Source of the DNA: Candidatus Aminicenantales bacterium
GTDB taxonomy: Bacteria; Acidobacteriota; Aminicenantia; Aminicenantales; UBA4085
Reading direction: 5' to 3'
Assembly (NCBI GenBank): GCA_049515535.1
Contig: JBEKTZ010000006.1
Span: forward strand, 1-64,000
DNA: 64,000 nt
A model generated the notes under the pieces. It made no database searches and had not been told where the DNA came from. It saw nothing but the letters and a program-made list of their open reading frames with translations. Of this stretch, positions 1 to 64,000 are shown piece by piece; positions within the stretch are counted from its first letter, which is position 1; each line of letters begins with the position of its first letter. Position numbers and translations under genes: made by a program.

Positions 1-127
1 GAAAATCGATCATTTCGTCCAACATTCAAATGCCAGCGCCCAGGCTTTCGCCTGGACGGCCACGGCCGATTCCATCCTGGCCAAGATCAAGAGACTTTGC
101 CAATATATTTCCGAGACGGAACACTAG
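1..127 (+). mobile_element. IS630-family element, 3' end (transposase C-terminus; runs off the window)
   Basis: Frame 2..127 reads KIDHFVQHSNASAQAFAWTATADSILAKIKRLCQYISETEH*, resembling an IS630 transposase C-terminus. It ends in ...CACTAG, consistent with a TA target. Confidence 0.8.
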
Positions 128-498
128 GAGCGGTGACCGGCGAGATGAAGTCATTTTTGGAGCGGCTCATATTTCCCTATCTTGTGTATGATCGGGAACG
201 CTCATCCCTCTTCAAAAAGAAGATACCGGTCGGTTTCATTTATACCATGGGTGCGCCGGAGAACCGTATCAAAGAAGCGGGATACAATCAGCAATTTAAA
301 TTGATGGAAATGATTTTGAACAGGATTTTCGGAGGAGCATCAGAGTCGATGGTGGTCACCGATACTTATCAATTTGATGATTATTCCAAGTATGTGGTCA
401 CAGGAATGGATATTGAAGCTAAAGTTAAACGGCGACAGAAAGTATTTCCGACGGATTGCCAAAAAGCTTACGAAATGGGCGCAAGATTGGCCCGGTAA
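124..498 (+). pseudogene. Flavodoxin-like/NADPH-dependent FMN reductase family gene, 3' part, interrupted by IS630
   Basis: LGAVTGEMKSFLERL..PY, GFIYTM, DTYQFDDYSKY and FP.DCQKAYEMGARL motifs; the homology starts at the IS630 CTAG. Confidence 0.75.
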
Positions 499-624
499 TT
501 CACCTGCGGAAAGATCGAAAATTCGAATAAGCAAGCTGGAAGACGAATTAACATAGTCATCAGTATTCCAAAGATGGGAGGCATATTTTCCAGTAGTTAA
601 GCGTCAGATAAAAATTATTGAAAC

Positions 625-686
625 CAGGAACCTATAGCTTAAGAAGTCAGCTCGCGAGTCCGAAACCGCCTGACGACAAACAATTA
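625..686 (+). repeat. 62-bp repeat D, copy 1
   Basis: 56/62 identical to 7681-7742 by manual alignment. Confidence 0.85.
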
Positions 687-829
687 TGAAAATTGCTAAT
701 ATCTCAAATTATTTAGTGCGTTTGTATTAGTCTTTATCTTTACTCCCTGATACGGCACGATCTCAATAAGGCCAGAAGCATGGATCTCTTAAAGGACAGG
801 CCAAGACTTTTTTAGAAGAGAAAAGAAAA

Positions 830-980
830 GGCAAGTCGTCTCGATGAAGAGCGGCGCCAGGGCCTGATTATTGATTTCTGGACTTTGTTTCAGAACACGA
901 TGGGCAAGTCGTCTCGGGGAAAACAGAGAGCGGCGCTGGCGGGCTGAATATCGATTTTCATTTTCGAAAGGATTTTTCAG
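830..980 (+). repeat. Family A repeat, tandem (one full and one partial unit)
   Basis: GGCAAGTCGTC...GCGGCGCC..CTGATTATTGATTTCTGGACTTTGTTTCAGAACACGATGGGCAAGTCGTC...GCGGCGCTGGCGGGCTGAATATCGATTT. Confidence 0.9.
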
Positions 981-993
981 CCTCTTCCATTTC

Positions 994-2298
994 TTAACGT
1001 ATGATACTGCCGATCCCAGGTCCTGGTGGCTGCTGTTGCGTCGTCTGCTGCGTCTTGATCTGCGGGATTGGCAGTCCGATGACGACGTTGTCGCCTTCCT
1101 TCAGCTCGCCGCTCACCACCTCCTTCACCTCGGTGTAGCTCTTGTCAGCCACGCCCAGGCGGAGGGTGATTTGGCTCAGCGAACCGTCGGGATTCTGCTT
1201 CCAGACACGGCCAACGCTTTGACTCGCCTGGTCTGACTGGCCTGCGTCTTGCACCCTCGTACCTCTCGCCTTTTGCGGCGGAGACGCCTCGCTCGAAGTC
1301 GACTGTTGCACTTGCGTCTGCTGCGCGGCACCGGCTGCCTGATTAGACGGAATGAACCTGAGGGCTGAGTTCGGGACTCGAAGCACGTTATCAGCAGAAG
1401 CGGTGATGATGCTCGCAGTGGCCGTCATTCCAGGCCTGAGCTTCAGTGAAGGATTGTCCACGTCCACGATACAGGTGTAAGTGACGACGTTCTGCACCAC
1501 CGTGGCAGAAGACCTCACCTGCGTGAGTGAGCCCGCGAATTTTTCTCCTGGAAAAGCCGAGACTGTGAAGTTGACCTTCTGGCCTTCCGCCACCTTGCCG
1601 ATATCGGCTTCGTTAACGCTGCACTCAATCCTCATCTTGGATAAATTGTTCGCGATGGTGAAAAGCACGGGCGCTTGGAGGCTTGCCGCCACAGTCTGAC
1701 CGATGTTCATATTCCTGCTGATGACGACTCCATCGATGGGCGAGCGGATGGTGCAGTGGCCAAGATCGACTTTGCTTGCATCGAGCTGAGCCTTGGCTTG
1801 GCTCAGCTTGGACTCCGAAGTCTTTACGTTTGATAAGGCTGTCGAATAAGTCACCGTCGAAGTCTCTTTCTCCTCGACCGAAATTATGTTCTTTCCGAAC
1901 AGGTCCAGTGCCCGGTCGTTTTTCTTTTTCGCGTCTTCCGCGGCGACCTTGGCGTTGTCCACGCTTGTCTGTGCGCTTTCATAATTCGCTTGGTCCTGGC
2001 CGACCTGGGCTAGGAAATCAGAATTGTCCAGTTCGGCGAGCACCTGGTTGGCTTTTACAATTTGGTTGAAATCTACGTAGAGAGCTGATATCCGGCCTGA
2101 GACCTGGCTGCCGACTTCCACCAGAATGTAAGGGGTGAGCGTTCCTGACGCCGTGATGCTGGCTTCCACGTTTCCCTTCTTTATGGCCTCGGTGCGGTAT
2201 TGTGCGGCAACGCTTATCCGGCCGGGCTTTATGACGAAGAAGAATACGATGGCCGCCACGAGGATCAGCGCTGCCCCTCCGATTAAGAACTTCTTCAT
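994..2298 (-). CDS. Efflux membrane-fusion protein (MacA/HlyD-like)
   Basis: N-terminal TM, ASGTL.P...VEVGSQVSGRI, IRSPIDGVVISRN, LRPGMTA. Confidence 0.9.
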   Translation of the reverse strand: MKKFLIGGAALILVAAIVFFFVIKPGRISVAAQYRTEAIKKGNVEASITASGTLTPYILVEVGSQVSGRISALYVDFNQIVKANQVLAELDNSDFLAQVGQDQANYESAQTSVDNAKVAAEDAKKKNDRALDLFGKNIISVEEKETSTVTYSTALSNVKTSESKLSQAKAQLDASKVDLGHCTIRSPIDGVVISRNMNIGQTVAASLQAPVLFTIANNLSKMRIECSVNEADIGKVAEGQKVNFTVSAFPGEKFAGSLTQVRSSATVVQNVVTYTCIVDVDNPSLKLRPGMTATASIITASADNVLRVPNSALRFIPSNQAAGAAQQTQVQQSTSSEASPPQKARGTRVQDAGQSDQASQSVGRVWKQNPDGSLSQITLRLGVADKSYTEVKEVVSGELKEGDNVVIGLPIPQIKTQQTTQQQPPGPGIGSIIR

Positions 2299-2398
2299 GT
2301 TACCTCCTGTTGAATTACGAGATATGCTTGTTTTACATGAATGCGGGCTTGGCGATGGGATTAGGATTCATTGGACGCCGTGGCATGTTCCTGCGCCT

Positions 2399-3082
2399 TC
2401 ATCTCTGATTTCGCTCAGACCTGGTCTTTGCCTTCTCTTGAGCTTTGATCACGTCTTTTTTGAAGAACGCCCTGGCTTCAGCCAATTTTTTCTCTGCGAT
2501 CTCCAATCCTTGCTTGATGAGAGCCTCAGCCTTTTCTCCATTCTGAAGATACTCTCTCTTGCTCGTATCCCGGATTGCGTAATCCTGGAATAGCGACAGA
2601 TGTGGCGATGATTGCTCGACAGCCTTATCGGGAGCTTTCGGAGTTGCCGGAGGAGGAAGCGGCATGGGCGGGTGAGCAGGAGGCCGTGGTCCGCGTCGCA
2701 TCCTTGGGAGTGGAGGATGCCTTTTGTCGATGTGATACTTGATGCCGCCCAGCTCGAGGACCAGGCGCTGGACTCCGCCGAGGTTTTTGTCGTACTGCAC
2801 AAAGAAATCCAGGTTGGCCTCTGACTCGATGAACGGGTTGTTGAACAGGTAGAGACGCTCCTCTGACTCCATGGGGTGGAAGCTTTTGGCGTAGATCTGC
2901 TTGCTGAAGCTGAACAAGCTGGCCTTGTGCAGCCGAACCCACATGCCGGGACGATAATCGGCGTGTACGCGCGTGAACCATAGGTAGCCGGCGCAGAGTA
3001 CGATGATCACAACCGCCACTGTCGCGATCGCTTTGCCCTTTGGCTTCTTGCTGCCGATTGGACGAATAGAGCTATCTGTCAT
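2399..3082 (-). CDS. Hypothetical membrane-anchored protein inside the ABC exporter operon
   Basis: ATG at 3082 with an upstream AAGGGAG; one TM, Pro-rich linker, charged C-terminal helix. Confidence 0.65.
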   Translation of the reverse strand: MTDSSIRPIGSKKPKGKAIATVAVVIIVLCAGYLWFTRVHADYRPGMWVRLHKASLFSFSKQIYAKSFHPMESEERLYLFNNPFIESEANLDFFVQYDKNLGGVQRLVLELGGIKYHIDKRHPPLPRMRRGPRPPAHPPMPLPPPATPKAPDKAVEQSSPHLSLFQDYAIRDTSKREYLQNGEKAEALIKQGLEIAEKKLAEARAFFKKDVIKAQEKAKTRSERNQR

Positions 3083-3116
3083 GATGCACTCCCTTATATT
3101 CCTCGCATTTTTTTGC

Positions 3117-4367
3117 CTATTCGTATCGTAAAGCTTCGATCGGATCCATATGCGCGGCTTTCCTGGCCGGATAATACCCGAAGAAGATGCCGACGAAGGC
3201 GGAGAATCCGAACGCGAGCAGAACCGAGCCTGTCGAGACAATGGTGGTTATCGTGGCGAACATAGGGATGAAGTGCAACAGCTTCGAGGCGCCGAAGCCT
3301 AGGAGTATCCCGAGGATGCCGCCGACAATGCTGAGTACCACAGCCTCGAAAAGAAACTGGACGAGGATGTCGATTTTCTGCGCGCCGATCGCCATGCGGA
3401 TTCCGATCTCTCGGATGCGCTCGGAGACGGAGACCAGCATGATGTTCATGATGCCAATCCCGCCGACGAGCAGCGAGATGGAGGCGATGCTGCCGAGCAG
3501 TACGGTGAGGATGTTGGTGGAGTCGGCTGCGCTCTCAGCGATGTCGGCCATGTTCCGAACAGTGAAATTGTCCGATGCTCCCGGCTCCAACTTGTTGTAC
3601 TCTCGCATGAGCTCGGTGATCTCAGTCATGGCCGAGTCAGTGGATTCCTCGTTCACGGCGCTGATCTGGATTGAGCTGAGGGTGGGAGTCCCGCCTCCGA
3701 TGAGACGTTCCGAAATAGTGGTGTACGGTGCGAGGATCATGTCATCCCTGCTTCCCCCCGGACCTCCGGACTGGCCCTTTGCCTTCAACACGCCGATCAC
3801 GGTGAACGGAACATTCCTGATTCGGATGATCTGCCCGATGGGATCGGTGCCGGGGAAGAGGTTCGTGACTGTATCAGCGCCCAGAACGCAAACCGTTGCG
3901 CCAGAGTCCACTTCAGTCTGCTCAAAGAACCTGCCCGAGTAAGTGGAGTCGAGAGTCCAGTTTCCGATGATATCGAAATTCTCGTTAACCCCTTGGATCA
4001 AGGTATTCCAGTTCTTGTTCTCGAAGATGACCTGGCTTCGAGTCTGATAAACAGGGGAAGCGAAGCCAACGCTGGGGCAACGATCCAGGATGAGCTGGAC
4101 CACCTCGAGATTCAGAGGAATGCTTCCTGCGCCGCTCTGCGCCCCACCCGTCATTCGGCTTCCGGAAGAGACTGTGAGATTGTTGGTGCCCATGGCATTG
4201 AATCTTGCCTCGACCGCTTCCCTGGCGCCGGCTCCGATGCTCACCATCGCGATGACGGCACCGACGCCGATGATGATGCCGAGCATTGTCAAGGCCGTGC
4301 GCATCTTGTTCCTGGTCAAGGCGCGAAACGAGAGCCTGAAGATGCGAATCATTCTTCTTAATTTCAT
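3117..4367 (-). CDS. MacB/FtsX-like ABC transporter permease
   Basis: RTALTMLGIIIGVGAVIAMVSIG, GGIGIMNIMLVSVSERIREIGIRMAIGA, PIEALRYE. Confidence 0.95.
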   Translation of the reverse strand: MKLRRMIRIFRLSFRALTRNKMRTALTMLGIIIGVGAVIAMVSIGAGAREAVEARFNAMGTNNLTVSSGSRMTGGAQSGAGSIPLNLEVVQLILDRCPSVGFASPVYQTRSQVIFENKNWNTLIQGVNENFDIIGNWTLDSTYSGRFFEQTEVDSGATVCVLGADTVTNLFPGTDPIGQIIRIRNVPFTVIGVLKAKGQSGGPGGSRDDMILAPYTTISERLIGGGTPTLSSIQISAVNEESTDSAMTEITELMREYNKLEPGASDNFTVRNMADIAESAADSTNILTVLLGSIASISLLVGGIGIMNIMLVSVSERIREIGIRMAIGAQKIDILVQFLFEAVVLSIVGGILGILLGFGASKLLHFIPMFATITTIVSTGSVLLAFGFSAFVGIFFGYYPARKAAHMDPIEALRYE

Positions 4368-5080
4368 CGCGTTCCTCCTTGCCTGATGTCGAACTTCACA
4401 TCTTCTCTGTCGATCAAGCCGTCCTTCACATGGATCACTCGGTTAGCATAAGCCGCGATATCCGACTCGTGCGTGACGAGTATGATGGTGATCTTCTTTT
4501 CCCTGTTCATGTCCAGGACGATCTTCATCACGTCTTCGCTCATCTTGGAATCCAGGTTTCCCGTTGGCTCGTCCGCCAAGATAAGGCTTGGGTTGTTCAC
4601 CAAGGAGCGGGCGATGGCCACTCTCTGTTGCTCTCCTCCGGAAAGCTGGTTCGTGTTATGCGTTTCCCGGCCCTCGAGCCCGACGAGCTTCAACGCCTTG
4701 AGCGCTCGCTCCCTGCTTTGCTTACCGCTCACGTCGGCGTAAAGCATGGGCAATTCCACGTTCTCTCGGGCAGAGGTGCGCTTGAGAAGGTTGAAGCTCT
4801 GGAATACAAAGCCGATGCTCGTGTTACGCAGGATAGCGAGGCTCCTGTCGCTTAGCCTGGAAACGGCTTGGTCATCTATGAAATAAGTTCCCGAAGTCGG
4901 CCTGTCCAGGCAGCCTAGGATGTTCATCAACGTGCTCTTGCCTGAGCCGGACGGGCCCATAATGGCGACGAAATCGCCGCGAAGCACGTTGTAGGTGATC
5001 CCTCTCAGAGCCCGTACGTCGACCTCGCCGACATGATACGTTCGCACGATATTTTCAAGCCTGATTAATGCAGGATTCAT
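4364..5080 (-). CDS. ABC transporter ATP-binding protein (MacB/LolD type)
   Basis: Walker [32 protein letters not shown]. Confidence 0.95.
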
Positions 5081-5250
5081 GGTTTTCTCCGGTGGTGAAT
5101 AAGACTGTTTTCAATTTCGTTTAAAGGAAAAGCCATCATAAAATCTCTTCGATCGCCAAATCGATAAAGAGGAAGATTTTTACTACAATAGCTAGAACTC
5201 ATTATAAGACGTTTCTCCAGAAAGTTCTATCGGGATGTACCAGTGAACCC

Positions 5251-5370
5251 GATCCAATCCCGGGCAAGTCGTCGGGGGGGAAGATAGAGAGTTGCGCTAG
5301 CGGCTGAATATGGATTTCTGGACGGGGTTACAGAACATCCCTGGGCAAGGAGGCGAAGAAAAAAAAGGAA
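5251..5370 (+). repeat. Family A repeat
   Basis: CCCGGGCAAGTCGTCG...GCGGCTGAATATGGATTTCTGGACGGGGTTACAGAACATCCCTGGGCAAGG. Confidence 0.9.
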
Positions 5371-5543
5371 GTATATAGTTCATTAGCGCTGAACTCGCTC
5401 ATTGGATTATGCGACTTGCGGATCTGGATTCGCTCAGGAAAGATGAGGAGTATGGGAGGTTGATGAAGAAATATTTTTCAGAGGGGCAGGTGGCCTAATG
5501 AGCAGGGGCAGTTCAGTGAAACGATGAGGCAGAACAGCCCGGC

Positions 5544-6146
5544 TTACTGGATTTTAGCAGACATCTGCTTGACCAGATCCTCGACAGCCTTGCGAAGCGC
5601 CTGTGCGTTCGGTGTGTTTCCTCCCGCTTCCTTGTCCGAATTGATGCTTCCCCATTCAGTGGAGACATCTGCGCTGACTGATCTATCCGTTTTGCTCCCG
5701 CTTGCACGGAAGCTCTCGATGAGCGTCCCGGTGGAAACCGAAATCAGATCGCCCTGGATAACCACGGATGCTGTGACTGTCTGCAACGAAGTTCCAAGCG
5801 ACTGCCCGAGAACCGAAATCCCGCCTACTCCCGATGAGCTCTTGCTGACCTCCGCCTCGAGGATCGTTCCAATAACCACGTAGTCCACTCCGTTTTTCTT
5901 CCCCAGCTCCACCGCCTTGTCGAAATCTATGGGTGTGGGTTCTTCGTCTTTGGGCTTGGGAACTTGAATGAATTTCGGTATGTACTTCTTGTTCTTCAAA
6001 AACTCAGATCGAATGAATTTTGCTACTTGATCTCCAAGTTCCGGGCCGGCGTTCGCTGCGTCTTCGAATGGAAGGACTCCGATCTTTTGCGCCCATACAA
6101 ACGAAGGGACTAGCGCTAGCAACAACGCGGCGATGAATACCTTCAT
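5544..6146 (-). CDS. Secreted CsgG/FlgO-like alpha/beta protein
   Basis: Signal peptide, KIGVLPFED, AVELGKKNGVDYVVIGTI, ALRKAVEDLV. Confidence 0.7.
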   Translation of the reverse strand: MKVFIAALLLALVPSFVWAQKIGVLPFEDAANAGPELGDQVAKFIRSEFLKNKKYIPKFIQVPKPKDEEPTPIDFDKAVELGKKNGVDYVVIGTILEAEVSKSSSGVGGISVLGQSLGTSLQTVTASVVIQGDLISVSTGTLIESFRASGSKTDRSVSADVSTEWGSINSDKEAGGNTPNAQALRKAVEDLVKQMSAKIQ

Positions 6147-6189
6147 GCTGCACCTCCTTTGGAATTGCCTTGCGATGTAGGAATCCCCG

Positions 6190-6265
6190 CGAGAACGGCT
6201 TTTCTCACGGCATCCTCGTAGTCGGCGGATTCCAGGAATGCGATAATGGCCTCCGGGACCGATCG
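6190..6265 (-). pseudogene. ADP-ribosylglycohydrolase fragment
   Basis: SVPEAIIAFLESADYEDAVRKAV resembles the DraG/ARH segment that precedes the GGDSDT motif. Confidence 0.6.
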
Positions 6266-6281
6266 ACTTTCCGCTGACCTC

Positions 6282-7334
6282 TTAGCGTCCATAAACCAGC
6301 AGGCGGAACGTTCCCGGAATCGCAACCGGATTCGAACGGGGCCGATCCGGTGTGGGAGCCGGAGGCGAATTAAAATCCGACGTAGTCAGGAAGAGATTGT
6401 GAGTCTTGGGATCGAGCGCCATCGTTTTGGCCCCGACCTCGGTCTTGACTGTCTGAACCTCGCTGTACTTCTCGGGCGAGTCTTCGTGGAAGATATGGAT
6501 CATGCCATCACGGGTCGAGGTGAATATAAGCCCAGTCTCCGGCTCATAGACAGTGGCGTCCGCCCCGCCACTGATGGGGAATGACTGGATGACTTTGCCG
6601 TTGTCGGCATTCATGACGACGAGGAACTGTGGGTTGCGGCCTGCGGAGAATAGCCGACGATGCACCGTGTCCATCGCCAGAGCTGTAGGGGCTCCAGCCG
6701 GCGCGACGGGCCACCGGGCTTTGATCCCGAGCGCTTCGGAATCTATCACCACGACCTCGTTTGTTTCTTCATTGTTGTTGTAGACCACTCCCTTGCCATC
6801 GGCGACCGCGTTTTCGGGACCACCGCCCAAGGGGATGGTCTTGACCACAGTCCCCTTGACGGGATCGATCACCGTCGTGTTTTTGGCGTTTCCGTTGAAC
6901 GAAAATATGCGCTTTGATGCCGGATCGTAGACGATAGCGTCCGCATCGGGTTCGGCTTTGACTTCGCCCGTAATTTTTAAAGTCGCGATGTCGACAATGA
7001 ACACTTTGCCCAGGCTGCCGTCAGTGATAAATCCTTTGCCAAGATCCTTGACTAAAACGATCCCATGGCACCGTTCCAAGCCGGAGATTGTGCCCACCAC
7101 GGCATAGCTATCGGCATCGAGCACCTTAATCTCAGTGCCGTGCGAGAGGTAAAGACGGCGCGCTGCAGGGTCAATCGTAATATAGTCAAAATACTCCTTC
7201 CCACCCGGTGCCGCGCTAAGAGGGACTTTCTTAATCAGGTGATAATTGACCACCTGCGGACCTGCAAGAACCACAGTGCTAAGCAATAGAAAAGATACAC
7301 AGACGGCAAAACGGCACGAACTCGAAATGTTCAT
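6282..7334 (-). CDS. YncE-family beta-propeller protein (secreted)
   Basis: Signal peptide, FDYITIDPAARRLYLSHGT, repeated blades, GAKTMALDPKTH; start placed at MNISS. Confidence 0.85.
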   Translation of the reverse strand: MNISSSCRFAVCVSFLLLSTVVLAGPQVVNYHLIKKVPLSAAPGGKEYFDYITIDPAARRLYLSHGTEIKVLDADSYAVVGTISGLERCHGIVLVKDLGKGFITDGSLGKVFIVDIATLKITGEVKAEPDADAIVYDPASKRIFSFNGNAKNTTVIDPVKGTVVKTIPLGGGPENAVADGKGVVYNNNEETNEVVVIDSEALGIKARWPVAPAGAPTALAMDTVHRRLFSAGRNPQFLVVMNADNGKVIQSFPISGGADATVYEPETGLIFTSTRDGMIHIFHEDSPEKYSEVQTVKTEVGAKTMALDPKTHNLFLTTSDFNSPPAPTPDRPRSNPVAIPGTFRLLVYGR

Positions 7335-7500
7335 GAAAACTCTCCCTTCCATTAGTGGGTTGCGGGGACGGACGTACGCCACACGCCTCGCTTCGATGCC
7401 CGTCGGCAAAGCCAAGTTTTGATGTGACAAAAAAATTATACTCCAATCGTTCCCTTCCGGCAAGGCAGCATAAGGTTAGAAGAATTTCTTTTTTGTGTTT

Positions 7501-7597
7501 GGAGAAGAAGAGCGGCGCCGGCGGCTGGGTATCGATTTCTTGATGTTATTTCAGGACACCCAGGATAAGGAGGAGAGGGGGGAACAGGAGGGAGGGC
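7501..7597 (+). repeat. Family A repeat
   Basis: GCGGCGCCGGCGGCTGGGTATCGATTTCTTGATGTTATTTCAGGACACCCAGGATAAG followed by a G/A tract. Confidence 0.9.
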
Positions 7598-7680
7598 GAC
7601 TATGAGGATAAAGAGGGAGTTGAACCGATTGGCTATACTCGAATCCTTGCCAAACGGTGTCAGCTGAATTACCATGAGAG

Positions 7681-7742
7681 CAGGAACCTGTAGCTTAAGA
7701 AATCAGCAAGCGAGTCCGAAACCGCCTAACGACGAACAATTA
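7681..7742 (+). repeat. 62-bp repeat D, copy 2
   Basis: 56/62 identical to 625-686. Confidence 0.85.
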
Positions 7743-7781
7743 CGGGCCGAAAGCCATCTTGAACTAAGGAATGAGGAGAAA

Positions 7782-10700
7782 ATGAAAACAAAGACGAGGC
7801 TCATTTTTCTGGTTGTTTTTTTTACCGCTGCTATCTGCCTTGCTCAGTCCGGAGGCAAGGCCGGAGAAGCAGCCAAGCCTGCTCCAATGCACTTTGATCA
7901 GAATCTGATCCAGGGAATGAAGTGGAGGCTCGTGGGTCCGTTCCGAGGAGGCCGCGTTCTTGCCGTTGAGGGAATCGTCAATGAGCCGAATGTTTATTAC
8001 ATGGGAGCCGTGGCCGGCGGTGTGTGGAAAACAACCGACGGAGGGCACAACTGGAACCCCCTCTTTGACCGGCAATCCGTATCTTCGATTGGCAGCATGG
8101 CTGTGGCACCTTCAAATCACACCATCGTTTATGCGGGTTCGGGGGAAGCTTGCATTCGCGGAGATATCTCCTACGGAGATGGAGTTTATAAGTCTACAGA
8201 TGCCGGCAGAACCTGGAAAAACGTGGGGCTTCGCGATACACGCCACATTGGCGCTGTTATTGTTGATCCCCAGAATCCGGACGTCGTTTTCGTCGCAGCT
8301 CTAGGACACGCTTACGGTCCCAACTCGGAGCGCGGATTATTTCGCTCAATGGATGGCGGCACCACGTGGAGCAAGGTTTTATCCAAGGACGATAAGACAG
8401 GTGCAGTCGACGTTGTGTTTGATCCGGGCAACAGCAGCATTCTTTATGCCACGTTATGGGAGGTCTATCGAACGCCTTATAGTCTCTCCAGCGGCGGACC
8501 CGGGGGCGGACTTTACAAGTCCGTCGATCGCGGCTTAACTTGGAATCGGGTGGGTGGGAAAGGGTTTCCGGCAGGCGTCCTTGGCCGGATCGGCGTTTCC
8601 GTTTCAGGCGGCGACTCGAATCGAGTCTATGCCCTGATTGAAGCCGAAGAGAGCGGCTTGTATCGTTCCGATGATGCGGGAGAGAGTTGGATCAAAGTGA
8701 ACGATGATGGGCGCATTCGCCAGCGCCCTTGGTATTACTGTCATGTGTTCGCCGATCCTAAGTCGGCAGACACGGTTTACGTTCTGAACACGGGTCTGTT
8801 GCGATCGATTGACGGAGGGAAATCATTCAACTTGCTGCCTGCGCCACATGGAGACCATCACGGCCTTTGGATCGACCCCACGAATCCGGAGCGTATGATC
8901 AACGGTAACGACGGGGGCGCCAGCATTACGACGGATGGCGGCAAGACGTGGACCACACAAGAAAACCAACCCACTGCGCAATTCTATCACGTCGCGACGG
9001 ACAATCGCTTTCCTTACTTTATCTACGGAGCGCAGCAGGACAATACATCGATCGCCATCGCGAGCATGGATGACGAGGGCGCGATCGGGCGCCAGGACTG
9101 GTACCCCGTCGGAAGCGGCGAGTGCGGATACATCGCTCCGGATCCGCGGGACAGCAGCATTGTCTACGCCGGCGCGGAAGGCTTGCTCACGCGCTTCGAT
9201 AAGCGCAGCGAGCAGGCGAGCGATATCAGTGTCTGGCCGCTGGACGTATCCGGTCACGGGGCTGAGAGCCTTAAATACCGTTTCCAATGGACTTCGCCGA
9301 TGTTCCTTTCACCGCACGATCCCGACGTGATTTACATTGCTGCGGAGAGGGTGTTCAAGTCTATCGATCACGGCCAGAGCTGGAAAGCCATCAGCGGAGA
9401 TCTCACCCGGAATGACAAGAGCAAGCAAAAGCCATCGGGGGGACCGCTGACTAAGGACATTACCAGCGTAGAGTACTATGACACGATCTTTGCGCTTGCC
9501 GAATCTCCCTTAAAAAAAGGAATGCTGTGGGCAGGAACAGACGACGGGCTGGTCCACATAAGCATGGATGACGGACAGAACTGGTCAAATGTCACTCCCA
9601 AGCAGTTGCCGGAATGGAGCATGATCAGCATCATCGACCCCTCTGCGCATGACGCCGGAACCGCCTACATTGCGGTAGATCGTCATAAGCTCGACGATTA
9701 CCGACCCTACATCTATAAAACCAGTGACTACGGGAAGTCCTGGTCGTTTATCGTCAGCGGAATCCCAGAAGGCACGTACGTCCATGCGGTCCGCGAAGAT
9801 CCCAAACGGAAGGGCCTCCTCTATGCAGGAACCGAAATCGGCGTTTTTTTCTCACTGGATGATGGTGGCCACTGGAACTCTCTTCAGCTCAACCTGCCGA
9901 CGGCGCCGATTCATGATCTCGTAATAAAAAACAACGACCTTGTTGTTGCCACCCATGGCCGCTCTTTTTGGGTACTGGACGATATCGTGCCTCTACGACA
10001 GATTGATTCCACTGCAGCGAATCAGGAGATGCTTCTCTTTACCCCGCAGCCAGCTTATCGCCTGCATTACCCGGGCCAAGTCGATCGCCGCCGTCCTGTT
10101 GGGGAGAACCCGCCGCCGGGAGCGATCATCGACTATTATTTTAAAGAGGCGCCCAAAGGCGAGATTACACTTCAGATCATCGACAACGAAGGGAAGCCGG
10201 TGAGAACGCTCTCGAGCATTGAGAAAAAGGAGGCCGAACAGCCGCCCGAATGGCCCGGCCAGGTGAGGGAGATGAAGACGATTCCTGCCTCCGCGGGGAT
10301 GAAACGCTACGTCTGGAATTTACGCTTCGATGATCCCATCAAGGTGCCGGGAGCTTTCTACAGTGAAGGTGGACCGCGAGGGCCGTTGGTACTTCCAGGC
10401 AAATATCAGATCAAACTGACGGCGGACGGCCGAACACAGTCTGCAGCTCTCGAGGTATTGGCGGACCCGCGGGTGAAAGTTCCTGCCGCGGATCTGGAAA
10501 AGCAGTTCGATCTTTCCATGCGGATCTATCATAGTATCAGCAGGATGCACGAGGCCATCAACCAGATCCGTGATCTCAAGTCACAAATCCAATCGCTGCG
10601 CAAGCGTTTAGAGGACGATCCGAAGCTGAAGCCTCTCGTCGCCGCCTCCGAAGATCTAGAAAAAAAGCTGTCGCTGGTGGAAGAAAAGCTGATCCAAGTG

Positions 10701-10958
10701 AACATGAAAGGCTCGGAGGCGAATCTGGCCTTCCCGGGCATGCTGAATGAACAGTTCGATTCTTTCGCTTCAAGCGTTGAAGGTGCCGACACAGCGCCAA
10801 CCCAACAGCAATATGAGGTTTACACGATGCTGGATGCCGGTCTGGCGGATCAGCTCAAGAAGCTGGATAGCATCATCAGTGCCGACCTGGCGACTTTTGA
10901 GGAGGCCTCGAAGGGGTACAATATCCCCGTGCTCTTCGTGCCCAAAGCCCGGCACTAG
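7782..10958 (+). CDS. VPS10/BNR-repeat (sortilin-like) putative glycosyl hydrolase
   Basis: GAGGAG RBS, signal peptide, WRLVGPFRGGR, multiple Asp-box S.D.G.TW repeats. Confidence 0.9.
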   Translation: MKTKTRLIFLVVFFTAAICLAQSGGKAGEAAKPAPMHFDQNLIQGMKWRLVGPFRGGRVLAVEGIVNEPNVYYMGAVAGGVWKTTDGGHNWNPLFDRQSVSSIGSMAVAPSNHTIVYAGSGEACIRGDISYGDGVYKSTDAGRTWKNVGLRDTRHIGAVIVDPQNPDVVFVAALGHAYGPNSERGLFRSMDGGTTWSKVLSKDDKTGAVDVVFDPGNSSILYATLWEVYRTPYSLSSGGPGGGLYKSVDRGLTWNRVGGKGFPAGVLGRIGVSVSGGDSNRVYALIEAEESGLYRSDDAGESWIKVNDDGRIRQRPWYYCHVFADPKSADTVYVLNTGLLRSIDGGKSFNLLPAPHGDHHGLWIDPTNPERMINGNDGGASITTDGGKTWTTQENQPTAQFYHVATDNRFPYFIYGAQQDNTSIAIASMDDEGAIGRQDWYPVGSGECGYIAPDPRDSSIVYAGAEGLLTRFDKRSEQASDISVWPLDVSGHGAESLKYRFQWTSPMFLSPHDPDVIYIAAERVFKSIDHGQSWKAISGDLTRNDKSKQKPSGGPLTKDITSVEYYDTIFALAESPLKKGMLWAGTDDGLVHISMDDGQNWSNVTPKQLPEWSMISIIDPSAHDAGTAYIAVDRHKLDDYRPYIYKTSDYGKSWSFIVSGIPEGTYVHAVREDPKRKGLLYAGTEIGVFFSLDDGGHWNSLQLNLPTAPIHDLVIKNNDLVVATHGRSFWVLDDIVPLRQIDSTAANQEMLLFTPQPAYRLHYPGQVDRRRPVGENPPPGAIIDYYFKEAPKGEITLQIIDNEGKPVRTLSSIEKKEAEQPPEWPGQVREMKTIPASAGMKRYVWNLRFDDPIKVPGAFYSEGGPRGPLVLPGKYQIKLTADGRTQSAALEVLADPRVKVPAADLEKQFDLSMRIYHSISRMHEAINQIRDLKSQIQSLRKRLEDDPKLKPLVAASEDLEKKLSLVEEKLIQVNMKGSEANLAFPGMLNEQFDSFASSVEGADTAPTQQQYEVYTMLDAGLADQLKKLDSIISADLATFEEASKGYNIPVLFVPKARH

Positions 10959-11099
10959 TGGGTCGCGGGCGAACACTCCTGGCAGGCTAGGAACAGGGCG
11001 GAGGAGTGAAAATCTGCTGATCTGTGCCGGCTAAGCTCGGGTTCTTTTCCACGCTCCTGACCTGACCCGGGAGGACATGGGTCTCCACGGGTTGCCGGC

Positions 11100-11219
11100 C
11101 ACAGGGCAAAGGCGATCTGCTCCTCCGTGAACTTCGATGTCTTCATCGACAAAACCTCCTCCAAAAGATTTTGCCGGAAAACTCACATTTTGTCTGGACC
11201 ATTTTTAAGGGATGAGATC
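11100..11219 (-). mobile_element. IS3-family remnant (left end plus OrfA start)
   Basis: MKTSKFTEEQIAFAL; IR-like GATCTCATCCCTTAAAAATGGTCCAG on the minus strand. Confidence 0.75.
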
Positions 11220-11299
11220 CTAAGCAAGTCCATTTTTAACCGCCTCATAATCTCGATCGTGAAGGAGGCAGTCGGCCACGGCGACTGTTAAGGGAATAT

Positions 11300-11381
11300 G
11301 AGACACAATACCCATTTCCCAATTTTCGGGAGTGGTCGGATAGGAGTAGGCAGTATCAGGGAATCAGGTATTGTGGCTCCC
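11300..11381 (+). repeat. Family B hairpin repeat, copy 1
   Basis: GAGACACAATAC...TTCGGGAGTG...GTATTGTGGCTCC. Confidence 0.85.
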
Positions 11382-11524
11382 TATTAAATTTATTCGTCGG
11401 AGGCCAAGACCTTCACATGCTCCGTCGTCTCTTCCAATGAAGGAGGTTTCGAGATTTTAAATCAATACAAGATAAATAGTAAAAATATCTTGTATTATTT
11501 ATAAACGTCATGTAAATTGGAGGT

Positions 11525-11764
11525 ATGGACAAAATGCAAACGACGATCTCCAAGCGTGGACAGACGGTCGTTCCCGCCGTTCTCCGGCGAAAACACAAGA
11601 TCGGAGAAGGCGACCGGCTCGTCTGGATCGACGACGGAGAAACAATTAAAGTGGTCCCTGTTTCCGGCGACTCCGTCCGGACCCTCAAGGGAATCGCCCG
11701 GGGCGAGGGGCTGCGGGAAGACCTCTTGAGATGGCGGCGCGAGGAGCGATCGCGTGAAACCTGA
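11525..11764 (+). CDS. AbrB/MazE/SpoVT-family antitoxin
   Basis: TISKRGQTVVPAVLRRKHKIGEGDRLVW; GGAGG RBS. Confidence 0.9.
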   Translation: MDKMQTTISKRGQTVVPAVLRRKHKIGEGDRLVWIDDGETIKVVPVSGDSVRTLKGIARGEGLREDLLRWRREERSRET

Positions 11765-12164
11765 TCGCTACGTCCTGGACACGTCCGCGTTGTTTTCCTA
11801 CATGGAAGACGAGTTTGGTTCCGCTTTCGTGGAACAAGTCCTGAACGACCCAAGGTCCTCTGTCCTCATTCCCTGGCCGGTTCTCTTTGAAGTCTATTAC
11901 GCAACGCGACGGAAAAAAGGCGAGAGGGAGGCGGATCGCCGTTATGTCCTGGTCAAGGAACTGCCGGCCGAGATCGTCTGGGCCTTCGATGAGCCGCGCC
12001 TCTTGTCGGCCGCTCGGATCAAGGCCCGGTTTCCACTTTCGTTTGCTGACGCCATCATCGCGGCGACGGCCGAGCGGGAACGCGCCGTGCTTGTTCACAA
12101 GGATCCCGAATTCGACGCGCTCGAAGGGACTGTCCGGCTGCGATCCCTGCCTTATAAAAATTGA
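11754..12164 (+). CDS. vapC: PIN-domain (VapC-like) toxin
   Basis: YVLDTSA, EVYY, LSFADAIIAATA, LVHKDPEF; overlaps the antitoxin gene. Confidence 0.9.
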   Translation: MKPDRYVLDTSALFSYMEDEFGSAFVEQVLNDPRSSVLIPWPVLFEVYYATRRKKGEREADRRYVLVKELPAEIVWAFDEPRLLSAARIKARFPLSFADAIIAATAERERAVLVHKDPEFDALEGTVRLRSLPYKN

Positions 12165-12357
12165 TCGGTGGTCGGATGGCTTCCTTCGCGGCCATTCCCT
12201 TATTGTTGACATCGACCCGTAGCGGGGAATATTCTTTTCTCATGAAGGGTGGTACCGATTCCGAGCTTAAGAGGAGCGAAAGTCGCGCAACGGGAGAAAG
12301 CAATTTCTTATTTGAATCCGGCAGCTGATAGGCTGCAGCCTTGAATTAATTGACCCC

Positions 12358-13113
12358 ATGCCGAATAATATTCTTATGAAAAGGGGGACGAAAACAGCAG
12401 CTTCCGTTTCAATGATAGTCGTTTGCTGCGTGTGTGTCGGGCGGCCCTTATCGGCGCAATCCTCGGACGAGTTGTTCGCCCGCCGGCGCCGGACCATGGT
12501 TGTCGAACAGCTTGAGTCCCGGGATATAAAGGACAAACGCGTTCTTGAGGCAATGCGACAGGTCCCGCGCCATCTCTTCGTCCCCCTCTCCTATCGCGAC
12601 CAGGCGTATGCGGACCATCCGCTGCCCATCGGTGAAGACCAGACGATCTCCCAGCCTTACATCGTCGCCCTAATGACCCAGTGCATGGAGCTGAAGGGTC
12701 AGGAAAACATCCTCGAGGTCGGCACGGGCTCGGGATACCAGGCGGCCGTCCTATCTCTCCTGGCCTCCCGGGTTTACAGCATCGAGATCAATGCGACCCT
12801 GGCCGAAAGCGCCCGGAACCTGCTCCACAACCTCGGGTGCGCCAACGTCGACGTCCGAACCGGCGACGGCTTTTTCGGCTGGCCGGGAAAAGCGCCTTTT
12901 GACGGAATCATCGTTACGTGTGCCGCCCGGCGCGTGCCCGGTCCTTTGTTCGAACAGCTCAAGGAGGGCGGCCGGATGGTGATCCCCGTGGGCGAAACGG
13001 GCGAAGGCCAGCGGCTCATCCGAGTGCGCAAGCTCAAGGGAAAAGCCTACGAGGAAGAGATCTCCCTGGTCACGTTCGTTCCTATGCTCGGCCAGGACAA
13101 GAAAAAAGACTGA
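12358..13113 (+). CDS. pcm: Protein-L-isoaspartate(D-aspartate) O-methyltransferase with an N-terminal signal-like extension
   Basis: VPRHLFVP, QTISQPYIVALM, LEVGTGSGYQAA, APFDGIIVT, FVPM. Confidence 0.93.
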   Translation: MPNNILMKRGTKTAASVSMIVVCCVCVGRPLSAQSSDELFARRRRTMVVEQLESRDIKDKRVLEAMRQVPRHLFVPLSYRDQAYADHPLPIGEDQTISQPYIVALMTQCMELKGQENILEVGTGSGYQAAVLSLLASRVYSIEINATLAESARNLLHNLGCANVDVRTGDGFFGWPGKAPFDGIIVTCAARRVPGPLFEQLKEGGRMVIPVGETGEGQRLIRVRKLKGKAYEEEISLVTFVPMLGQDKKKD

Positions 13114-13157
13114 CCGCTATCATCGCCGTTTTCCGGCAGACAGTCCGCCTGGATCTG

Positions 13158-14879
13158 CTATTTCCGCCCCGCGAGCTGTTCGTCCCGCCTTGGCTTGAAC
13201 TCCGAGCCGGGCTTCCATTCCGGCATCTTGGTTGCCATGGCGACGCGATAGCCGACCGCGAGATAAAGCTGGAGGTCCTCGACGGCGCCGCCGAGGTCCC
13301 AATCCGGGCGGACCTCATCGGAGGGCTTGTGGTAGTTATTCCGCGTGTAGTCCTCGCGGATCTTGAGGCCCCAATCCGCTGGCCGGCCGATGAAATCGAT
13401 CCCGGCGCCCGGGTTGATCGCCGGAACGCCCTGCTTGGCGAAGGAGAAGTGGTCGGAACGGAAGAACGATCCATTTTCCGGCGTCGGGTCGGGCTTCAGG
13501 ACCCGACCCTGCTCCGCGGACGCGCTCTGCATATAATCATCGAGCTCCGAGTTCCCGAGGCCGACGATCACGAGGTCCTTCGTCCGGCCATGGACGTTCA
13601 TGGCGTCGATGTTGATGACGCCGGCCGTTTGGGCCAGCGGGTAGATCGGGTGGAGGGCGTAGTAGGCGGATCCAAGCAATCCCTGTTCTTCAGCGGTGAC
13701 GAAGAGGATGAGGACGGACCGCTTCGGCGGCGGGTTGATCTTGGTGAGAGAGCGCGCCAGCTCGATGATGCCGCCGATGCCGGTCGCGTTGTCGATGGCC
13801 CCGTTGTAGATTTTGTCGCCGTTGATCTCGGGCCCGATCCCGAAGTGATCCCAATGAGCCGTGTAGATCACGTATTCGTCCTTAAACACAGGATCGCTCC
13901 CTTCGATCCGGGCCACGACGTTTGTCGAGTCGATCGTCCGGAGTTTGTTCCTGAGGGTGATCGAGGCGGTCGTCCTGAGGGGGACCGGTTTGAATGCGCG
14001 GGTGGCCGCGCCCTTTTTCAGGGTCTCGAAGTCCTGCCCGGCCGCCGCGAAAAGCGTCTTCGCCTGGTCCAGCGTCATCCAGCCTTCGACCGCCGCGCGT
14101 CCCATGTTCTTTTCGGGCGAAACTAGGTCGAACTGTTCGGTGACCTTGCTCTGGACCACCGAGAACGGGTAGGCCGCCGGCTCGGTCTCGTGGACGATCA
14201 GCACCGCGGCCGCGCCCATCTTCGCGCCCATTTCGTATTTGTAGGACCAACGGCCGTAATAGGTCATGGCCCGGCCGCCGAACGTCTTGGGGTCGAGCGC
14301 GGTTGGGTCGGCCGGGTCCGGGACCGGAGGATCGCCAATCAGCACAACCATCGTTTTGCCTTTGAGATCGACTCCCTTGTAATCGTCCCAGGAGAACTCA
14401 GGGGCTTGCACTCCGTACCCGACGAAGACCATCTTGGAGTTGTCCAGGCTGACGGTCTCGAGAAAACGCTTCGTCCAGGCGACATAATCGTCTTTCCATT
14501 TCAGGTCCTGGTGGCGGCCGCCATTGCGGAAGCTCAGCACGGGGCTGCCCTGGACGGCGATCCCGGCCAGCGGGACCTTCTGGATATAGGTCCCGTCGGT
14601 GTTCCCGGGCTTGAGGCCGAGGCGCTTGAGCTGATCCACCATATAGGCGACGCTCAATTCCTCGCCCCGGGTTCCGGGGGCACGGCCCTCGTATTCGTCG
14701 GAGGCCAAGACCTTCACGTGCTCCAGCACGGCGTTGCCGTCAATGGGGGGCATGGAGGATACGCTCAGGGTTGACGGCTTCGGAGAAGGCTTGGAAGGTC
14801 CTCCGCAGGCCGGGAACAAGAGAACAAGGACCAAAAGTCCAAAAGATAGCAGTCTGCAACATATCGGGATTCTTCGCAT
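13158..14879 (-). CDS. M28-family metallopeptidase lipoprotein with PA domain
   Basis: Lipobox-like FPAC, LASDEYEGR, TAHWDHFG, GAIDNATG, TAEEQGLLGS, RSDHFSF, YHKPSD. Confidence 0.92.
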   Translation of the reverse strand: MRRIPICCRLLSFGLLVLVLLFPACGGPSKPSPKPSTLSVSSMPPIDGNAVLEHVKVLASDEYEGRAPGTRGEELSVAYMVDQLKRLGLKPGNTDGTYIQKVPLAGIAVQGSPVLSFRNGGRHQDLKWKDDYVAWTKRFLETVSLDNSKMVFVGYGVQAPEFSWDDYKGVDLKGKTMVVLIGDPPVPDPADPTALDPKTFGGRAMTYYGRWSYKYEMGAKMGAAAVLIVHETEPAAYPFSVVQSKVTEQFDLVSPEKNMGRAAVEGWMTLDQAKTLFAAAGQDFETLKKGAATRAFKPVPLRTTASITLRNKLRTIDSTNVVARIEGSDPVFKDEYVIYTAHWDHFGIGPEINGDKIYNGAIDNATGIGGIIELARSLTKINPPPKRSVLILFVTAEEQGLLGSAYYALHPIYPLAQTAGVINIDAMNVHGRTKDLVIVGLGNSELDDYMQSASAEQGRVLKPDPTPENGSFFRSDHFSFAKQGVPAINPGAGIDFIGRPADWGLKIREDYTRNNYHKPSDEVRPDWDLGGAVEDLQLYLAVGYRVAMATKMPEWKPGSEFKPRRDEQLAGRK

Positions 14880-15004
14880 GACGCCCTCCATGGGAGAGGT
14901 TATATCGCCGTCCGCGGACCGGTGTCAAGAAAAAAGGTGGGAGATATCGGATCGATGAGGATCAGCAGGACCTTTGATCTTCCAGGCCGTTCTTGGCCAA
15001 TGCC

Positions 15005-15100
15005 TCGTCGATCTCGAGCCGGCGGCTGGATAAAGATTTCTGGACGGGGTTTGAGAACATATCGGGCAAGTCGGAGAGGGAGGGGGAAAGAGGGGGAGAG
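15005..15100 (+). repeat. Family A repeat
   Basis: GCCGGCGGCTGGATAAAGATTTCTGGACGGGGTTTGAGAACATATCGGGCAAGTCGGAGAGGG. Confidence 0.9.
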
Positions 15101-15104
15101 CAAA

Positions 15105-15133
15105 TTGACGCTTCCTCGAAATTTTGATAATCT
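15105..15133 (+). promoter_or_regulatory. Sigma70-type promoter of kinase 1
   Basis: TTGACG-17 bp-TAATCT with extended -10 TG; nearly the same as 45781-45809. Confidence 0.7.
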
Positions 15134-15162
15134 TGAGCCACACCTGATTGAAGGGGTCAGGA

Positions 15163-17547
15163 ATGGCTATTAAGTGCCCAAAATGCCAGGTTGAAAATCC
15201 AGCCGGAGCGGTTTACTGCGCCAAGTGCGCGACCAAGCTGGAAGCCGCCGGGATGGGGGAGGGATTCTCCTTCACTCGGACCTTCGCCGGGCCCGAGGAT
15301 CGATATCAGCCCGGAGGCATGATCGGCGGCAGGTACAAGCTTCAGACCATTGCCGGCCGCGGTGGGATGGGCGTCGTTTTCAAAGCCGAGGACACGAGAC
15401 TGCGGCGGACGGTCGCCCTCAAGTTCCTGCCCGAGGAATTCAGCCGGGCGCCGGAGGCCAAGGAGCGATTTTTACGCGAAGCCCAGGCCGCGGCCATTCT
15501 CGACCATCCGAACATCTGCCCCATTTATGAAGTCGACGAAGCCGATGGGGCGACGTTCTTCACCATGGCCTTCGTCGATGGCCTCAGCCTCAAGGATAAG
15601 ATCGCCGCAGGGCCCGTGCCTCTCCTCGAAGTGATCGATCTCGCCCTCCAGATCGCCGAAGGCCTGAAGGCCGCCCACGAAAAAGGAGTCGTCCACAGAG
15701 ACATCAAGCCGGCCAACATCATGCTCGGCCGGGAGGGGCAGGCCCGGATCACGGATTTCGGCCTGGCCTCGCTCGAAGGCGGGGCCGCCCTCACCCGCCC
15801 TCAAACGGTCCTAGGCACAGCGGCCTACATGTCGCCGGAGCAGGTTCGGGGCGAGAAGGCCGATGGGCGGACCGATATCTGGGCCTTCGGCTGCACCCTT
15901 TATGAAATGACGACCGGCCGTCGTCCGTTCCCGGGAGAGCACGGACAGGCCGTACTCTACGAGATTCTGAATGAGACCTCGCCGCCTCCCTCCGCGCTCA
16001 GGGTCGACGTTCTGCCGGGATTGGAAAAGGTCATCCTCAAGTGCCTTCAAAAAAAACCCGCCGACCGCTATCCGGACATGGAAAGCGTCATCGATGCCCT
16101 GAAGGGCGTGAGCGTCCGGCGGCCCGCGGCGGAGGGCGAACCGGCTGCGCCGAAAGAGGTCCTGCCCTCGTTGGCCGTCCTGCCTTTCGCCGATATGAGC
16201 TCGGCCAAGGACCAGGACTATTTCGCCGAAGGGCTGGCCGAAGAGCTCATCCACGCCCTCGCCCGCATCCGGGGGATCCGGGTCGTGGCCCGGACATCGG
16301 CCTTCGCTCTCAAAGGCCTGAAATTGGACGTCCGGGAGATCGGGAAAAGGCTCGACGTCCGGGCCGTCCTCGAAGGGAGCGTCCGGAAAGCCGGACACCG
16401 GCTCCGGATCACGGCCCAGCTCATCGATGCCCGGACCGGCCTCCACATATGGTCGGAGCGGTTCGACCGGGAGGAGGCCGACGTCTTCGACATCCAGGAC
16501 GAGATCTCGCTGGCCATCGTGGAGCATCTCAAGGTCTCCCTTCTGGCCGGGGAGAAAACGGCCCTCCGGAGGCGTTCCACCGACGATCCGGAAGCCTACA
16601 ATCTCTACTTGAAGGGGCTCTACTTCGTCGCCCGGCCGAATCCCGAGGCCATCGGGAAGGCCTTGAATTTCTTTCACGAAGCCATCGGCCGGGACCCGAA
16701 CTTCGCTCTGGCCCACACGGGCGTCGCCACCGTCTTTTCCACCCTGGGGATCATGAATCTGGCCCCGCCGGCCGAGATGTATCCGAAAGCCAAAGCGGCC
16801 CTTGAAAAATCGCTGAGCCTGGACCCGGATTTGGCCGAGGCCCATGCCGTCGCCGCTTCACTGCAGTTCTGGTTCGAATGGAATTGGACGGCTGCCGAGA
16901 AGAGCTTCGGCCGGGTCCTGGCGCTCAATCCGGGCGACGCGATGTCCCGGGGGCAATATGCCTGGCTGCTGATGAACAGGAAGCGGTTCGACGAAAGCGT
17001 CCAGGAGATCAAGCGCGCCCTGGCCATCGATCCGCTGATGCCCCTCTTCTATGCCTGGTCGATCGGCCTTCATAACACCGCCGGCCGCTATGATGAAGCC
17101 CTTGGGGAATTTACGAAGATGGGGCAGATCGATCCCAACTTCGGCTTGGCTTATTTTCATGCCGGAATGGCCTACTACCTAAAAGGCCTTTATGACGAAT
17201 CCATCAAGACGCTCGAAAAAGGGCGCGAACTTGTCGTTTTCCCGGGTTGGATCGAAGGGATGCTTTTGTTTTGTCATCTCAAGAAAGGAGACCGCAAAAA
17301 GGCCGAGGAGATTTTGGCCGCGGAGCTCGAAGATAGAAAGAGATCGCCAGTCTCACCAGTGTGCCTGGCGTGGGATTTCGCCGCCCTCGGAAATCTCGAC
17401 AGCGCCATTCAGTGGTTGGAAACGGCGATCCAGGAGCGCGATACTTTAATGGCCTTCATTCACGTTTATACGGAAATGGTCAACCCGGTCCTCGCCCGCG
17501 ATCCGCGGTTCGACACGATCTTAAAAAAAATGAATTTGACGAAGTGA
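15163..17547 (+). CDS. Zn-ribbon Ser/Thr protein kinase with TolB-like and TPR domains (cytoplasmic)
   Basis: CPKC..CAKC, GRGGMGVV, HRDIKPAN, DFG, YMSPEQ, SLAVLPF, TPR repeats; no TM seen. Confidence 0.93.
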   Translation: MAIKCPKCQVENPAGAVYCAKCATKLEAAGMGEGFSFTRTFAGPEDRYQPGGMIGGRYKLQTIAGRGGMGVVFKAEDTRLRRTVALKFLPEEFSRAPEAKERFLREAQAAAILDHPNICPIYEVDEADGATFFTMAFVDGLSLKDKIAAGPVPLLEVIDLALQIAEGLKAAHEKGVVHRDIKPANIMLGREGQARITDFGLASLEGGAALTRPQTVLGTAAYMSPEQVRGEKADGRTDIWAFGCTLYEMTTGRRPFPGEHGQAVLYEILNETSPPPSALRVDVLPGLEKVILKCLQKKPADRYPDMESVIDALKGVSVRRPAAEGEPAAPKEVLPSLAVLPFADMSSAKDQDYFAEGLAEELIHALARIRGIRVVARTSAFALKGLKLDVREIGKRLDVRAVLEGSVRKAGHRLRITAQLIDARTGLHIWSERFDREEADVFDIQDEISLAIVEHLKVSLLAGEKTALRRRSTDDPEAYNLYLKGLYFVARPNPEAIGKALNFFHEAIGRDPNFALAHTGVATVFSTLGIMNLAPPAEMYPKAKAALEKSLSLDPDLAEAHAVAASLQFWFEWNWTAAEKSFGRVLALNPGDAMSRGQYAWLLMNRKRFDESVQEIKRALAIDPLMPLFYAWSIGLHNTAGRYDEALGEFTKMGQIDPNFGLAYFHAGMAYYLKGLYDESIKTLEKGRELVVFPGWIEGMLLFCHLKKGDRKKAEEILAAELEDRKRSPVSPVCLAWDFAALGNLDSAIQWLETAIQERDTLMAFIHVYTEMVNPVLARDPRFDTILKKMNLTK

Positions 17548-17568
17548 TTTCGGGATAGCACCGACCAT

Positions 17569-17658
17569 CCTCGCCATCCGGAACGCACCGTCCTCTTCCG
17601 GGTGTTGTTCCATCATTTTGAGCGCTTCGTCGCGGAGTACGAGGAGCTTTTCGATCAG
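17569..17658 (+). pseudogene. Putative IS91-family transposase N-terminal fragment
   Basis: PRHPERTVLFRVLFHHFERFVAEYEELFD resembles the segment before the IS91 transposase zinc-binding domain (recognised from memory, not searched). Confidence 0.55.
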
Positions 17659-17663
17659 ATGGA

Positions 17664-17800
17664 GATCAACATCCTGGGCAAGTCGTCGAGGATAAAAGAG
17701 AGCGGCGCCGGCGGATGAAGATCGAATTATAAAGGTGGTTTCAGAACATCCCGGGCAAAGAGAAGAGGAGGGAGGGGGAAGGGAGCTGCAGGAAGAGGAG
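17664..17800 (+). repeat. Family A repeat
   Basis: GATCAACATCCTGGGCAAGTCGTCGAGG...GCGGCGCCGGCGGATGAAGATCGAATTATAAAGGTGGTTTCAGAACATCCCGGGCAAAG. Confidence 0.9.
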
Positions 17801-17951
17801 CGGGTCATTTTTCTACGCTTGCTGATATGTTTTCCGCCTGGCGCCAGCGTTGCCGCTTTTGGTTCCCTTCCGATTGCCGCCTTCAGGAAATCTGCTGAGT
17901 GTCAGTGCTATTGACGTTTTCCTTTCCCGACTTTCTGCCGGGCTTTTGGGC

Positions 17952-18542
17952 TTATGACGTCAGCGCTTTCCTGAGATCGTGGGCCGATTGGGCGAGGGAG
18001 ACCCGGAGGTAGCGGGATTGTTCTTTTACGCTCCGGCTGATCGGGCCTTCCGATCCTTTTTCGACGCGGACCGCGACGAACACGGGTCCCTCTCCGGACA
18101 GCACTTCGGGTAGCGTCCTCCTATACAAATCCGGGTCCTCAAAATAATAAACCCGCCGGAAGCCGGCGCCGCGCGCCAGCAAGGGAAAGTCGATCCCACT
18201 GGCTGCCGGAATTTCCTGATTTCCGGTGATCTCGTACGTATCGTTTTGGACGACGAAGAGGACAAGGTTCTTCGTCCCCGCGGCCGTCACCGTGGCCAGC
18301 GTGCCCAGCGTCATCAGCATGCTTCCGTCGCCGTTCAGGCAGATGACTTTGCGCTGCGGCTGGGCCAGGGCAATTCCCAGGGCGAGGTCGGCTGTATGCC
18401 CCATAGCGCTGTCGGCCGAGGCAAAATCTAGATCGCTTGACGAATACGTCCCCCAGGGACGGGTGACGCTCATGCAGGTTACGACGACGCTCCGGCCTCG
18501 GAGTTCCGCCAAGGGTTTGAGCAACTGATCTTTCGTCATCAT
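17952..18542 (-). CDS. TPP-dependent decarboxylase beta subunit (sulfopyruvate/phosphonopyruvate decarboxylase-like)
   Basis: SAMGH, NGDGSMLM...VQNDTYEITG TPP-binding motif. Confidence 0.85.
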   Translation of the reverse strand: MMTKDQLLKPLAELRGRSVVVTCMSVTRPWGTYSSSDLDFASADSAMGHTADLALGIALAQPQRKVICLNGDGSMLMTLGTLATVTAAGTKNLVLFVVQNDTYEITGNQEIPAASGIDFPLLARGAGFRRVYYFEDPDLYRRTLPEVLSGEGPVFVAVRVEKGSEGPISRSVKEQSRYLRVSLAQSAHDLRKALTS

Positions 18543-18559
18543 GGTCCCTGCCGTCCGTC

Positions 18560-19099
18560 TCAGCTCATGTCCCCGGTCACAAGAAGCGCAACCGGCCTCG
18601 ATTCTCTCTCCGCGCGGGAAAATGCTTGCGCGATCTTGGGGAGGTCGGCGTCGGTTTCGAGAAAATCAAAGGGCACATTCCATGCGTTCAGAGTCGGTTC
18701 CGTGAGGATTGCCGCCGAATCCAAGTCCGCCCGGCTGAATTCTTCAATCGTCCATGGCCTCGGCTCGGCCTTGACTGATTGACGCCGCATCTCCTTATAG
18801 CCGCGATAGGTGATTAGGCAGACAAGCGGGATTCGCATGCGCTGGGCCGTTCCGCGAAGGCCGTCTCCGCTTTCCAGAAATCCCGTATTCTGGACTACAA
18901 CCACTGCCGTCTTTCCGCCGATCCATAATCCGGAGGCCAGGGCGAACGCTTCCCCTTCGCGGGTGACACTGATGAACCTGACGGAATCATCGTTGGCGAG
19001 AAGAGCCACTAGAGTTGCCGAAGCATTGTCCGCGAGACCGACCACATGTGTCACGCCGCAGGCTTTCAATTCTTTCAATACCGATTTTGCGCAGACCAT
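18560..19099 (-). CDS. TPP-dependent decarboxylase alpha subunit (ComD-like)
   Basis: GVTHVVGLAD, VTREGEAFALASG, QNTG, IPLVCLITYRG, TEPTL; start placed at MVCAK. Confidence 0.85.
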   Translation of the reverse strand: MVCAKSVLKELKACGVTHVVGLADNASATLVALLANDDSVRFISVTREGEAFALASGLWIGGKTAVVVVQNTGFLESGDGLRGTAQRMRIPLVCLITYRGYKEMRRQSVKAEPRPWTIEEFSRADLDSAAILTEPTLNAWNVPFDFLETDADLPKIAQAFSRAERESRPVALLVTGDMS

Positions 19100-19298
19100 G
19101 GTTGGCGCTCGATAAATATTCTCTCGAATCGGACGATTATCTCGCCGTCGGGCTTGGATCCGACGCTTCCCCATTTGGGAATGATATCTCCTAACGAGAA
19201 TGGACGTCAAGAATTCCTTATCTGAGCTAGTCCAGATAGAGTGAAAGGCGCAGCGTGGCTTAAATTGAAGTTGACGGTGGCGCTTTAACTGCAGCTCC

Positions 19299-19349
19299 AG
19301 CCGGTGGAACGAGATCTTCGGCGATCCGATCATCGCCACGTCCATCCTC
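19299..19349 (+). pseudogene. IS21 IstB fragment
   Basis: SRWNEIFGDPIIATSIL resembles the IstB W.EIFGD...ATAILDRL motif. Confidence 0.6.
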
Positions 19350-19358
19350 GCGTGCGCT

Positions 19359-19410
19359 AACGATTAACATTTTTGGCAAGTCGTCGAGGGTGAGCGGCGG
19401 AGAGACGGAG
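19359..19410 (+). repeat. Family A half copy
   Basis: AACGATTAACATTTTTGGCAAGTCGTCGAGGG..GCGGCGG. Confidence 0.75.
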
Positions 19411-19432
19411 CGAACAGTTTGAATTATGACGC

Positions 19433-19804
19433 TTATCGCTTATTTTTTGGAAGGGTTCCATTCTTCAACCGATATTCATATGTGTTTTCTTTAGGGCACC
19501 TATTGATTATGTTCTCCTCTTCTACAGGATACCAACCTGGATCATCGCGAGGGGGAACCATCGTCCAATAGACCAAATCATCTTCCTCGAAATAGGTGAT
19601 TTTTGTTTTATAAAACCAGCCTTGATATCCAAATTTCCTAATATGCTCGACCAACTTGGAAAAGAGAATATGATCGACCCGATCCTTTACAATATAGTGA
19701 TGAGGCCACGTGGCAGCATACGTTTTTGCATAAATCCAATCGACATTTTCGACAAAAGCTCTTAATTCATCCGTAAATCTTTCCATTTTTCCTCGGAGTT
19801 GCAT
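19433..19804 (-). CDS. Hypothetical protein (W.YAKT...WPH.YIV motif)
   Basis: AT-rich 123-aa ORF with a conserved-looking motif. Confidence 0.7.
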   Translation of the reverse strand: MQLRGKMERFTDELRAFVENVDWIYAKTYAATWPHHYIVKDRVDHILFSKLVEHIRKFGYQGWFYKTKITYFEEDDLVYWTMVPPRDDPGWYPVEEENIINRCPKENTYEYRLKNGTLPKNKR

Positions 19805-19809
19805 ATTTC

Positions 19810-20024
19810 GGTGACAGACAACTCATTATAAATCAAATCGGAGACACAATACGCAGTTCCCTATTTCCGGGAGTGCTGGGGTGAGCAAAATTTGAATAAG
19901 AGGGAAACACAATACCTATTTCCTTATTTTTGGGAGTCCAGGGGTATGCGGAATCGTGGACTGTGTCTCACAATTACTCAATTAAAATAGTTGAAATAAT
20001 TTAGTGGTTGAGTTGACTGTCACC
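19810..20024. repeat. Outer 16-bp inverted repeat (C) enclosing family B copies
   Basis: GGTGACAGACAACTCA (19810-19825) versus TGAGTTGACTGTCACC (20009-20024), 15/16 complementary. Confidence 0.8.
19840..19975 (+). repeat. Family B repeat, tandem pair
   Basis: GGAGACACAATAC..TTCCGGGAGTGCTGGGG...GGAAACACAATACC..TGGGAGT...TGTGTCTC. Confidence 0.85.
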
Positions 20025-20102
20025 AAAATTATTGAGGCGGGGAGACAATTTTGATAGAATTCGAGCCAGTCCGTTGAACCTGTACGAGGGAGGAGGCATC
20101 CG

Positions 20103-20888
20103 ATGGGTAAACCGGGAAAAATCAGGTCCGTGACAGGCTCCGTCCGTTCGATTTTGGCCATGGTTTTCTGGGGCGTCCTACTCTTGGTGCTCGTCGTTCT
20201 GGGCTATCAGTTCTTCAAGATGAAGATGCTGGTCGGGCACTACAAGGCGGGCGTCGTAGAGATCACCCAGAAATACCAAAGCGTCTTGGATGAATACAAC
20301 CGGGCTGTGGACAAGTTCAATGTCCTCAAATCGCGCTACAACGAGGTCCTGGCCCGGACGGTCATCACCGAGCTCAAGGTCGAGAACAACAAGTGCTCCG
20401 TCATCCTCAAGAACTTGGAGGGTGTCCTGGCCGAGATCCCCGTCGAGGTCAATCTCGGCAAAGAAGTATTCATCGATTACATCTTTTTCGACAACCGGCT
20501 CTTCATCCGCCGTGTGTTCGATGCGGGCACCGCGCCCGAGCGCGCCGCGGACATCCTCGCCCTCCAAAACGTCCGGGGATTCCTGCCGGCGGCAATCGAC
20601 TGGAGCGACCCGAAATTCCGCTATGGCAAGAGCATCTATCGGAAGCTTGCGGACGGCACCTGGATGATCACGGTGACGGGCGGCGGGGCGTTGGATATCG
20701 ACCGGAAGGAAAACATCCCCCATCTCGAGTTCATCAGCCCGCTCGAAGGTTTTCTCCTCAAGGACTACAAGCCCGAAAGCGGCGAACTCCTGCAGAAGGC
20801 GTTCGACGAGAAGATCAACAAATACTCGGCGGAACTGGGCGTCCTCGATGTCCTGAAATTCGCCCTCGGCATTTCGGGCGGCAAATAG
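20103..20888 (+). CDS. Hypothetical membrane-anchored coiled-coil protein
   Basis: GGAGGAGG RBS, N-terminal TM, coiled-coil segment; flanked by family B repeats. Confidence 0.8.
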   Translation: MGKPGKIRSVTGSVRSILAMVFWGVLLLVLVVLGYQFFKMKMLVGHYKAGVVEITQKYQSVLDEYNRAVDKFNVLKSRYNEVLARTVITELKVENNKCSVILKNLEGVLAEIPVEVNLGKEVFIDYIFFDNRLFIRRVFDAGTAPERAADILALQNVRGFLPAAIDWSDPKFRYGKSIYRKLADGTWMITVTGGGALDIDRKENIPHLEFISPLEGFLLKDYKPESGELLQKAFDEKINKYSAELGVLDVLKFALGISGGK

Positions 20889-20987
20889 GGGGGCGGGCCA
20901 TCAAGAAAATCATCGTCCCGGTGGTGATGTGCTTGATGCGTTGTTCTTGCTTCTAAGCGCGCAGAAATAGGAAAAAGGAAGGAAAAA

Positions 20988-21063
20988 GGAGACACAATAC
21001 GCAGTTCCCTATTTCCGGGAGTGCTGGGGTTGGCAGAATTAGGGAATTAGGTATTGTGTCTCC
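20988..21063 (+). repeat. Family B hairpin repeat (complete)
   Basis: Perfect 13-bp terminal IR GGAGACACAATAC/GTATTGTGTCTCC, extendable to 20/23 bp. Confidence 0.92.
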
Positions 21064-21072
21064 CAATTACCC

Positions 21073-21110
21073 GATTTCAAAACCGCTTTGGCAAGTCGAA
21101 GAGGGGGAAG
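21073..21110 (+). repeat. Family A half copy
   Basis: ATTTCAAAACCGCTTTGGCAAGTCGAAGAGGGGG. Confidence 0.65.
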
Positions 21111-21128
21111 AATGAAAGTGCCGAGCGG

Positions 21129-22451
21129 CTATTTGCCAACGAGCGGGTTCCCAACCGCCCTTTGGAGCGTCAGTTTGCTGAGGACGAATTGATAAAGGGC
21201 CCGGAGCTTGGCGAACTCAGCTTCCGTTAAGGCGTCTTCGGTGTCAAGCAGGTCCAGGTTGGTAATCGTGCCGGCCTCGTAGCGGGCTTGGGCATAGGCC
21301 ATGGCCTTTTTTGCCTGCTCGATGTTGACCTCGACGGCCTTCAATTTCTGGTCGCTTGCCCTGACGTCGGAGATGGCCTGCCGGACTTCGGTTTTGATCA
21401 TCGCCTCGAGCTCCTGGTTCCGGTCTTCGAACGTCTTGAGATTTGCCGTCGCTTGCATTTTCTGCGCCCGGCCGAGGTGTCCGTCGAAGACGGATACGCT
21501 CGCCGAGACGGCGGCGACAAAATTAAGTTTGACCGTGTTGAGATTGGGAATATAGCCGTTTTTCGCGCCGAAAAGAACGTTAGCGCTAATGACTGGCAAA
21601 TGGGTCAGGCTCGCGAGAAGGACCTCGATATTGGCCGATTTCATTAAATTCTGGATAGACCGTGTCTCGGGCCGCTGCAGCCGGGCGAGCCGGATGAGCT
21701 CGTCGGCGTCGAGCGGCATCGGCTGATAGCGGAATTCGCCGCTCAACTCGAATGGCGCCTCGTCCTCGAGCTTCATCAGCTGCTGCAAGCCGAGGGTCTG
21801 TTTCTCGATCATGTTTTGGAGGTCCACGACCTGATTTTGGGCCGCCACCACCCGGACCTGAGTGTTGAGGACTTCGAGCTCCGTGGCCGTCCCGGCGGCG
21901 ACCTTTTTCCGGGCTATATCCAGGTGGTCGGAGAGCGCTTTGACATGGTCGGATTGAACCCTGAGGCTTTCGCGGAGGAAGAGGATCGAGTCGCAGAGCT
22001 GCACGGTTTGGAAGGCCATGTCCCGCTTCAGGAGTTCCCAGCGGTCCACGGCGCTCTCGACTTGGGACTCGGCCAGGGCGATGGATTCCTTCGTCCGTTT
22101 CCCGTCGTAAAGCAGCTGGCGGACGCCGGCATGGATGTCATAGTTGTCGGCCGGAAACAACTGGAAGGTGCCAAAACCCGGGAACGTCAATTCCTCGACC
22201 GGCCCGATGCGGCTGTAGGACGCGTCTCCCCGGACGTTCGGAAGGAGGCCGCTTTTCAACTGATCGACGCGGGCCTTGATGACGGCGATGGCATCCTCGG
22301 CTTCCTTGAGGGTTAAATTTTGGGCAATGACTTTTTGGACCGTTTCCTGGACGGTTAAGGCCTCCGGCTTGTCCACCTGGGCATATCCGTTCAGGGCCAG
22401 CGAAAGACAAATGACGGTCCCAATCGTCGAACGACGCGTATTCTTTCTCAT
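21129..22451 (-). CDS. TolC-family outer membrane efflux protein
   Basis: Signal peptide, two OEP repeats, RYEAGTITNLDLLD. Confidence 0.9.
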   Translation of the reverse strand: MRKNTRRSTIGTVICLSLALNGYAQVDKPEALTVQETVQKVIAQNLTLKEAEDAIAVIKARVDQLKSGLLPNVRGDASYSRIGPVEELTFPGFGTFQLFPADNYDIHAGVRQLLYDGKRTKESIALAESQVESAVDRWELLKRDMAFQTVQLCDSILFLRESLRVQSDHVKALSDHLDIARKKVAAGTATELEVLNTQVRVVAAQNQVVDLQNMIEKQTLGLQQLMKLEDEAPFELSGEFRYQPMPLDADELIRLARLQRPETRSIQNLMKSANIEVLLASLTHLPVISANVLFGAKNGYIPNLNTVKLNFVAAVSASVSVFDGHLGRAQKMQATANLKTFEDRNQELEAMIKTEVRQAISDVRASDQKLKAVEVNIEQAKKAMAYAQARYEAGTITNLDLLDTEDALTEAEFAKLRALYQFVLSKLTLQRAVGNPLVGK

Positions 22452-22473
22452 CCTGATTCACCTTTCGATCAAA

Positions 22474-24093
22474 CTAATCCACGGCCGCGCTTCCCGTTCT
22501 CCGTTTCAGTTTCGGCGTTTTCAGAAGGAACAGGAAAATCAAACAGAGAAACGTGACGCCGGCCGCGACGAGAAAATCATCATTGATGGCGGCGACGCCG
22601 GCTTGTTTGCCGACGTGGGACAAGGCCAATGCCTTGGCCCGCGAGGCGGCTTCGGCTCCCGTCCCGCCGAGAGCTCTCTGGGAGAAGTATTGAAGACGGA
22701 GGAGGACGTTCTTAAAAACGGGGGAATTGGGGTCGACGGCGCCACCAAAGATCGTCGAATGAAAAACGACGCGTTGCGCCATGAGCGTCGCGAAGATGGC
22801 CACGCCGAAGCTGCCGCCCACCTGGCGGATGACATTGAACATCCCCGACGCTTGGGCCATCCTGTCGCGAGGGATGGCGGCGAGGGCCAGGGTGTTGAGC
22901 GGAGTGAAGAGCAGCCCCATCCCGATCCCGCGGAGGGCGAAGGACGTGAGGATCTGGGTCTGCTCGGAATAGAGCGACAGAAAATGGTTCAGATAAAAGC
23001 TGCCGGCCATCATCGAGATCCCGATGAACGCGGGGATCTTGGGGTTGACCCGGTCCGAAAGAAAACCCGCGACGGGGGAGATCATGCCCTGGAGGATTCC
23101 GAGAGGCAGAAACAGGAGCCCGGCCTGCAAGGCTGTATAGCCGAGCGAGTTCTGGAGGTAGAGGGGCATCAGAAACGTGCTGCCGAACATGCCCAGCCCG
23201 AAGACGAAGAGAGCCAGGTTAGACATACCGAAATTCTGGTATTTGAACAGGCTCAGGTCGATCAGCGGATGCTTGACCGTGAATTCGACGATGAGGAAGA
23301 CCGTCAGCCCGACCGCGGCCAGGGCGAAGCACGTCAGAATGAACGTCGACGTCCACCCGCCGGTATTCCATGTGGCGTTGCCGTTCGTCAGGGCGAGCAA
23401 GAGAAACGATAAAAAAACCGCGACCGAGAGAAAGCCGACGATGTCGAACGACCGGATCCGTTCGGATCTGTACTCCCGTTGGATGAGCACCGTGGCCGTG
23501 ATCCCGATCACGCCGACGGGAATATTGACGTCGAAGATCGTGTGCCAGGCGAAATGGTCGACCAGATAGCCTCCGATCATCGGCCCGAACGAGACGGACG
23601 CCGCGGAGGCGATGGCCCAGAACCCCAGGGCCATGCCGCGCTCCTCGACGGGAAATTCTCGGGTGACAATGGCCATCCCGACGGGCATCAGGAACCCTGC
23701 CCCGGCGCCTTGGATGACGCGGAAGAAAATCAGGCTGCTGAGGCTCCAGGACAGGGAACATAGGAGGGACCCGACGGTGAACAGAGTGAGCGCCAGCAGA
23801 TACGTCCGCTTATAGCCCAGATGATCGGCCACCCAGCCCGAGGTCGGGAGCATGACGGCGAAGACCAGCATGTACGCCGTGACCACCCATTCCGCCCGGT
23901 CGAGGGTAACCCCGAAGACGCCCATGATCTTGGGCAGGGCGACGTTGACGATCGTCGAATCGAGGACGGCCATGAACGTCCCGATCATGATGTTTATCAG
24001 CACCCACCAGCGGTAAAACGAATGTTGAGGGTGCAGCGATGGGATCTGCCGAACGGCTTGTCGCTGGAGGGAGCGGGCGATGTTGACGACCAT
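22474..24093 (-). CDS. DHA2-family MFS efflux permease (EmrB/QacA-like)
   Basis: GTFMAVLDSTIVNVALP, FRVIQGAGAG, RQVGGSFGVA. Confidence 0.93.
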   Translation of the reverse strand: MVVNIARSLQRQAVRQIPSLHPQHSFYRWWVLINIMIGTFMAVLDSTIVNVALPKIMGVFGVTLDRAEWVVTAYMLVFAVMLPTSGWVADHLGYKRTYLLALTLFTVGSLLCSLSWSLSSLIFFRVIQGAGAGFLMPVGMAIVTREFPVEERGMALGFWAIASAASVSFGPMIGGYLVDHFAWHTIFDVNIPVGVIGITATVLIQREYRSERIRSFDIVGFLSVAVFLSFLLLALTNGNATWNTGGWTSTFILTCFALAAVGLTVFLIVEFTVKHPLIDLSLFKYQNFGMSNLALFVFGLGMFGSTFLMPLYLQNSLGYTALQAGLLFLPLGILQGMISPVAGFLSDRVNPKIPAFIGISMMAGSFYLNHFLSLYSEQTQILTSFALRGIGMGLLFTPLNTLALAAIPRDRMAQASGMFNVIRQVGGSFGVAIFATLMAQRVVFHSTIFGGAVDPNSPVFKNVLLRLQYFSQRALGGTGAEAASRAKALALSHVGKQAGVAAINDDFLVAAGVTFLCLIFLFLLKTPKLKRRTGSAAVD

Positions 24094-24102
24094 AACCGAC
24101 TT

Positions 24103-25068
24103 CTACCGGACGCGGATTTTGACCTCGGCCGACATCCCGGGCCGGAGCGGGAATTTATTCCGGACCTCGGGCGTCAGTTCGTCCAGATAAATCCGGAGCG
24201 GCACCCGCTGCGTGATCTTGGTGAAATTTCCCGATGCGTTGTTGGGCGGGATAAGAGAAAATTGAGCGGCGGTGTAGTCTCCGATGAGCCCGACCTTGGC
24301 CGGAAAAACGCGGCCGGGATAGGTGTCGACATTGACCTCGACGTCGTTCTGGAGCTTCACTTTTTCCAGCTTCGTCTCTTCCAAGTTCACGGTCACCCAG
24401 ATCCGATGGATGTCGTAGATCGTAAAAATCGGCTGGCCAGGTTGGACGACGTCGCCTTCGAGCAGCCAACGCTTGGCGACGACCCCATCGAAGGGCGCCG
24501 CGAGGGTCATGTTCTGAAGCTGAGCTTCGACGACGCCCAATTGGGACTTGGCGACGCCGACCCGGGACTGGGCGATGGCGTATTCGGCCCGGGCGGCGTC
24601 CAAGGTTTTTTGGGCGTGGCTGTATTGCTCCTGGGTGATCACCGCGCCCTTGATTTGGACATCGGCCCGGTCGTAGTCCTCGGTCGCCCGGTCGAGATTG
24701 ACCTTCGATAACGGCAGACTCACCTGGGCCAAGCCGAGATTGGCCTTGGCCTGCTCCATCTGGGCCCGCAGGTCCGTATCATCCAACCGGGCAAGGACGT
24801 CCCCTTTTTTCACGGCGGATCCCTCGTCGGCGGCGATCTGAACGATGCGGCCGAGGACTTTGGTACTGACCGAAACCCGGTCGGCGTCGAGATAGGCGTC
24901 GTCGGTCGAGACGAAGTTGCGCAGGTTCTGATACCAGTACCACGCCCCGAACGCGACGGCGAGGATAAAAACGACAAAGGGGATCAGGACCCGTTTTTTC
25001 CGGTACAGCGGGACATGATTGATGTCTTCATCCTTCGTATCCGTATTCGTTTTACTCTCTTCCGTCAT
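24103..25068 (-). CDS. HlyD/EmrA-family secretion protein
   Basis: STDDAYL, FSLIPPNNASGNFTKITQRVP, LRPGMS. Confidence 0.93.
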   Translation of the reverse strand: MTEESKTNTDTKDEDINHVPLYRKKRVLIPFVVFILAVAFGAWYWYQNLRNFVSTDDAYLDADRVSVSTKVLGRIVQIAADEGSAVKKGDVLARLDDTDLRAQMEQAKANLGLAQVSLPLSKVNLDRATEDYDRADVQIKGAVITQEQYSHAQKTLDAARAEYAIAQSRVGVAKSQLGVVEAQLQNMTLAAPFDGVVAKRWLLEGDVVQPGQPIFTIYDIHRIWVTVNLEETKLEKVKLQNDVEVNVDTYPGRVFPAKVGLIGDYTAAQFSLIPPNNASGNFTKITQRVPLRIYLDELTPEVRNKFPLRPGMSAEVKIRVR

Positions 25069-25528
25069 GGGCTGTTCTCCTCGATTCCAAGTTGGCGCGA
25101 ACCCGGGTTAAGAGAGTCCCTAGAGTTCGCTTGTCTTTGTCCGTCAATCCTTTGAGCAGGTCGTGTTCCTGTTCCCGCCAAAGCCGATGCACCGGCGCGA
25201 CCAAGGACCGGCCCTTTCGGGTTGCATGAACTCTCGTTACCCGGGCATCCGTCTGGTCCGTCCGGCGCCGGACGAGTCCGGTCTTTTCCATGCGCCGGAG
25301 CATAATGCTGATCGTGGCCTGTTCGACGCCGAGCCGCTCGGCGAGCCGGCTCTGGGAAAGTGCCTCCTGGTCCGCGAGCTGGAGCAGGATCAATTCTTGC
25401 CCAAGCCTCAGCCCCAGCCGAGCCAGTTTCCGCTCGCCGCTTTGCCGGAGGGCCCGTTGGGCCCGGATGAGGGCGACCCCGACATAGCCTTCGACCCCGT
25501 TCGGGGTCCTCCGTCCGGCTCTCGGCAT
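25052..25528 (-). CDS. MarR-family transcriptional regulator
   Basis: wHTH QSRLAERLGVEQATIS, D.RVTRVHAT.KGR. Confidence 0.9.
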   Translation of the reverse strand: MPRAGRRTPNGVEGYVGVALIRAQRALRQSGERKLARLGLRLGQELILLQLADQEALSQSRLAERLGVEQATISIMLRRMEKTGLVRRRTDQTDARVTRVHATRKGRSLVAPVHRLWREQEHDLLKGLTDKDKRTLGTLLTRVRANLESRRTAHDGRE

Positions 25529-25547
25529 CGCGACGTTCTCCTGAAAT

Positions 25548-25592
25548 TAATTAAACGTCTAAGTATTATAGGCGGGAGCCGCTATATGTCAA
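25548..25592 (-). promoter_or_regulatory. Promoter and probable MarR operator
   Basis: TTGACA-16 bp-TATAAT on the minus strand, followed by the imperfect palindrome TTAGACGTTTAA. Confidence 0.65.
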
Positions 25593-25687
25593 GATGGCGC
25601 GATTCGCGTTCTTGACAGACGTTTTCTCCTAGGAATATGATTCATCCTTAATTTCCGTTTAGACTCTTTATTAAAGGAGACGACATC

Positions 25688-27505
25688 ATGAGGAAGAATC
25701 GGTTGCGGATGCTGACGCTCGTCGTCGCGGCCCTGGCCCTTTTCGCCATCCTGCCGCTGCGGGCTACGAACGAGGTCATCAACTATGAGGACATCGCCAA
25801 GATCAAGGCCGAAGGCCTGCAGCATTCACAGGTCATGGAGATCGCAAGCTGGCTGTCGGACGTGTATGCCCCGCGGCTGATGGGTTCGCCGATGTACACC
25901 AAGGCCGCCGATTGGGCCATCGCCAAGATGAAGGAATGGGGCCTGGTGAACGTCAAGGCCGAGCCCTGGGTCAACCGCAACGGGTTCGACCGCGGCTGGA
26001 CGAACGACAAGTATTACATGGCCGTCGTTTCGCCCGAGCCGTTCCCCATTCCGGGAACGCCGACCGGCTGGACGCCGGGCACGAACGGCCTCGTGCGCGG
26101 CGAAGCGGTGCTCGTGACCGCCACAACGCCCGAGGAGCTGGCCGCCTATAAGGGCAAGCTGAAGGGCAAATGGGTCCTGACGCAGGCCGTCCCCGAGGTC
26201 CCGGCGTATTGGACCGTGCTCTCGAAGCGCTACACGCTCGACGAGCTGGCCGCCATGGAGCTCAACCCGGCGCCGGGACTACTCGAGTTCGGCGTCACGC
26301 CTCCGGGTCAAAGAGCCGGCGCCCCCGTCGTCACGGCCCCGGCCGCTCCCGCGCCTCAGGTCAAGCCAGCCGCCGCCCAAGCCGCCGCTCCGGCCGCGGC
26401 GCAGCAGCCGGCCCAGAAGCCGCAGGCCCAACAGCCGGCGGCCCCCGCCGCGGGCCAGCGCGGGGGGTTCGGCGCGATGAACGCCCGTAACGAATTCTTC
26501 CGGGCCGAGGGGGTCCTCGGCTTGCTTTCGACGGCGCCGCGCGGCCACGGCATTTATGTGATCAGCGGCAACCGGGCGAGCGACCCGGCGACCACCCTCC
26601 CCGCGATCGTGATCCCGGCCGAGCAATACGGCCGGATCGGACGGATCCTGGCTAAGAAGATCCCGGTGACCATCGAGGCCGACATCAAGAACACATACTA
26701 TCCGAACCCGCAGGTCTTCAACGTCGTGGGCGAGCTTCCGGGCTCGGATAAGGCGGACGAGCTCGTCATGCTCGGCGGGCATCTCGACTGTTGGCACGCC
26801 GCCACGGGCGCGGCCGACAACGGCGCCGGCGTCACGGCCATGATGGAGGCGATGCGCATCCTCAAGGCGACCGGCGTCAAGCTGCGCCGCACCGTGCGGA
26901 TCGGGCTGTGGGGCGGCGAGGAGCAGGGCCTCCTCGGCTCACGGGAATACGTGGCGGCCCATTTCGCCAGCAGGCAAGCGCTCGCGGCCCCGGCCGGGAC
27001 GGTTCCGGCGGCGGGTGCGCCTCCCGCAGCGGGTGTGCCCCCGGCGGCCGCTGGCCAGCGCGGCGGCGGATTCGGCGGACCCCAGGGCCCGCTGGAGTTC
27101 AAGCCGGAATACAACAAGCTCTCGGCTTACTACAACATCGACAACGGCACGGGCGCGATCCGGGGCATTTATCTCCAGGGCGACGACGCCGCCGGGCCGA
27201 TCTTCCGCGAATGGATCGAGCCGCTCCGCAGCATGGGCATGACGACCGTCACGATCCGGAACACGGGCGGTACCGACCACCAGTCGTTCGACGGCGTGGG
27301 CCTGCCGGGCTTCCAGTTCATTCAGGACGAGACCGAGTACAACGCGATCATCCACCACACGAATCTGGACACGTACGAGCGCCTGCAGCCGAACGACATG
27401 ATGAAGGACGCGACGATCGCCGCGGTGTTCGTCTACCTCACGGCCAACCGCGAGGAAAAAATCCCGCGGAAGCCGTTGGCGACCGCAGGACAGAGAGGCC
27501 GGTAA
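25688..27505 (+). CDS. M28/M20-family secreted peptidase (carboxypeptidase Q-like) with Ala/Pro-rich inserts
   Basis: GGHLDCWH..TGAADNGAG, GEEQGLLGS, NIDNGTG, GGTDH, HHTNLDT. Confidence 0.9.
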   Translation: MRKNRLRMLTLVVAALALFAILPLRATNEVINYEDIAKIKAEGLQHSQVMEIASWLSDVYAPRLMGSPMYTKAADWAIAKMKEWGLVNVKAEPWVNRNGFDRGWTNDKYYMAVVSPEPFPIPGTPTGWTPGTNGLVRGEAVLVTATTPEELAAYKGKLKGKWVLTQAVPEVPAYWTVLSKRYTLDELAAMELNPAPGLLEFGVTPPGQRAGAPVVTAPAAPAPQVKPAAAQAAAPAAAQQPAQKPQAQQPAAPAAGQRGGFGAMNARNEFFRAEGVLGLLSTAPRGHGIYVISGNRASDPATTLPAIVIPAEQYGRIGRILAKKIPVTIEADIKNTYYPNPQVFNVVGELPGSDKADELVMLGGHLDCWHAATGAADNGAGVTAMMEAMRILKATGVKLRRTVRIGLWGGEEQGLLGSREYVAAHFASRQALAAPAGTVPAAGAPPAAGVPPAAAGQRGGGFGGPQGPLEFKPEYNKLSAYYNIDNGTGAIRGIYLQGDDAAGPIFREWIEPLRSMGMTTVTIRNTGGTDHQSFDGVGLPGFQFIQDETEYNAIIHHTNLDTYERLQPNDMMKDATIAAVFVYLTANREEKIPRKPLATAGQRGR

Positions 27506-27696
27506 GAAGGATCTGAATCCCGGAAGTTCGGCCCGACCTCGCTATCGGGGGTTCGGGCCTATGGCGGAGGGCCGCCATTTCATAGATCGCAAAGAGCACA
27601 AGACACAAAGTCCTTCACAATTTTTGATTTATCTGGGTCTTGCTTTCTGCGTATTTTAGCAATTCTGCTCTTTTTTCTTTGAATTCCGTTTGCCAG

Positions 27697-28395
27697 TTAC
27701 TTCTTCACCGAATATCCCACCGTTTGGGCGTAGAGCACGCGCTGTTCAGGCCGCAGCTTCATCTTCTTAGCTATGCCTTCCTTATCGCAATTGTGGAACC
27801 AAGCCGCCAGACCTTGTGAGGCGGCGAATAAGTGGACGTTTGCGGCAATGAGCCCGGTGGCGACGTCATAATAGGACTTCTGGATCTCCGGATCCCACAG
27901 ACCCGGTTCCTGAAACCCCGCTGTCCTGTATTTAGCGATGTCCGCGACATAAATAAGATTTACCGGAGCTTTGCCGACCGCGGTGCCTTGTTGACCGCGA
28001 CTAATAGCCATCTCGCGCAGATCACCGGCGACAACGGGAATCAAACGATGAGGAAGCGCCTCGTAGAGGTAGATTCCTTCGGGAAGGGCGACATAAAGAT
28101 CGATTTCCCGCGAGTTACTCGCCGACGCGGCCGTTCTTCCAATCTGTCCGAATGGTCCATTCTCCCGGTTTACGCCGAATGCCGCCCAGAGAAGGTTGGA
28201 CAGCGTCTGCGGGGGTAATATCTTGGCGCTGATGTCGCGGTCAGTCTTTCTTTCCTTAAGCGCCGCCAGCACGGACTTACCGCCGCTCGTCCGGGGTTTC
28301 GGAAGCGAGATCGGTTGGAGGTCCTGGGGGGAGATTGATCCTGCGCCGGCCGATGAGGTCTTTACGAATTTTCCATGATTCATCTGATCCTCCAA
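27697..28395 (-). CDS. Nitroreductase/SagB-ThcOx family protein
   Basis: ALKERKT.R, LSNLLWAAFG.NR, RTA.SA.N, AQTVGY. Confidence 0.85.
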   Translation of the reverse strand: MEDQMNHGKFVKTSSAGAGSISPQDLQPISLPKPRTSGGKSVLAALKERKTDRDISAKILPPQTLSNLLWAAFGVNRENGPFGQIGRTAASASNSREIDLYVALPEGIYLYEALPHRLIPVVAGDLREMAISRGQQGTAVGKAPVNLIYVADIAKYRTAGFQEPGLWDPEIQKSYYDVATGLIAANVHLFAASQGLAAWFHNCDKEGIAKKMKLRPEQRVLYAQTVGYSVKK

Positions 28396-28587
28396 TTTTT
28401 GATTAGTTTGGGATAGAATTAATTTAGGATATCATAATTGTTCAATAAGCAGCTAAAAGTTCAGCGCGTCAGGGGGCCGAGATATTTTGCCGGAGTGAAA
28501 AAAGAGATTATTTTGAATTGTCTTTCAAAAAAGAACAAATATCTGAATTAATATCCTTCTGAGAAGGATAACAATACTAATTTGTGC

Positions 28588-28644
28588 TTGACACAATAAT
28601 TATCCCTGCTAAAATATAATCAATACTCATTCTAGCAGGGATAA
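28588..28644 (+). promoter_or_regulatory. Promoter with an overlapping 16-bp inverted repeat
   Basis: TTGACA-16 bp-TAAAAT; TTATCCCTGCTAAAAT (28600-28615) versus ATTCTAGCAGGGATAA (28629-28644), 15/16 complementary. Confidence 0.7.
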
Positions 28645-28646
28645 AA

Positions 28647-29876
28647 ATGTATATCCAAAGAACTCTCGACCCTATTATCAGGAAGTATCTCGCCGGACCC
28701 GAATACATCGCGGTCATCGGTGCAAGGCAAGCCGGGAAAACGACGCTGCTTCGCCATATTCAAGAGCAGGTCAAGGATTCGGCGTTTCTGACGTTTGAAG
28801 ACGTCGAACTCCGGATGCTTTTCGACAAGAATGTCAAATCGTTCATTAAACTCCATGTCGAGCCGTTCCGTGTCATATTCATCGATGAGTTTCATTACGC
28901 ACGGAAAGGCGGCCAATCTCTCAAATTTATTTACGACACCGTGCCCGGCAAAAAAATCGTGGTATCGGGATCTTCGGCACTCGACCTTACGGTCTCCGCG
29001 GTCAAGCATCTCGCCGGCCGTATGTTGTCCTTTACTCTCCACCCTTTGTCCTTTCGGGAATTTCTGAGCTACAAGGACCCACGGCTCTTCCGAATCTATG
29101 AAGAAACAGACGGCCGGAGCCGTCTAGAACGGCCGATGCTCGAGAAATTCCAGACCTTACTCGAAGAATTCGTGGTTTTCGGCGGATATCCGCGGGTCGT
29201 CATAGCCAAGGACGATGACGAACGGCGAACTATCCTGAAGAATATATTCAGCATATACCTCTTGAGAGACGTTCGGGATATTCTCGGGCTGATCGATGAT
29301 TATCAGATGCTCGGCCTGGTCAAAGCCTTAGCCCTTCAGGTCGGCAATAGCGTTTCCTGCCACGAGCTGTCCACGCTTCTTCAGCATAAAACGCCGCTTC
29401 TTAAAAAACACCTCAGCCTGTTTGAAAAAACCTTCATTCTGCGATTGTTAAGACCGTACTTCTCTAATAAAAGAACCGAGCTGGTCAAGAATCCGAAAGT
29501 CTATTTCGTGGATACTGGGCTGAGAAACTCAATCATCGGCGATTTCCGGCCTCTTGGACAAAGACCGGATAAAGGCGCGCTCGTCGAGAACCATCATTTT
29601 TCGGAATTTTTAAAGTCGGACCGAGAAGTGAAATACTGGAGGACAAAATCCAAAGCCGAGGTCGATTTCGTCGTCGATGAGCGGTACCCGGTTGAAATCA
29701 AATCGGCCTTGTCGAGACCGGTCGTTGGGAAATCCCTCCACAGCTACATCGAGAAATACGCGCCCGGGAAAGCTTTTGTTTTCAATGACGGCCTTTTCGA
29801 TACCGTGAAAATCGGCCGGACACCGGTCCATTTTATGTATCATTTCGCCGATCTTCCTGGAGACGATAGCCGATAA
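28647..29876 (+). CDS. AAA_14/DUF4143 ATP-binding protein
   Basis: GARQAGKTT, FIDEFH, SGSS, GGYP, PKVYFVDTGL, EVDFV..PVEIK. Confidence 0.92.
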   Translation: MYIQRTLDPIIRKYLAGPEYIAVIGARQAGKTTLLRHIQEQVKDSAFLTFEDVELRMLFDKNVKSFIKLHVEPFRVIFIDEFHYARKGGQSLKFIYDTVPGKKIVVSGSSALDLTVSAVKHLAGRMLSFTLHPLSFREFLSYKDPRLFRIYEETDGRSRLERPMLEKFQTLLEEFVVFGGYPRVVIAKDDDERRTILKNIFSIYLLRDVRDILGLIDDYQMLGLVKALALQVGNSVSCHELSTLLQHKTPLLKKHLSLFEKTFILRLLRPYFSNKRTELVKNPKVYFVDTGLRNSIIGDFRPLGQRPDKGALVENHHFSEFLKSDREVKYWRTKSKAEVDFVVDERYPVEIKSALSRPVVGKSLHSYIEKYAPGKAFVFNDGLFDTVKIGRTPVHFMYHFADLPGDDSR

Positions 29877-29934
29877 AGGCATGATGCTACTTACGGCAAA
29901 ATCCAGCGGTTGTCATTGGGCCTTCTCACATAAC

Positions 29935-31230
29935 TTACAGGACGAGAGGAGAAGCGAAGGCGTCCGCCTTGAGCTTGAGTTTTTTCTTGATTTCGTCCAG
30001 AAAACCGGGGTCGACCGCGACCCCCAGGGCCCGGGCTTTTTGGATATGGTCCCAGGCCTTCTCGTAGGCGCCTTTGCCAAAGTACAGGACGGCGATGTAG
30101 TTGTGAAGCGTCCCGTCGTCAGGATCGAGGGCGGCGGCCCTAAGGAAAAACTCGAGGGCCTCGTCGACCGCCGAGTCGAACATGTTTTTTAGGAGGTACG
30201 CGTAACTTAGGTTGAGGTGGGTTGCCGCGGAGACGAGTCCGAGCTTCTGGGAAAGCAGGATCTCCGCGATCCCCGCATCGGTCTTCCCGCTCTTGAGCAA
30301 GCAGTAGCCGAGGCTCGCATGTGCTTCGGCGAATCCGGGGCGGAGCTCGATGGCTTTCGAAAAGAGGCCCGAGGCCTCCGGGATGAGGCCCTCCTCGAAG
30401 CGGCAGATCCCGAGATTGTAATAGGCCTTTTCGTAGCCGGAGTCGAGCTCGATGGCCCGCGCATATTCCGCGAGGGCCTCCTTGACAAGGCCCTGGTGAT
30501 GAAGGAGATTCCCGCGGACGTTGTGAGGTCCGGGCAGGTCCGGATTGAGCCGGAGAGCGAGTGTGACTTCCGCGAGGGATTTTTCGAACTCCTTTTTCCT
30601 GACATAAACCTCGGCCAAGTTGGAATGGGCGAGGGCAAACGAGGAGTTGAGGGCGATCGCCCTAAGAAAGGCCGATTCCGCATCGCCAAGCCGGCCCGAC
30701 CGCAGGCCGAGCTCGCCGATGTTGTTGTACGCCTCGGCGAAGTTGGGCTTGATCTGGACGGACCGGCGGTAGCAGTCCAGTGCCCCATCGGCGTCGCCGG
30801 TCCTGGCCAAGGCTATCCCCATGTTGTATAGAAACCGGGCGGATTTAGGCCTGGCCTCGAGGATCTTCCGGTAGATTTGGATCGCGTCGTCGACCCGGCC
30901 CTGTCTTCTCAAGATGATTCCCTCGAGGTTCCTTGTCTCCAGGTTCTCCGGGTTGAGTTTCTGAGCGGCCCGGCAGGCGGCCATGGCCTCCTCGTATTCT
31001 TTCTCCTCCAGGTGGATCTGGGCTAAAAGGAAGTGAGCGTCGTCGAGAAAAAAGGATTCCTCCCGTCTTTTCTCTCCGACCAAACCCTGGATCTCGTAAG
31101 CGAACGGCGCCGAACATGTGGCCCATTCATGCTTCAGGATCTGTTGGAGGCCTACGGTATCGCCGGTGAACAGGCCAGGCTTTCTTTAAGCTTGCGAATG
31201 CTATGGCTATCTTCCAGTAACAAAAAAGCT
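29935..31230 (-). pseudogene. Degraded paralog of the metalloprotease-TPR gene at 54887-56944
   Basis: TPR part aligns with the paralog (LDDAHFLLAQI vs LDDAYVLLAQI) but lacks about two TPRs; an upstream frameshifted KHE/MGHMFGAV remnant of the HExGH motif lies at about 31100-31135. Confidence 0.75.
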
Positions 31231-31231
31231 A

Positions 31232-31313
31232 GGGCAAGTCGTTGAGGGTAAACGGGGAAGCGGAGCCGGCGGCTGATTAATGATTCTTAGAGGTGGGTTC
31301 AGAGCCTTCGGGC
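31232..31313 (+). repeat. Family A repeat
   Basis: GGGCAAGTCGTTGAGGG...GCGGAGCCGGCGGCTGATTAATGATTCTTAGAGGTGGGTTCAG. Confidence 0.85.
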
Positions 31314-31449
31314 TCCACGTATGAAAGCCGATCCAGAGCCAGGAGCGGCCGAATCATGGATTTGCCCACCCGCTCGGACTCCGCTTTGGTCTTCGCCGCA
31401 CCCGCGGATCAGGGACCGGAGAGCATAGCGGTCCCCGGGTGTTCCCGCG

Positions 31450-34400
31450 CTATTTCTCCCGCTCGATGACCCATTTTTTGACCATGTTGTAGACGAGCTC
31501 TCTCTTGATCGGCTTGGCGATGTAATCGCTCATGCCCGCTTTCAGGCATTTCTCCTCGTCCTCTTTCATCGCGTCGGCCGTCATGGCGATGATAGGAATG
31601 TTCGTGTATCCCTTCTTCCTGATTTCCCCGGTCGCTTCCCGGCCGTCCATCTCCGGCATGTGGATGTCCATGAATATCAGGGCAAACTTGTCCGGATTAT
31701 TCAGAAACTTTTGGACGGCTTCTTTCCCGGTGTTGGCTACCTCCAGCTGATACCCGGCCTTGGTGAGTATCACCTGGGCCAGCTTCTGGTTGACGGGATT
31801 GTCCTCGGCCAGCAGGATGTGGATTGAGTGCTTGGTTTCCTCCGCCAGGGAATGCTGCGTGATGACCGTCTTTCTTTTTTTCTTTTCCTCGGGGTCGGCC
31901 GCCTCTCCCAGGAGGCGCCGGATCATGGTCAACAGCTTGTAGCGCGGGACCGGCTTGGGCAGGAATCCGTCAAACCCCGATTCCTGGTAAGCCCTGGTTT
32001 GCTTGGTCGCGGACGAGGAAAAGGCGAGCAGGGGAAGATTGGAAATCCGGGGATCCGGGTGATTGCGGATTTGCCTGGTGATTTCATAGCCGCTCATCTC
32101 CGGCAAGTGAATATCCAGAATGCAGATGTCAAATGGGTCTCCTTTTCGGGTTTCTTCTTCGATCGCCGGTAAGACCTGGTTCGCCTTGAGCACTCCGATC
32201 GTGCGCATGTCCGAGCGATGGAGAATATGGGCCAGGATGTTCAAATTGTTTTGGTTGTCGTCGACCATGAGCGCTTTCTTGCCGCCGAGCATCTCCAGTG
32301 GGGGCGTCTTGTCCAGTATTTTCGCCGACTTCTCCAGCCAGGCGGTGAAGTGGAACGTGCTGCCTTTGTCCAATACGCTCTCAGCCCAGACGTCACCTCC
32401 CACGAGGTGCGCGATTTGCTTGCAGATGGCCAGCCCCAATCCCGTTCCCTCGTACTTCCTGGTGGCCGAGCCATCCACCTGGCTGAAGAGCTCGAAAATG
32501 TCCTTCAGCCTATCCTGGGGAATCCCGATGCCAGAGTCGCGGACGGTCGCGTGCAATTTCAGCTTGTCGTCCTTCTCGTCCTCGATTTCCAGGAAGAGCT
32601 CGATCTCGCCTTGGTGGGTGAATTTGGCGGCGTTGCCCATGAGGTTGATCAGCACCTGCCGGATGCGGGCCGGGTCGCTTCTGACGTAGGGCGGAATGTT
32701 GTCGGCAATCCGGCAGAGGATCTCGACCGGTCTGTTTTCCAGCCGGGGCTGGATGAGATGGCAGACGTCGAAGGCCATGATTTCCAGGTCGAAATCGATG
32801 TTTTGGATGGTCATCTGGCCGGCTTCGATTTTGGAAAAGTCGAGAATTTCGTTGATCAGGGCCAGTAACCCCTCACCGCTCTTGGCGATGTTCCGCACAT
32901 AATCGATCTGTTCCTCAGCGAGATCCGTGTCCTGGAGCATGTCGGAAAAGCCGATGATGGAGTTCATCGGCGTTCGGATCTCATGGCTCATCCGCGCCAA
33001 GAACATGCTCTTTGCCTCGTTGGCCGCTTCCGCCGCCCGCCGGGCCTCTTCGGCTCTGGCGTTGGCGTCCTGGAGTTCGATCGTCCGCTCTTTCACCAGC
33101 CGGGTCAGGTGCTTTTCCCTGGCCTTTAACTGCCCGACCCGAACGCGGTATCCGCCGAGGCCCAGCGACACGACGCCCAGGCCGCACAAGACATAGAAGT
33201 ACAACGTTTGATAGAAATACGGCTTTAGATAAAATCCGAAATCGGCCCCGACCTCGTTCCAGACGCCTTCGTTATTACAGGCCGTCACCTTGAAACGATA
33301 GTTGCCCGGAGGAATGTTGGTGTAGTAGGCCGCACGTCTCGTCTCCGCTTCCATCCAATCCTTGTCGAACCCTTCCAGCTTATACTTGAATTTGACCTTA
33401 TCCGGCGCGAGCAGGCTCAAACCGGTATATTGAAACTCAAAGTTCTTGCTGCCCGCCGGCAGACGTGGGCTTCCGCGGAGTTCGACGGCATTCCTGTCCA
33501 CGATGAATTCCTCGATGGTCACCGGCGGGATCACCCGATTCCCCGCCATGTTGGACGGGTCGATGACGACCGCTCCCCTGATCGTGGCAAACCACAGCTT
33601 CCCGTCCCTTGTTTTATACCCGCCGGGAGACGCATGATCGCATTCCTTGCTCTTCATGCCGTCGGCTACGCCATAGGCCGTCGAGGTGATCGAACGGATT
33701 CTCCCCGCTGTGAAATCCTCAAGCTCTCTTTTGCTGACCTTGAAAACTCCGTTGTTGCAGCTCATCCAGAGGTTTTCATTTCCGTCCTCAAGGATCTGGA
33801 ACACATTGTCGTCGTAGAAACCCTGGTTAGTGGTGAAGGCCGTCAGTCGACCCTCTTTGAATCGATTCAGCCCGGCGCTTTGCGTGCCGATCCAGAGGGT
33901 CCCGCTCTTGTCCTCATAAATGCATAAAACGACGAGACCCAACAACTGATCAATTGTGGTGGAGGCGGTCAGCGACCCGCCTTTAAAGAGATTCATGCCG
34001 CCGTTGGTTCCCACCCAGATGCTTCCGTCCCGGGCCTGATAGATGATCCTTATGAAGTTGTTCGTCAGTCCGTCTTTGGTCGTGATCGTGGTGAAGACCC
34101 CGTTCTTCAGCCGGTTCAGGCCCCCGTTGGTCCCAATCCAGAGATTTCCCTCCCGATCCTCATAAAGAGCCCTGACATAATCGTTCACCAGTCCGTTTTT
34201 GGTCGTGATTGTGGAGAACGCCCCATCCTTCAACCGGTTCAAACCACCGCTTGTCCCGATCCAGAGGCATCCATCCCTGCCTTCATAGATGGCTCTTACG
34301 TCATTGGCGGCCAGTCCATCACGTGTGGTGTAGGTTGTGAACCGCCCATCCTTAAGGCGGCTCAGCCCTCCTCCCTCCGTGCCGATCCAGACGCTTCCGT

Positions 34401-35469
34401 CCCGGCTCTCATAGATGGGCCTCACCCGATTGTTCCCAAGCCCTTCCAGGGTGGTAAAGGTCAAAAATTTTCCATCGCTTAACCGGTTCAGCCCGCCGCC
34501 GTTGGTCCCGATCCACAGGCTTCCTTCTCGATCCTCGCCGCAGAGCGACGAGACAATGTCGCTCGACAATCCCTCTTTCGTCGTGAAGGCGGTGAACTTC
34601 CCATTTGCGAATCGGTTCAATCCGCCCCCGTTCGTCCCTATCCACAAGCTTCCGTCCCTGTCTTCACGAACGGCCATCACATTGTTGCTTCTCAGCCCAT
34701 CTCTGGTCGTGTAGACGGCGAATCGTCCGTCTTTGTAACGATTCAAACCTCCGTCTCTCGTCCCAATCCAAAGATTGCCGTTATGGTCTTCATAGAGGGA
34801 CAGGACAACGTTGCTCGACAATCCCTCTTTGGTCGTGAAGACCGTGAAGACCTCGTCTTTGAATCTGGCCAGCCCACCGCCCTCCGTCCCGATCCAGAGC
34901 GTCCCCTTCTGATCCTCAAAAACGACCAGCACATCGTTGCTGGGCAGGCCCTCTTTGACGCCGTAAATCGTGAATCGTCCGTCTTTGAACCGGTTTAATC
35001 CTCCACCTCCCGTGCCGGCCCAGAGGCCGCCATCTTTGCTTCCATAGACCGATCTCACAATGCGGCTCGATAACCCTTCGTCCGTAGAATAATTGGTGAA
35101 TTTCCCATCCTTAAACCGGCTCACCCCTCCGCCGTTGGTGCCGATCCACAAGGTCCCCTGCGCGTCCTCGAACAGCGCGGTTATATAGTTGAGTTTCAAT
35201 CCCGCGATGTTCTTGCTGTTGAAGACCACGAACCGCACGCCGTCAAAACGGACGAGTCCCTCTTGGGTTCCCAACCAAAGATAGCCGTCGCGCGTCTGGA
35301 TCATCGTATTGACCGAGTTCTGCGGCAGACCGCTTTCGGCCTGCCAGACGTTGTGGCTGTATTGGGTGATGGCTTTCTTGGGGTCCAGAGCAAAACTAAA
35401 GGTTGCTTGACTGAATAGGAACATAATGAATAACAGCTTCAGGTAACTGTGATTTCTCATTGAAGTCAT
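31450..35469 (-). CDS. Hybrid sensor histidine kinase (Reg_prop beta-propellers, Y_Y_Y, TM, HisKA, HATPase, two REC domains)
   Basis: Repeated LWIGT.GGGL blades, [41 protein letters not shown], two receiver domains. Confidence 0.95.
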
Positions 35470-35721
35470 TCTATAAAGAGGGAGGAAATCTTTTTAGCGA
35501 AATAGGAATTTCCCTCATCCGGCATACAGCTACTCGGCCCTTAGAGCCAAATAATCATATCAACGATTGCTTTATATCGCCTTCCCATAGTCCATGTCAA
35601 TACTTACCCAGAATGTTGATGGATCAAGAAAGCCGCGTATTTCGAAACGGACCTTGTCTAGCCATGACAATACTCGCCCAAATCCTCCATCACTCTTCCT
35701 CCATTCCTTGATAATCTTGAA

Positions 35722-36480
35722 CCCGAGTTTGACACGGTTAGTCACGCAAAAGGCTCGTAACTCACAGTAATCAAAAAGGATGCGGCATTTTTCTGGGAAA
35801 GGGTCTTGTATCTGGGTTTTGGGGAGGATTATTCCACGGCCAGGACCGAGGGCAATGGATCTATTTTGAGTGTCTTCAATAAGTTGCGAGCATGAAGGCT
35901 GCCTGGAGAGGTCTGATACACTGTTCCGTGAGGCGCCAACAATTGACCAATCTTTATCGACCGCAATTCCTCCCGGAGACACGGCCAAGTGTCCCCGCAC
36001 TCATGCTCCGCGACCCGCTCCAGAAGAAGAGAAAGGACGCAGAGGAACACATGAGAGCGGATACGATCCTGGTTCCGGTGGAAGACCGGCCGGATCTCGG
36101 TCGTCGATTTCATCGTCCGCCACGCTTCTTCCACACGAAGGAGCTGTTTGTAGGCCAGGGCCAAGTCCTCGGGAGAAAGATCACCATCGTTGCTATGGAT
36201 GACCCACATGCCGTCGCGTTCTTCCTTCTCTTGGATGGCCGCCTTCTTCAACCGGAGTTTGCCGTTCTTCAGCCGGCGAACATACGGGCCGAAGCGGCGG
36301 CTCGAGACAAGACGACAGGCGCGCTTGGGATGGGCTTCGAGATTGTCAAGAGATTATATCATTGCTTGTGTATCTATGTTTTTTTGTTTTTTGCCCAGTC
36401 TGAAAAGTATAACTGATTGAATATCAGCCACTTATGATTTAATGAGGGCCTAAAAAGTGCCTATGCGTATCAAACTCGGG
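35722..36480 (-). mobile_element. Internally deleted IS1634-like element (759 bp) with both terminal IRs
   Basis: IRs CCCGAGTTTGACACG / CGTATCAAACTCGGG (14/15); transposase C-terminus only (YKQLLRVEEAWRTMKS..EIRPVFHR..DRIRSHVFLCVL) at 35829 to about 36350. Confidence 0.8.
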
Positions 36481-36570
36481 ATTGTCTATTGAAAATTATT
36501 TCCCGAGATTCTCCATGCTATGCTGCGGCACTGCTTGTTGCCCCCTTCTGTTTCGGGTATCATAGGCTAA

Positions 36571-36777
36571 ATGAATAAAAAGATGTGGGTTCGGATTTCC
36601 AATTCCTTTGAAGAGGCTCAAGCCTTTGATAGAAATTATTATCTCTCCATGAGCCAAGAAGAGCGGCTGGATACCGTCCAAATCTTGCGCGGAAGCGCGG
36701 CGAAGCTTGGAAAGGGGAAAAAGTTTGAGGGTCGAAAAAGACTTCGAAGAGTTATTCGGATTATTCAACAAACATAG
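36571..36777 (+). CDS. Small hypothetical protein, partner of the nucleotidyltransferase
   Basis: SFEEAQAFDRNYYLSMSQEERL; overlaps the next gene. Confidence 0.75.
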   Translation: MNKKMWVRISNSFEEAQAFDRNYYLSMSQEERLDTVQILRGSAAKLGKGKKFEGRKRLRRVIRIIQQT

Positions 36778-37210
36778 CGTCCGCTATTGCATCATCGGCT
36801 CCTATGCCGTCGCCTTCTATGCTAAGCCGAGATATACGAAAGATATCGATATTCTCATAGAGTCCAGCGCAGAGAACAGTATCAGGGTGGTCCGGGCTCT
36901 CAAGGCATTTGGATTCGAGAGCCTTCCGTTGACAGAACGGGATTTCCGGAAAAAAAAGAAAATCATCCAGCTCGGATATGAGCCTCTTAGAATCGACCTG
37001 TTGACTTCGGTCGAAGGGCTCTCTTTTCATCGAATCTGGAAAAACAAGCGACGCGGAGCATATGGGGAAGAGAAAGTCTATTTTATCGGGCTTGAGGACC
37101 TTGCGTCTCTCAAAATGCGATCCTCGCGGCTCCAGGATAAAACCGATCTGGAGATGCTCCAAGAACTCATGAAATCCAAAAAGCGAAAAATAAAGGGGAA
37201 GAGGACTTAG
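36725..37210 (+). CDS. Nucleotidyltransferase-like protein (DUF6036/AbiEii-like)
   Basis: IIGSYAV..Y..PR.TKDIDI, RIDLLT, K....R.QDK.DL; TTG start. Confidence 0.8.
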   Translation: MRVEKDFEELFGLFNKHSVRYCIIGSYAVAFYAKPRYTKDIDILIESSAENSIRVVRALKAFGFESLPLTERDFRKKKKIIQLGYEPLRIDLLTSVEGLSFHRIWKNKRRGAYGEEKVYFIGLEDLASLKMRSSRLQDKTDLEMLQELMKSKKRKIKGKRT

Positions 37211-37313
37211 GAGCCGCTTTTCCCAAAGCTCGCAAGGAGAGCCAAAAGGCGTTTCATTGCGGCTTCGGAAAAAAGGATATGTCTTTGATTTGTGAGGATC
37301 ATGGGGTGAAGGG

Positions 37314-37400
37314 ATGATCGGGAAGACCTTCTCACATTACAAAATCCTCGAGAAACTCGGGGAAGGCGGAATGGGCGTCGTCTATAATTTTGGCCCCTAG
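37314..37400 (+). pseudogene. Ser/Thr kinase N-terminal fragment
   Basis: [24 protein letters not shown] then NFGP*; below the ORF-track size cutoff. Confidence 0.8.
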
Positions 37401-37506
37401 TTCTATTAAAGTACCGCCGCAAATTCCCGGACGTAAGTCCGTGGATGGAGTGAATAGATTTTCAATTATTCTGCGATCGTTCCACATACATCTTCTCACT
37501 TTTTTT

Positions 37507-37715
37507 GATGATCAACATCTTTGGCAAGTCGTCGATGGGGAAAAAGGCGCCGTCGGCTGATTATTGATTTCTGGATATAATTTTAGAACATCCCGGTCAA
37601 GTCGTCTCGGGGAAAAGGAGAGCGGTGCCGGCGGATGAATATTGATTTCTGGATTTAATTCCAGGACACAAAAGGCAAGGAGGAGGAGGGAAAGGGGGGA
37701 AAAGATAGCGGCGCG
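37507..37715 (+). repeat. Family A repeat, tandem of two units
   Basis: Two cores (CTGATTATTGATTTCTGGATATAATTTTAG; ATGAATATTGATTTCTGGATTTAATTCCAG), each bracketed by CAAG boxes. Confidence 0.92.
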
Positions 37716-37740
37716 AGTCGAGCAACCTGCCAATACGCTA

Positions 37741-38250
37741 TTAGCTAAGGTCTTTCTCGTATTCGATCATCTTCTGATTGGGATCCCCCATCCAGGGGAT
37801 TCGCCGGACCTCTAGGAATCCACATGCGACATACATCCGCTGCGCAGGGATAAAGAAAAAGTGGTCATTAGTCGAGGCCTTTGCGATCTTGATGCCGAGC
37901 ATCTGGAATCGCCTGAGAATCTCCTGAATCTGTTGCTTTCCTAATCCGTTTCCCTGGAATTCTGGCAGGATACAGTTGTGTCCGATAATTCCGTATTCTG
38001 GTTTTTGCCGCGGATCCCACGAGCCGAAACCCACAATGTGTCCTTCGAGACGGGTGAGGAAAACGCAGGCGCCGACTGTCTTGGGGTGAACGAATACTTG
38101 CCGGTCGTATTCCTCCCATTTCTCCTCTTCCGACTCCCATCGAGGGTCAAGCTTCAACAACTGCGCATAGCTTGCCCGCAACAGCGTCACGATCGTACCT
38201 GGTTGCTGATCAGAAAGCGTTGCGAAATCCGTATTCATCCCTTTATTCAA
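37741..38250 (-). CDS. GNAT-family N-acetyltransferase
   Basis: HNCILPEFQGNGLGKQ (motif A), PAQRMY..CGF. Confidence 0.88.
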   Translation of the reverse strand: MNKGMNTDFATLSDQQPGTIVTLLRASYAQLLKLDPRWESEEEKWEEYDRQVFVHPKTVGACVFLTRLEGHIVGFGSWDPRQKPEYGIIGHNCILPEFQGNGLGKQQIQEILRRFQMLGIKIAKASTNDHFFFIPAQRMYVACGFLEVRRIPWMGDPNQKMIEYEKDLS

Positions 38251-38397
38251 CTATCTTATCTGTCAAGAGCTCGAGTACGGGCTTAAAGCGAGTTGATCGC
38301 CCGCCTTTTAGAATCCCGCCGATATCGACAGGATGGCACAAAGCGTTGCGGCGATCAAGGTGAGTAGCTCTTCCCTTAAAAATTGTTCACGCAAAAT

Positions 38398-38625
38398 GCA
38401 AAGGAGGGAGAAAGGCGCCAGTGAATGGTTATCGATTTCTGGATATAATTTCTTGACACTCCAGAGCAAGGAGGGGGGAGCGGCGCCGGCGGCTGAATAT
38501 CAATTTTTCTGATGTGGTTTCAGAATGTTCTGGGCAAGGAGGAGAGGGCAAGGGGCGGCGCAGGCGGCTGATTGTCGACTTATGGATTTTATTTCAGAAC
38601 ATCCCGGGCAATGAGGAGGGGGAAG
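38398..38625 (+). repeat. Family A repeat, tandem of three units
   Basis: Three successive cores with a period of roughly 70-75 bp. Confidence 0.92.
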
Positions 38626-38640
38626 ACGAATAAAGGTCGA

Positions 38641-38836
38641 GGCGTCGGCGTATGAATTTCGATTTCCGCCTGTCGCAGAGCAAAAACGATCTAAGCCTCT
38701 GTGAACTTCTTCTTCATCCCAAACTTCTTTCCGAATGCCCGATTTTATCAAAAAAGTCGAATCCGGGATGAACCAGGATCCGGGTGGCGGGCAACAAAAC
38801 TTTACTTGTAGCCGGACCAGTTTTTAGGTGAGGCTC
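38641..38836 (-). mobile_element. IS3-family remnant (left end plus stop-interrupted OrfA start)
   Basis: MKKKFTEA*IVFALRQAE from 38717; IR-like GAGCCTCACCTAAAAACTGGTCCGG. A related end on + lies at about 38367-38398. Confidence 0.7.
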
Positions 38837-39156
38837 CGCATATTCAAAAAGTTACTGACAGAATGGACGAGAAATGGGCGGCATCTACGCGTTGCCATTC
38901 ATTGGCGGTGCCACCATCGTTTTCCTACTTTGGAAGGGCAAGCCGCGCTCATCACCGCCCTGCTGGAGTTCCTCCACGGCGGCCGGGGCCCCGGGCTTTG
39001 CCCGGGGGTCCACTTCCGCCGTACTCGCCCGTGCATATAAGCCACGGGCGAGTGGCGAGCCGAAGGCTCGTCCCTTGACGACTTGAACATGTCGGTTCAC
39101 GCCTTCAAGATGAAGACCAAGGGCGGGGGACGATAAGAGCGGATCGAGAGCGGCGT

Positions 39157-40962
39157 CTAGGACTCCGGCGGGACGATCTCCAGCCAGGAAAACCAGATGG
39201 GGTGGTTTTTCTTGTACCAGCTCAGGATATCCAGCAGCTTGAACTGGTTTTGGCGCGAAATGACGTCCGTCGGGATGCGGGCGAAATGGACGCAGATGGC
39301 CCCGTTCTTACGGAATTCCAGGGCCTCCGAGCACAGCGTTTGGAGCTCGTTGCGGATGCGCCCCGAGTCCGAGATGCGGACCGGGCGGGTTTCATAATCC
39401 TCGCCCGACATGAAGCGCGTCAGGAGCGGGTTGAAGATGAACCGGCTCAGGTCCAGTGGCTCCTTGAGCTTCAGGGTCATGGTGATGAGCTTTTCCCCGC
39501 GCCTCGACGACAACCGTACCCGCACGCGGTAGCAGTCCTGGGCCAGTTTTTCCACGCCGGGGGCCCCCGTATAGGGGTCGGGGTTCATGTAGCCCGTGAC
39601 GGCCAGGACGTCCCAGTCCTTTTCCGGGAAGAAGTCGTCGGCTCCGATGGAGGTCTTCTGCAGCGGGATCCCCGCCTCGACGGCTTCGCGGATCATGGCC
39701 CGGTGCTTCTCGACGGTCTTCTCGTCCGCTGGCCGGTCCAACACGTCGGCGAGCCGGGCCGCGAAATCCGGCGCTTCCGGGTCCAGCCTCATGAGGAAGT
39801 GTTCTCTGTCGTAGGGGAGCTTGAAGCTGGAGGTGAAGACGGACAGAAAGGCGCGCAGGCCGAGAAGGGGGGCCAAGCTGGCCGCCTGCATGGCCTCGGC
39901 CGAGGCCGCGTAGCCGTCGCAGAGGAAGAGATGCGTTTCTCCGGCCTCGTCCTTCCAAGCCCCGACGCCGTAGGTCGGCGCGTAGGTCCCCGATTCGGTA
40001 AACGCGGCCATTCCATTGGGCAGGATCCAACCGTCATCGATGATATGGACGCCCAGCGCTTCCCATTCCATCCACAAGCCGCCGATCCGCTCCGCGCGGC
40101 TCTTGCCGCGAAGGGTCCAGACGTGGACGTTCCGCGGCTCGATTCCGGGGTAAGTCTTCCGGATGGTCTCCCAGACCAGGGCGCGCGGGGTGCGGTAGTC
40201 GATGAGGATGGAATCCTCTTCGGCCCGGGCCACGACGTCCTTGGGCAAAAGAAGGCTCCCCATATAGCCTTCGTATGGCTTGCTGATGCGCAGCGGCTGA
40301 TCGAAGACGTGCAGAACGGTCATCGGACCGGTGGGGTCGCCCTTGGCGAAACGGGAGGTGTTCTCCAGGGTGTCGATGGCCGCGCCCCAGATGGTGATGC
40401 CGGCTGCCCTGATTTCTTTGTAGAATTCGGCCCAGCGAAAGGACGGATCGTTCAACAACCGGACGACCCGTTGGTCCAGCCACTTGGCCACCTCGGGACG
40501 GGCGTAGACGCGGCCGAAGCCCAACTGCGGGTTGGAGCCCATCTCGGGCGTCTCGCCGGCCTTGGGCATCAGGCCCTCGCCCAGGGAGACCATCACGGCA
40601 TGGTTTTCCGGCAGCTGGCGGGTCAGGTACCAGAGGCATTCGCTCATGACATAGGCGGAGATGGCGTCGGCGTCCTTCTTGACCTGGTTGATCCCGGCCT
40701 TGTCCAGTGAGGCGCCTTCGCCGAAGCGGCCGAAAAGCCGCGTGCCCAGCGCGGTCAGAGCGCCGGTCATTGCGAATTGCCGTTCGATGGCCCCGCTCAA
40801 GAAGGAAAGATGCGATGTGAATTCCCGCTGGGACTGGCCCCGGACGAAGGCGACCTCTACGTCGTCCAGCCAGATATGGAACCGTCCCAGGATGGCTTTC
40901 GTGTCGAAGGCCCATTGGGCGACGCGGTTCTTACGGTCCTGGCTCATGGGATTCATGTTCAC
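39157..40962 (-). CDS. Long divergent GlpX (class II fructose-1,6-bisphosphatase)-like protein
   Basis: KKDADA, VSLGEG, AIDTLENT..FAKG, YMGSL and IIDDG parallel the GlpX motifs KNAADG, IGEG, AVDPLEGT..AKG, YM.KL and I.DGD. Confidence 0.6.
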   Translation of the reverse strand: MNMNPMSQDRKNRVAQWAFDTKAILGRFHIWLDDVEVAFVRGQSQREFTSHLSFLSGAIERQFAMTGALTALGTRLFGRFGEGASLDKAGINQVKKDADAISAYVMSECLWYLTRQLPENHAVMVSLGEGLMPKAGETPEMGSNPQLGFGRVYARPEVAKWLDQRVVRLLNDPSFRWAEFYKEIRAAGITIWGAAIDTLENTSRFAKGDPTGPMTVLHVFDQPLRISKPYEGYMGSLLLPKDVVARAEEDSILIDYRTPRALVWETIRKTYPGIEPRNVHVWTLRGKSRAERIGGLWMEWEALGVHIIDDGWILPNGMAAFTESGTYAPTYGVGAWKDEAGETHLFLCDGYAASAEAMQAASLAPLLGLRAFLSVFTSSFKLPYDREHFLMRLDPEAPDFAARLADVLDRPADEKTVEKHRAMIREAVEAGIPLQKTSIGADDFFPEKDWDVLAVTGYMNPDPYTGAPGVEKLAQDCYRVRVRLSSRRGEKLITMTLKLKEPLDLSRFIFNPLLTRFMSGEDYETRPVRISDSGRIRNELQTLCSEALEFRKNGAICVHFARIPTDVISRQNQFKLLDILSWYKKNHPIWFSWLEIVPPES

Positions 40963-41179
40963 CCCCGCGCTTCATTTTAATACATAAGCCGCATTTATTT
41001 CACCTTTTTATTTTGACCCGGCCCGCCCACGGGCATGAATATCCTTTTTTTTACGCGATGCCCGATTTCGATTCCGAGCTCAGCGGGAGGGAAGGTGGTG
41101 CGCCGAAGAAAACGAAACTCCGATCCCTCAATTCTCGATTGGAGTGCGCATTTGGCGGATTTCCCAGAATATTTCTTGT

Positions 41180-41563
41180 ATGTATCCGCCTGGAAGCGTC
41201 GCTGGACCAGATCGGCGGCTTCCGTCAGTCCTTCGGATTTCGTCGTCACCTTGAACGCTTTTTTCGTCTGAGACCGAATCCCCGCTTCTCGCATCAGCCG
41301 TGCCACGCGGTTCTTCCCACACCGCAGCCCCTAAGATCGAAGCTCGGCTGTAATCCGCGGCGATCCGTACAGCTCACGGCTTTTGCTCCAGATCAGATGG
41401 ATGAGCGATTGCAGCTTCTCGTTCTCCCTCGCCCCCAGCCGAACCACTCCTTCTTTGAAGGCGCGGTCATACCGCCGTCGCGTTTTCCCTCGTTCATTCC
41501 ACACCTCCTCGTTGGAATGTAGCCCATTCTTTTCGAGGTGTCTAGAATTTCGAGGGAAGATCA
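41180..41563 (-). mobile_element. IS3-family remnant with internal deletions
   Basis: End TGATCTTCCC...TAGACAC; OrfA start RRRYDRAFKEGVVRL; OrfB piece ARLMREAGIRSQTKKAFKVTTKS. Confidence 0.75.
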
Positions 41564-41723
41564 GTCCAGACTTGGAGATGCTAACGATTATTCCTCTTTC
41601 ATTTTTTTCTCTTGATACCGAACTATCTCAATCTTCCCTGAACTCTGGAGCTCATTAAGGACAAGCCAAGCCTTCCCTTAGCAAAGAATCGCCATGGCCA
41701 TCGTTATTAGCAAGAAAAAGCAA

Positions 41724-41866
41724 GGGCAAGTCGTCGCGGGCGGCTGATTTTTGATTTGTAAAGCTTGTTTCAGAACATTTTTGGGCAAGGAGGAGAGGGG
41801 GAGGGGGAGGAAAATAATCGGGGATAAGAAGGGCGGAGTGGGAGTGGTGGGAAGAGGGGCAAGTCC
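41724..41866 (+). repeat. Family A repeat
   Basis: GGGCAAGTCGTCGCGGGCGGCTGATTTTTGATTTGTAAAGCTTGTTTCAGAACATTTTTGGGCAAGG followed by a G-tract. Confidence 0.9.
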
Positions 41867-41878
41867 AGGCGGATCTCG

Positions 41879-41925
41879 GACCTCATGCCTGAAAAATGGT
41901 CCAGACATAATGTGATTTTTCTGGC
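41879..41925 (+). mobile_element. Isolated IS3-family terminal repeat
   Basis: GACCTCATGCCTGAAAAATGGTCCAGACATAATGTGA closely matches the reverse complement of 11172-11219. Confidence 0.65.
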
Positions 41926-42054
41926 TCCAGGGCCTCTGGGAACGACGATCTCATTTCAGCCCATACAAAACATTGGCTAAAATCGGAGCTTCATCCTCTA
42001 GAACGAGATCTTCAGGTTTTTTATGATCGCCCACACCCATCGTCTATCGTGTCA

Positions 42055-42145
42055 GACGATGATCAACCATCCCGGGCAAGGCGTCGAGGAAGAGGAAGAG
42101 AGCGGCGCCGGGGGAAGGAAAAGGGAAAGACGGAAGGCAGAAGAG
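42055..42145 (+). repeat. Family A half copy
   Basis: GACGATGATCAACCATCCCGGGCAAGGCGTCGAGG...GCGGCGCCGG; the core is missing. Confidence 0.85.
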
Positions 42146-42190
42146 AGGGCGAGGTGGGGATCGAACCTGCGACCCACTTATTAAAAGCTC
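42146..42190 (-). pseudogene. Degenerate tRNA 3'-half (tRNA-Lys(UUU)-like)
   Basis: Minus strand GCTTTTAATAAGTGGGTCGCAGGTTCGATCCC: anticodon loop CTTTTAA, variable loop and T-loop; no 5' half and no CCA. Confidence 0.55.
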
Positions 42191-42319
42191 TTCCGGGCTG
42201 AAATAATTGCCCGAGTTATCGCAACTTATTAAATTGCTATTCGAAGTCATCTTCTGTACTTTATAATCATACCCGCGGTTTTGCAGGAAAATTATGGCAG
42301 GATTAGTAGAGGTGTAAAA

Positions 42320-42865
42320 ATGGCCCTTAAAACCAGGAATAGAGAAATAAAAACGATTCTATCGGATGATGAACTTTGTGATGCTGCAAGGCGGAAACCT
42401 GGCGTTAAAGATGTCCGGATAATTTCTCCTTCAGACGTGGTAACTGCTGCCTGGGTTAAATTGAAGTGTCAGTTCGGCTGTGACGGATATGGCCAGTGTT
42501 TGGTTTGCCCTCCTTTTACGCCGACGCCGGAACAGATGCGTGTCGTCTTGGATTGTTACCATAGGGCGATATTGATACACTTTGGACCGCAGGCGGCAGT
42601 AAAGACAGTAGTTGCCGACCTTGAGCGGGATATTTTCCTAAGCGGTGCCTGGAAGGCTTTTGGACTTGGCGCTGGCCCGTGCTATTTCTGCAGGAGGTGT
42701 CCCGTGGAAAAAGGACTGTGCCGATACACTGAGCGGGCTCGGCCATCAATGGAAGCGTGCGGAATCGATGTTTTTTCTACCGCAAAGAAAGCGGACTTTC
42801 CGATAGAGGTTGTTCGAACGAGACGCCAATGCCCCAACTATTACGGTTTGATATTGGTGGAATAA
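42320..42865 (+). CDS. DUF2284 metal-binding protein
   Basis: KCQFGC..YG...CPP, AGPC.FC..C, ARPSMEACGIDV. Confidence 0.88.
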   Translation: MALKTRNREIKTILSDDELCDAARRKPGVKDVRIISPSDVVTAAWVKLKCQFGCDGYGQCLVCPPFTPTPEQMRVVLDCYHRAILIHFGPQAAVKTVVADLERDIFLSGAWKAFGLGAGPCYFCRRCPVEKGLCRYTERARPSMEACGIDVFSTAKKADFPIEVVRTRRQCPNYYGLILVE

Positions 42866-42916
42866 CCATTAGGCAACAAACGGTTATCGCCCCAAGTTAT
42901 CCACTTGCATTTTCAA

Positions 42917-43050
42917 GACGATCTACATCCCGGAAAGTCGGGGAGGGGAGGAATGGTTGGAGGGAGGCGCAGGCGGCTGATTATCGATTTCTGGATATAA
43001 TCTCAGGACACGCAGGGCAAGGAGGGGGATGGGGAAAAGGGGAAGGCGGA
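42917..43050 (+). repeat. Family A repeat
   Basis: GACGATCTACATCCCGGAAAGTCG...GGCGCAGGCGGCTGATTATCGATTTCTGGATATAATCTCAGGACACGCAGGGCAAGG. Confidence 0.9.
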
Positions 43051-43289
43051 GCTTAAAGCACGAAGTGGAAGCGGCGCGGAAGATGGGGACTTCTCTCTCT
43101 ATCGCGCGAGGATCTGAATCTCGCTCACAGGCCGCTTTAGCCGACAACATCCCACGACGCTCTCTTCCTGGCGAATCTGCGAAGATTATGTTATTTTATG
43201 GAACTCAAGATCGGGAAAATTGTACAGGTTCTTGAATTTGAAGGTGATAAAATCATCCCGGGCTCGCCCGAGATTCGGCTCTCAATGCC

Positions 43290-44642
43290 ATGAATGCAGA
43301 CGACACGGTTAAACTCAAACGGGCCATCCGTCTTCCCCATGCCACGGCTATGGTTGCTGGAATTATCATCGGCGCTTCGATCTTCGTTCAGCCTTCGGAA
43401 ATAACGGGGAGAGTTCCTTCCATCGGGGGCGTTTTCCTTGTCTGGTTGATATCCGGTCTTCTGACATTTTTCGGTGTCCTTGTTTGCGCCGAATTGGCGT
43501 CCATGTTCACTCGAACAGGCGGTGTATACATATATCTACAAGAAGCCTATTCGCCCTTGATCGGATTCCTGTGGGGTTGGGCCATGCTCTGGAGCATGCA
43601 CTCCGGAATTATTGCCGCCATTTCCGTGATATTTTCCCGCTATTCAAGCTACTTCCTCCCCGTCAATACCTTTGCGGCCAAAGCGGTCGCAATCGGCGTG
43701 ATTATTGTCATTTCCGGGATCAATTACATTGGAGTCAAAGAAGGAAACTCTCTGCAAGCCTTTTTTACGCTTGGAAAAATCATCGCCGTCGTTTTTATTA
43801 TTCTGGCTGGCTTTCTTCTCGGCTCCCGCATGTCAGAACATTTTTCGTCAGGGAGCCTGCTCCATGACGGAATCACATTAAGCGGGTTTCTTTACGCCCT
43901 TGTCGCCGGGCTTTTCGCTTTCGGCGGCTGGCACATGGTGACATACAATTCGGAAGAAACCGTCGATCCGACCAAGACTATTCCGCGAGCCTTGATGCTC
44001 GGAACGGGCATTGTGACCGTCGGATATATCCTTCTTAATGCGGTTTACATGTACATCCTCCCCCTCGATAAAGTTGCTGGTTCCACACGGATTGCCGCCG
44101 ACGCGGCTGACGCTGTGATCGGATCCGGCGGCGGGGCCTTTATGTCCTTGCTCGTTGTTTTTTCCACTTTCGGCGCACTCGCTGGCATCATCCTTTGTGG
44201 ACCCCGCGTCTACTATGCGATGGCCCGAGACGGGCTTTTGTTTTCCTGGCTGGGAGACATCCATCCCCGTTTCCACACTCCCTACAAGGCCATCGTCCTT
44301 CAGGCGGTTTGGTCCTCCGTGCTCGTGGCCACTGGTACATATCGGATTCTCTTCACCAGGGTTGTTTTTACGGAATGGATTTTTTTTGGCTTAATGGCGA
44401 TCGGCCTCATTAGGCTTCGAAAGCGAAACACTCCGATCCGGCGATATGCCATCGCAGGATATCCCTGGGTCCCGGTTCTTTTCAGCTTATCCTCCTTCGC
44501 TATCGTGATCCATCAACTGGCCACCAATCCCGGCGAAAGCCTGATCGGGCTCTCGCTTGTCCTGACGGGACTTCCCGTATATTATTTCTGGAGAAAGAAG
44601 AATAAAGAGGAGCGTTCCCATGCCAATCATCGATTTTCATAA
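43290..44642 (+). CDS. APC-family amino acid permease
   Basis: GIIIGASIF, AEL.SMF...GG.Y.YL, FAFGGW, RVYYAMARDG; about 12 TMs. Confidence 0.92.
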   Translation: MNADDTVKLKRAIRLPHATAMVAGIIIGASIFVQPSEITGRVPSIGGVFLVWLISGLLTFFGVLVCAELASMFTRTGGVYIYLQEAYSPLIGFLWGWAMLWSMHSGIIAAISVIFSRYSSYFLPVNTFAAKAVAIGVIIVISGINYIGVKEGNSLQAFFTLGKIIAVVFIILAGFLLGSRMSEHFSSGSLLHDGITLSGFLYALVAGLFAFGGWHMVTYNSEETVDPTKTIPRALMLGTGIVTVGYILLNAVYMYILPLDKVAGSTRIAADAADAVIGSGGGAFMSLLVVFSTFGALAGIILCGPRVYYAMARDGLLFSWLGDIHPRFHTPYKAIVLQAVWSSVLVATGTYRILFTRVVFTEWIFFGLMAIGLIRLRKRNTPIRRYAIAGYPWVPVLFSLSSFAIVIHQLATNPGESLIGLSLVLTGLPVYYFWRKKNKEERSHANHRFS

Positions 44643-45603
44643 CCATTTTTATCCCCCCGAATATCTCAGGGCTTTAGAAGAAGGCCCGAGCAATGTGAGA
44701 GTGACCTTTGACGCTCAGAATAATCCGCTTCTTCATTACCCGGGAGACTATAACATCGTCGTCCCCGGGCACCGGGACATTGATTTCCGCGTCGAGGTCA
44801 TGGAACGAGAGGGAGTGGACAGACAAATCCTAACCCTCACTACGCCTGGGACACATATCGAATCCCCGACGCGCGCCGTCGAACTCGCCCGCCTGGTCAA
44901 TAATAGTCTGGCCCGAATCGTCTCTGATCGCAGGAACCGGTTCGCCGCTTTGGCGACCCTCCCTCTCAATTGTCCCGAAGCATCCGTCAAAGAACTCGAG
45001 CGGGCGTTCAACGAGCTTGGGTTTAAGGGGGTCATGCTCTTCAGCAATATCAATAATGTCGGCTTAAACGACCAGCGCTTCTGGCCCCTCTACGAGAAGG
45101 CCGATGAGCTGAAGGCTGTATTCTACATCCACCCGGAGTTCCCGGCCGGCGTAGAAGCCATGACTGAATACTGGCTGATGCCGCTTCTCGGATTCCCCTT
45201 TGATACGACACTGGCCGCCGCCAAACTCGTTTTCAGTGGTGTGGTTGAGAAATTCCCGAATATCCAATGGGTGCTCGGACACCTCGGAGGCGCTATCCCT
45301 TACCTTGCTGAAAGGCTCGACCGAGGATTTGAAGCATTCAAAGAATGCCGCAAAAACATCAGCAGACGCCCAAGCGAGTACCTGAGAAAATTTTACTTTG
45401 ACACGGTCAATTTCGATCGGAACACTCTACGCCTGGCGATCGAATTTGCCGGAACAGACCACCTTTTGGCCGGGAGTGATTATCCGCACCAGATCGGTAG
45501 TCTGAGGAAGATGGTGGACAGCATAAACGGCCTCGACATCTCCCCGCAGGAGAAAGAGGGGATTTTCGGAGAGAATGCCGCCAGACTGCTCAACCTTTCT
45601 TGA
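44620..45603 (+). CDS. Amidohydrolase_2 family protein (ACMSD-like decarboxylase/hydratase)
   Basis: IDFHNH, YIHP, GHLGG, AGSDYPH, NAARL. Confidence 0.9.
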   Translation: MPIIDFHNHFYPPEYLRALEEGPSNVRVTFDAQNNPLLHYPGDYNIVVPGHRDIDFRVEVMEREGVDRQILTLTTPGTHIESPTRAVELARLVNNSLARIVSDRRNRFAALATLPLNCPEASVKELERAFNELGFKGVMLFSNINNVGLNDQRFWPLYEKADELKAVFYIHPEFPAGVEAMTEYWLMPLLGFPFDTTLAAAKLVFSGVVEKFPNIQWVLGHLGGAIPYLAERLDRGFEAFKECRKNISRRPSEYLRKFYFDTVNFDRNTLRLAIEFAGTDHLLAGSDYPHQIGSLRKMVDSINGLDISPQEKEGIFGENAARLLNLS

Positions 45604-45642
45604 AGACCCGATCTTCTTCTCGGCCATTCTCAAGCGCGTTTC

Positions 45643-45780
45643 AACGAGGATCACCATCCCGGGCAAGTCGTCGAGGCGGGAAAAGCGGCGCCGGCGGCTG
45701 AATATGGATTTATGAATATAATTTCAGAACACCCAGGGTAAGGAGGAGGGGGGAAAAGGGGGCTAATGAGGGTGGGCGAA
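45643..45780 (+). repeat. Family A repeat (closest to consensus)
   Basis: AACGAGGATCACCATCCCGGGCAAGTCGTCGAGG..GCGGCGCCGGCGGCTGAATATGGATTTATGAATATAATTTCAGAACACCCAGGGTAAG. Confidence 0.92.
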
Positions 45781-45809
45781 TTGACGCTTCCTCTTTTCTT
45801 TGATAATCT
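45781..45809 (+). promoter_or_regulatory. Sigma70-type promoter of kinase 2
   Basis: TTGACG-17 bp-TAATCT, matching 15105-15133. Confidence 0.7.
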
Positions 45810-45838
45810 TGAACGACACCTGATTGAAGGGATCAGCA

Positions 45839-48352
45839 GTGACCGTCAAATGCCCGAAATGTCATTCTGAGAATTCCGAGACCAAACAGTTCTGCGGAGA
45901 TTGCGGCACCCCGCTTCCTTCCTCCAAGGACATCCGTCCCGAAGTCACAGAAACCTTTCAGACGCCTATCAAAGAGCTAACCACGGGCTCGACATTCGCC
46001 GGCCGCTACCAGATTATCGAAGAATTAGGCCATGGCGGCATGGGCCGGGTTTATCGCGCTCTCGACAAAAAGCTCAACGAAGAGGTCGCCCTGAAACTTA
46101 TCCGGCCAGAGATTGCCGTGGACCGCTCAGCTCTCGAGCGTTTCCACACCGAGCTCAAGCTGGCGCGCAGGATCAGCCATCCTCACGTCGGGCGGATGTA
46201 CGAGCTCATGGAGGAGAAGGGAGCGCACTTTATTACCATGGAGTACGTACCGGGCCAGGACTTGCGGGGGCTGATCCGGCAGACGGGGCAGCTTACGATC
46301 GCGAAAGCGATTGCGATTGGGAAGGAGATCACGGAGGGGCTGGGGGAAGCGCACAAGCAGGGGATAATTCACCGGGACCTGAAGCCGTCGAACATCATCA
46401 TCGACCGGGCGGGAAACGCCCGAATCATGGACTTCGGGATCGCCCGCTCGCTCTCGGGGGAAGGGATCACCGGCGCCGGGGTCATGATCGGAACGCCTGA
46501 ATACATGTCCCCCGAACAGGTGGAAGGCAAGGAAACGGACCAACGCTCGGATATTTATTCGCTCGGCGTGATCCTTTATGAAATGGTGACGGCTCAGGTG
46601 CCTTTTGAAGGCGATACGCCCTTCACGATCGGGGTCAAACATAAGAGCGAGATGCCGAAGGACCCGGGGACGCTCAACTCGGCTGTGCCGGCGGATCTCA
46701 GCGCAGTGATCCTTAAATGTCTGGAAAAAGATAAGGAGAAAAGATTTTCCGGGGCCGAGGACGTGCTGGCGGAATTGATAAAAATCGAAAAAGGGATGCC
46801 CACATCAGAGACGGTCCTGGCCAAGAGAAGGCCCCTCACCTCTAAGGAGATCACGGTCACATTCAGGTTCAAGAAGCTCGTCGCGCCGGCTTTGATTTTT
46901 CTGGTTGTCGTCATTGCCGGGGTCATTGTTTGGCAACTTCTTCCCCGTCGCGCGGCCCTCTCCAGACCTCCCGGCTTGCACTCGATCGCCGTCTTGCCAT
47001 TCGTAGATTTAAGCCCAGAGAAAGGGCATGAATATTTATGCGAAGGAATCCCGGAGACGCTGATCAACGCCCTCAAAAATATCGAAGGCCTATGGGTTCC
47101 AGCCAGAGCCTCGGCGTTTTCGTTTAAGGGCAAAGAATACAATCTCAGCGACATTGGCCTGAAATTGAATGTCGAAACTGTGCTCGAAGGCAGCGTCCTC
47201 GTGATCGGCGACAATCTCCGTCTCACCCCGCGACTCAGCCATGTCAAGAACGGCAGTCAGATCTGGTCAGATATTTATAATAAGAAACTGACCGATCTAT
47301 TTGCCATCCAGGATGAAATCGCCCAAGAAATTGTCAAAGCTCTGAAGATCAAGCTGTTGGGGGAAAAAGAGGCCCAGATTGTCAAGCGCTATACAGAAAA
47401 TCCCGAAGCCTATAATTTCTATCTCAAGGGACGTTTCTACTGGAACAAGCGGACGGAAGAGGAAGTGAAGAAAGGCATTGAGAACTTCCAGCAGGCGATC
47501 GAAAAAGATCCCTCTTATGCGGCCGCCTATGCGGGACTGGCTGATTGTTACAATGCCTTTGGATTCTACGGTGTCCAGCCTCCCAAAGAGGCGTTTCCCA
47601 AGGCCAAGGCAGCGGCCCTCAAAGCGCTGGAGATTGATCAAACACTCGCGGAAGCACACACGGCATTGGCCTATACAAAATTGTATTATGATTGGGACTG
47701 GCCCGGCGCCGAAAGGGAATTTCGGCTCTCCCTGCAACTCAATGCCTCTTACCCGACAACTCCCCATTGGTATGCAGAATATTTCGCGGCCATGGGCCGG
47801 CTGGATGAAGCCGTGGCAGAAAAGAAAAAGGCCAGCCAGCTGGACCCGCTCTCGATGATTATCAACACCACGATCGGCTGGATGGATTACTTCGCCCACA
47901 GGTATGATCAAGCGATCGAACAGATCAAAAAAGCACTGGAGATCGACCCGAATTTCGTTCCGGCCCATTATTGGCTTGGCCAGGCCTGCCTGCTCAAAGG
48001 AAGCTTTCCAGAAGCGATCCTCGAGTTTCAAAAGGCGATGAATCTATCCAAAGGAAGTGCCTATACGGTGGCGGGGCTGGCCCATGCCTACGCTGTGTCC
48101 GGCCAAATCGCCGAAGCGCAGAATTTGCTGGATCGGTTGATCGAGCTGTCGAAAACGAAATATGTTTCGGCCTACGATATCGCCGAAGTCTATGCCAGCT
48201 TGGGAAAGCAGGACCTAGCCCTCGATTGGCTGGAGAAAGCCTATGAGGAGCGGTCCCGGGCCCTCGTTTTTCTCAAGGTAGAACCCAAGGTCGACGGCCT
48301 GCGCGCGAAGCCACGGTTTCGCGAAATTATAAAAAAGATGGGATTGGAGTGA
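45839..48352 (+). CDS. Zn-ribbon Ser/Thr protein kinase with TM, TolB-like and TPR domains
   Basis: CPKC..CGDC, GHGGMGRV, HRDLKPSN, DFG, hydrophobic LVAPALIFLVVVIAGVIVW segment, SIAVLPF, TPRs. Confidence 0.93.
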   Translation: MTVKCPKCHSENSETKQFCGDCGTPLPSSKDIRPEVTETFQTPIKELTTGSTFAGRYQIIEELGHGGMGRVYRALDKKLNEEVALKLIRPEIAVDRSALERFHTELKLARRISHPHVGRMYELMEEKGAHFITMEYVPGQDLRGLIRQTGQLTIAKAIAIGKEITEGLGEAHKQGIIHRDLKPSNIIIDRAGNARIMDFGIARSLSGEGITGAGVMIGTPEYMSPEQVEGKETDQRSDIYSLGVILYEMVTAQVPFEGDTPFTIGVKHKSEMPKDPGTLNSAVPADLSAVILKCLEKDKEKRFSGAEDVLAELIKIEKGMPTSETVLAKRRPLTSKEITVTFRFKKLVAPALIFLVVVIAGVIVWQLLPRRAALSRPPGLHSIAVLPFVDLSPEKGHEYLCEGIPETLINALKNIEGLWVPARASAFSFKGKEYNLSDIGLKLNVETVLEGSVLVIGDNLRLTPRLSHVKNGSQIWSDIYNKKLTDLFAIQDEIAQEIVKALKIKLLGEKEAQIVKRYTENPEAYNFYLKGRFYWNKRTEEEVKKGIENFQQAIEKDPSYAAAYAGLADCYNAFGFYGVQPPKEAFPKAKAAALKALEIDQTLAEAHTALAYTKLYYDWDWPGAEREFRLSLQLNASYPTTPHWYAEYFAAMGRLDEAVAEKKKASQLDPLSMIINTTIGWMDYFAHRYDQAIEQIKKALEIDPNFVPAHYWLGQACLLKGSFPEAILEFQKAMNLSKGSAYTVAGLAHAYAVSGQIAEAQNLLDRLIELSKTKYVSAYDIAEVYASLGKQDLALDWLEKAYEERSRALVFLKVEPKVDGLRAKPRFREIIKKMGLE

Positions 48353-48515
48353 AGATCGCCAGGATGAAAATATTTGACTCGGATTGTCATTGAAGTCGAA
48401 GAGATGCTACACGCCCAGCGCACTTGGCCTACGATCGTAAACGGCACTTTTCATCGAGGGCGAATGGTACGTTGAAGCTGGCGGTAAAACCGTGAACCAA
48501 CTATAATATTAATCA

Positions 48516-49193
48516 ATGTCCGTATTCGGAGATCACCCAATGAAAACAAGTGAAATGGCTGAACTTATTAAAGGTCGACGTTCTATTCGCAGTTGGCTCG
48601 AAAAGCCTGTTAATGAGGACATGTTGCTCCAGGCCATAGAGCTGGCGACATGGGCGCCCAACGGAGGCAATCAGCAAAACTGGCTCTTCTATGTCATCCT
48701 GAATAAGAACGTCATCAACTCGATCGCTGACGCGGTCCAAGCTCGCGCCGATTATATTGCCTCTCTGCCCGAGGCGAGTCAGATAGGAGAAAATCTCACT
48801 CGTATGCTTAAGCGATCGGACTTCTTTCGAAATGCACCTTCGGTTATCGCGGTTGCCGCCTCCCCGTACAAATCACTGCTGGATCCGATTTTGGCTGCTC
48901 GGGAAAAGGTTGACCCGAAGGTTCAACAGATGAACCGATGGAGGAGCGTGGCCGATACCCGAATCCAGTCTGTCTCGTCTGCTATCGCCTATCTCCTTCT
49001 GGTCCTGCATCAAATGGGTTTGGGGGCTGTCTGGATGACCGGCCCGATGCAAGCCAAGGGTGATATCGAAAAGATTCTGAAAGTGCCGGAGGAGATGGAT
49101 TTCGTGGCTTTAATTCCGGTGGGCTACCCGGCAGAAAATCCCGCTCCAAGGGAAAGAAAGCCGGTCAAGGATGTAATTCAGATCATAAAATAA
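48516..49193 (+). CDS. Nitroreductase family protein
   Basis: IKGRRSIR, WAPNGGNQQNW, GLGAVW, IPVGYP. Confidence 0.9.
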   Translation: MSVFGDHPMKTSEMAELIKGRRSIRSWLEKPVNEDMLLQAIELATWAPNGGNQQNWLFYVILNKNVINSIADAVQARADYIASLPEASQIGENLTRMLKRSDFFRNAPSVIAVAASPYKSLLDPILAAREKVDPKVQQMNRWRSVADTRIQSVSSAIAYLLLVLHQMGLGAVWMTGPMQAKGDIEKILKVPEEMDFVALIPVGYPAENPAPRERKPVKDVIQIIK

Positions 49194-49305
49194 GCTAACA
49201 GCTAATCGGACTGGATTGAGAGTTCCCTTGACCCAGGCCCGATGCCACGGACTTTCCTTTGATGATTGTATGTGAGAATTGCTTTTTCATTTCCTCTCGC
49301 GCTTC

Positions 49306-49360
49306 AACGATCAACATCAAGTCGGAGAGCGGAAGGGGGAAGGAGGGGAAAGAGCAGGGA
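49306..49360 (+). repeat. Family A half copy
   Basis: AACGATCAACATCAAGTCGGAGAG followed by a G/A tract. Confidence 0.7.
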
Positions 49361-49395
49361 CTTAGCCGGGAACCTGAAGGGAAGGCGGCAGGAAT

Positions 49396-49467
49396 GAGAT
49401 CTCCGAGACGTGGGTGCGAGCAAGCCTCCTGGCGATGAATCTGAAGACGGCGCTGAAAAGAGCATGA
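49396..49467 (+). pseudogene. Possible IS5-like transposase C-terminal fragment
   Basis: EISETWVRASLLAMNLKTALKRA*. Confidence 0.35.
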
Positions 49468-49540
49468 GAAAGTCGCTCGATCGCGGGCAAATAAGGTAAA
49501 ATGAAGATGCGAATGAGAAGGAGCGATCAGGAGACCATAA

Positions 49541-51019
49541 TTAAATTCTCACGGTTTTTCGGAAATGGAATCCATAAATGGCAAATGATATGGCTAAACC
49601 CAGAAAGCGGGGACGTCTTATCAGTGTCCAGGAAATGATTTTCCAGTAATGAAATCTTCCTTTTCCTTTTATCCCCAAAAACCAGATAGATTTGAAGAAG
49701 GCTTTGAAGTAACAAAATTTAAAATGGATTTTTTTCCTTAACTGTTTTGGTTTATATTCTTTAAAGAATGTTATCACCCGTTTATAATAGTCTCTAGGGG
49801 AATAAATCGTATTGAGGATTTTCTTATACCCAGTCATGAGTGCTTCAGCATTCATTTTTGGGATGAAGTTGAGGGAAAAGTCGGTGTTATCACCAGATGG
49901 ATCATCCAATAATCTTTTTTCTTTTTTTAGACGGTGAAAAAGCCTTGTCCCCGGAGGTGCATTTAACAACCCAACCATAGCCGTAACAATTCCGCTCTTT
50001 TGGATAAAACTTATCTGACTTTCAAAGATAGAAAGAGGATCATTATCAAAACCTACGATAAATCCCCCCTGAACTTCTAGGCCGATGTCTTGAATTTTTT
50101 TTACACAAGCTATCAAGTTACGATTCTTATTCAGGTATTTATTGCATTCTGTGAGGCTCTCTTCATTCGGCGTTTCAATCCCGATAAAAACTCTTGTAAA
50201 CCCAGCCTCGACCATTAATTGCATCAGCTTCTCGTCATCAGAAAGATTGATAGATGCTTCCGTGAAAAGAGAAAAAGGATATTTTTTCTGTTTCATCCAA
50301 TTGATGAGCCCGGGAAGAATTTCTGTTTTCAGTCTTTTCGTATTACCTATAAAATTATCATCGACAAAGAACACCCCGCCTCTCCAGCCTTGTTCGTATA
50401 AAGCTTCCAGTTCCCCCAAAATCTGGCCTTTACTCTTTGTCCGGGGTTTATGACCGTTGAGAACGATGATGTCACAGAATTCACAATTAAAGGGACAGCC
50501 CCTGGAATATTGAATGCACATGGAAGCATATTTTTTCATGTTAATGAGGTCCCACTGTGGACAGGGAGTCTCTCCTAAATCAGGCCACTCTTTAGAAGTA
50601 TACATGTGCTGGGCGCATCCATTTTTTACATCATTCAGAAAAGATGGAAGCGTACTCTCAGCCTCATTAAGAACGAAATGATCTATGTCCTCAAATGCTA
50701 CATATCCGGTGGTAAAAAGAGGGCCACCGGCAACAACTTTAATTCCTAATTTATTGCATCTTTTTATTACTTCAATGGCTGAGGTTTTCTGAACGACCAT
50801 AGCGCTGATAAATACATAGTCCGCCCATTCGAGGTCTTCCTCGGTTAAAGCAGAGACGTTCAGGTCAATAAGTTTTTTCTCCCATTCTTTGGGGAGCATG
50901 GAAGCCACTGTTAATAAGCCCAAAGGCGGGAAAGATGCTTTTTTTGAGATGAATTTCAAAGCATGCTTAAAACTCCAGAATGTGTCTGGATACTTTGGAT
51001 AAATCAAAAGTATTTTCAT
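49541..51019 (-). CDS. B12-binding radical SAM protein (DUF4070)
   Basis: PPLGLLTVA, SRGCPFNCEFCD (CxxxCxxC), FVDDNF, GIETP; visibly AT-rich. Confidence 0.93.
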   Translation of the reverse strand: MKILLIYPKYPDTFWSFKHALKFISKKASFPPLGLLTVASMLPKEWEKKLIDLNVSALTEEDLEWADYVFISAMVVQKTSAIEVIKRCNKLGIKVVAGGPLFTTGYVAFEDIDHFVLNEAESTLPSFLNDVKNGCAQHMYTSKEWPDLGETPCPQWDLINMKKYASMCIQYSRGCPFNCEFCDIIVLNGHKPRTKSKGQILGELEALYEQGWRGGVFFVDDNFIGNTKRLKTEILPGLINWMKQKKYPFSLFTEASINLSDDEKLMQLMVEAGFTRVFIGIETPNEESLTECNKYLNKNRNLIACVKKIQDIGLEVQGGFIVGFDNDPLSIFESQISFIQKSGIVTAMVGLLNAPPGTRLFHRLKKEKRLLDDPSGDNTDFSLNFIPKMNAEALMTGYKKILNTIYSPRDYYKRVITFFKEYKPKQLRKKIHFKFCYFKAFFKSIWFLGIKGKGRFHYWKIISWTLIRRPRFLGLAISFAIYGFHFRKTVRI

Positions 51020-51246
51020 TGTCCTAAGTCATACTTTTAAGGAAATGAAGTTGCCCCCATTGTTTGGACAGTCGAGAAACCTTCGGAAGGTACACTGAAG
51101 ACCTGCTTGTCGTTATTATTTTATTCCATTGTGAGCCCCAAATGCCATTTTTTCGTCACAGCCCCGTACAAACTGCTTCACCATTTGGCTTACAAACGAC
51201 GATCTCGAGCCGATCCATATTAAACCATTGCCATCCTCTCGCTCTT

Positions 51247-51316
51247 GATGATCACCCGGGCACGTCGGAGAGGGGGAGGGGAAAGGCGGGGAAGGAGGGA
51301 GGGCAGAAGGAGGGCG
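51247..51316 (+). repeat. Family A half copy
   Basis: GATGATCACCCGGGCACGTCGGAGAGGGGG...GAGGGCG. Confidence 0.7.
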
Positions 51317-51424
51317 AATTAGGAGCGGTGGGATCGCTTCTTCAGTTAGTCGAAGGGCCGATAGCCAACAGTTAGGAGATTGGGATATAAAATTAGGAGC
51401 GTGAAAAGTCCGCCGAGTGGGATG

Positions 51425-52135
51425 TCAGCTTCTGTGTTTATTTAGCTTGCCCCTATGGATTTTTGGCGATGCGAGCATTTCCGTGATCCGGTCCTGAAGA
51501 GCTGTCCTTATTCTTTCCTTTTCTGAGGAGAATGGACATTCGGGATTAAAGGAGACCGACGGGGCGATATGGATGGCCTTGGTATCTTGATCGACGGCGA
51601 CAGGGATGAATTTCAAGATCCCGCCGGTTTTCTTGTAATACGTTAGAGCCAACCCGATGAAACCATCGTCGAATTCGTTCAAAACATCGTTTAAGGGCAG
51701 ATGGCCGATCTCTGGGAAAATGATCAGGCATTTATTTCGAGCCAATAACGCGAGGCTTCGTTTCCAGGTCGAAGCGAGTCTCATGCTCCTTTCATAAACG
51801 GGAATGGCGTGCAAAGATTTAATGACGGCGACACAAACCTTCGAAATCACCCAAGCCGCGAGGCTGCTCAAGGGCGGCCTTAGCCGAAGCTCGGGTTCTA
51901 CGAAATCCATTCGCAAATAGCCGGGACATAGCTTCCTGTCCGTGATCTGATAGGCTACCCAGGGATATAGCCGGACGGGAAAAGCGGAGAGCACGGCGAC
52001 CGGCGCATAAGAACCCAGGTGATTCGATACAAATACCGCAGGGCCATGGAGTGGGATGTTTTCCTTTTCCACCAGGCGACAATGCCAAAAACAGTAAAAA
52101 AACGACCTCATTCGTTCGTAGAAATAATTGTTCAT
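51425..52135 (-). CDS. PlsC-like acyltransferase family protein
   Basis: AVFVSNH, IPVY, LIIFPE. Confidence 0.75.
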   Translation of the reverse strand: MNNYFYERMRSFFYCFWHCRLVEKENIPLHGPAVFVSNHLGSYAPVAVLSAFPVRLYPWVAYQITDRKLCPGYLRMDFVEPELRLRPPLSSLAAWVISKVCVAVIKSLHAIPVYERSMRLASTWKRSLALLARNKCLIIFPEIGHLPLNDVLNEFDDGFIGLALTYYKKTGGILKFIPVAVDQDTKAIHIAPSVSFNPECPFSSEKERIRTALQDRITEMLASPKIHRGKLNKHRS

Positions 52136-52223
52136 CGCTTTAACCGGAGCTTCATATCATAAAACGAGTTCTTCGTTGACCGAGCAATCGTCCATGTTTA
52201 TACTATCGCGCGTTCTGTTGGCA

Positions 52224-52360
52224 ATCAATATCAAGGGCAAGTCGTCGCGAGAAAAAACGGCGCTGGCGGCTGAATATTGATTTTTAGAAATGGTTTCAAA
52301 ACATCCTAAGCAAGTCGGAGAGGGGAAGAACGAGGAAAGGTCAAAGCGGAAGGGAGGGCG
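52224..52360 (+). repeat. Family A repeat
   Basis: GGGCAAGTCGTCG...GGCGCTGGCGGCTGAATATTGATTTTTAGAAATGGTTTCAAAACATCCTAAGCAAGTCGGAGAGGGG. Confidence 0.9.
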
Positions 52361-52471
52361 GAATTTTCGATACTTGAAACTATTTAGATCAGGGGGAGAA
52401 ATTAGCCGGCTGTGATATAAAAGCGAGAAACTTGTCGTCTTGCGTCGCGATGCCGTCTTAGAGATCTTGAA

Positions 52472-52786
52472 TCAAAAGAATGCCGCCCGCTTCAACGCTT
52501 CCTGAGAGATCCTGTTGCCCGGGCCATCGCCCCTGGAGACACAGACAGCGACCTTATTTTCAGTGGCCGCGACGATCTCAGCGATGTCCTTGTGGCTGAA
52601 TCCTGGACAGAGCAGGATGGACTCGATCTTTTTTTCTCTGAACAAGCGCGTGCTGACCTCTAAGGCTTCAGCCTGATTTTTGACGATGACCACGTCTAGC
52701 TGATATTTACCAGTGTCGATGAAGCAGCGATGTTTCTCTTTGTCCGCGTCTGGAGCATGGGCGAGAAAGAGTGCTTTAAAAGCCAT
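52472..52786 (-). CDS. DUF6506-like small protein
   Basis: ILLCPGF, VCVSRGDGP. Confidence 0.7.
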   Translation of the reverse strand: MAFKALFLAHAPDADKEKHRCFIDTGKYQLDVVIVKNQAEALEVSTRLFREKKIESILLCPGFSHKDIAEIVAATENKVAVCVSRGDGPGNRISQEALKRAAFF

Positions 52787-52862
52787 GATTTTATCCTCCC
52801 ATGTTGATATTGTCTGAAATGAACTATTTTTTCAATACGAATATAAAATTGGATATAAAATC

Positions 52863-52930
52863 GGAGACACAATACTCATTTCCGGGAGTGCTGGGGTGGG
52901 CAGAATTAGGAAATTAGGTATTGTGTCTCC
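52863..52930 (+). repeat. Family B hairpin repeat (complete)
   Basis: Perfect 13-bp terminal IR with internal TTCCGGGAGTGCTGGGG. Confidence 0.92.
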
Positions 52931-52998
52931 CAATTAAATTTTGTTCTCATGAATACCACTTTGCGTGATTTTGATTTCTTGACAGGAACCATGGCAGG

Positions 52999-54848
52999 GT
53001 GATATGTTCTGGCTTCATCAAGAGGAGAGAAGGGTTGGCTCTCTTGGTAACAGAGCAAGCGTTTCAAAATAAAAAATTTCCCTGCTCTCTGGTCCTGGTA
53101 TTCTTCATCATTTGCGCTGCCATGGTGACGGCTTGCGGCGCCCCGGAACCGGAGAAGCTCTTTTCCCGCACCGGGCATCGCTGGTATGAGGACCCGGGGA
53201 ACATGAGCTTGATCTCGCCGGATGGCCGTTGGGTCCTGTTCAGCTGGTACGACGGCAAGCCGGAACTATTCTCCCTGGCCACCGGGAAGGAGGACCCGGC
53301 GCGCCTCCAAGGTAACCTGCAGAGGATCTGGAATGCGAAATTCTGGGGCGCTCAAGGGGAGCTGATCAGACTGGGTTCGATGAAGGATGAATCCGGCTGG
53401 TTCGTCCCTGCCAAGGGCAAGGGACTCGAACGGGTTTCCGTGCCGCCCCGCGCCTTCCCCGTGGGCTCCGACGATCCTGCCGTAGCAGCCTTTTTCTTTC
53501 CGGAGAATCCTGATGGAGGCCTTTCTGTCGGAGACTTGAAGAATCCCAGGAAGATCGTAATCCCCGGCGCCATCACGGGCACCGCCTTTGCTTCGGGCGC
53601 GAAGACCCTTTTCGTCATAGCGCGCCAGCCCGATGGCGGCTCGACGCTGTTCAAGGTGGATGCCCGTTCGGGCACGATGGAGATCCTGCGGCGGGATCTC
53701 GACGCCGATCCGTACTGGCACCCCATTTCCCTTTCCTCCGACGGCAAGCGACTCTACCTTGCCCTCGTCGGGCCGAAAGCCCCGAACGTAGCCGAGCGCC
53801 AGCAGCCAGACGCACCCCGTTGGATGGACATTTACGCCTTCGAATTGGCCACAGGCCGCCTCTCCTTGCTCGTCCACACCCCTCATGACAAGCGTGCTCC
53901 CATCGAAGCCGGCGGCTACTTGTATTGGGCCCAAGTCGCGGGCGGAGACGGTATCGTGGCCTTGCCTGCTAATGGCGGCCCTGCCCACGAAGTCGCCGCG
54001 GCTGGGGAAGTGCCGGAGTGGGGACCGGGCGGCCGGCGGATCGGCTTTGCCTTCGGAGCCTGGCGCCAAGCCGACTGGGGCCTCAATCTTGACGCGGGCG
54101 CCGTGATGGTGGACGGGGAAGCCCGCCCGACATCCGGGCGGGAAGCGGTGATCTCCGGAAATCACGAGGACTTCCCGCCCGTGTGGTCCCCCGATGGGAG
54201 ATGGATCGCCTTCCATTCCCACCGCGCGCCCCACCCCGTGGCCTACTACGATGCTGACGGCTCCGCGGACGACATCTGGATCCGCTGCGCCGACGATCCC
54301 AGTGCCCCTGAGATCCGCCTCACCGACTTCGGTTGGGAAGTGGGTTCCCCCAACTGGGCGCCCGACGGCTCCTTTACAGCTCCTGGGACAAGGGAAAGCC
54401 CAATATCGATCACCTCTGGGTCACCACGGTCGATCCCGGCACCGGCCGAGCCGTGAGCCACAAGAAACTCGACGTACCCGCGGTGATCGTGAATCCACAA
54501 TGGGCCGTCTGGTCGCCGGACGGTCAGGAAATTGCCATGACCGATCACACTGCTCCCGGCGAGTGCACCCTTCGGGTTCTCCATGGAACCACCCTCGAGA
54601 GCCTTGTCGCCTACAAGACCGACACCATGGGCGGTTTGGACTACATGCCCGACGGGATGACCATCGTCTACAGCGCACTCGATGATGGGCGAATGCAGAT
54701 CTTCTCTATTCCGCGCTCCGGCGGCACTCCGAGGAAGCTGAGCGACGAGACGGCGAACTTGCTTCACCCGCGAGTCTCCCCGGACGGCCGCTGGATCGCC
54801 TGTACGCGGATGGAGATCCGCCACGAAATCTGGCGAAAAAAGCTCTAG
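52999..54848 (+). pseudogene. TolB/PD40-repeat protein split by a frameshift at about 54369
   Basis: WSPDG-type repeats in two overlapping frames (52999..54456 and 54333..54848); the junction reads NWAPDG|LLYS. Confidence 0.7.
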
Positions 54849-54886
54849 GCGAGGACTCGCCCGAAGCCCCCGCCCTGTGATCCTCA

Positions 54887-56944
54887 ATGCGAGAAACGAG
54901 CGCTTTCATTAGATTTCCGATGATGCGCGCGTCGCTCAAAATGGGCTCTATTCGTTTAGCGATCATTCTCATTTTCTCTTTCTTCCTGGCAAAGATACCC
55001 CTTTTTCCGGAATCAAGAGAAATCACCTGCAAAATACTGGCTGACGAGGAACTCCGCCAGGATCCGGGCTGGAAAGCGAAGATTGAGAACTGTGTGAATC
55101 TAGCGGCTTCTGAATTTGAGACGCTCTTTGGAATTCATTTCTCCATAAGGACATGGGATGATTGGAACTCTCCGGATGTCATGAATTCGCTGGAGGGGCT
55201 GGCCGAAGTCCTTAATTCTCGATTGAACAAGGAGGATGTTGATGTCTTGATAGCTATCACAGCCCAAAACAACTTAGCCGATAGTCCCTCGGGCTACTCT
55301 CTTTTAAAAGAGGGAATCATCCTCTTGAGATACACGGAAAATACGCATGCCTTGGCCAGGACCCTAAAACACGAACTCGGTCATCTTTTTGGCGCCGTCC
55401 ATGTGGCTGACTCCGATTCAATAATGGATCGTTTCGTTCGGGGAGACAAATTTGATTCCCTTAATCAGAAGGCGATTCACTTAAGCAGGGAAAGGCTTTT
55501 CAATACGATCGACTTTCCTCTGCCCAAGAAGAACTGGCCCAAACTGATTGAGCTCTACGAAGAAAACTGTCGGGCCATCAAAATATCTCAGATGCGGGAA
55601 AAAATGAGGAAAGAGATCGAGCCTGGAATCGAGGAAGTGGCCGGTGAAAATGGACGTCGAGATCCCCAGGACCTCGATGATGCCTATGTCTTGCTAGCCC
55701 AGATCTACCTCGAATATAAACAATATGATAAGACGATGGAACGATGCCAAGCCGCGCTAAGAATCAACGCCGAAAATCTCGAGACCCAAAACCTCATAGG
55801 AATTGCCCTCCGAAGAAAAGGCCTTATTGAACAAGCCATAGAGAAATACCAGGAAATCTTAAAACTCCGGCCCCGCAATCCGGAAATCCTTTATAATCTA
55901 GGGATCGCGTACGCCAAAAAAGGCGACCTTGGAGATGCTCTTTCGGCCGATGGGAAAGCCATTGAACTGAAGCCAAACTTCGCCGAAGCCCACAACAATC
56001 TGGGTGAGGTCTTTCTCAGATTGGGCAAATTGGAAGAGGCCGAGAACGAGTTTTTGAAGGCCATTTCTTTATGTTTTCAATTTCCCCTCGCCCATTCCAA
56101 CCTCGCCGAAGTCTATGTCCGTAAAAAAGATTACCAGAGATCTTTCGCCGAAATCGAAAAGGCTATCGCTATGAACCCCGACTTGCCCGATCCCCATAAC
56201 ATCACCGGTAATATCTATCACCAGCAGGGAAAGACCGAAGAAGCCGTCAAAGAATACCTCCAGGCTTTAGTCCTAGAGCCAGATTATGATAAGGCCTATT
56301 TTAATCTGGGGGTTATTTGTCTTGAGCGGGATCGAATCGACGAAGCCCAAAAGGATTTTCTGACGGCCATTGAAATCAATAAGAACTTGGCGGAGGCTCA
56401 CGCCAGCCTCGGATACTGCTTTCTCCAAAAAAAGCGAGTCGATGAGGCTATTTCAGAAATTATTATTGCCCAAAAACTCGGGTTCCATCCGGCCAAGACA
56501 TATCTTAACCTCAGCTTCGCCTACCTTCAAAAGGGCATGGCCGATCAGGCTATGGCGGAGGCCGAGAGAGCGATCGCGCTCGATTCGAGATTGGCTATGG
56601 CTTACAACAATCTAGGGATAGCCTTGACGAAAAAGGGAATGATCGAAGAAGCGATCGGACAGTTTAAAAAGGCGATCGAAGTCGATCCGAAATGTAAAGA
56701 AGCTTTCTTCAATCTGGGCAACCTCTATTTTCAGGCCGGAAAAATCGAGGAATCCCTGGAATTCTATGAAAAAACCGCCGGGCTTGATCCGAAGGATGGG
56801 GCTCTTTGTAACAATATTGCCGTAATCTATTTCCGGCTGGGCGAATACAGCCGGTCATGGGAATACGTGAAGAAAGCGGAATCCGTCGGCTTTAAAGTCC
56901 ATCCCGATTTTTTGGCTGAGCTGAAGAAGAGACTTAAATTCTGA
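54887..56944 (+). CDS. Secreted zinc metalloprotease (HExGHxxGxxH)-TPR protein
   Basis: HELGHLFGAVH...SIM Met-turn followed by many TPRs. Confidence 0.88.
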   Translation: MRETSAFIRFPMMRASLKMGSIRLAIILIFSFFLAKIPLFPESREITCKILADEELRQDPGWKAKIENCVNLAASEFETLFGIHFSIRTWDDWNSPDVMNSLEGLAEVLNSRLNKEDVDVLIAITAQNNLADSPSGYSLLKEGIILLRYTENTHALARTLKHELGHLFGAVHVADSDSIMDRFVRGDKFDSLNQKAIHLSRERLFNTIDFPLPKKNWPKLIELYEENCRAIKISQMREKMRKEIEPGIEEVAGENGRRDPQDLDDAYVLLAQIYLEYKQYDKTMERCQAALRINAENLETQNLIGIALRRKGLIEQAIEKYQEILKLRPRNPEILYNLGIAYAKKGDLGDALSADGKAIELKPNFAEAHNNLGEVFLRLGKLEEAENEFLKAISLCFQFPLAHSNLAEVYVRKKDYQRSFAEIEKAIAMNPDLPDPHNITGNIYHQQGKTEEAVKEYLQALVLEPDYDKAYFNLGVICLERDRIDEAQKDFLTAIEINKNLAEAHASLGYCFLQKKRVDEAISEIIIAQKLGFHPAKTYLNLSFAYLQKGMADQAMAEAERAIALDSRLAMAYNNLGIALTKKGMIEEAIGQFKKAIEVDPKCKEAFFNLGNLYFQAGKIEESLEFYEKTAGLDPKDGALCNNIAVIYFRLGEYSRSWEYVKKAESVGFKVHPDFLAELKKRLKF

Positions 56945-57073
56945 AGAATCCTGCAAATAAGGCAGCTAAGCCTAAAAAAGGCCCTCGCCGGACAAGGATG
57001 ACGATGAAGATGACGGCGAGCTAGGTGCTCGAGAATTTAAGTTCGCGATATTGCCTCTCTTTTATCCTGGGCC

Positions 57074-57835
57074 TTATTTGTTCTCCGGCTTTTTTTCATA
57101 GGTGAAGGCTTTCAAGAGCTCCATGGGGAGAGGAAAGACGATCGTCGAATTTTTTTCCGCGGCAATTTCCGTCAAGGTGCCTAGGAATCGGAGCTGAAGA
57201 GCCTGCGGATTTGTGGAAATGATGTTTGCGGCCTGGAGGAGTTTATCGGCGGCCTGAAATTCGCCGTCAGCATGGATGACTTTGGCTCTTCGCTCGCGCT
57301 CGGCCTCGGCTTGCTTGGCGATGGCCCGGATCATGTTCTCCGGGAGGTCCACCTGTTTCATCTCCACGAGCTGGACTTTGATGCCCCAGGGGTCGGTGTG
57401 CTGCTCGATGATTGCCTGGAGGCGGGCGTTCAGTTTATCCCGCTCTGAAAGGAGGTCGTCGAGCGGAACCTGGCCGAGGACGCTTCGCAGGGTCGTCTGG
57501 GCCAGCTGGGAGGTGGCGTTGAGATAATCCTGCACGTCAAGCACGGACTTGAGCGGATCTATAACCCTGAAGTAGAGAACGGCGTTGACCTTCACCGTGA
57601 CATTGTCCTTCGTGATGACATCCTGGGGAGGGATGGCCATCGTGATGAGCCGTAGGCTGATTTTCACGATGCGGTCGATTGGGGCGAAGACCAAGATGAT
57701 GCCGGGCCCTTTGGGCTGGGGCAGGACGCGGCCGAGACGGAAAATGACCCCGCGCTCGTATTCTCTCAGGATCTTGATCGAACTCAGGATATAAAGGATG
57801 ATAAGCCCGACGACGATGACTGGGTAAGTTTCCAT
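57074..57835 (-). CDS. SPFH/slipin family protein
   Basis: [39 protein letters not shown]. Confidence 0.93.
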
Positions 57836-57881
57836 TTTTTTCTCCTTGCGGAGACCATAGGGCCTCCCATAATAGTATAGG

Positions 57882-59159
57882 TCAAGCTTTTTTGACCTTG
57901 ATTTTCAGGGTTTCCAGGACCTCGACGATCCGCACCTTTTCGCCGGCACTGACGGGCCCGACCGCCTCCGCCTCCCAGAGTTCGCCGTGGACGAAGACCT
58001 TCCCCTCGGGGGCGAGGTCGGTCCGGGCCGTCCCGATTTCCCCGACCATTCCTTCCTTTCCGGTGAGCGACCGGCGGGCTTGGGCCCGGATGACGAGATA
58101 GATGAGGAAGATAAGGATCAGGGAGATGCCTAGCGCTACGGGGATAATGATTCGGAGACTCGGCCGAAGCTCAGGAATCGGGGCCTTGATGAGCATCATC
58201 GAGCCGATGACCATGGCGATAATGCCTCCGAGGGAAAGGGCGCCGAAGGTGTGCACCTTGACCTCCAGAATAAACAGGATAATAGCTAAAATAATGAGAA
58301 TCAAACCGACGTAATTGATAGGCAGGATTTGAAACGAAAAAATGGCCAGGAGAAGCGAGATGCCGCCGAGGACCCCGGGGAGAATGGCGCCGGGGTGGGC
58401 GAATTCAAAATACAACCCGAGCAGGCCGATCATGAGCAGGATGTAGGCAAGGTTGGGATTGGAAATCGTCAGAAGAAATTTCTGCCGGGCAGACATGTCC
58501 ACGTTGATCACCGGTTCTTGTTTGAGACGGAGGACGATGGTGTCGCCATTGAAACGTCGGATGGTCTTTTGATCGAAGGCGTCGATGATTTCCTGCTCAT
58601 TCTTCGCGATGAAATCGATAAGATCTCCCTTGAGAGCCTCTTTTTCCGTGTAGGACAGGCTTTTCCTGACGGCGTCCTCGGCCATCATGACGTTGCGGCC
58701 GCGTTTTTCCGCCAGCGTCCTGATGTAAGATGCCGCGTCGTGCGTGACTTTATCCTCCGTGGTTTGGTCCATGGACTGCCCTGTGATCGAAACGCCGACG
58801 GGATGCGCGGCGCCGGTGTTGGTTCCGGGCGCCATAATAAAAAGGTCGGAGGCGATGCCTATGAAAAATCCGGCGGATGCGGAGCGGCCTCCGCTCGGGC
58901 TGACGAAAGCGGCGATGGGCGTTTTGGCCGAAAGGATCTTTTCGATGATCTCCCGCATCGACGAATCCAGGCCGCCGGGCGTGTTGAGCGTCATGATGAG
59001 AAGGCTGGCGTTCTCTTTATCGGCGCGGTCGATCGCATCGCGGATGTACTCGGATGTTACCGGGTGGATGGGCGCATCGACCGTGATTTTCAGGACAGCG
59101 GCGGGAGAAAAAACAGGGAAAAGAACCAGAAAAATAAAAGCGAAAATCTTGTCCCTCAC
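57882..59159 (-). CDS. nfeD: NfeD-family membrane-bound serine protease
   Basis: [29 protein letters not shown]; adjacent to a slipin gene; GTG start inferred. Confidence 0.9.
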
Positions 59160-59168
59160 GTTGATTTC

Positions 59169-59197
59169 ATTATAAAAGGGATCCTTCATCAAGTCAA
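59169..59197 (-). promoter_or_regulatory. Sigma70 promoter for nfeD-slipin
   Basis: TTGACT-17 bp-TATAAT, 9 nt before the GTG. Confidence 0.7.
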
Positions 59198-59321
59198 TCT
59201 CGAAATTGATGGAAGATTTGAAATCCCCGCGTCCTGACAAAGAAAAAAAAATTCACTTTTTCGTCATCCCGCATGGAAATCTCGTCGGAGATAATCCATC
59301 CTCCATATTTATGGAAGTTGT

Positions 59322-59708
59322 TCATTTGCCCTCGGACAGCTTTTTCAAGTGTTCTTGGATGTCGGATAAAGTCGCCTGAATCTGTTTCATTCTCAAGGTT
59401 CTTGATCTCGTGGAAAGGACAAAGGTCATAGAAACGGCGATGATGAGCAAGGCTTGAACGCCGATCATCGGGATGACGATCCACAGCTCTTTACGGAATC
59501 CCCCGACGGCGCCAATGATCCCGGTAGCGACGAATGAGGCTGCCAATAAAAACCAGCTCACCACCGCGGCGCGTTTCAGCCGCCTGAGGCGGGCTGTATC
59601 TTTGGCGATGATTGCCTGAATCGAATTTTGATCGCCGTTCGGCGGAGCACCGTGATTTTTGTCCATTTGTTTGAGAAGTTCCTCTTTCAAATTATTTTGC
59701 TTTTCCAT
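59322..59708 (-). CDS. Two-TM protein, probable anti-sigma partner
   Basis: Overlaps the ECF sigma stop codon; two hydrophobic segments. Confidence 0.7.
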   Translation of the reverse strand: MEKQNNLKEELLKQMDKNHGAPPNGDQNSIQAIIAKDTARLRRLKRAAVVSWFLLAASFVATGIIGAVGGFRKELWIVIPMIGVQALLIIAVSMTFVLSTRSRTLRMKQIQATLSDIQEHLKKLSEGK

Positions 59709-60243
59709 GGCTTTCCTCCATTTTTCTTTTCAGAGCAAGTTTCGCGTAATAAATTCTTGATTTGACGGTGTTCAAGTTGCATTCCACCACGTTCGCGATC
59801 TGCTGGTAGGACATTTGTTCCAGAAAGCGCAGAACCAGGACCTCTTTATGCTCCGGGTGCAGTTTTTTCAGACACTCGTGGATTTGAGCCGCATCCGCGG
59901 GCGAAAAAGCGCTTTCCTGTGTCTCGTCCGGAACGGCGGTATTATCATCGAGCTCGAGGAACGGTTTTTTTCTCCTGAAGTGCTGATAAACCGTGTTGCG
60001 AGCAATCCGGTAGAGCCAGGCGGGGAACGTCTCGAGGTTCCTGAGGGTGCTTATTTTCCCGATCACGCTGACCCAGGTATCCTGAAAGAGATCATCGACT
60101 ATTTCGGCATTGTCCGACAGATGGCCGATAAAATAGCGCAAGGGTCGATGATACAAGCCGATAAGCTCCGCCAAAGCATCCTTGTCTCCAATCTGGCAGC
60201 GCAGGATCAGGACGCGTTCTAGGAGTTGTTTGGCGGGTTTCAT
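59692..60243 (-). CDS. ECF sigma-70 factor
   Basis: DDLFQDTW, WLYRIARN, SYQQIA...NTVKSRIYYAK. Confidence 0.92.
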   Translation of the reverse strand: MKPAKQLLERVLILRCQIGDKDALAELIGLYHRPLRYFIGHLSDNAEIVDDLFQDTWVSVIGKISTLRNLETFPAWLYRIARNTVYQHFRRKKPFLELDDNTAVPDETQESAFSPADAAQIHECLKKLHPEHKEVLVLRFLEQMSYQQIANVVECNLNTVKSRIYYAKLALKRKMEESHGKAK

Positions 60244-60324
60244 TAGTGTTCCTCAATATTTAAAGATGCATAATGGGATAAAAAGTTCAAGTCGAAGGAC
60301 AGGATTTTTATCGCTATGTTCTAT

Positions 60325-60516
60325 TGATTATCGAATTTATGGTATTGGTTTCAGAATATCCCGGGCAAGGCGGAGAGGGTGGAGGGGAGAAAAAGGAAGC
60401 GGCGCCGGCGGCTGATTATCAATTTCTTGATGTAATTTCAGGACACCCAGGGCAAGGCGGAGAGGGGAGAGGGGCAAGAGGGAGGGCGATGGAGGGGCGG
60501 CAGGAATGGGGAGAGG
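60325..60516 (+). repeat. Family A repeat, tandem of two units
   Basis: TGATTATCGAATTTATGGTATTGGTTTCAGAATATCCCGGGCAAG...GCGGCGCCGGCGGCTGATTATCAATTTCTTGATGTAATTTCAGGACACCCAGGGCAAG. Confidence 0.92.
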
Positions 60517-60847
60517 TGAAATTTTCGATTGGCGTAAATATATGAACATATCCATGTTGATTCAGCATACTGGGATTTTCAAAAAACATTTCGGCGAGAC
60601 TGTATTGGAGAGTAAATTCTGAATTTTTTTTGGCACATGCTTATTTCCCTAGGCGTTTCGAAATTTGATATAAATATAGCACCCTATAGCGATCAAAATT
60701 CTGAAGATAAAAGAGATAAGGCCGATAAATAATCCTGGGAATATTTTTTGCGGAATATAAGTAGCCGCCACAAGAATCGGGTCAAACCGGAGAATTTCGG
60801 GGAGTATAAAGTCTACTTAACTAAAGTTTATTAATGTAAACTTATTC

Positions 60848-60876
60848 TTGACAAAGTTGAAAAACGGTTTTATGAT
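60848..60876 (+). promoter_or_regulatory. Sigma70 promoter of the TA pair (probably leaderless)
   Basis: TTGACA-17 bp-TATGAT; the GTG start lies 6 nt downstream. Confidence 0.75.
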
Positions 60877-60882
60877 GAAAGA

Positions 60883-61119
60883 GTGAAGAAAGAGCAAAAA
60901 GCCACTCTGGCCGTTAAGGTCAACTATGAAGTTGCCGAGAGGGTCAAGCGTTTCTGCCGGGAGAGGGGGTTGAAGTACGGATTTTTCGTCGAGAAAGCCA
61001 TCCTCGAACAGCTCTCTCGAGAGGAGCTCAAAGAAGACCTGGTGGATTTGAAGAATCTGCGCGAGATCGAACATCAAGCTATCTCCCTTGACGAGTACCT
61101 CAAGAAGCGCCGTGTATGA
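60883..61119 (+). CDS. RHH-like antitoxin
   Basis: TLAVKV...ERVKRFC...VEKAI..LE; overlaps the RelE gene. Confidence 0.8.
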   Translation: MKKEQKATLAVKVNYEVAERVKRFCRERGLKYGFFVEKAILEQLSREELKEDLVDLKNLREIEHQAISLDEYLKKRRV

Positions 61120-61363
61120 ACTCTTCCTCCTGCCCCCGGCGCAAAAAGACCTCGACAAGCTCGAAGCGTCGGTCTTTAAACGAATCCTCAAGAAAATCCG
61201 GGTCCTGTCCAAGGATGCGTGTCCCACGGGCTGCCTTAAATTAGCCGGGGATGAAGGTTATCGTATCCGAGTTGGAGATTATCGCATCCTCTATCGGGTC
61301 GACGACGCTTTGAAGCGAATTTTTATCTACCGGATCAAGCACCGTAAAGACGTCTATTCCTGA
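61112..61363 (+). CDS. relE: RelE/ParE-family toxin
   Basis: AQKDLDKL, KLAG..GYRIRVGDYRILY, HRKDVY. Confidence 0.9.
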   Translation: MYELFLLPPAQKDLDKLEASVFKRILKKIRVLSKDACPTGCLKLAGDEGYRIRVGDYRILYRVDDALKRIFIYRIKHRKDVYS

Positions 61364-61380
61364 CCCCTCTTGCTAAAATT

Positions 61381-61437
61381 GGAGACACAATACTCATTTC
61401 CCAATTTCCGGGAGTGCTGGAGTGAGCAGAATTAGGG
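61381..61437 (+). repeat. Family B repeat lacking its right arm
   Basis: GGAGACACAATACTCATTTCCCAATTTCCGGGAGTGCTGGAGTGAGCAGAATTAGGG. Confidence 0.85.
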
Positions 61438-61726
61438 CAAACGTAATACCCACTGGGGTGAAATAAATGGTTTTGTCCTTTCCTGGAATATAGAAATCGA
61501 CAGGACTATTCATTTGCCCCTGATTAGGAACAAAATAGACGGGAATTTTGCCAAAGTCGCGGATTGCGGCCGGCGCTTTAGTCGATGACGAGGCAGAAGT
61601 CAGGAGAGGATTGCTCGCCGATTCCCCGCTCTTTGCTGCGTTTTGCGTTGTCGGCGAAAAGGCTGAACTCATTGAGGAAAAGGCCAGGATGGCAATGGAA
61701 ATAAAAACCCCTTTTTTCATGACCAT
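61438..61726 (-). pseudogene. N-terminal fragment of a secreted SBBP/beta-propeller-type protein
   Basis: Signal peptide and FGKIPVYFVPNQGQ...YFTP.GITFAL; the reading frame then runs into the family B repeat. Confidence 0.6.
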
Positions 61727-61995
61727 TTACCCGCTCATTTCAACTCCCCGAAAAAGCTGAGCATAAAGAAAATCGAATTATTTTATTTGTTTTCTAATTT
61801 GTTACCCTTAAGACAATAATATTTTTTTTTGAAATGGCGTTGTCAATGTTAATGTAGTTATTTTATTATCACGGAATTGATTTGGGCCGCCCCAATCTTT
61901 GACAAACCGTCACCAATGTAGTGAACGAGTTCAATGTCTTGACAAAAGCCTTCTTCCGGCTCTATATTTACGGCCGATCGATAAGGAGGAGTCAG

Positions 61996-62628
61996 ATGAG
62001 ATTTCGCTCTTGGGTTTTGTTGATTGGCGCAGTCGCGGTCTTGGGGTGTCTAGCTCTGGCCCAGACCCAGAAGCCGGCGAGCCCGCCGGGGACGGCGGCC
62101 ACACAAGTCGGCGGCAAGTATGTCCAGGTTCAGAACAGCCAAAGATACCAAGGAGGCAAGTGGATCGAGATATCCTACGGCCGGCCCATCAAGCGCGAGC
62201 GCCAGAACTTGTTCGGCGTGGGCGCTGAATACGGTAAAAAGCTGAACGACGAAGCGCCGGTTTGGCGCGCGGGAGCCAACAAGACAACGCGGCTCAAGAC
62301 GGAAGTCCCGTTGATCTTTGATGGCAAGACGCTTCCGGCCGGCGAATATTGCGTCTTCGTCGACTTGAAGGAGAAGGCCTGGATCATCATCTTCTCCACG
62401 TGGCCGGCGCAGGAGAAGTACGATCCCAAAAATAAGGACGCCCTCTGGGGTTCGTACGGGTACACGCCCGATAAGGACGTCCTCCGGGCCACGATGAAGC
62501 TCGACATCCTGCCGTTCTCGATGGACCAATTCACGATCGCCTTCATCGATATGACCTCCGTTGACGGGAAGCTGGCCATGATGTGGGACAAGACGATGGC
62601 CACCGTTCCCTTTAAAGTCGGGAGTTAG
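61996..62628 (+). CDS. DUF2911 protein
   Basis: AAGGAGG RBS, signal peptide, ISYGRP, VWRAGAN.TT, LPAGEY, WGSY.Y...DVLR. Confidence 0.88.
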   Translation: MRFRSWVLLIGAVAVLGCLALAQTQKPASPPGTAATQVGGKYVQVQNSQRYQGGKWIEISYGRPIKRERQNLFGVGAEYGKKLNDEAPVWRAGANKTTRLKTEVPLIFDGKTLPAGEYCVFVDLKEKAWIIIFSTWPAQEKYDPKNKDALWGSYGYTPDKDVLRATMKLDILPFSMDQFTIAFIDMTSVDGKLAMMWDKTMATVPFKVGS

Positions 62629-62724
62629 TCGGAGAGAACGCCTTTTTGTTTCCGATAGAGATTCGACTATAATAAAAAGGGAGATGAAGAAAGACCCTGA
62701 TTCCATCCCCACGAGGAGGAAACC

Positions 62725-63309
62725 ATGAAACGCATTGGTCTCACGAGTGTTCTCGCCCTGGGCCTCATTTTGTTCCTGTCCCTGCCTTCGGCCACTTTTG
62801 CCCAGAGAAGTCAAGTCCGGCCGAGCCCCAAAGCCAGCGTCCTGCAAAGACTCGGCGCTGACACCGATATCACCATCCAGTACGGCCGGCCGGGTGTCAA
62901 AGGGAGAAAAATATGGGGTGAGTTGGTGCCTTACGGCCTGGCTCCGGGGAACTCATCTTCGATGGGCAAGCCTTTTCCCTGGCGGGCCGGCGCCAACGAA
63001 AACACGACCATTGAATTCAACAAAGACATTCTGATCGAAGGGAATAAATTAGCGGCGGGCAAGTACGGCATCCATATGATCCCTTCGGAAAAAGATTGGA
63101 TCATCATCTTCAGCAAGAACAGCGGGTCCTGGGGAAGCTTTTCTTACAGCCAGGAGGAAGACGCCCTCCGGGTGACCGTGACCCCGGTCAAAGCTCCCCA
63201 CGAAGAATGGTTGACGTACGGGTTCGGTGACTTGGCGGGAGGCTCGGCCACCGCTTATCTCCACTGGGAACAATTGAAAATACCGTTCAAGATCAAATTG
63301 GCTCAATAG
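62725..63309 (+). CDS. DUF2911 protein
   Basis: RPSPKA, YGRPGVKGRKIWGELVPYG, WRAGANENT. Confidence 0.9.
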   Translation: MKRIGLTSVLALGLILFLSLPSATFAQRSQVRPSPKASVLQRLGADTDITIQYGRPGVKGRKIWGELVPYGLAPGNSSSMGKPFPWRAGANENTTIEFNKDILIEGNKLAAGKYGIHMIPSEKDWIIIFSKNSGSWGSFSYSQEEDALRVTVTPVKAPHEEWLTYGFGDLAGGSATAYLHWEQLKIPFKIKLAQ

Positions 63310-63376
63310 TCAATAGTCTTGTTTTAGAGTCGCTTTTCGGAAGCCCGGTCCCTTCCGGTCGAAGGATGAGCTTAAC

Positions 63377-64000
63377 ATGAAAAAGTGCCTTGCGGTCGTT
63401 TTTGGCTTGAGTTTGCTGCTTCCCATGTCGGCCCGAGCCCAACAGGGCCAGATCCCCAATACCGCGGAATTGGAAATCGCCCTTCACAAGCTCAACGTTC
63501 TAGGGAGCGCTCTTTTCATTGGAGCCCATCCGGACGATGAAAATTCCTCTGTTTTGGCCTATCTCTCGAAGGGCCGGAACTTGCGGACGGCCTATCTTTC
63601 CGTCACCCGCGGCGAAGGCGGCCAAAATCTGATCGGCTCGGAGAAAGGCGCCGAGATCGGTCTCCTCCGAACTCAAGAGCTCATGTCGGCCCGCCGGGTC
63701 GATGGGGCCGAACAGTTCTTTACACGGGCCGTCGATTTTGGCTATACCAAAACGGCCGAGGAAACCTTTGAATTCTGGGGGAAGGAAAAGATCCTCGGCG
63801 ATATCGTCTGGGTGATCCGAAAATTCCGACCCGATGTGATTCTCACCCGTTTTACGCCCGAGAACGCCGGCGGACACGGCCACCATATTGCCGCCGGACT
63901 GCTGACCAAGGAGGCGTTTGTCGCGGCCGCCGACCCGAAGAGATTTTCCGAGCAATTGAAATATGTGTCGGTCTGGAAGGCCAAGAGACTGTTCTGGAAC
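63377..64000 (+). CDS. PIG-L/LmbE-family deacetylase (partial, runs off the window)
   Basis: Signal peptide, GAHPDDEN, TRGEGGQNLIG, RTQELM.ARRVDG, GHGHH; absent from the ORF track because it has no stop in the window. Confidence 0.9.
   Translation, partial: MKKCLAVVFGLSLLLPMSARAQQGQIPNTAELEIALHKLNVLGSALFIGAHPDDENSSVLAYLSKGRNLRTAYLSVTRGEGGQNLIGSEKGAEIGLLRTQELMSARRVDGAEQFFTRAVDFGYTKTAEETFEFWGKEKILGDIVWVIRKFRPDVILTRFTPENAGGHGHHIAAGLLTKEAFVAAADPKRFSEQLKYVSVWKAKRLFWN

Follow-up and report, generated by a model that had tools for sequence, protein, structure and literature searches.

The window, a stretch of 64,000 nucleotides that forms the start of contig C6 of the source genome (G000; assembly 3.45 Mb), contains a non-coding, polar repeat unit of about 75 bases, which is found at the borders of gene modules. 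The gene blocks between the units are horizontally acquired, and the repeat array looks like an integron-like but hairpin-free arrangement for the stacking and swapping of accessory genes. We tentatively propose, at somewhat less than even chances, that one part of the unit, the C box, is the recombination junction of a cassette-like gene-shuffling system, the enzyme for which would be encoded elsewhere.

Anatomy and distribution of the repeat unit

The unit is made up of box C (26-30 nt), which consists of the core AACATCCCGGGCAAG and a purine tail, and segment S (46 nt), which starts at the 5′ end with GCGGCGCCGGCGGCTGA and finishes at the 3′ end with TTTCAG. C alternates with S to form C-(S-C)n, where n is 0-7, and the order of a full junction is left motif (L)-C-(S-C)n-purine tail. 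What lies between successive C boxes is either S or a gene or operon that is self-contained and may face either way, and most arrays start with L-C and finish with C and a tail. The sole dyad in C, as judged by eye, is CCCGGG. In the aligned flanks of the junctions, the L motif and the tail are weakly complementary (CCTCTC/GAGAGG). The type of tail is tied to what comes next as a tendency only: with crude detection of S, TCGTC-type tails are followed by S in 32 cases and by no S in 26, and all-purine tails by S in 11 and by no S in 28.

In the window, AACATCCCGGGCAAG has 8 matches with at most two mismatches, all on the + strand (expected 0.19), and GCGGCGCCGGCGG has 11 matches with at most one mismatch, 10 on + and one on − (at 12480; expected 0.32). 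A profile of the unit (nhmmer) matched the window's contig 20 times, always on +, and position-weight matrix (PWM) scans resolved 17 loci in the window; the 18th, at 49306, has a degenerate core and was recognised by direct reading of the sequence. The 18 intergenic + strand loci listed in a sequence-only reading of the window are therefore all real.

Across the 3.45-Mb assembly the profile has 60 matches (about 55-60 copies) in four places only: C6:1-60.5 kb (20, all +), the whole of contig C19 (24, all +), C8:374-5836 (13, all −) and C3:243.9-247.7 kb (3, all +). The profile search found no unit in the remaining ~3.3 Mb. Genes that are split at the ends of contigs point to the order C8 (reversed), C19, C6, such that these three are probably one array of ~93 kb, in which ~57 copies border about 35 unrelated gene blocks. 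The family is present in 18 of 60 related genomes, with 1-7 copies in each, and the unit was absent from the viral contigs and plasmids searched. The lineage is uncultured, and its metagenome sources are labelled peat, sediment and groundwater.

Junctions of the window

All of the junctions are on the + strand; junctions 2-5, 9-11, 13, 14, 17 and 18 were found by both the profile and the PWM, junctions 6-8, 12 and 16 by the PWM and junction 15 by direct reading. Junction 1 (821..958; nhmmer 850-920 and 929-958, PWM S-C 848-919) is a weak C followed by S-C and the start of a further S. Junction 2 (5254..5358) is C-S-C with a 1-nt insertion in the last C; the segment 5083-5349, unit included, has 87% identity to G012:C32. 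Junction 3 (7509..7600), S-C with a purine tail, lies upstream of a BNR/sortilin gene, and junction 4 (15010..15100), S-C and tail, is followed by the kinase gene's own TTGACG..GATAAT promoter. Junction 5 (17668..17790) is C-S-C with a long purine tail, junction 6 (19366..19397) a solitary C after an L1 motif, and junction 7 (21073..21112) an S-end remnant and C; a family-B element bounded by terminal inverted repeats (TIRs) adjoins the left side of junction 7, and homology to L066 begins within its C, at 21090. Junction 8 (31224..31306), L2 motif-C-S, is broken off after S by a fragment of an IS91-family (Y2) transposase gene on the − strand, detected by tblastn at the expected position of C (31307..31396); over 30 aa it is 76.7% identical to the Y2 transposase encoded in this genome.

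Junctions 9 (37514..37700; C-S-C-S-C) and 10 (38409..38630; S-S-C-S-C) are tandem runs, and are followed by junction 11 (41716..41810; L2 motif-C-S-C) and junction 12 (42066..42114; C and a truncated S start). Junction 13 (42917..43050), a degenerate C-S-C with a tail, travels with a DUF2284 module, and a 92% block common to G000 and G013 includes 42917-43050 and ends at 43050. Junction 14 (45653..45776) is L1-C-S-C with a tail. Junction 15 (49306..49345) is a degenerate solitary C with a tail, where a 95-96% block common to G000 and G013 ends (49310), and junction 16 (51250..51299) a solitary C with a tail, where an 88% radical-SAM block common to G000 and G018 ends (51278). A block common to G000 and L091 starts at 52255, the C/S border of junction 17 (52227..52335; C-S-C), and the S-C at 52255 is included in an 85% shared block. 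Junction 18 (60325..60516), the last of the array, is a partial S-C-S-C with a long purine tail.

Orientation of the units

The direct orientation of the sites holds beyond the window, as within a contig it is uniform in both G000 and its relatives; all 57 metagenome contigs with more than one copy are co-oriented, none is mixed, and among hundreds of copies none is inverted relative to copies on the same contig. In G000 the leading strand is the G-rich one. On the suggested alternative of a non-autonomous element oriented by replication the evidence is mixed and tips neither way: the family is not genome-wide in G000, unit strand agrees with GC skew at 3/3 loci of G013, one of the two complete genomes sampled, and local skew is in agreement at 8/10 loci of relatives; in the other complete genome, G047, one locus is against the skew and one is ambiguous.

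Strict polarity, strong purine/pyrimidine asymmetry, lack of structure and a location between transcription units, outside operons, would suit polar protein-binding sites (chromosome-organising or fork-arrest) or C-rich sites for one-way Rho loading on leftward transcripts, which would insulate foreign modules. Such functions are very unlikely to explain the units, whose conservation between families (85-90% over 75 nt) is far beyond what they need, whose 8-mers have no genome-wide strand bias, which number only 1-7 in relatives and whose association with module swapping would be left unexplained. A Chi/KOPS-type motif was rejected on the same count, the strand share of the unit 8-mers outside the array being 0.35-0.67 against a background sd of 0.073, and the unit is neither a coding sequence nor a promoter, terminator or Chi-like motif.

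A replication-set orientation is also expected if the unit is a BOX-like selfish modular repeat, non-autonomous and mobilised in trans, with the modules as mere bystanders in a region that is plastic. BOX elements themselves are scattered over the whole genome, lie in both orientations and have a stable RNA fold. The likeness lies in the modular, intergenic, non-coding build, in which the left and right ends are fixed and a ~45-nt middle is present in variable number, as in the boxA-(boxB)n-boxC elements of Streptococcus pneumoniae (PMC3049150). The skew agreement in G000, G013 and most of the relatives' loci and the HUH transposase genes in the genome (Y1 at two places, in C9 and C13 only, and Y2 at six) also favour a repeat of this kind. 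By contrast, the units here are confined to one ~93-kb region and three copies at one other locus, in a single orientation per contig for 60/60 matches, and are unstructured, with tandem middles that are not recent duplicates. Folds and aligned flanks revealed no TIR, target-site duplication or stable fold in the units, one G047 locus runs against the skew, no unit was found in viral contigs or plasmids, and the flanks of the genome's IS91-like elements have no similarity to the unit. A dispersed BOX-like or MITE repeat was rejected on the distribution of the matches, and we consider the selfish-repeat explanation in general improbable.

Tandem runs

Adjacent units are no more alike than distant ones. 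The S copies of G000 share a mean identity of 0.643 with their neighbours (n=14) and of 0.655 with copies >5 kb apart (n=776; permutation p 0.67), and in a set of 291 units neighbours are 0.704 identical (n=114), compared with 0.700 for pairs on one contig and 0.707 for pairs on different contigs; none of the 114 neighbouring pairs reaches 90% identity. This rules out a minisatellite or slippage repeat and indicates that the arrays arose by juxtaposition, not duplication. The number of units varies between near-identical populations: junction 10 has three units in G000 and six at the orthologous locus of metagenome contig L072, where the module beside it is 98.4% identical, and junction 12 has an extra S-C at 42103 in one metagenome population (run X2, record 2).

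Origin and exchange of the gene modules

The sites bound unrelated, self-contained modules, as the sequence-only reading had stated. These are single genes or operons of up to four genes in either orientation (233 ORFs co-oriented with the units, 210 opposite), and their GC content per 2 kb ranges from 0.45 to 0.65, in keeping with the visible differences reported. TTGAC-N17-TATAAT-like promoters, recognised by eye, follow the purine tail directly in several modules, which agrees with the claim that modules carry their own promoters. The toxin-antitoxin pairs claimed for the region were not confirmed by Pfam, which gave only a DUF2204 nucleotidyltransferase and a GNAT protein.

The modules have 84-98% identity to genes of other genera or families, and the genome that gives the best match differs from module to module; a 20-kb region outside the array has 63-80% identity to the same genomes. 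From one genome to another the neighbours of a module change, and shared sequence often stops in or beside C; the DUF2284 module, for example, has three different left neighbours (G000, G013 and L051), and in other genomes units flank the radical-SAM, DUF6506, 601-aa and efflux modules as well. Module order differs between relatives, with many of the synteny breakpoints at the repeats, which supports the sequence-only reading.

In the 8 shared blocks examined, 10 of 15 ends are no more than 35 nt away from a unit in one of the two genomes compared, and 5 are not at a unit; as much of the local intergenic DNA consists of units, the enrichment over the intergenic baseline is modest. The ends fall at varied positions of the unit (C start, C end, after the tail). 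Homologues of macAB, BNR, kinase, M28 and TPP genes elsewhere mostly have no adjoining units, and the four genes of module M3, which no unit separates, find their best matches in different genomes. The reciprocal half-core predicted by a conservative C x C exchange is missing from G000 at the efflux-operon junction. Most of the joints between units in the metagenomes have short sides (24-31 nt), and as the contigs stem from de Bruijn assembly, the joints could be artefacts of repeats.

Comparison with integrons and other known systems

To our knowledge, the integron, which relies on IntI and on folded attC sites, is the sole well-understood bacterial device for the stacking and reshuffling of single genes. 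As in an integron, the sites here are in direct orientation in a localised array of accessory genes. The resemblance to integrons and CALINs (Cury et al. 2016, PMC4889954) extends to divergence of sites within an array, site-specific IS insertions and the possibility of arrays without a neighbouring integrase; the units differ in having no attC hairpin, R''/R' boxes or IntI. The modules also differ in often being operons with their own promoters, facing either direction, and the sites in occurring in C-(S-C)n runs.

RNAalifold predicted only 3 pairs from 39 units, and DNA folds of both strands were no better than those of shuffled sequences (z −0.28 to +0.92; +0.92 and +0.82 for junction 5, −0.18 and +0.16 for junction 14). 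The unit had no Rfam match. IntI (TIGR02249) had no match above the 265-bit cut-off in the genome and none beside the array, the best integrase-like fragments (C4:3352-3769 and C14:26310-26522) reaching 101-111 bits. The units are therefore not attC sites, as they have no hairpin, R'' (RYYYAAC) or R' (GTTRRRY) boxes, adjacent IntI or Rfam match, in line with the sequence-only reading; nor are the modules of the integron cassette type (single, promoterless, co-oriented ORFs). A canonical chromosomal integron or CALIN with divergent attC sites would account for the localised, directly oriented array of accessory genes and might be hinted at by the integrase-like fragments elsewhere in the genome, but given the missing consensus structure and integrase and the multi-gene, promoter-bearing modules facing either way, it is scarcely credible.

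Other classes were rejected. A structured ncRNA, riboswitch or sRNA was dismissed for want of a conserved fold or Rfam match, and a CRISPR array because both C and S are conserved members of the family, and S or whole genes stand where the spacers would be. REPs are palindromic and alternate in orientation within BIMEs, while the units are non-palindromic and never inverted, and Y1_Tnp genes are not near the array. REP/BIME (REPIN-RAYT) systems (PMC2817692) resemble the units in being abundant intergenic repeats in composite clusters, with HUH transposases in the genome. A match to an Rfam or REP family, which would have spoken against a new system, was thus not found.

The pdif (XerC/D) modules of Acinetobacter plasmids have sites of alternating orientation with dyad XerC/XerD arms, and tRNA-att island accretion requires a tRNA gene and an integrase. 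Both are similar to the arrays in that short conserved sites bound self-contained exchangeable modules, and differ from them as there is no tRNA gene at the array and no such dyad at the units.

Mobile elements and proposed mechanism

The arrays and their immediate surroundings have no recurring recombinase, and there is none within the window. Tyrosine recombinases, one of the two classes of enzyme that the sequence-only reading proposed to look for, are encoded elsewhere in the genome and none recurs near arrays; the genome also encodes HUH transposases, the other class. An IS110-family element lies at one fixed position of C (...ATCAAGG|GCAAG...) in 4/4 copies examined outside G000, while within G000 the same subfamily is at sites other than C. 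IS1111-group elements are reported to target integron attC sites or REP sequences likewise (PMC11187229); they share with the element found here a DEDD transposase and a fixed position and orientation at a multicopy chromosomal site, and differ in their target, which here is the C box and not attC or REP. Guidance by seekRNA and bridge RNA is known for IS110/IS1111 elements (PMC11187229 and PMC11208160). IS91-like fragments also adjoin arrays in L083, L104, L108, L050 and L095, and a TIR-bounded element lies within an S remnant.

These insertions inside or beside units would be expected of portable homology or a landing pad, in which the unit has no enzyme of its own, foreign genes enter the neutral DNA of the array through IS activity or illegitimate joining, RecA mediates the exchange of unit-flanked modules between genomes within orthologous units, and orientation is uniform because nothing ever transposes. 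The absence of a recombinase, the scatter of block ends over the unit and the fact that flanking units share the identity of their module (the 92% block at 42917-43050 and the 85% block at 52255) agree with this. However, units of one genome share only ~65-70% identity over 46-75 nt, too diverged and short for efficient RecA exchange; the array ends would have random phases, instead of the L-C start and C-plus-tail end seen; and the tandem runs of mutually diverged units are left unexplained. A landing pad is a serious contender, though on the whole an unlikely one.

In the cassette-like system that we tentatively prefer, recombination of two directly oriented C boxes would excise or insert the intervening DNA and would keep every site in one orientation. 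Exit of a module would fuse the S segments of the adjoining junctions into tandem runs, and modules entering side by side would leave solitary C boxes between them. In favour of such a system are the confinement of the copies, their uniform orientation, the fixed array ends, the divergence of tandem neighbours, the changes in unit number between near-identical populations, the high identity of modules to genes of other genera or families, their changing neighbours and two-way orientation, the block ends near units and the fixed IS110 position in C. As C is too short, and has neither dyad symmetry nor a hairpin, a dedicated sequence-guided recombinase encoded elsewhere is favoured, for which an RNA-guided DEDD (IS110-type) enzyme is a candidate. 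It is possible, if rather doubtful, that Aminicenantes have here a native system of gene capture, integron-like but free of hairpins, with C as the attachment site, the modules and the 46-nt S as cassettes, and a sequence-guided recombinase away from the array. Conceivably, this recombinase would be an RNA-guided DEDD (IS110-type) enzyme that has been domesticated, given that an IS110-type IS already recognises exactly the C box. The cassette-shuffling interpretation in the sequence-only reading is supported in part: the direct, non-attC sites and the reordered modules stand, while neither an acting enzyme in or beside the arrays nor a circular junction came to light.

Separately, the 75-bp S-C unit is too small to circularise alone, which counts against a cassette model, as do the lack of a recurrent recombinase and of a dyad in C beyond CCCGGG, the homologous modules without units in other genomes, the undivided module M3, the block ends that are not at a unit, the missing half-core at the efflux-operon junction, the possible artefacts among the metagenome joints and the loose tie between tail type and what follows.

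Significance

Even if the units are portable homology or a selfish repeat, tandem units that are not recent duplicates and the absence of any inverted copy within a contig would be unusual. If the cassette-like reading is true, the defined 15-30 nt site and the IS110-type family that targets C would be useful for work on programmable recombination, and a second architecture, with direct unstructured sites, whole promoter-bearing modules that face either way and no integrase at the array, would widen the known organisation of accessory genomes.

A strand-polarised unit at intergenic junctions

The repeats are built from two elements, a C box of 26–30 nt, in which the core AACATCCCGGGCAAG is followed by a TCGTCGAGGGG-like or an all-purine sequence, and a 46-nt segment S, which begins GCGGCGCCGGCGGCTGA and finishes TTTCAG. 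Each locus has the pattern C-(S-C)n, where n is 0–3 in the genome under study (G000) and reaches 7 in metagenome contigs among the matches listed; the C boxes at 19366, 21081, 42066 and 51250 (all on the + strand) are solitary (n = 0). Ahead of the first C at each locus lies one of two conserved motifs, either L1, which holds CCATCCTCTCGC and ends ACGATC, or L2, which holds CCATGGCCAT and ends AGCAAGAAAAGCAAGG, and the last C continues into a purine tail. Since the first C has an L1 or L2 motif and the last C a purine tail, the arrays do not end at random repeat phases. A TCGTC-type continuation of C tends to go with S as the next element and an all-purine one with a module, i.e. the gene block between two junctions (32/26 versus 11/28), a tendency only, obtained with a crude S detector.

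Motif searches of the window gave eight matches to the core (up to 2 mismatches; 8/8 on the + strand; 0.19 expected) and 11 to GCGGCGCCGGCGG (up to 1 mismatch; 10/11 on the + strand; 0.32 expected). Repeat finding placed 12–15 copies in register across 47–66 nt. Seventeen loci were resolved by position-weight scans and an eighteenth, at 49306, which has a degenerate core, by direct reading. The 18 loci of the sequence-only reading (about 830 to 60516) are thus all real and all on the + strand, and, as it had claimed, all 18 are intergenic when compared with a greedy ORF map and its Pfam annotation.

Distribution in the genome

A search of the 3.45-Mb assembly with a profile made from 15 copies gave 60 matches in four places: contig C6 at 1–60.5 kb (20/20 on the + strand), the entire 25-kb contig C19 (24, all +), C8:374–5836 (13, all −) and C3:243.9–247.7 kb (3, all +), where the two strong matches flank a tricorn-like protease gene. 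Elsewhere in the genome, a fuzzy core search and weight matrices gave background only. The copies are therefore not strewn genome-wide in random orientation, an arrangement that the sequence-only reading had regarded as incompatible with its cassette system; each place has one strand.

C19 ends inside an FMN-reductase gene split by an insertion sequence (IS), and C6 starts with the IS end and the remainder of the same gene, which explains the contig break. The IS (window 1–100 and the end of C19) has a first ORF starting MKTGRPKK. When reversed, C8 runs out within the N-terminus of a Ser/Thr kinase; C19 opens in a TPR tail. We infer the contig order C8 (reversed), C19, C6, which would give a single array, some 93 kb long, whose roughly 35 junctions all share one orientation; C and S make up 3,382 of 91,416 bases of the array. 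At its left end the array borders on an OLD-family nuclease gene, and at its right end on unknown small ORFs. The nuclease gene (L003, from C8, 6066–7883) encodes an AAA_21/AAA_15 ATPase with an OLD-like TOPRIM and is transcribed away from the array's first junction; beyond it are about 8 kb of small ORFs without a Pfam family.

Distribution in related genomes and metagenomes

A search of 60 related genomes with a sequence-only covariance model found the unit in 18, with only 1–7 copies apiece. These belong to families f1 (12/26), f3 (2/3), f4 (1/6) and f9 (3/6), and five other families had none; in a class-wide sample, 7 of 150 other genomes contain the unit. Copies from other families are 85–90% like the consensus, and in relatives the copies are co-oriented in any one contig and clustered a few kb apart. 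A literature search on Aminicenantes integrons or repeats, which covered main texts, returned nothing relevant and no description of the family.

A pattern scan of metagenome contigs gave at least 130 stretches, and 74 loci lie outside G000; among the matches listed for these, none of the 57 loci with more than one match has mixed strands. The metagenome matches listed include at least 151 array loci, spaced by a median of 1.4 kb, and their ORFs of at least 90 aa run in the same orientation as the unit in 233 cases and in the opposite one in 210. The metagenome modules are diverse, including kinases, ECF sigma operons, efflux pumps, peptidases, radical-SAM enzymes, nitroreductases and even AsnA and RsgA, and about half of their ORFs lack a Pfam family.

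As to replication orientation, the G-rich strand of the unit is also that of the contig in G000. With few independent loci in each comparison, local skew is concordant at 8 of 10 relatives' loci, the G-rich strand is leading at 3/3 loci of the complete genome G013 (sampled skew), and G047 has one locus that runs against the skew and another that is ambiguous.

Comparison with known classes of site

The unit was rejected as coding sequence, as synonymous change is in excess in no frame and stops occur in all six; an apparent in-frame tail (INILGKSSR..SGAGG and a stop) was rejected with it. A structured RNA (RNAalifold, 3 pairs over 39 units) and folded single-stranded DNA (three junctions, both strands, no better than shuffles, z −0.28 to +0.92) were likewise rejected. 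A match to an Rfam family, which would have counted against the sequence-only reading, did not appear, with 0 matches at the gathering threshold and 0 at E ≤ 1 for 37400–38700.

None of the units coincides with a sigma-70 promoter or an intrinsic terminator, one terminator-like match in a variant at 41729 excepted, and by eye neither sigma-54 nor ECF spacing fits within them. Several modules bring, also by eye, a TTGAC-N17-TATAAT-like promoter right after the tail. Chi/KOPS-like polarity was rejected, since 0 unit 8-mers are strand-biased genome-wide. The units might be polar sites for binding or termination; such a role appears very improbable.

Five of the seven G4 motifs on the + strand of the window are in junction tails; as only 5/18 junctions have one, a G-quadruplex is not a defining feature. 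No tRNA or tmRNA attachment sites were found and a tRNA gene is absent, and the unit has no match in plasmids and viral contigs. IS91/ISCR ends were rejected as its origin, the flanks of the Y2 elements in G000 having no similarity to it. The coding, fold, Rfam, promoter, 8-mer, G4 and tRNA results together exclude membership of the attC, REP, CRISPR, riboswitch/sRNA and Chi/KOPS classes.

The units are like integrons in architecture and behaviour and unlike them in site structure. To that extent the integron analogy of the sequence-only reading stands, and it fails every structural membership test; with no fold and 0 Rfam matches, a true integron is hardly conceivable here. Two fragments matching the integron-integrase model TIGR02249 below the cut-off (101–111 bits), at C4:3352–3769 and C14:26310–26522, could be what is left of a true integron in another part of G000; the C4 match covers model positions 1–81 and 254–315, with the catalytic middle missing.

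Neighbouring units are not duplicates

The mean identity of S copies in G000 is 0.643 between neighbours (n = 14) versus 0.655 for copies more than 5 kb apart (n = 776; permutation p 0.67). For the 291 units listed from G000 and metagenome contigs, it is 0.704 between neighbours (n = 114), 0.700 within a contig and 0.707 between contigs, and 0/114 neighbour pairs are at least 90% identical. Orthologous units of different genera have 85–92% identity, and near-identical populations differ in unit number. As neighbours are no more alike than other units, orthologues keep their identity and unit number changes, the runs did not arise by slippage or unequal crossing-over. These comparisons, the most telling of the analysis, indicate that tandem runs are diverged units brought side by side. 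A BOX-like selfish modular repeat is unlikely.

Modules and their neighbours differ between genomes

Nearly all gene blocks of the window have an 84–98% nucleotide-identical counterpart in another genus or family, and the partner genome varies by block: macAB-HlyD (93%, G002), a BNR protein (93%, G013; 92%, G043, another family), PCMT (91%, G010), an M28 peptidase (92%, G024), a kinase (89%, G008), a TPP enzyme (86%, G034 and G047, another family), OEP-MFS-HlyD-MarR (87%, G018; 94.9%, locus L066), a second M28 (89%, G010), a histidine kinase (92%, G008), a 601-aa protein (87–90% in relatives; 98.4%, locus L072), DUF2284 (92%, G013), a nitroreductase (96%, G013), a second kinase (84%, G013), a radical-SAM protein (88%, G018) and DUF6506 (91%, G008). 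The baseline in the same genomes, from a 20-kb stretch of C6 outside the array, is 63–80%, with one exception of 87% over 6.4 kb. On these alignments, the array modules are horizontally exchanged. Four Ser/Thr kinase-TPR paralogues occur in the array (window 15148–17547 and 45824–48352; L002 3870–6368 and 9141–12248); each lies 60–90 nt downstream of a unit, and their TTGACG..GATAAT promoters are similar. G013 has dozens of paralogues of this family.

DUF2284 lies between units in G000, G013 and locus L051, where its left neighbours are three different ones; the nitroreductase module is directly next in G013, and in G000 two more unit-bounded modules intervene. A radical-SAM gene lies antisense between two units in G000 and G018 alike. 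Different modules lie beyond the units of the 601-aa module in L072, and the array on its left counts 6 units versus 3 in G000. In L066 the efflux operon has a unit at either side; in G000 the sequence common to both breaks off at a point that lies inside a C box in L066, and after it comes a block of 5.6 kb that reaches the next L2-C. Over eight shared blocks, 10/15 block ends lie no more than 35 nt from a unit in one genome of the pair, an enrichment that is modest against the intergenic baseline because units are much of the intergenic DNA here. The expectation that synteny would break at the repeats is in part borne out by these ends and by the differing neighbours, and qualified by that baseline.

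Two observations count against a cassette reading: homologues of the macAB, BNR, kinase, M28 and TPP blocks in other genomes have no adjoining units, and in inter-unit block M3 the four genes differ in best-match genome. Homology-driven exchange in an array acting as a landing pad is a doubtful alternative.

Contigs from four metagenome runs were placed on 37000–56000. These populations have an additional S-C at 42103 and small indels within units, and in one run a joint 43025→45775 (side 61) omits the APC-amidohydrolase module, which is intact in another contig of that run. The inter-unit joints 45684→52258, 49321→42962 and 41640→49318 were not counted as rearrangements, because sides of only 24–31 nt in de Bruijn contigs could be repeat artefacts. 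Upstream of the nitroreductase gene, 25 bp (48375–48399) are the exact reverse complement of the matching place in G013, a small inversion between modules of 96% identity. Just downstream of that gene, G013 has about 137 extra bases (L031 1373–1511 versus window 49204–49206), probably another small repeat insertion.

Mobile elements and a putative enzyme

An IS110-family element (DEDD transposase) occupies the same position in C, between ATCAAGG and GCAAG, in 3/3 copies in G013 and in locus L121. It is about 1.3 kb long, with identical ends in L022, L028, L038 (G013) and L121; the left end begins TAGCATGATAGCG and the right closes with CATCATAGAAGG. The copies of this subfamily in G000 are in sites other than C. 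Close homologues (at least 79% identity) occur in 7/61 genomes, six of the seven unit-bearing, relatedness being uncontrolled. In the account of PMC11187229, IS1111-group relatives target attC sites or REP sequences via a guide RNA, and PMC11208160 describes bridge RNAs as used by IS110 elements.

Other mobile DNA adjoins the units. At 31307–31396 an IS91-like transposase fragment is found in place of C after S, and five metagenome loci have similar fragments adjoining their arrays. Terminal inverted repeats, GGAGACACAATAC ... GTATTGTGTCTCC, characterise a second repeat family, which is found at 11290–11386, 19831–19948, 20979–21069, 52854–52936 and 61372–61462, and such an element adjoins the remnant of an S at 21069. 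Between the family's copies at 19831 and 20979 lies an ORF of 261 aa (20103–20888; no Pfam family; 86–92% identical in six other genomes), and copies and ORF together resemble a small mobile element inserted into a unit. An element of about 105 nt at 38972–39080 has a depth of 7775 in metagenome run X2, versus about 100–180 around it, with many loose ends at both borders; its absence from the otherwise 98% identical L072 makes it an insertion in G000. A similar element of about 106 nt (L047:1473–1579) has many 95–97% copies in G008.

No recombinase was found at the array ends or, by clustering, as a recurrent family among the 404 ORFs of the listed metagenome loci. The tyrosine recombinase or HUH transposase for which the sequence-only reading proposed to look is thus not recurrent at arrays; G000 has tyrosine recombinases, Y1 and Y2 HUH transposases, IS110 copies and the two integron-integrase-like fragments, all outside the array. 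The sole strongly recurrent ORF family near units is the Ser/Thr kinase, abundant in these genomes anyway.

Our tentative reading is a cassette-like system that may recombine at the C box via a putative, probably sequence-guided enzyme. Diverged units would come to lie side by side if C boxes in direct orientation recombined. Removal of a module would fuse the S segments of two junctions, insertion of modules side by side would leave solitary C boxes, and under C × C recombination the orientation could never change.
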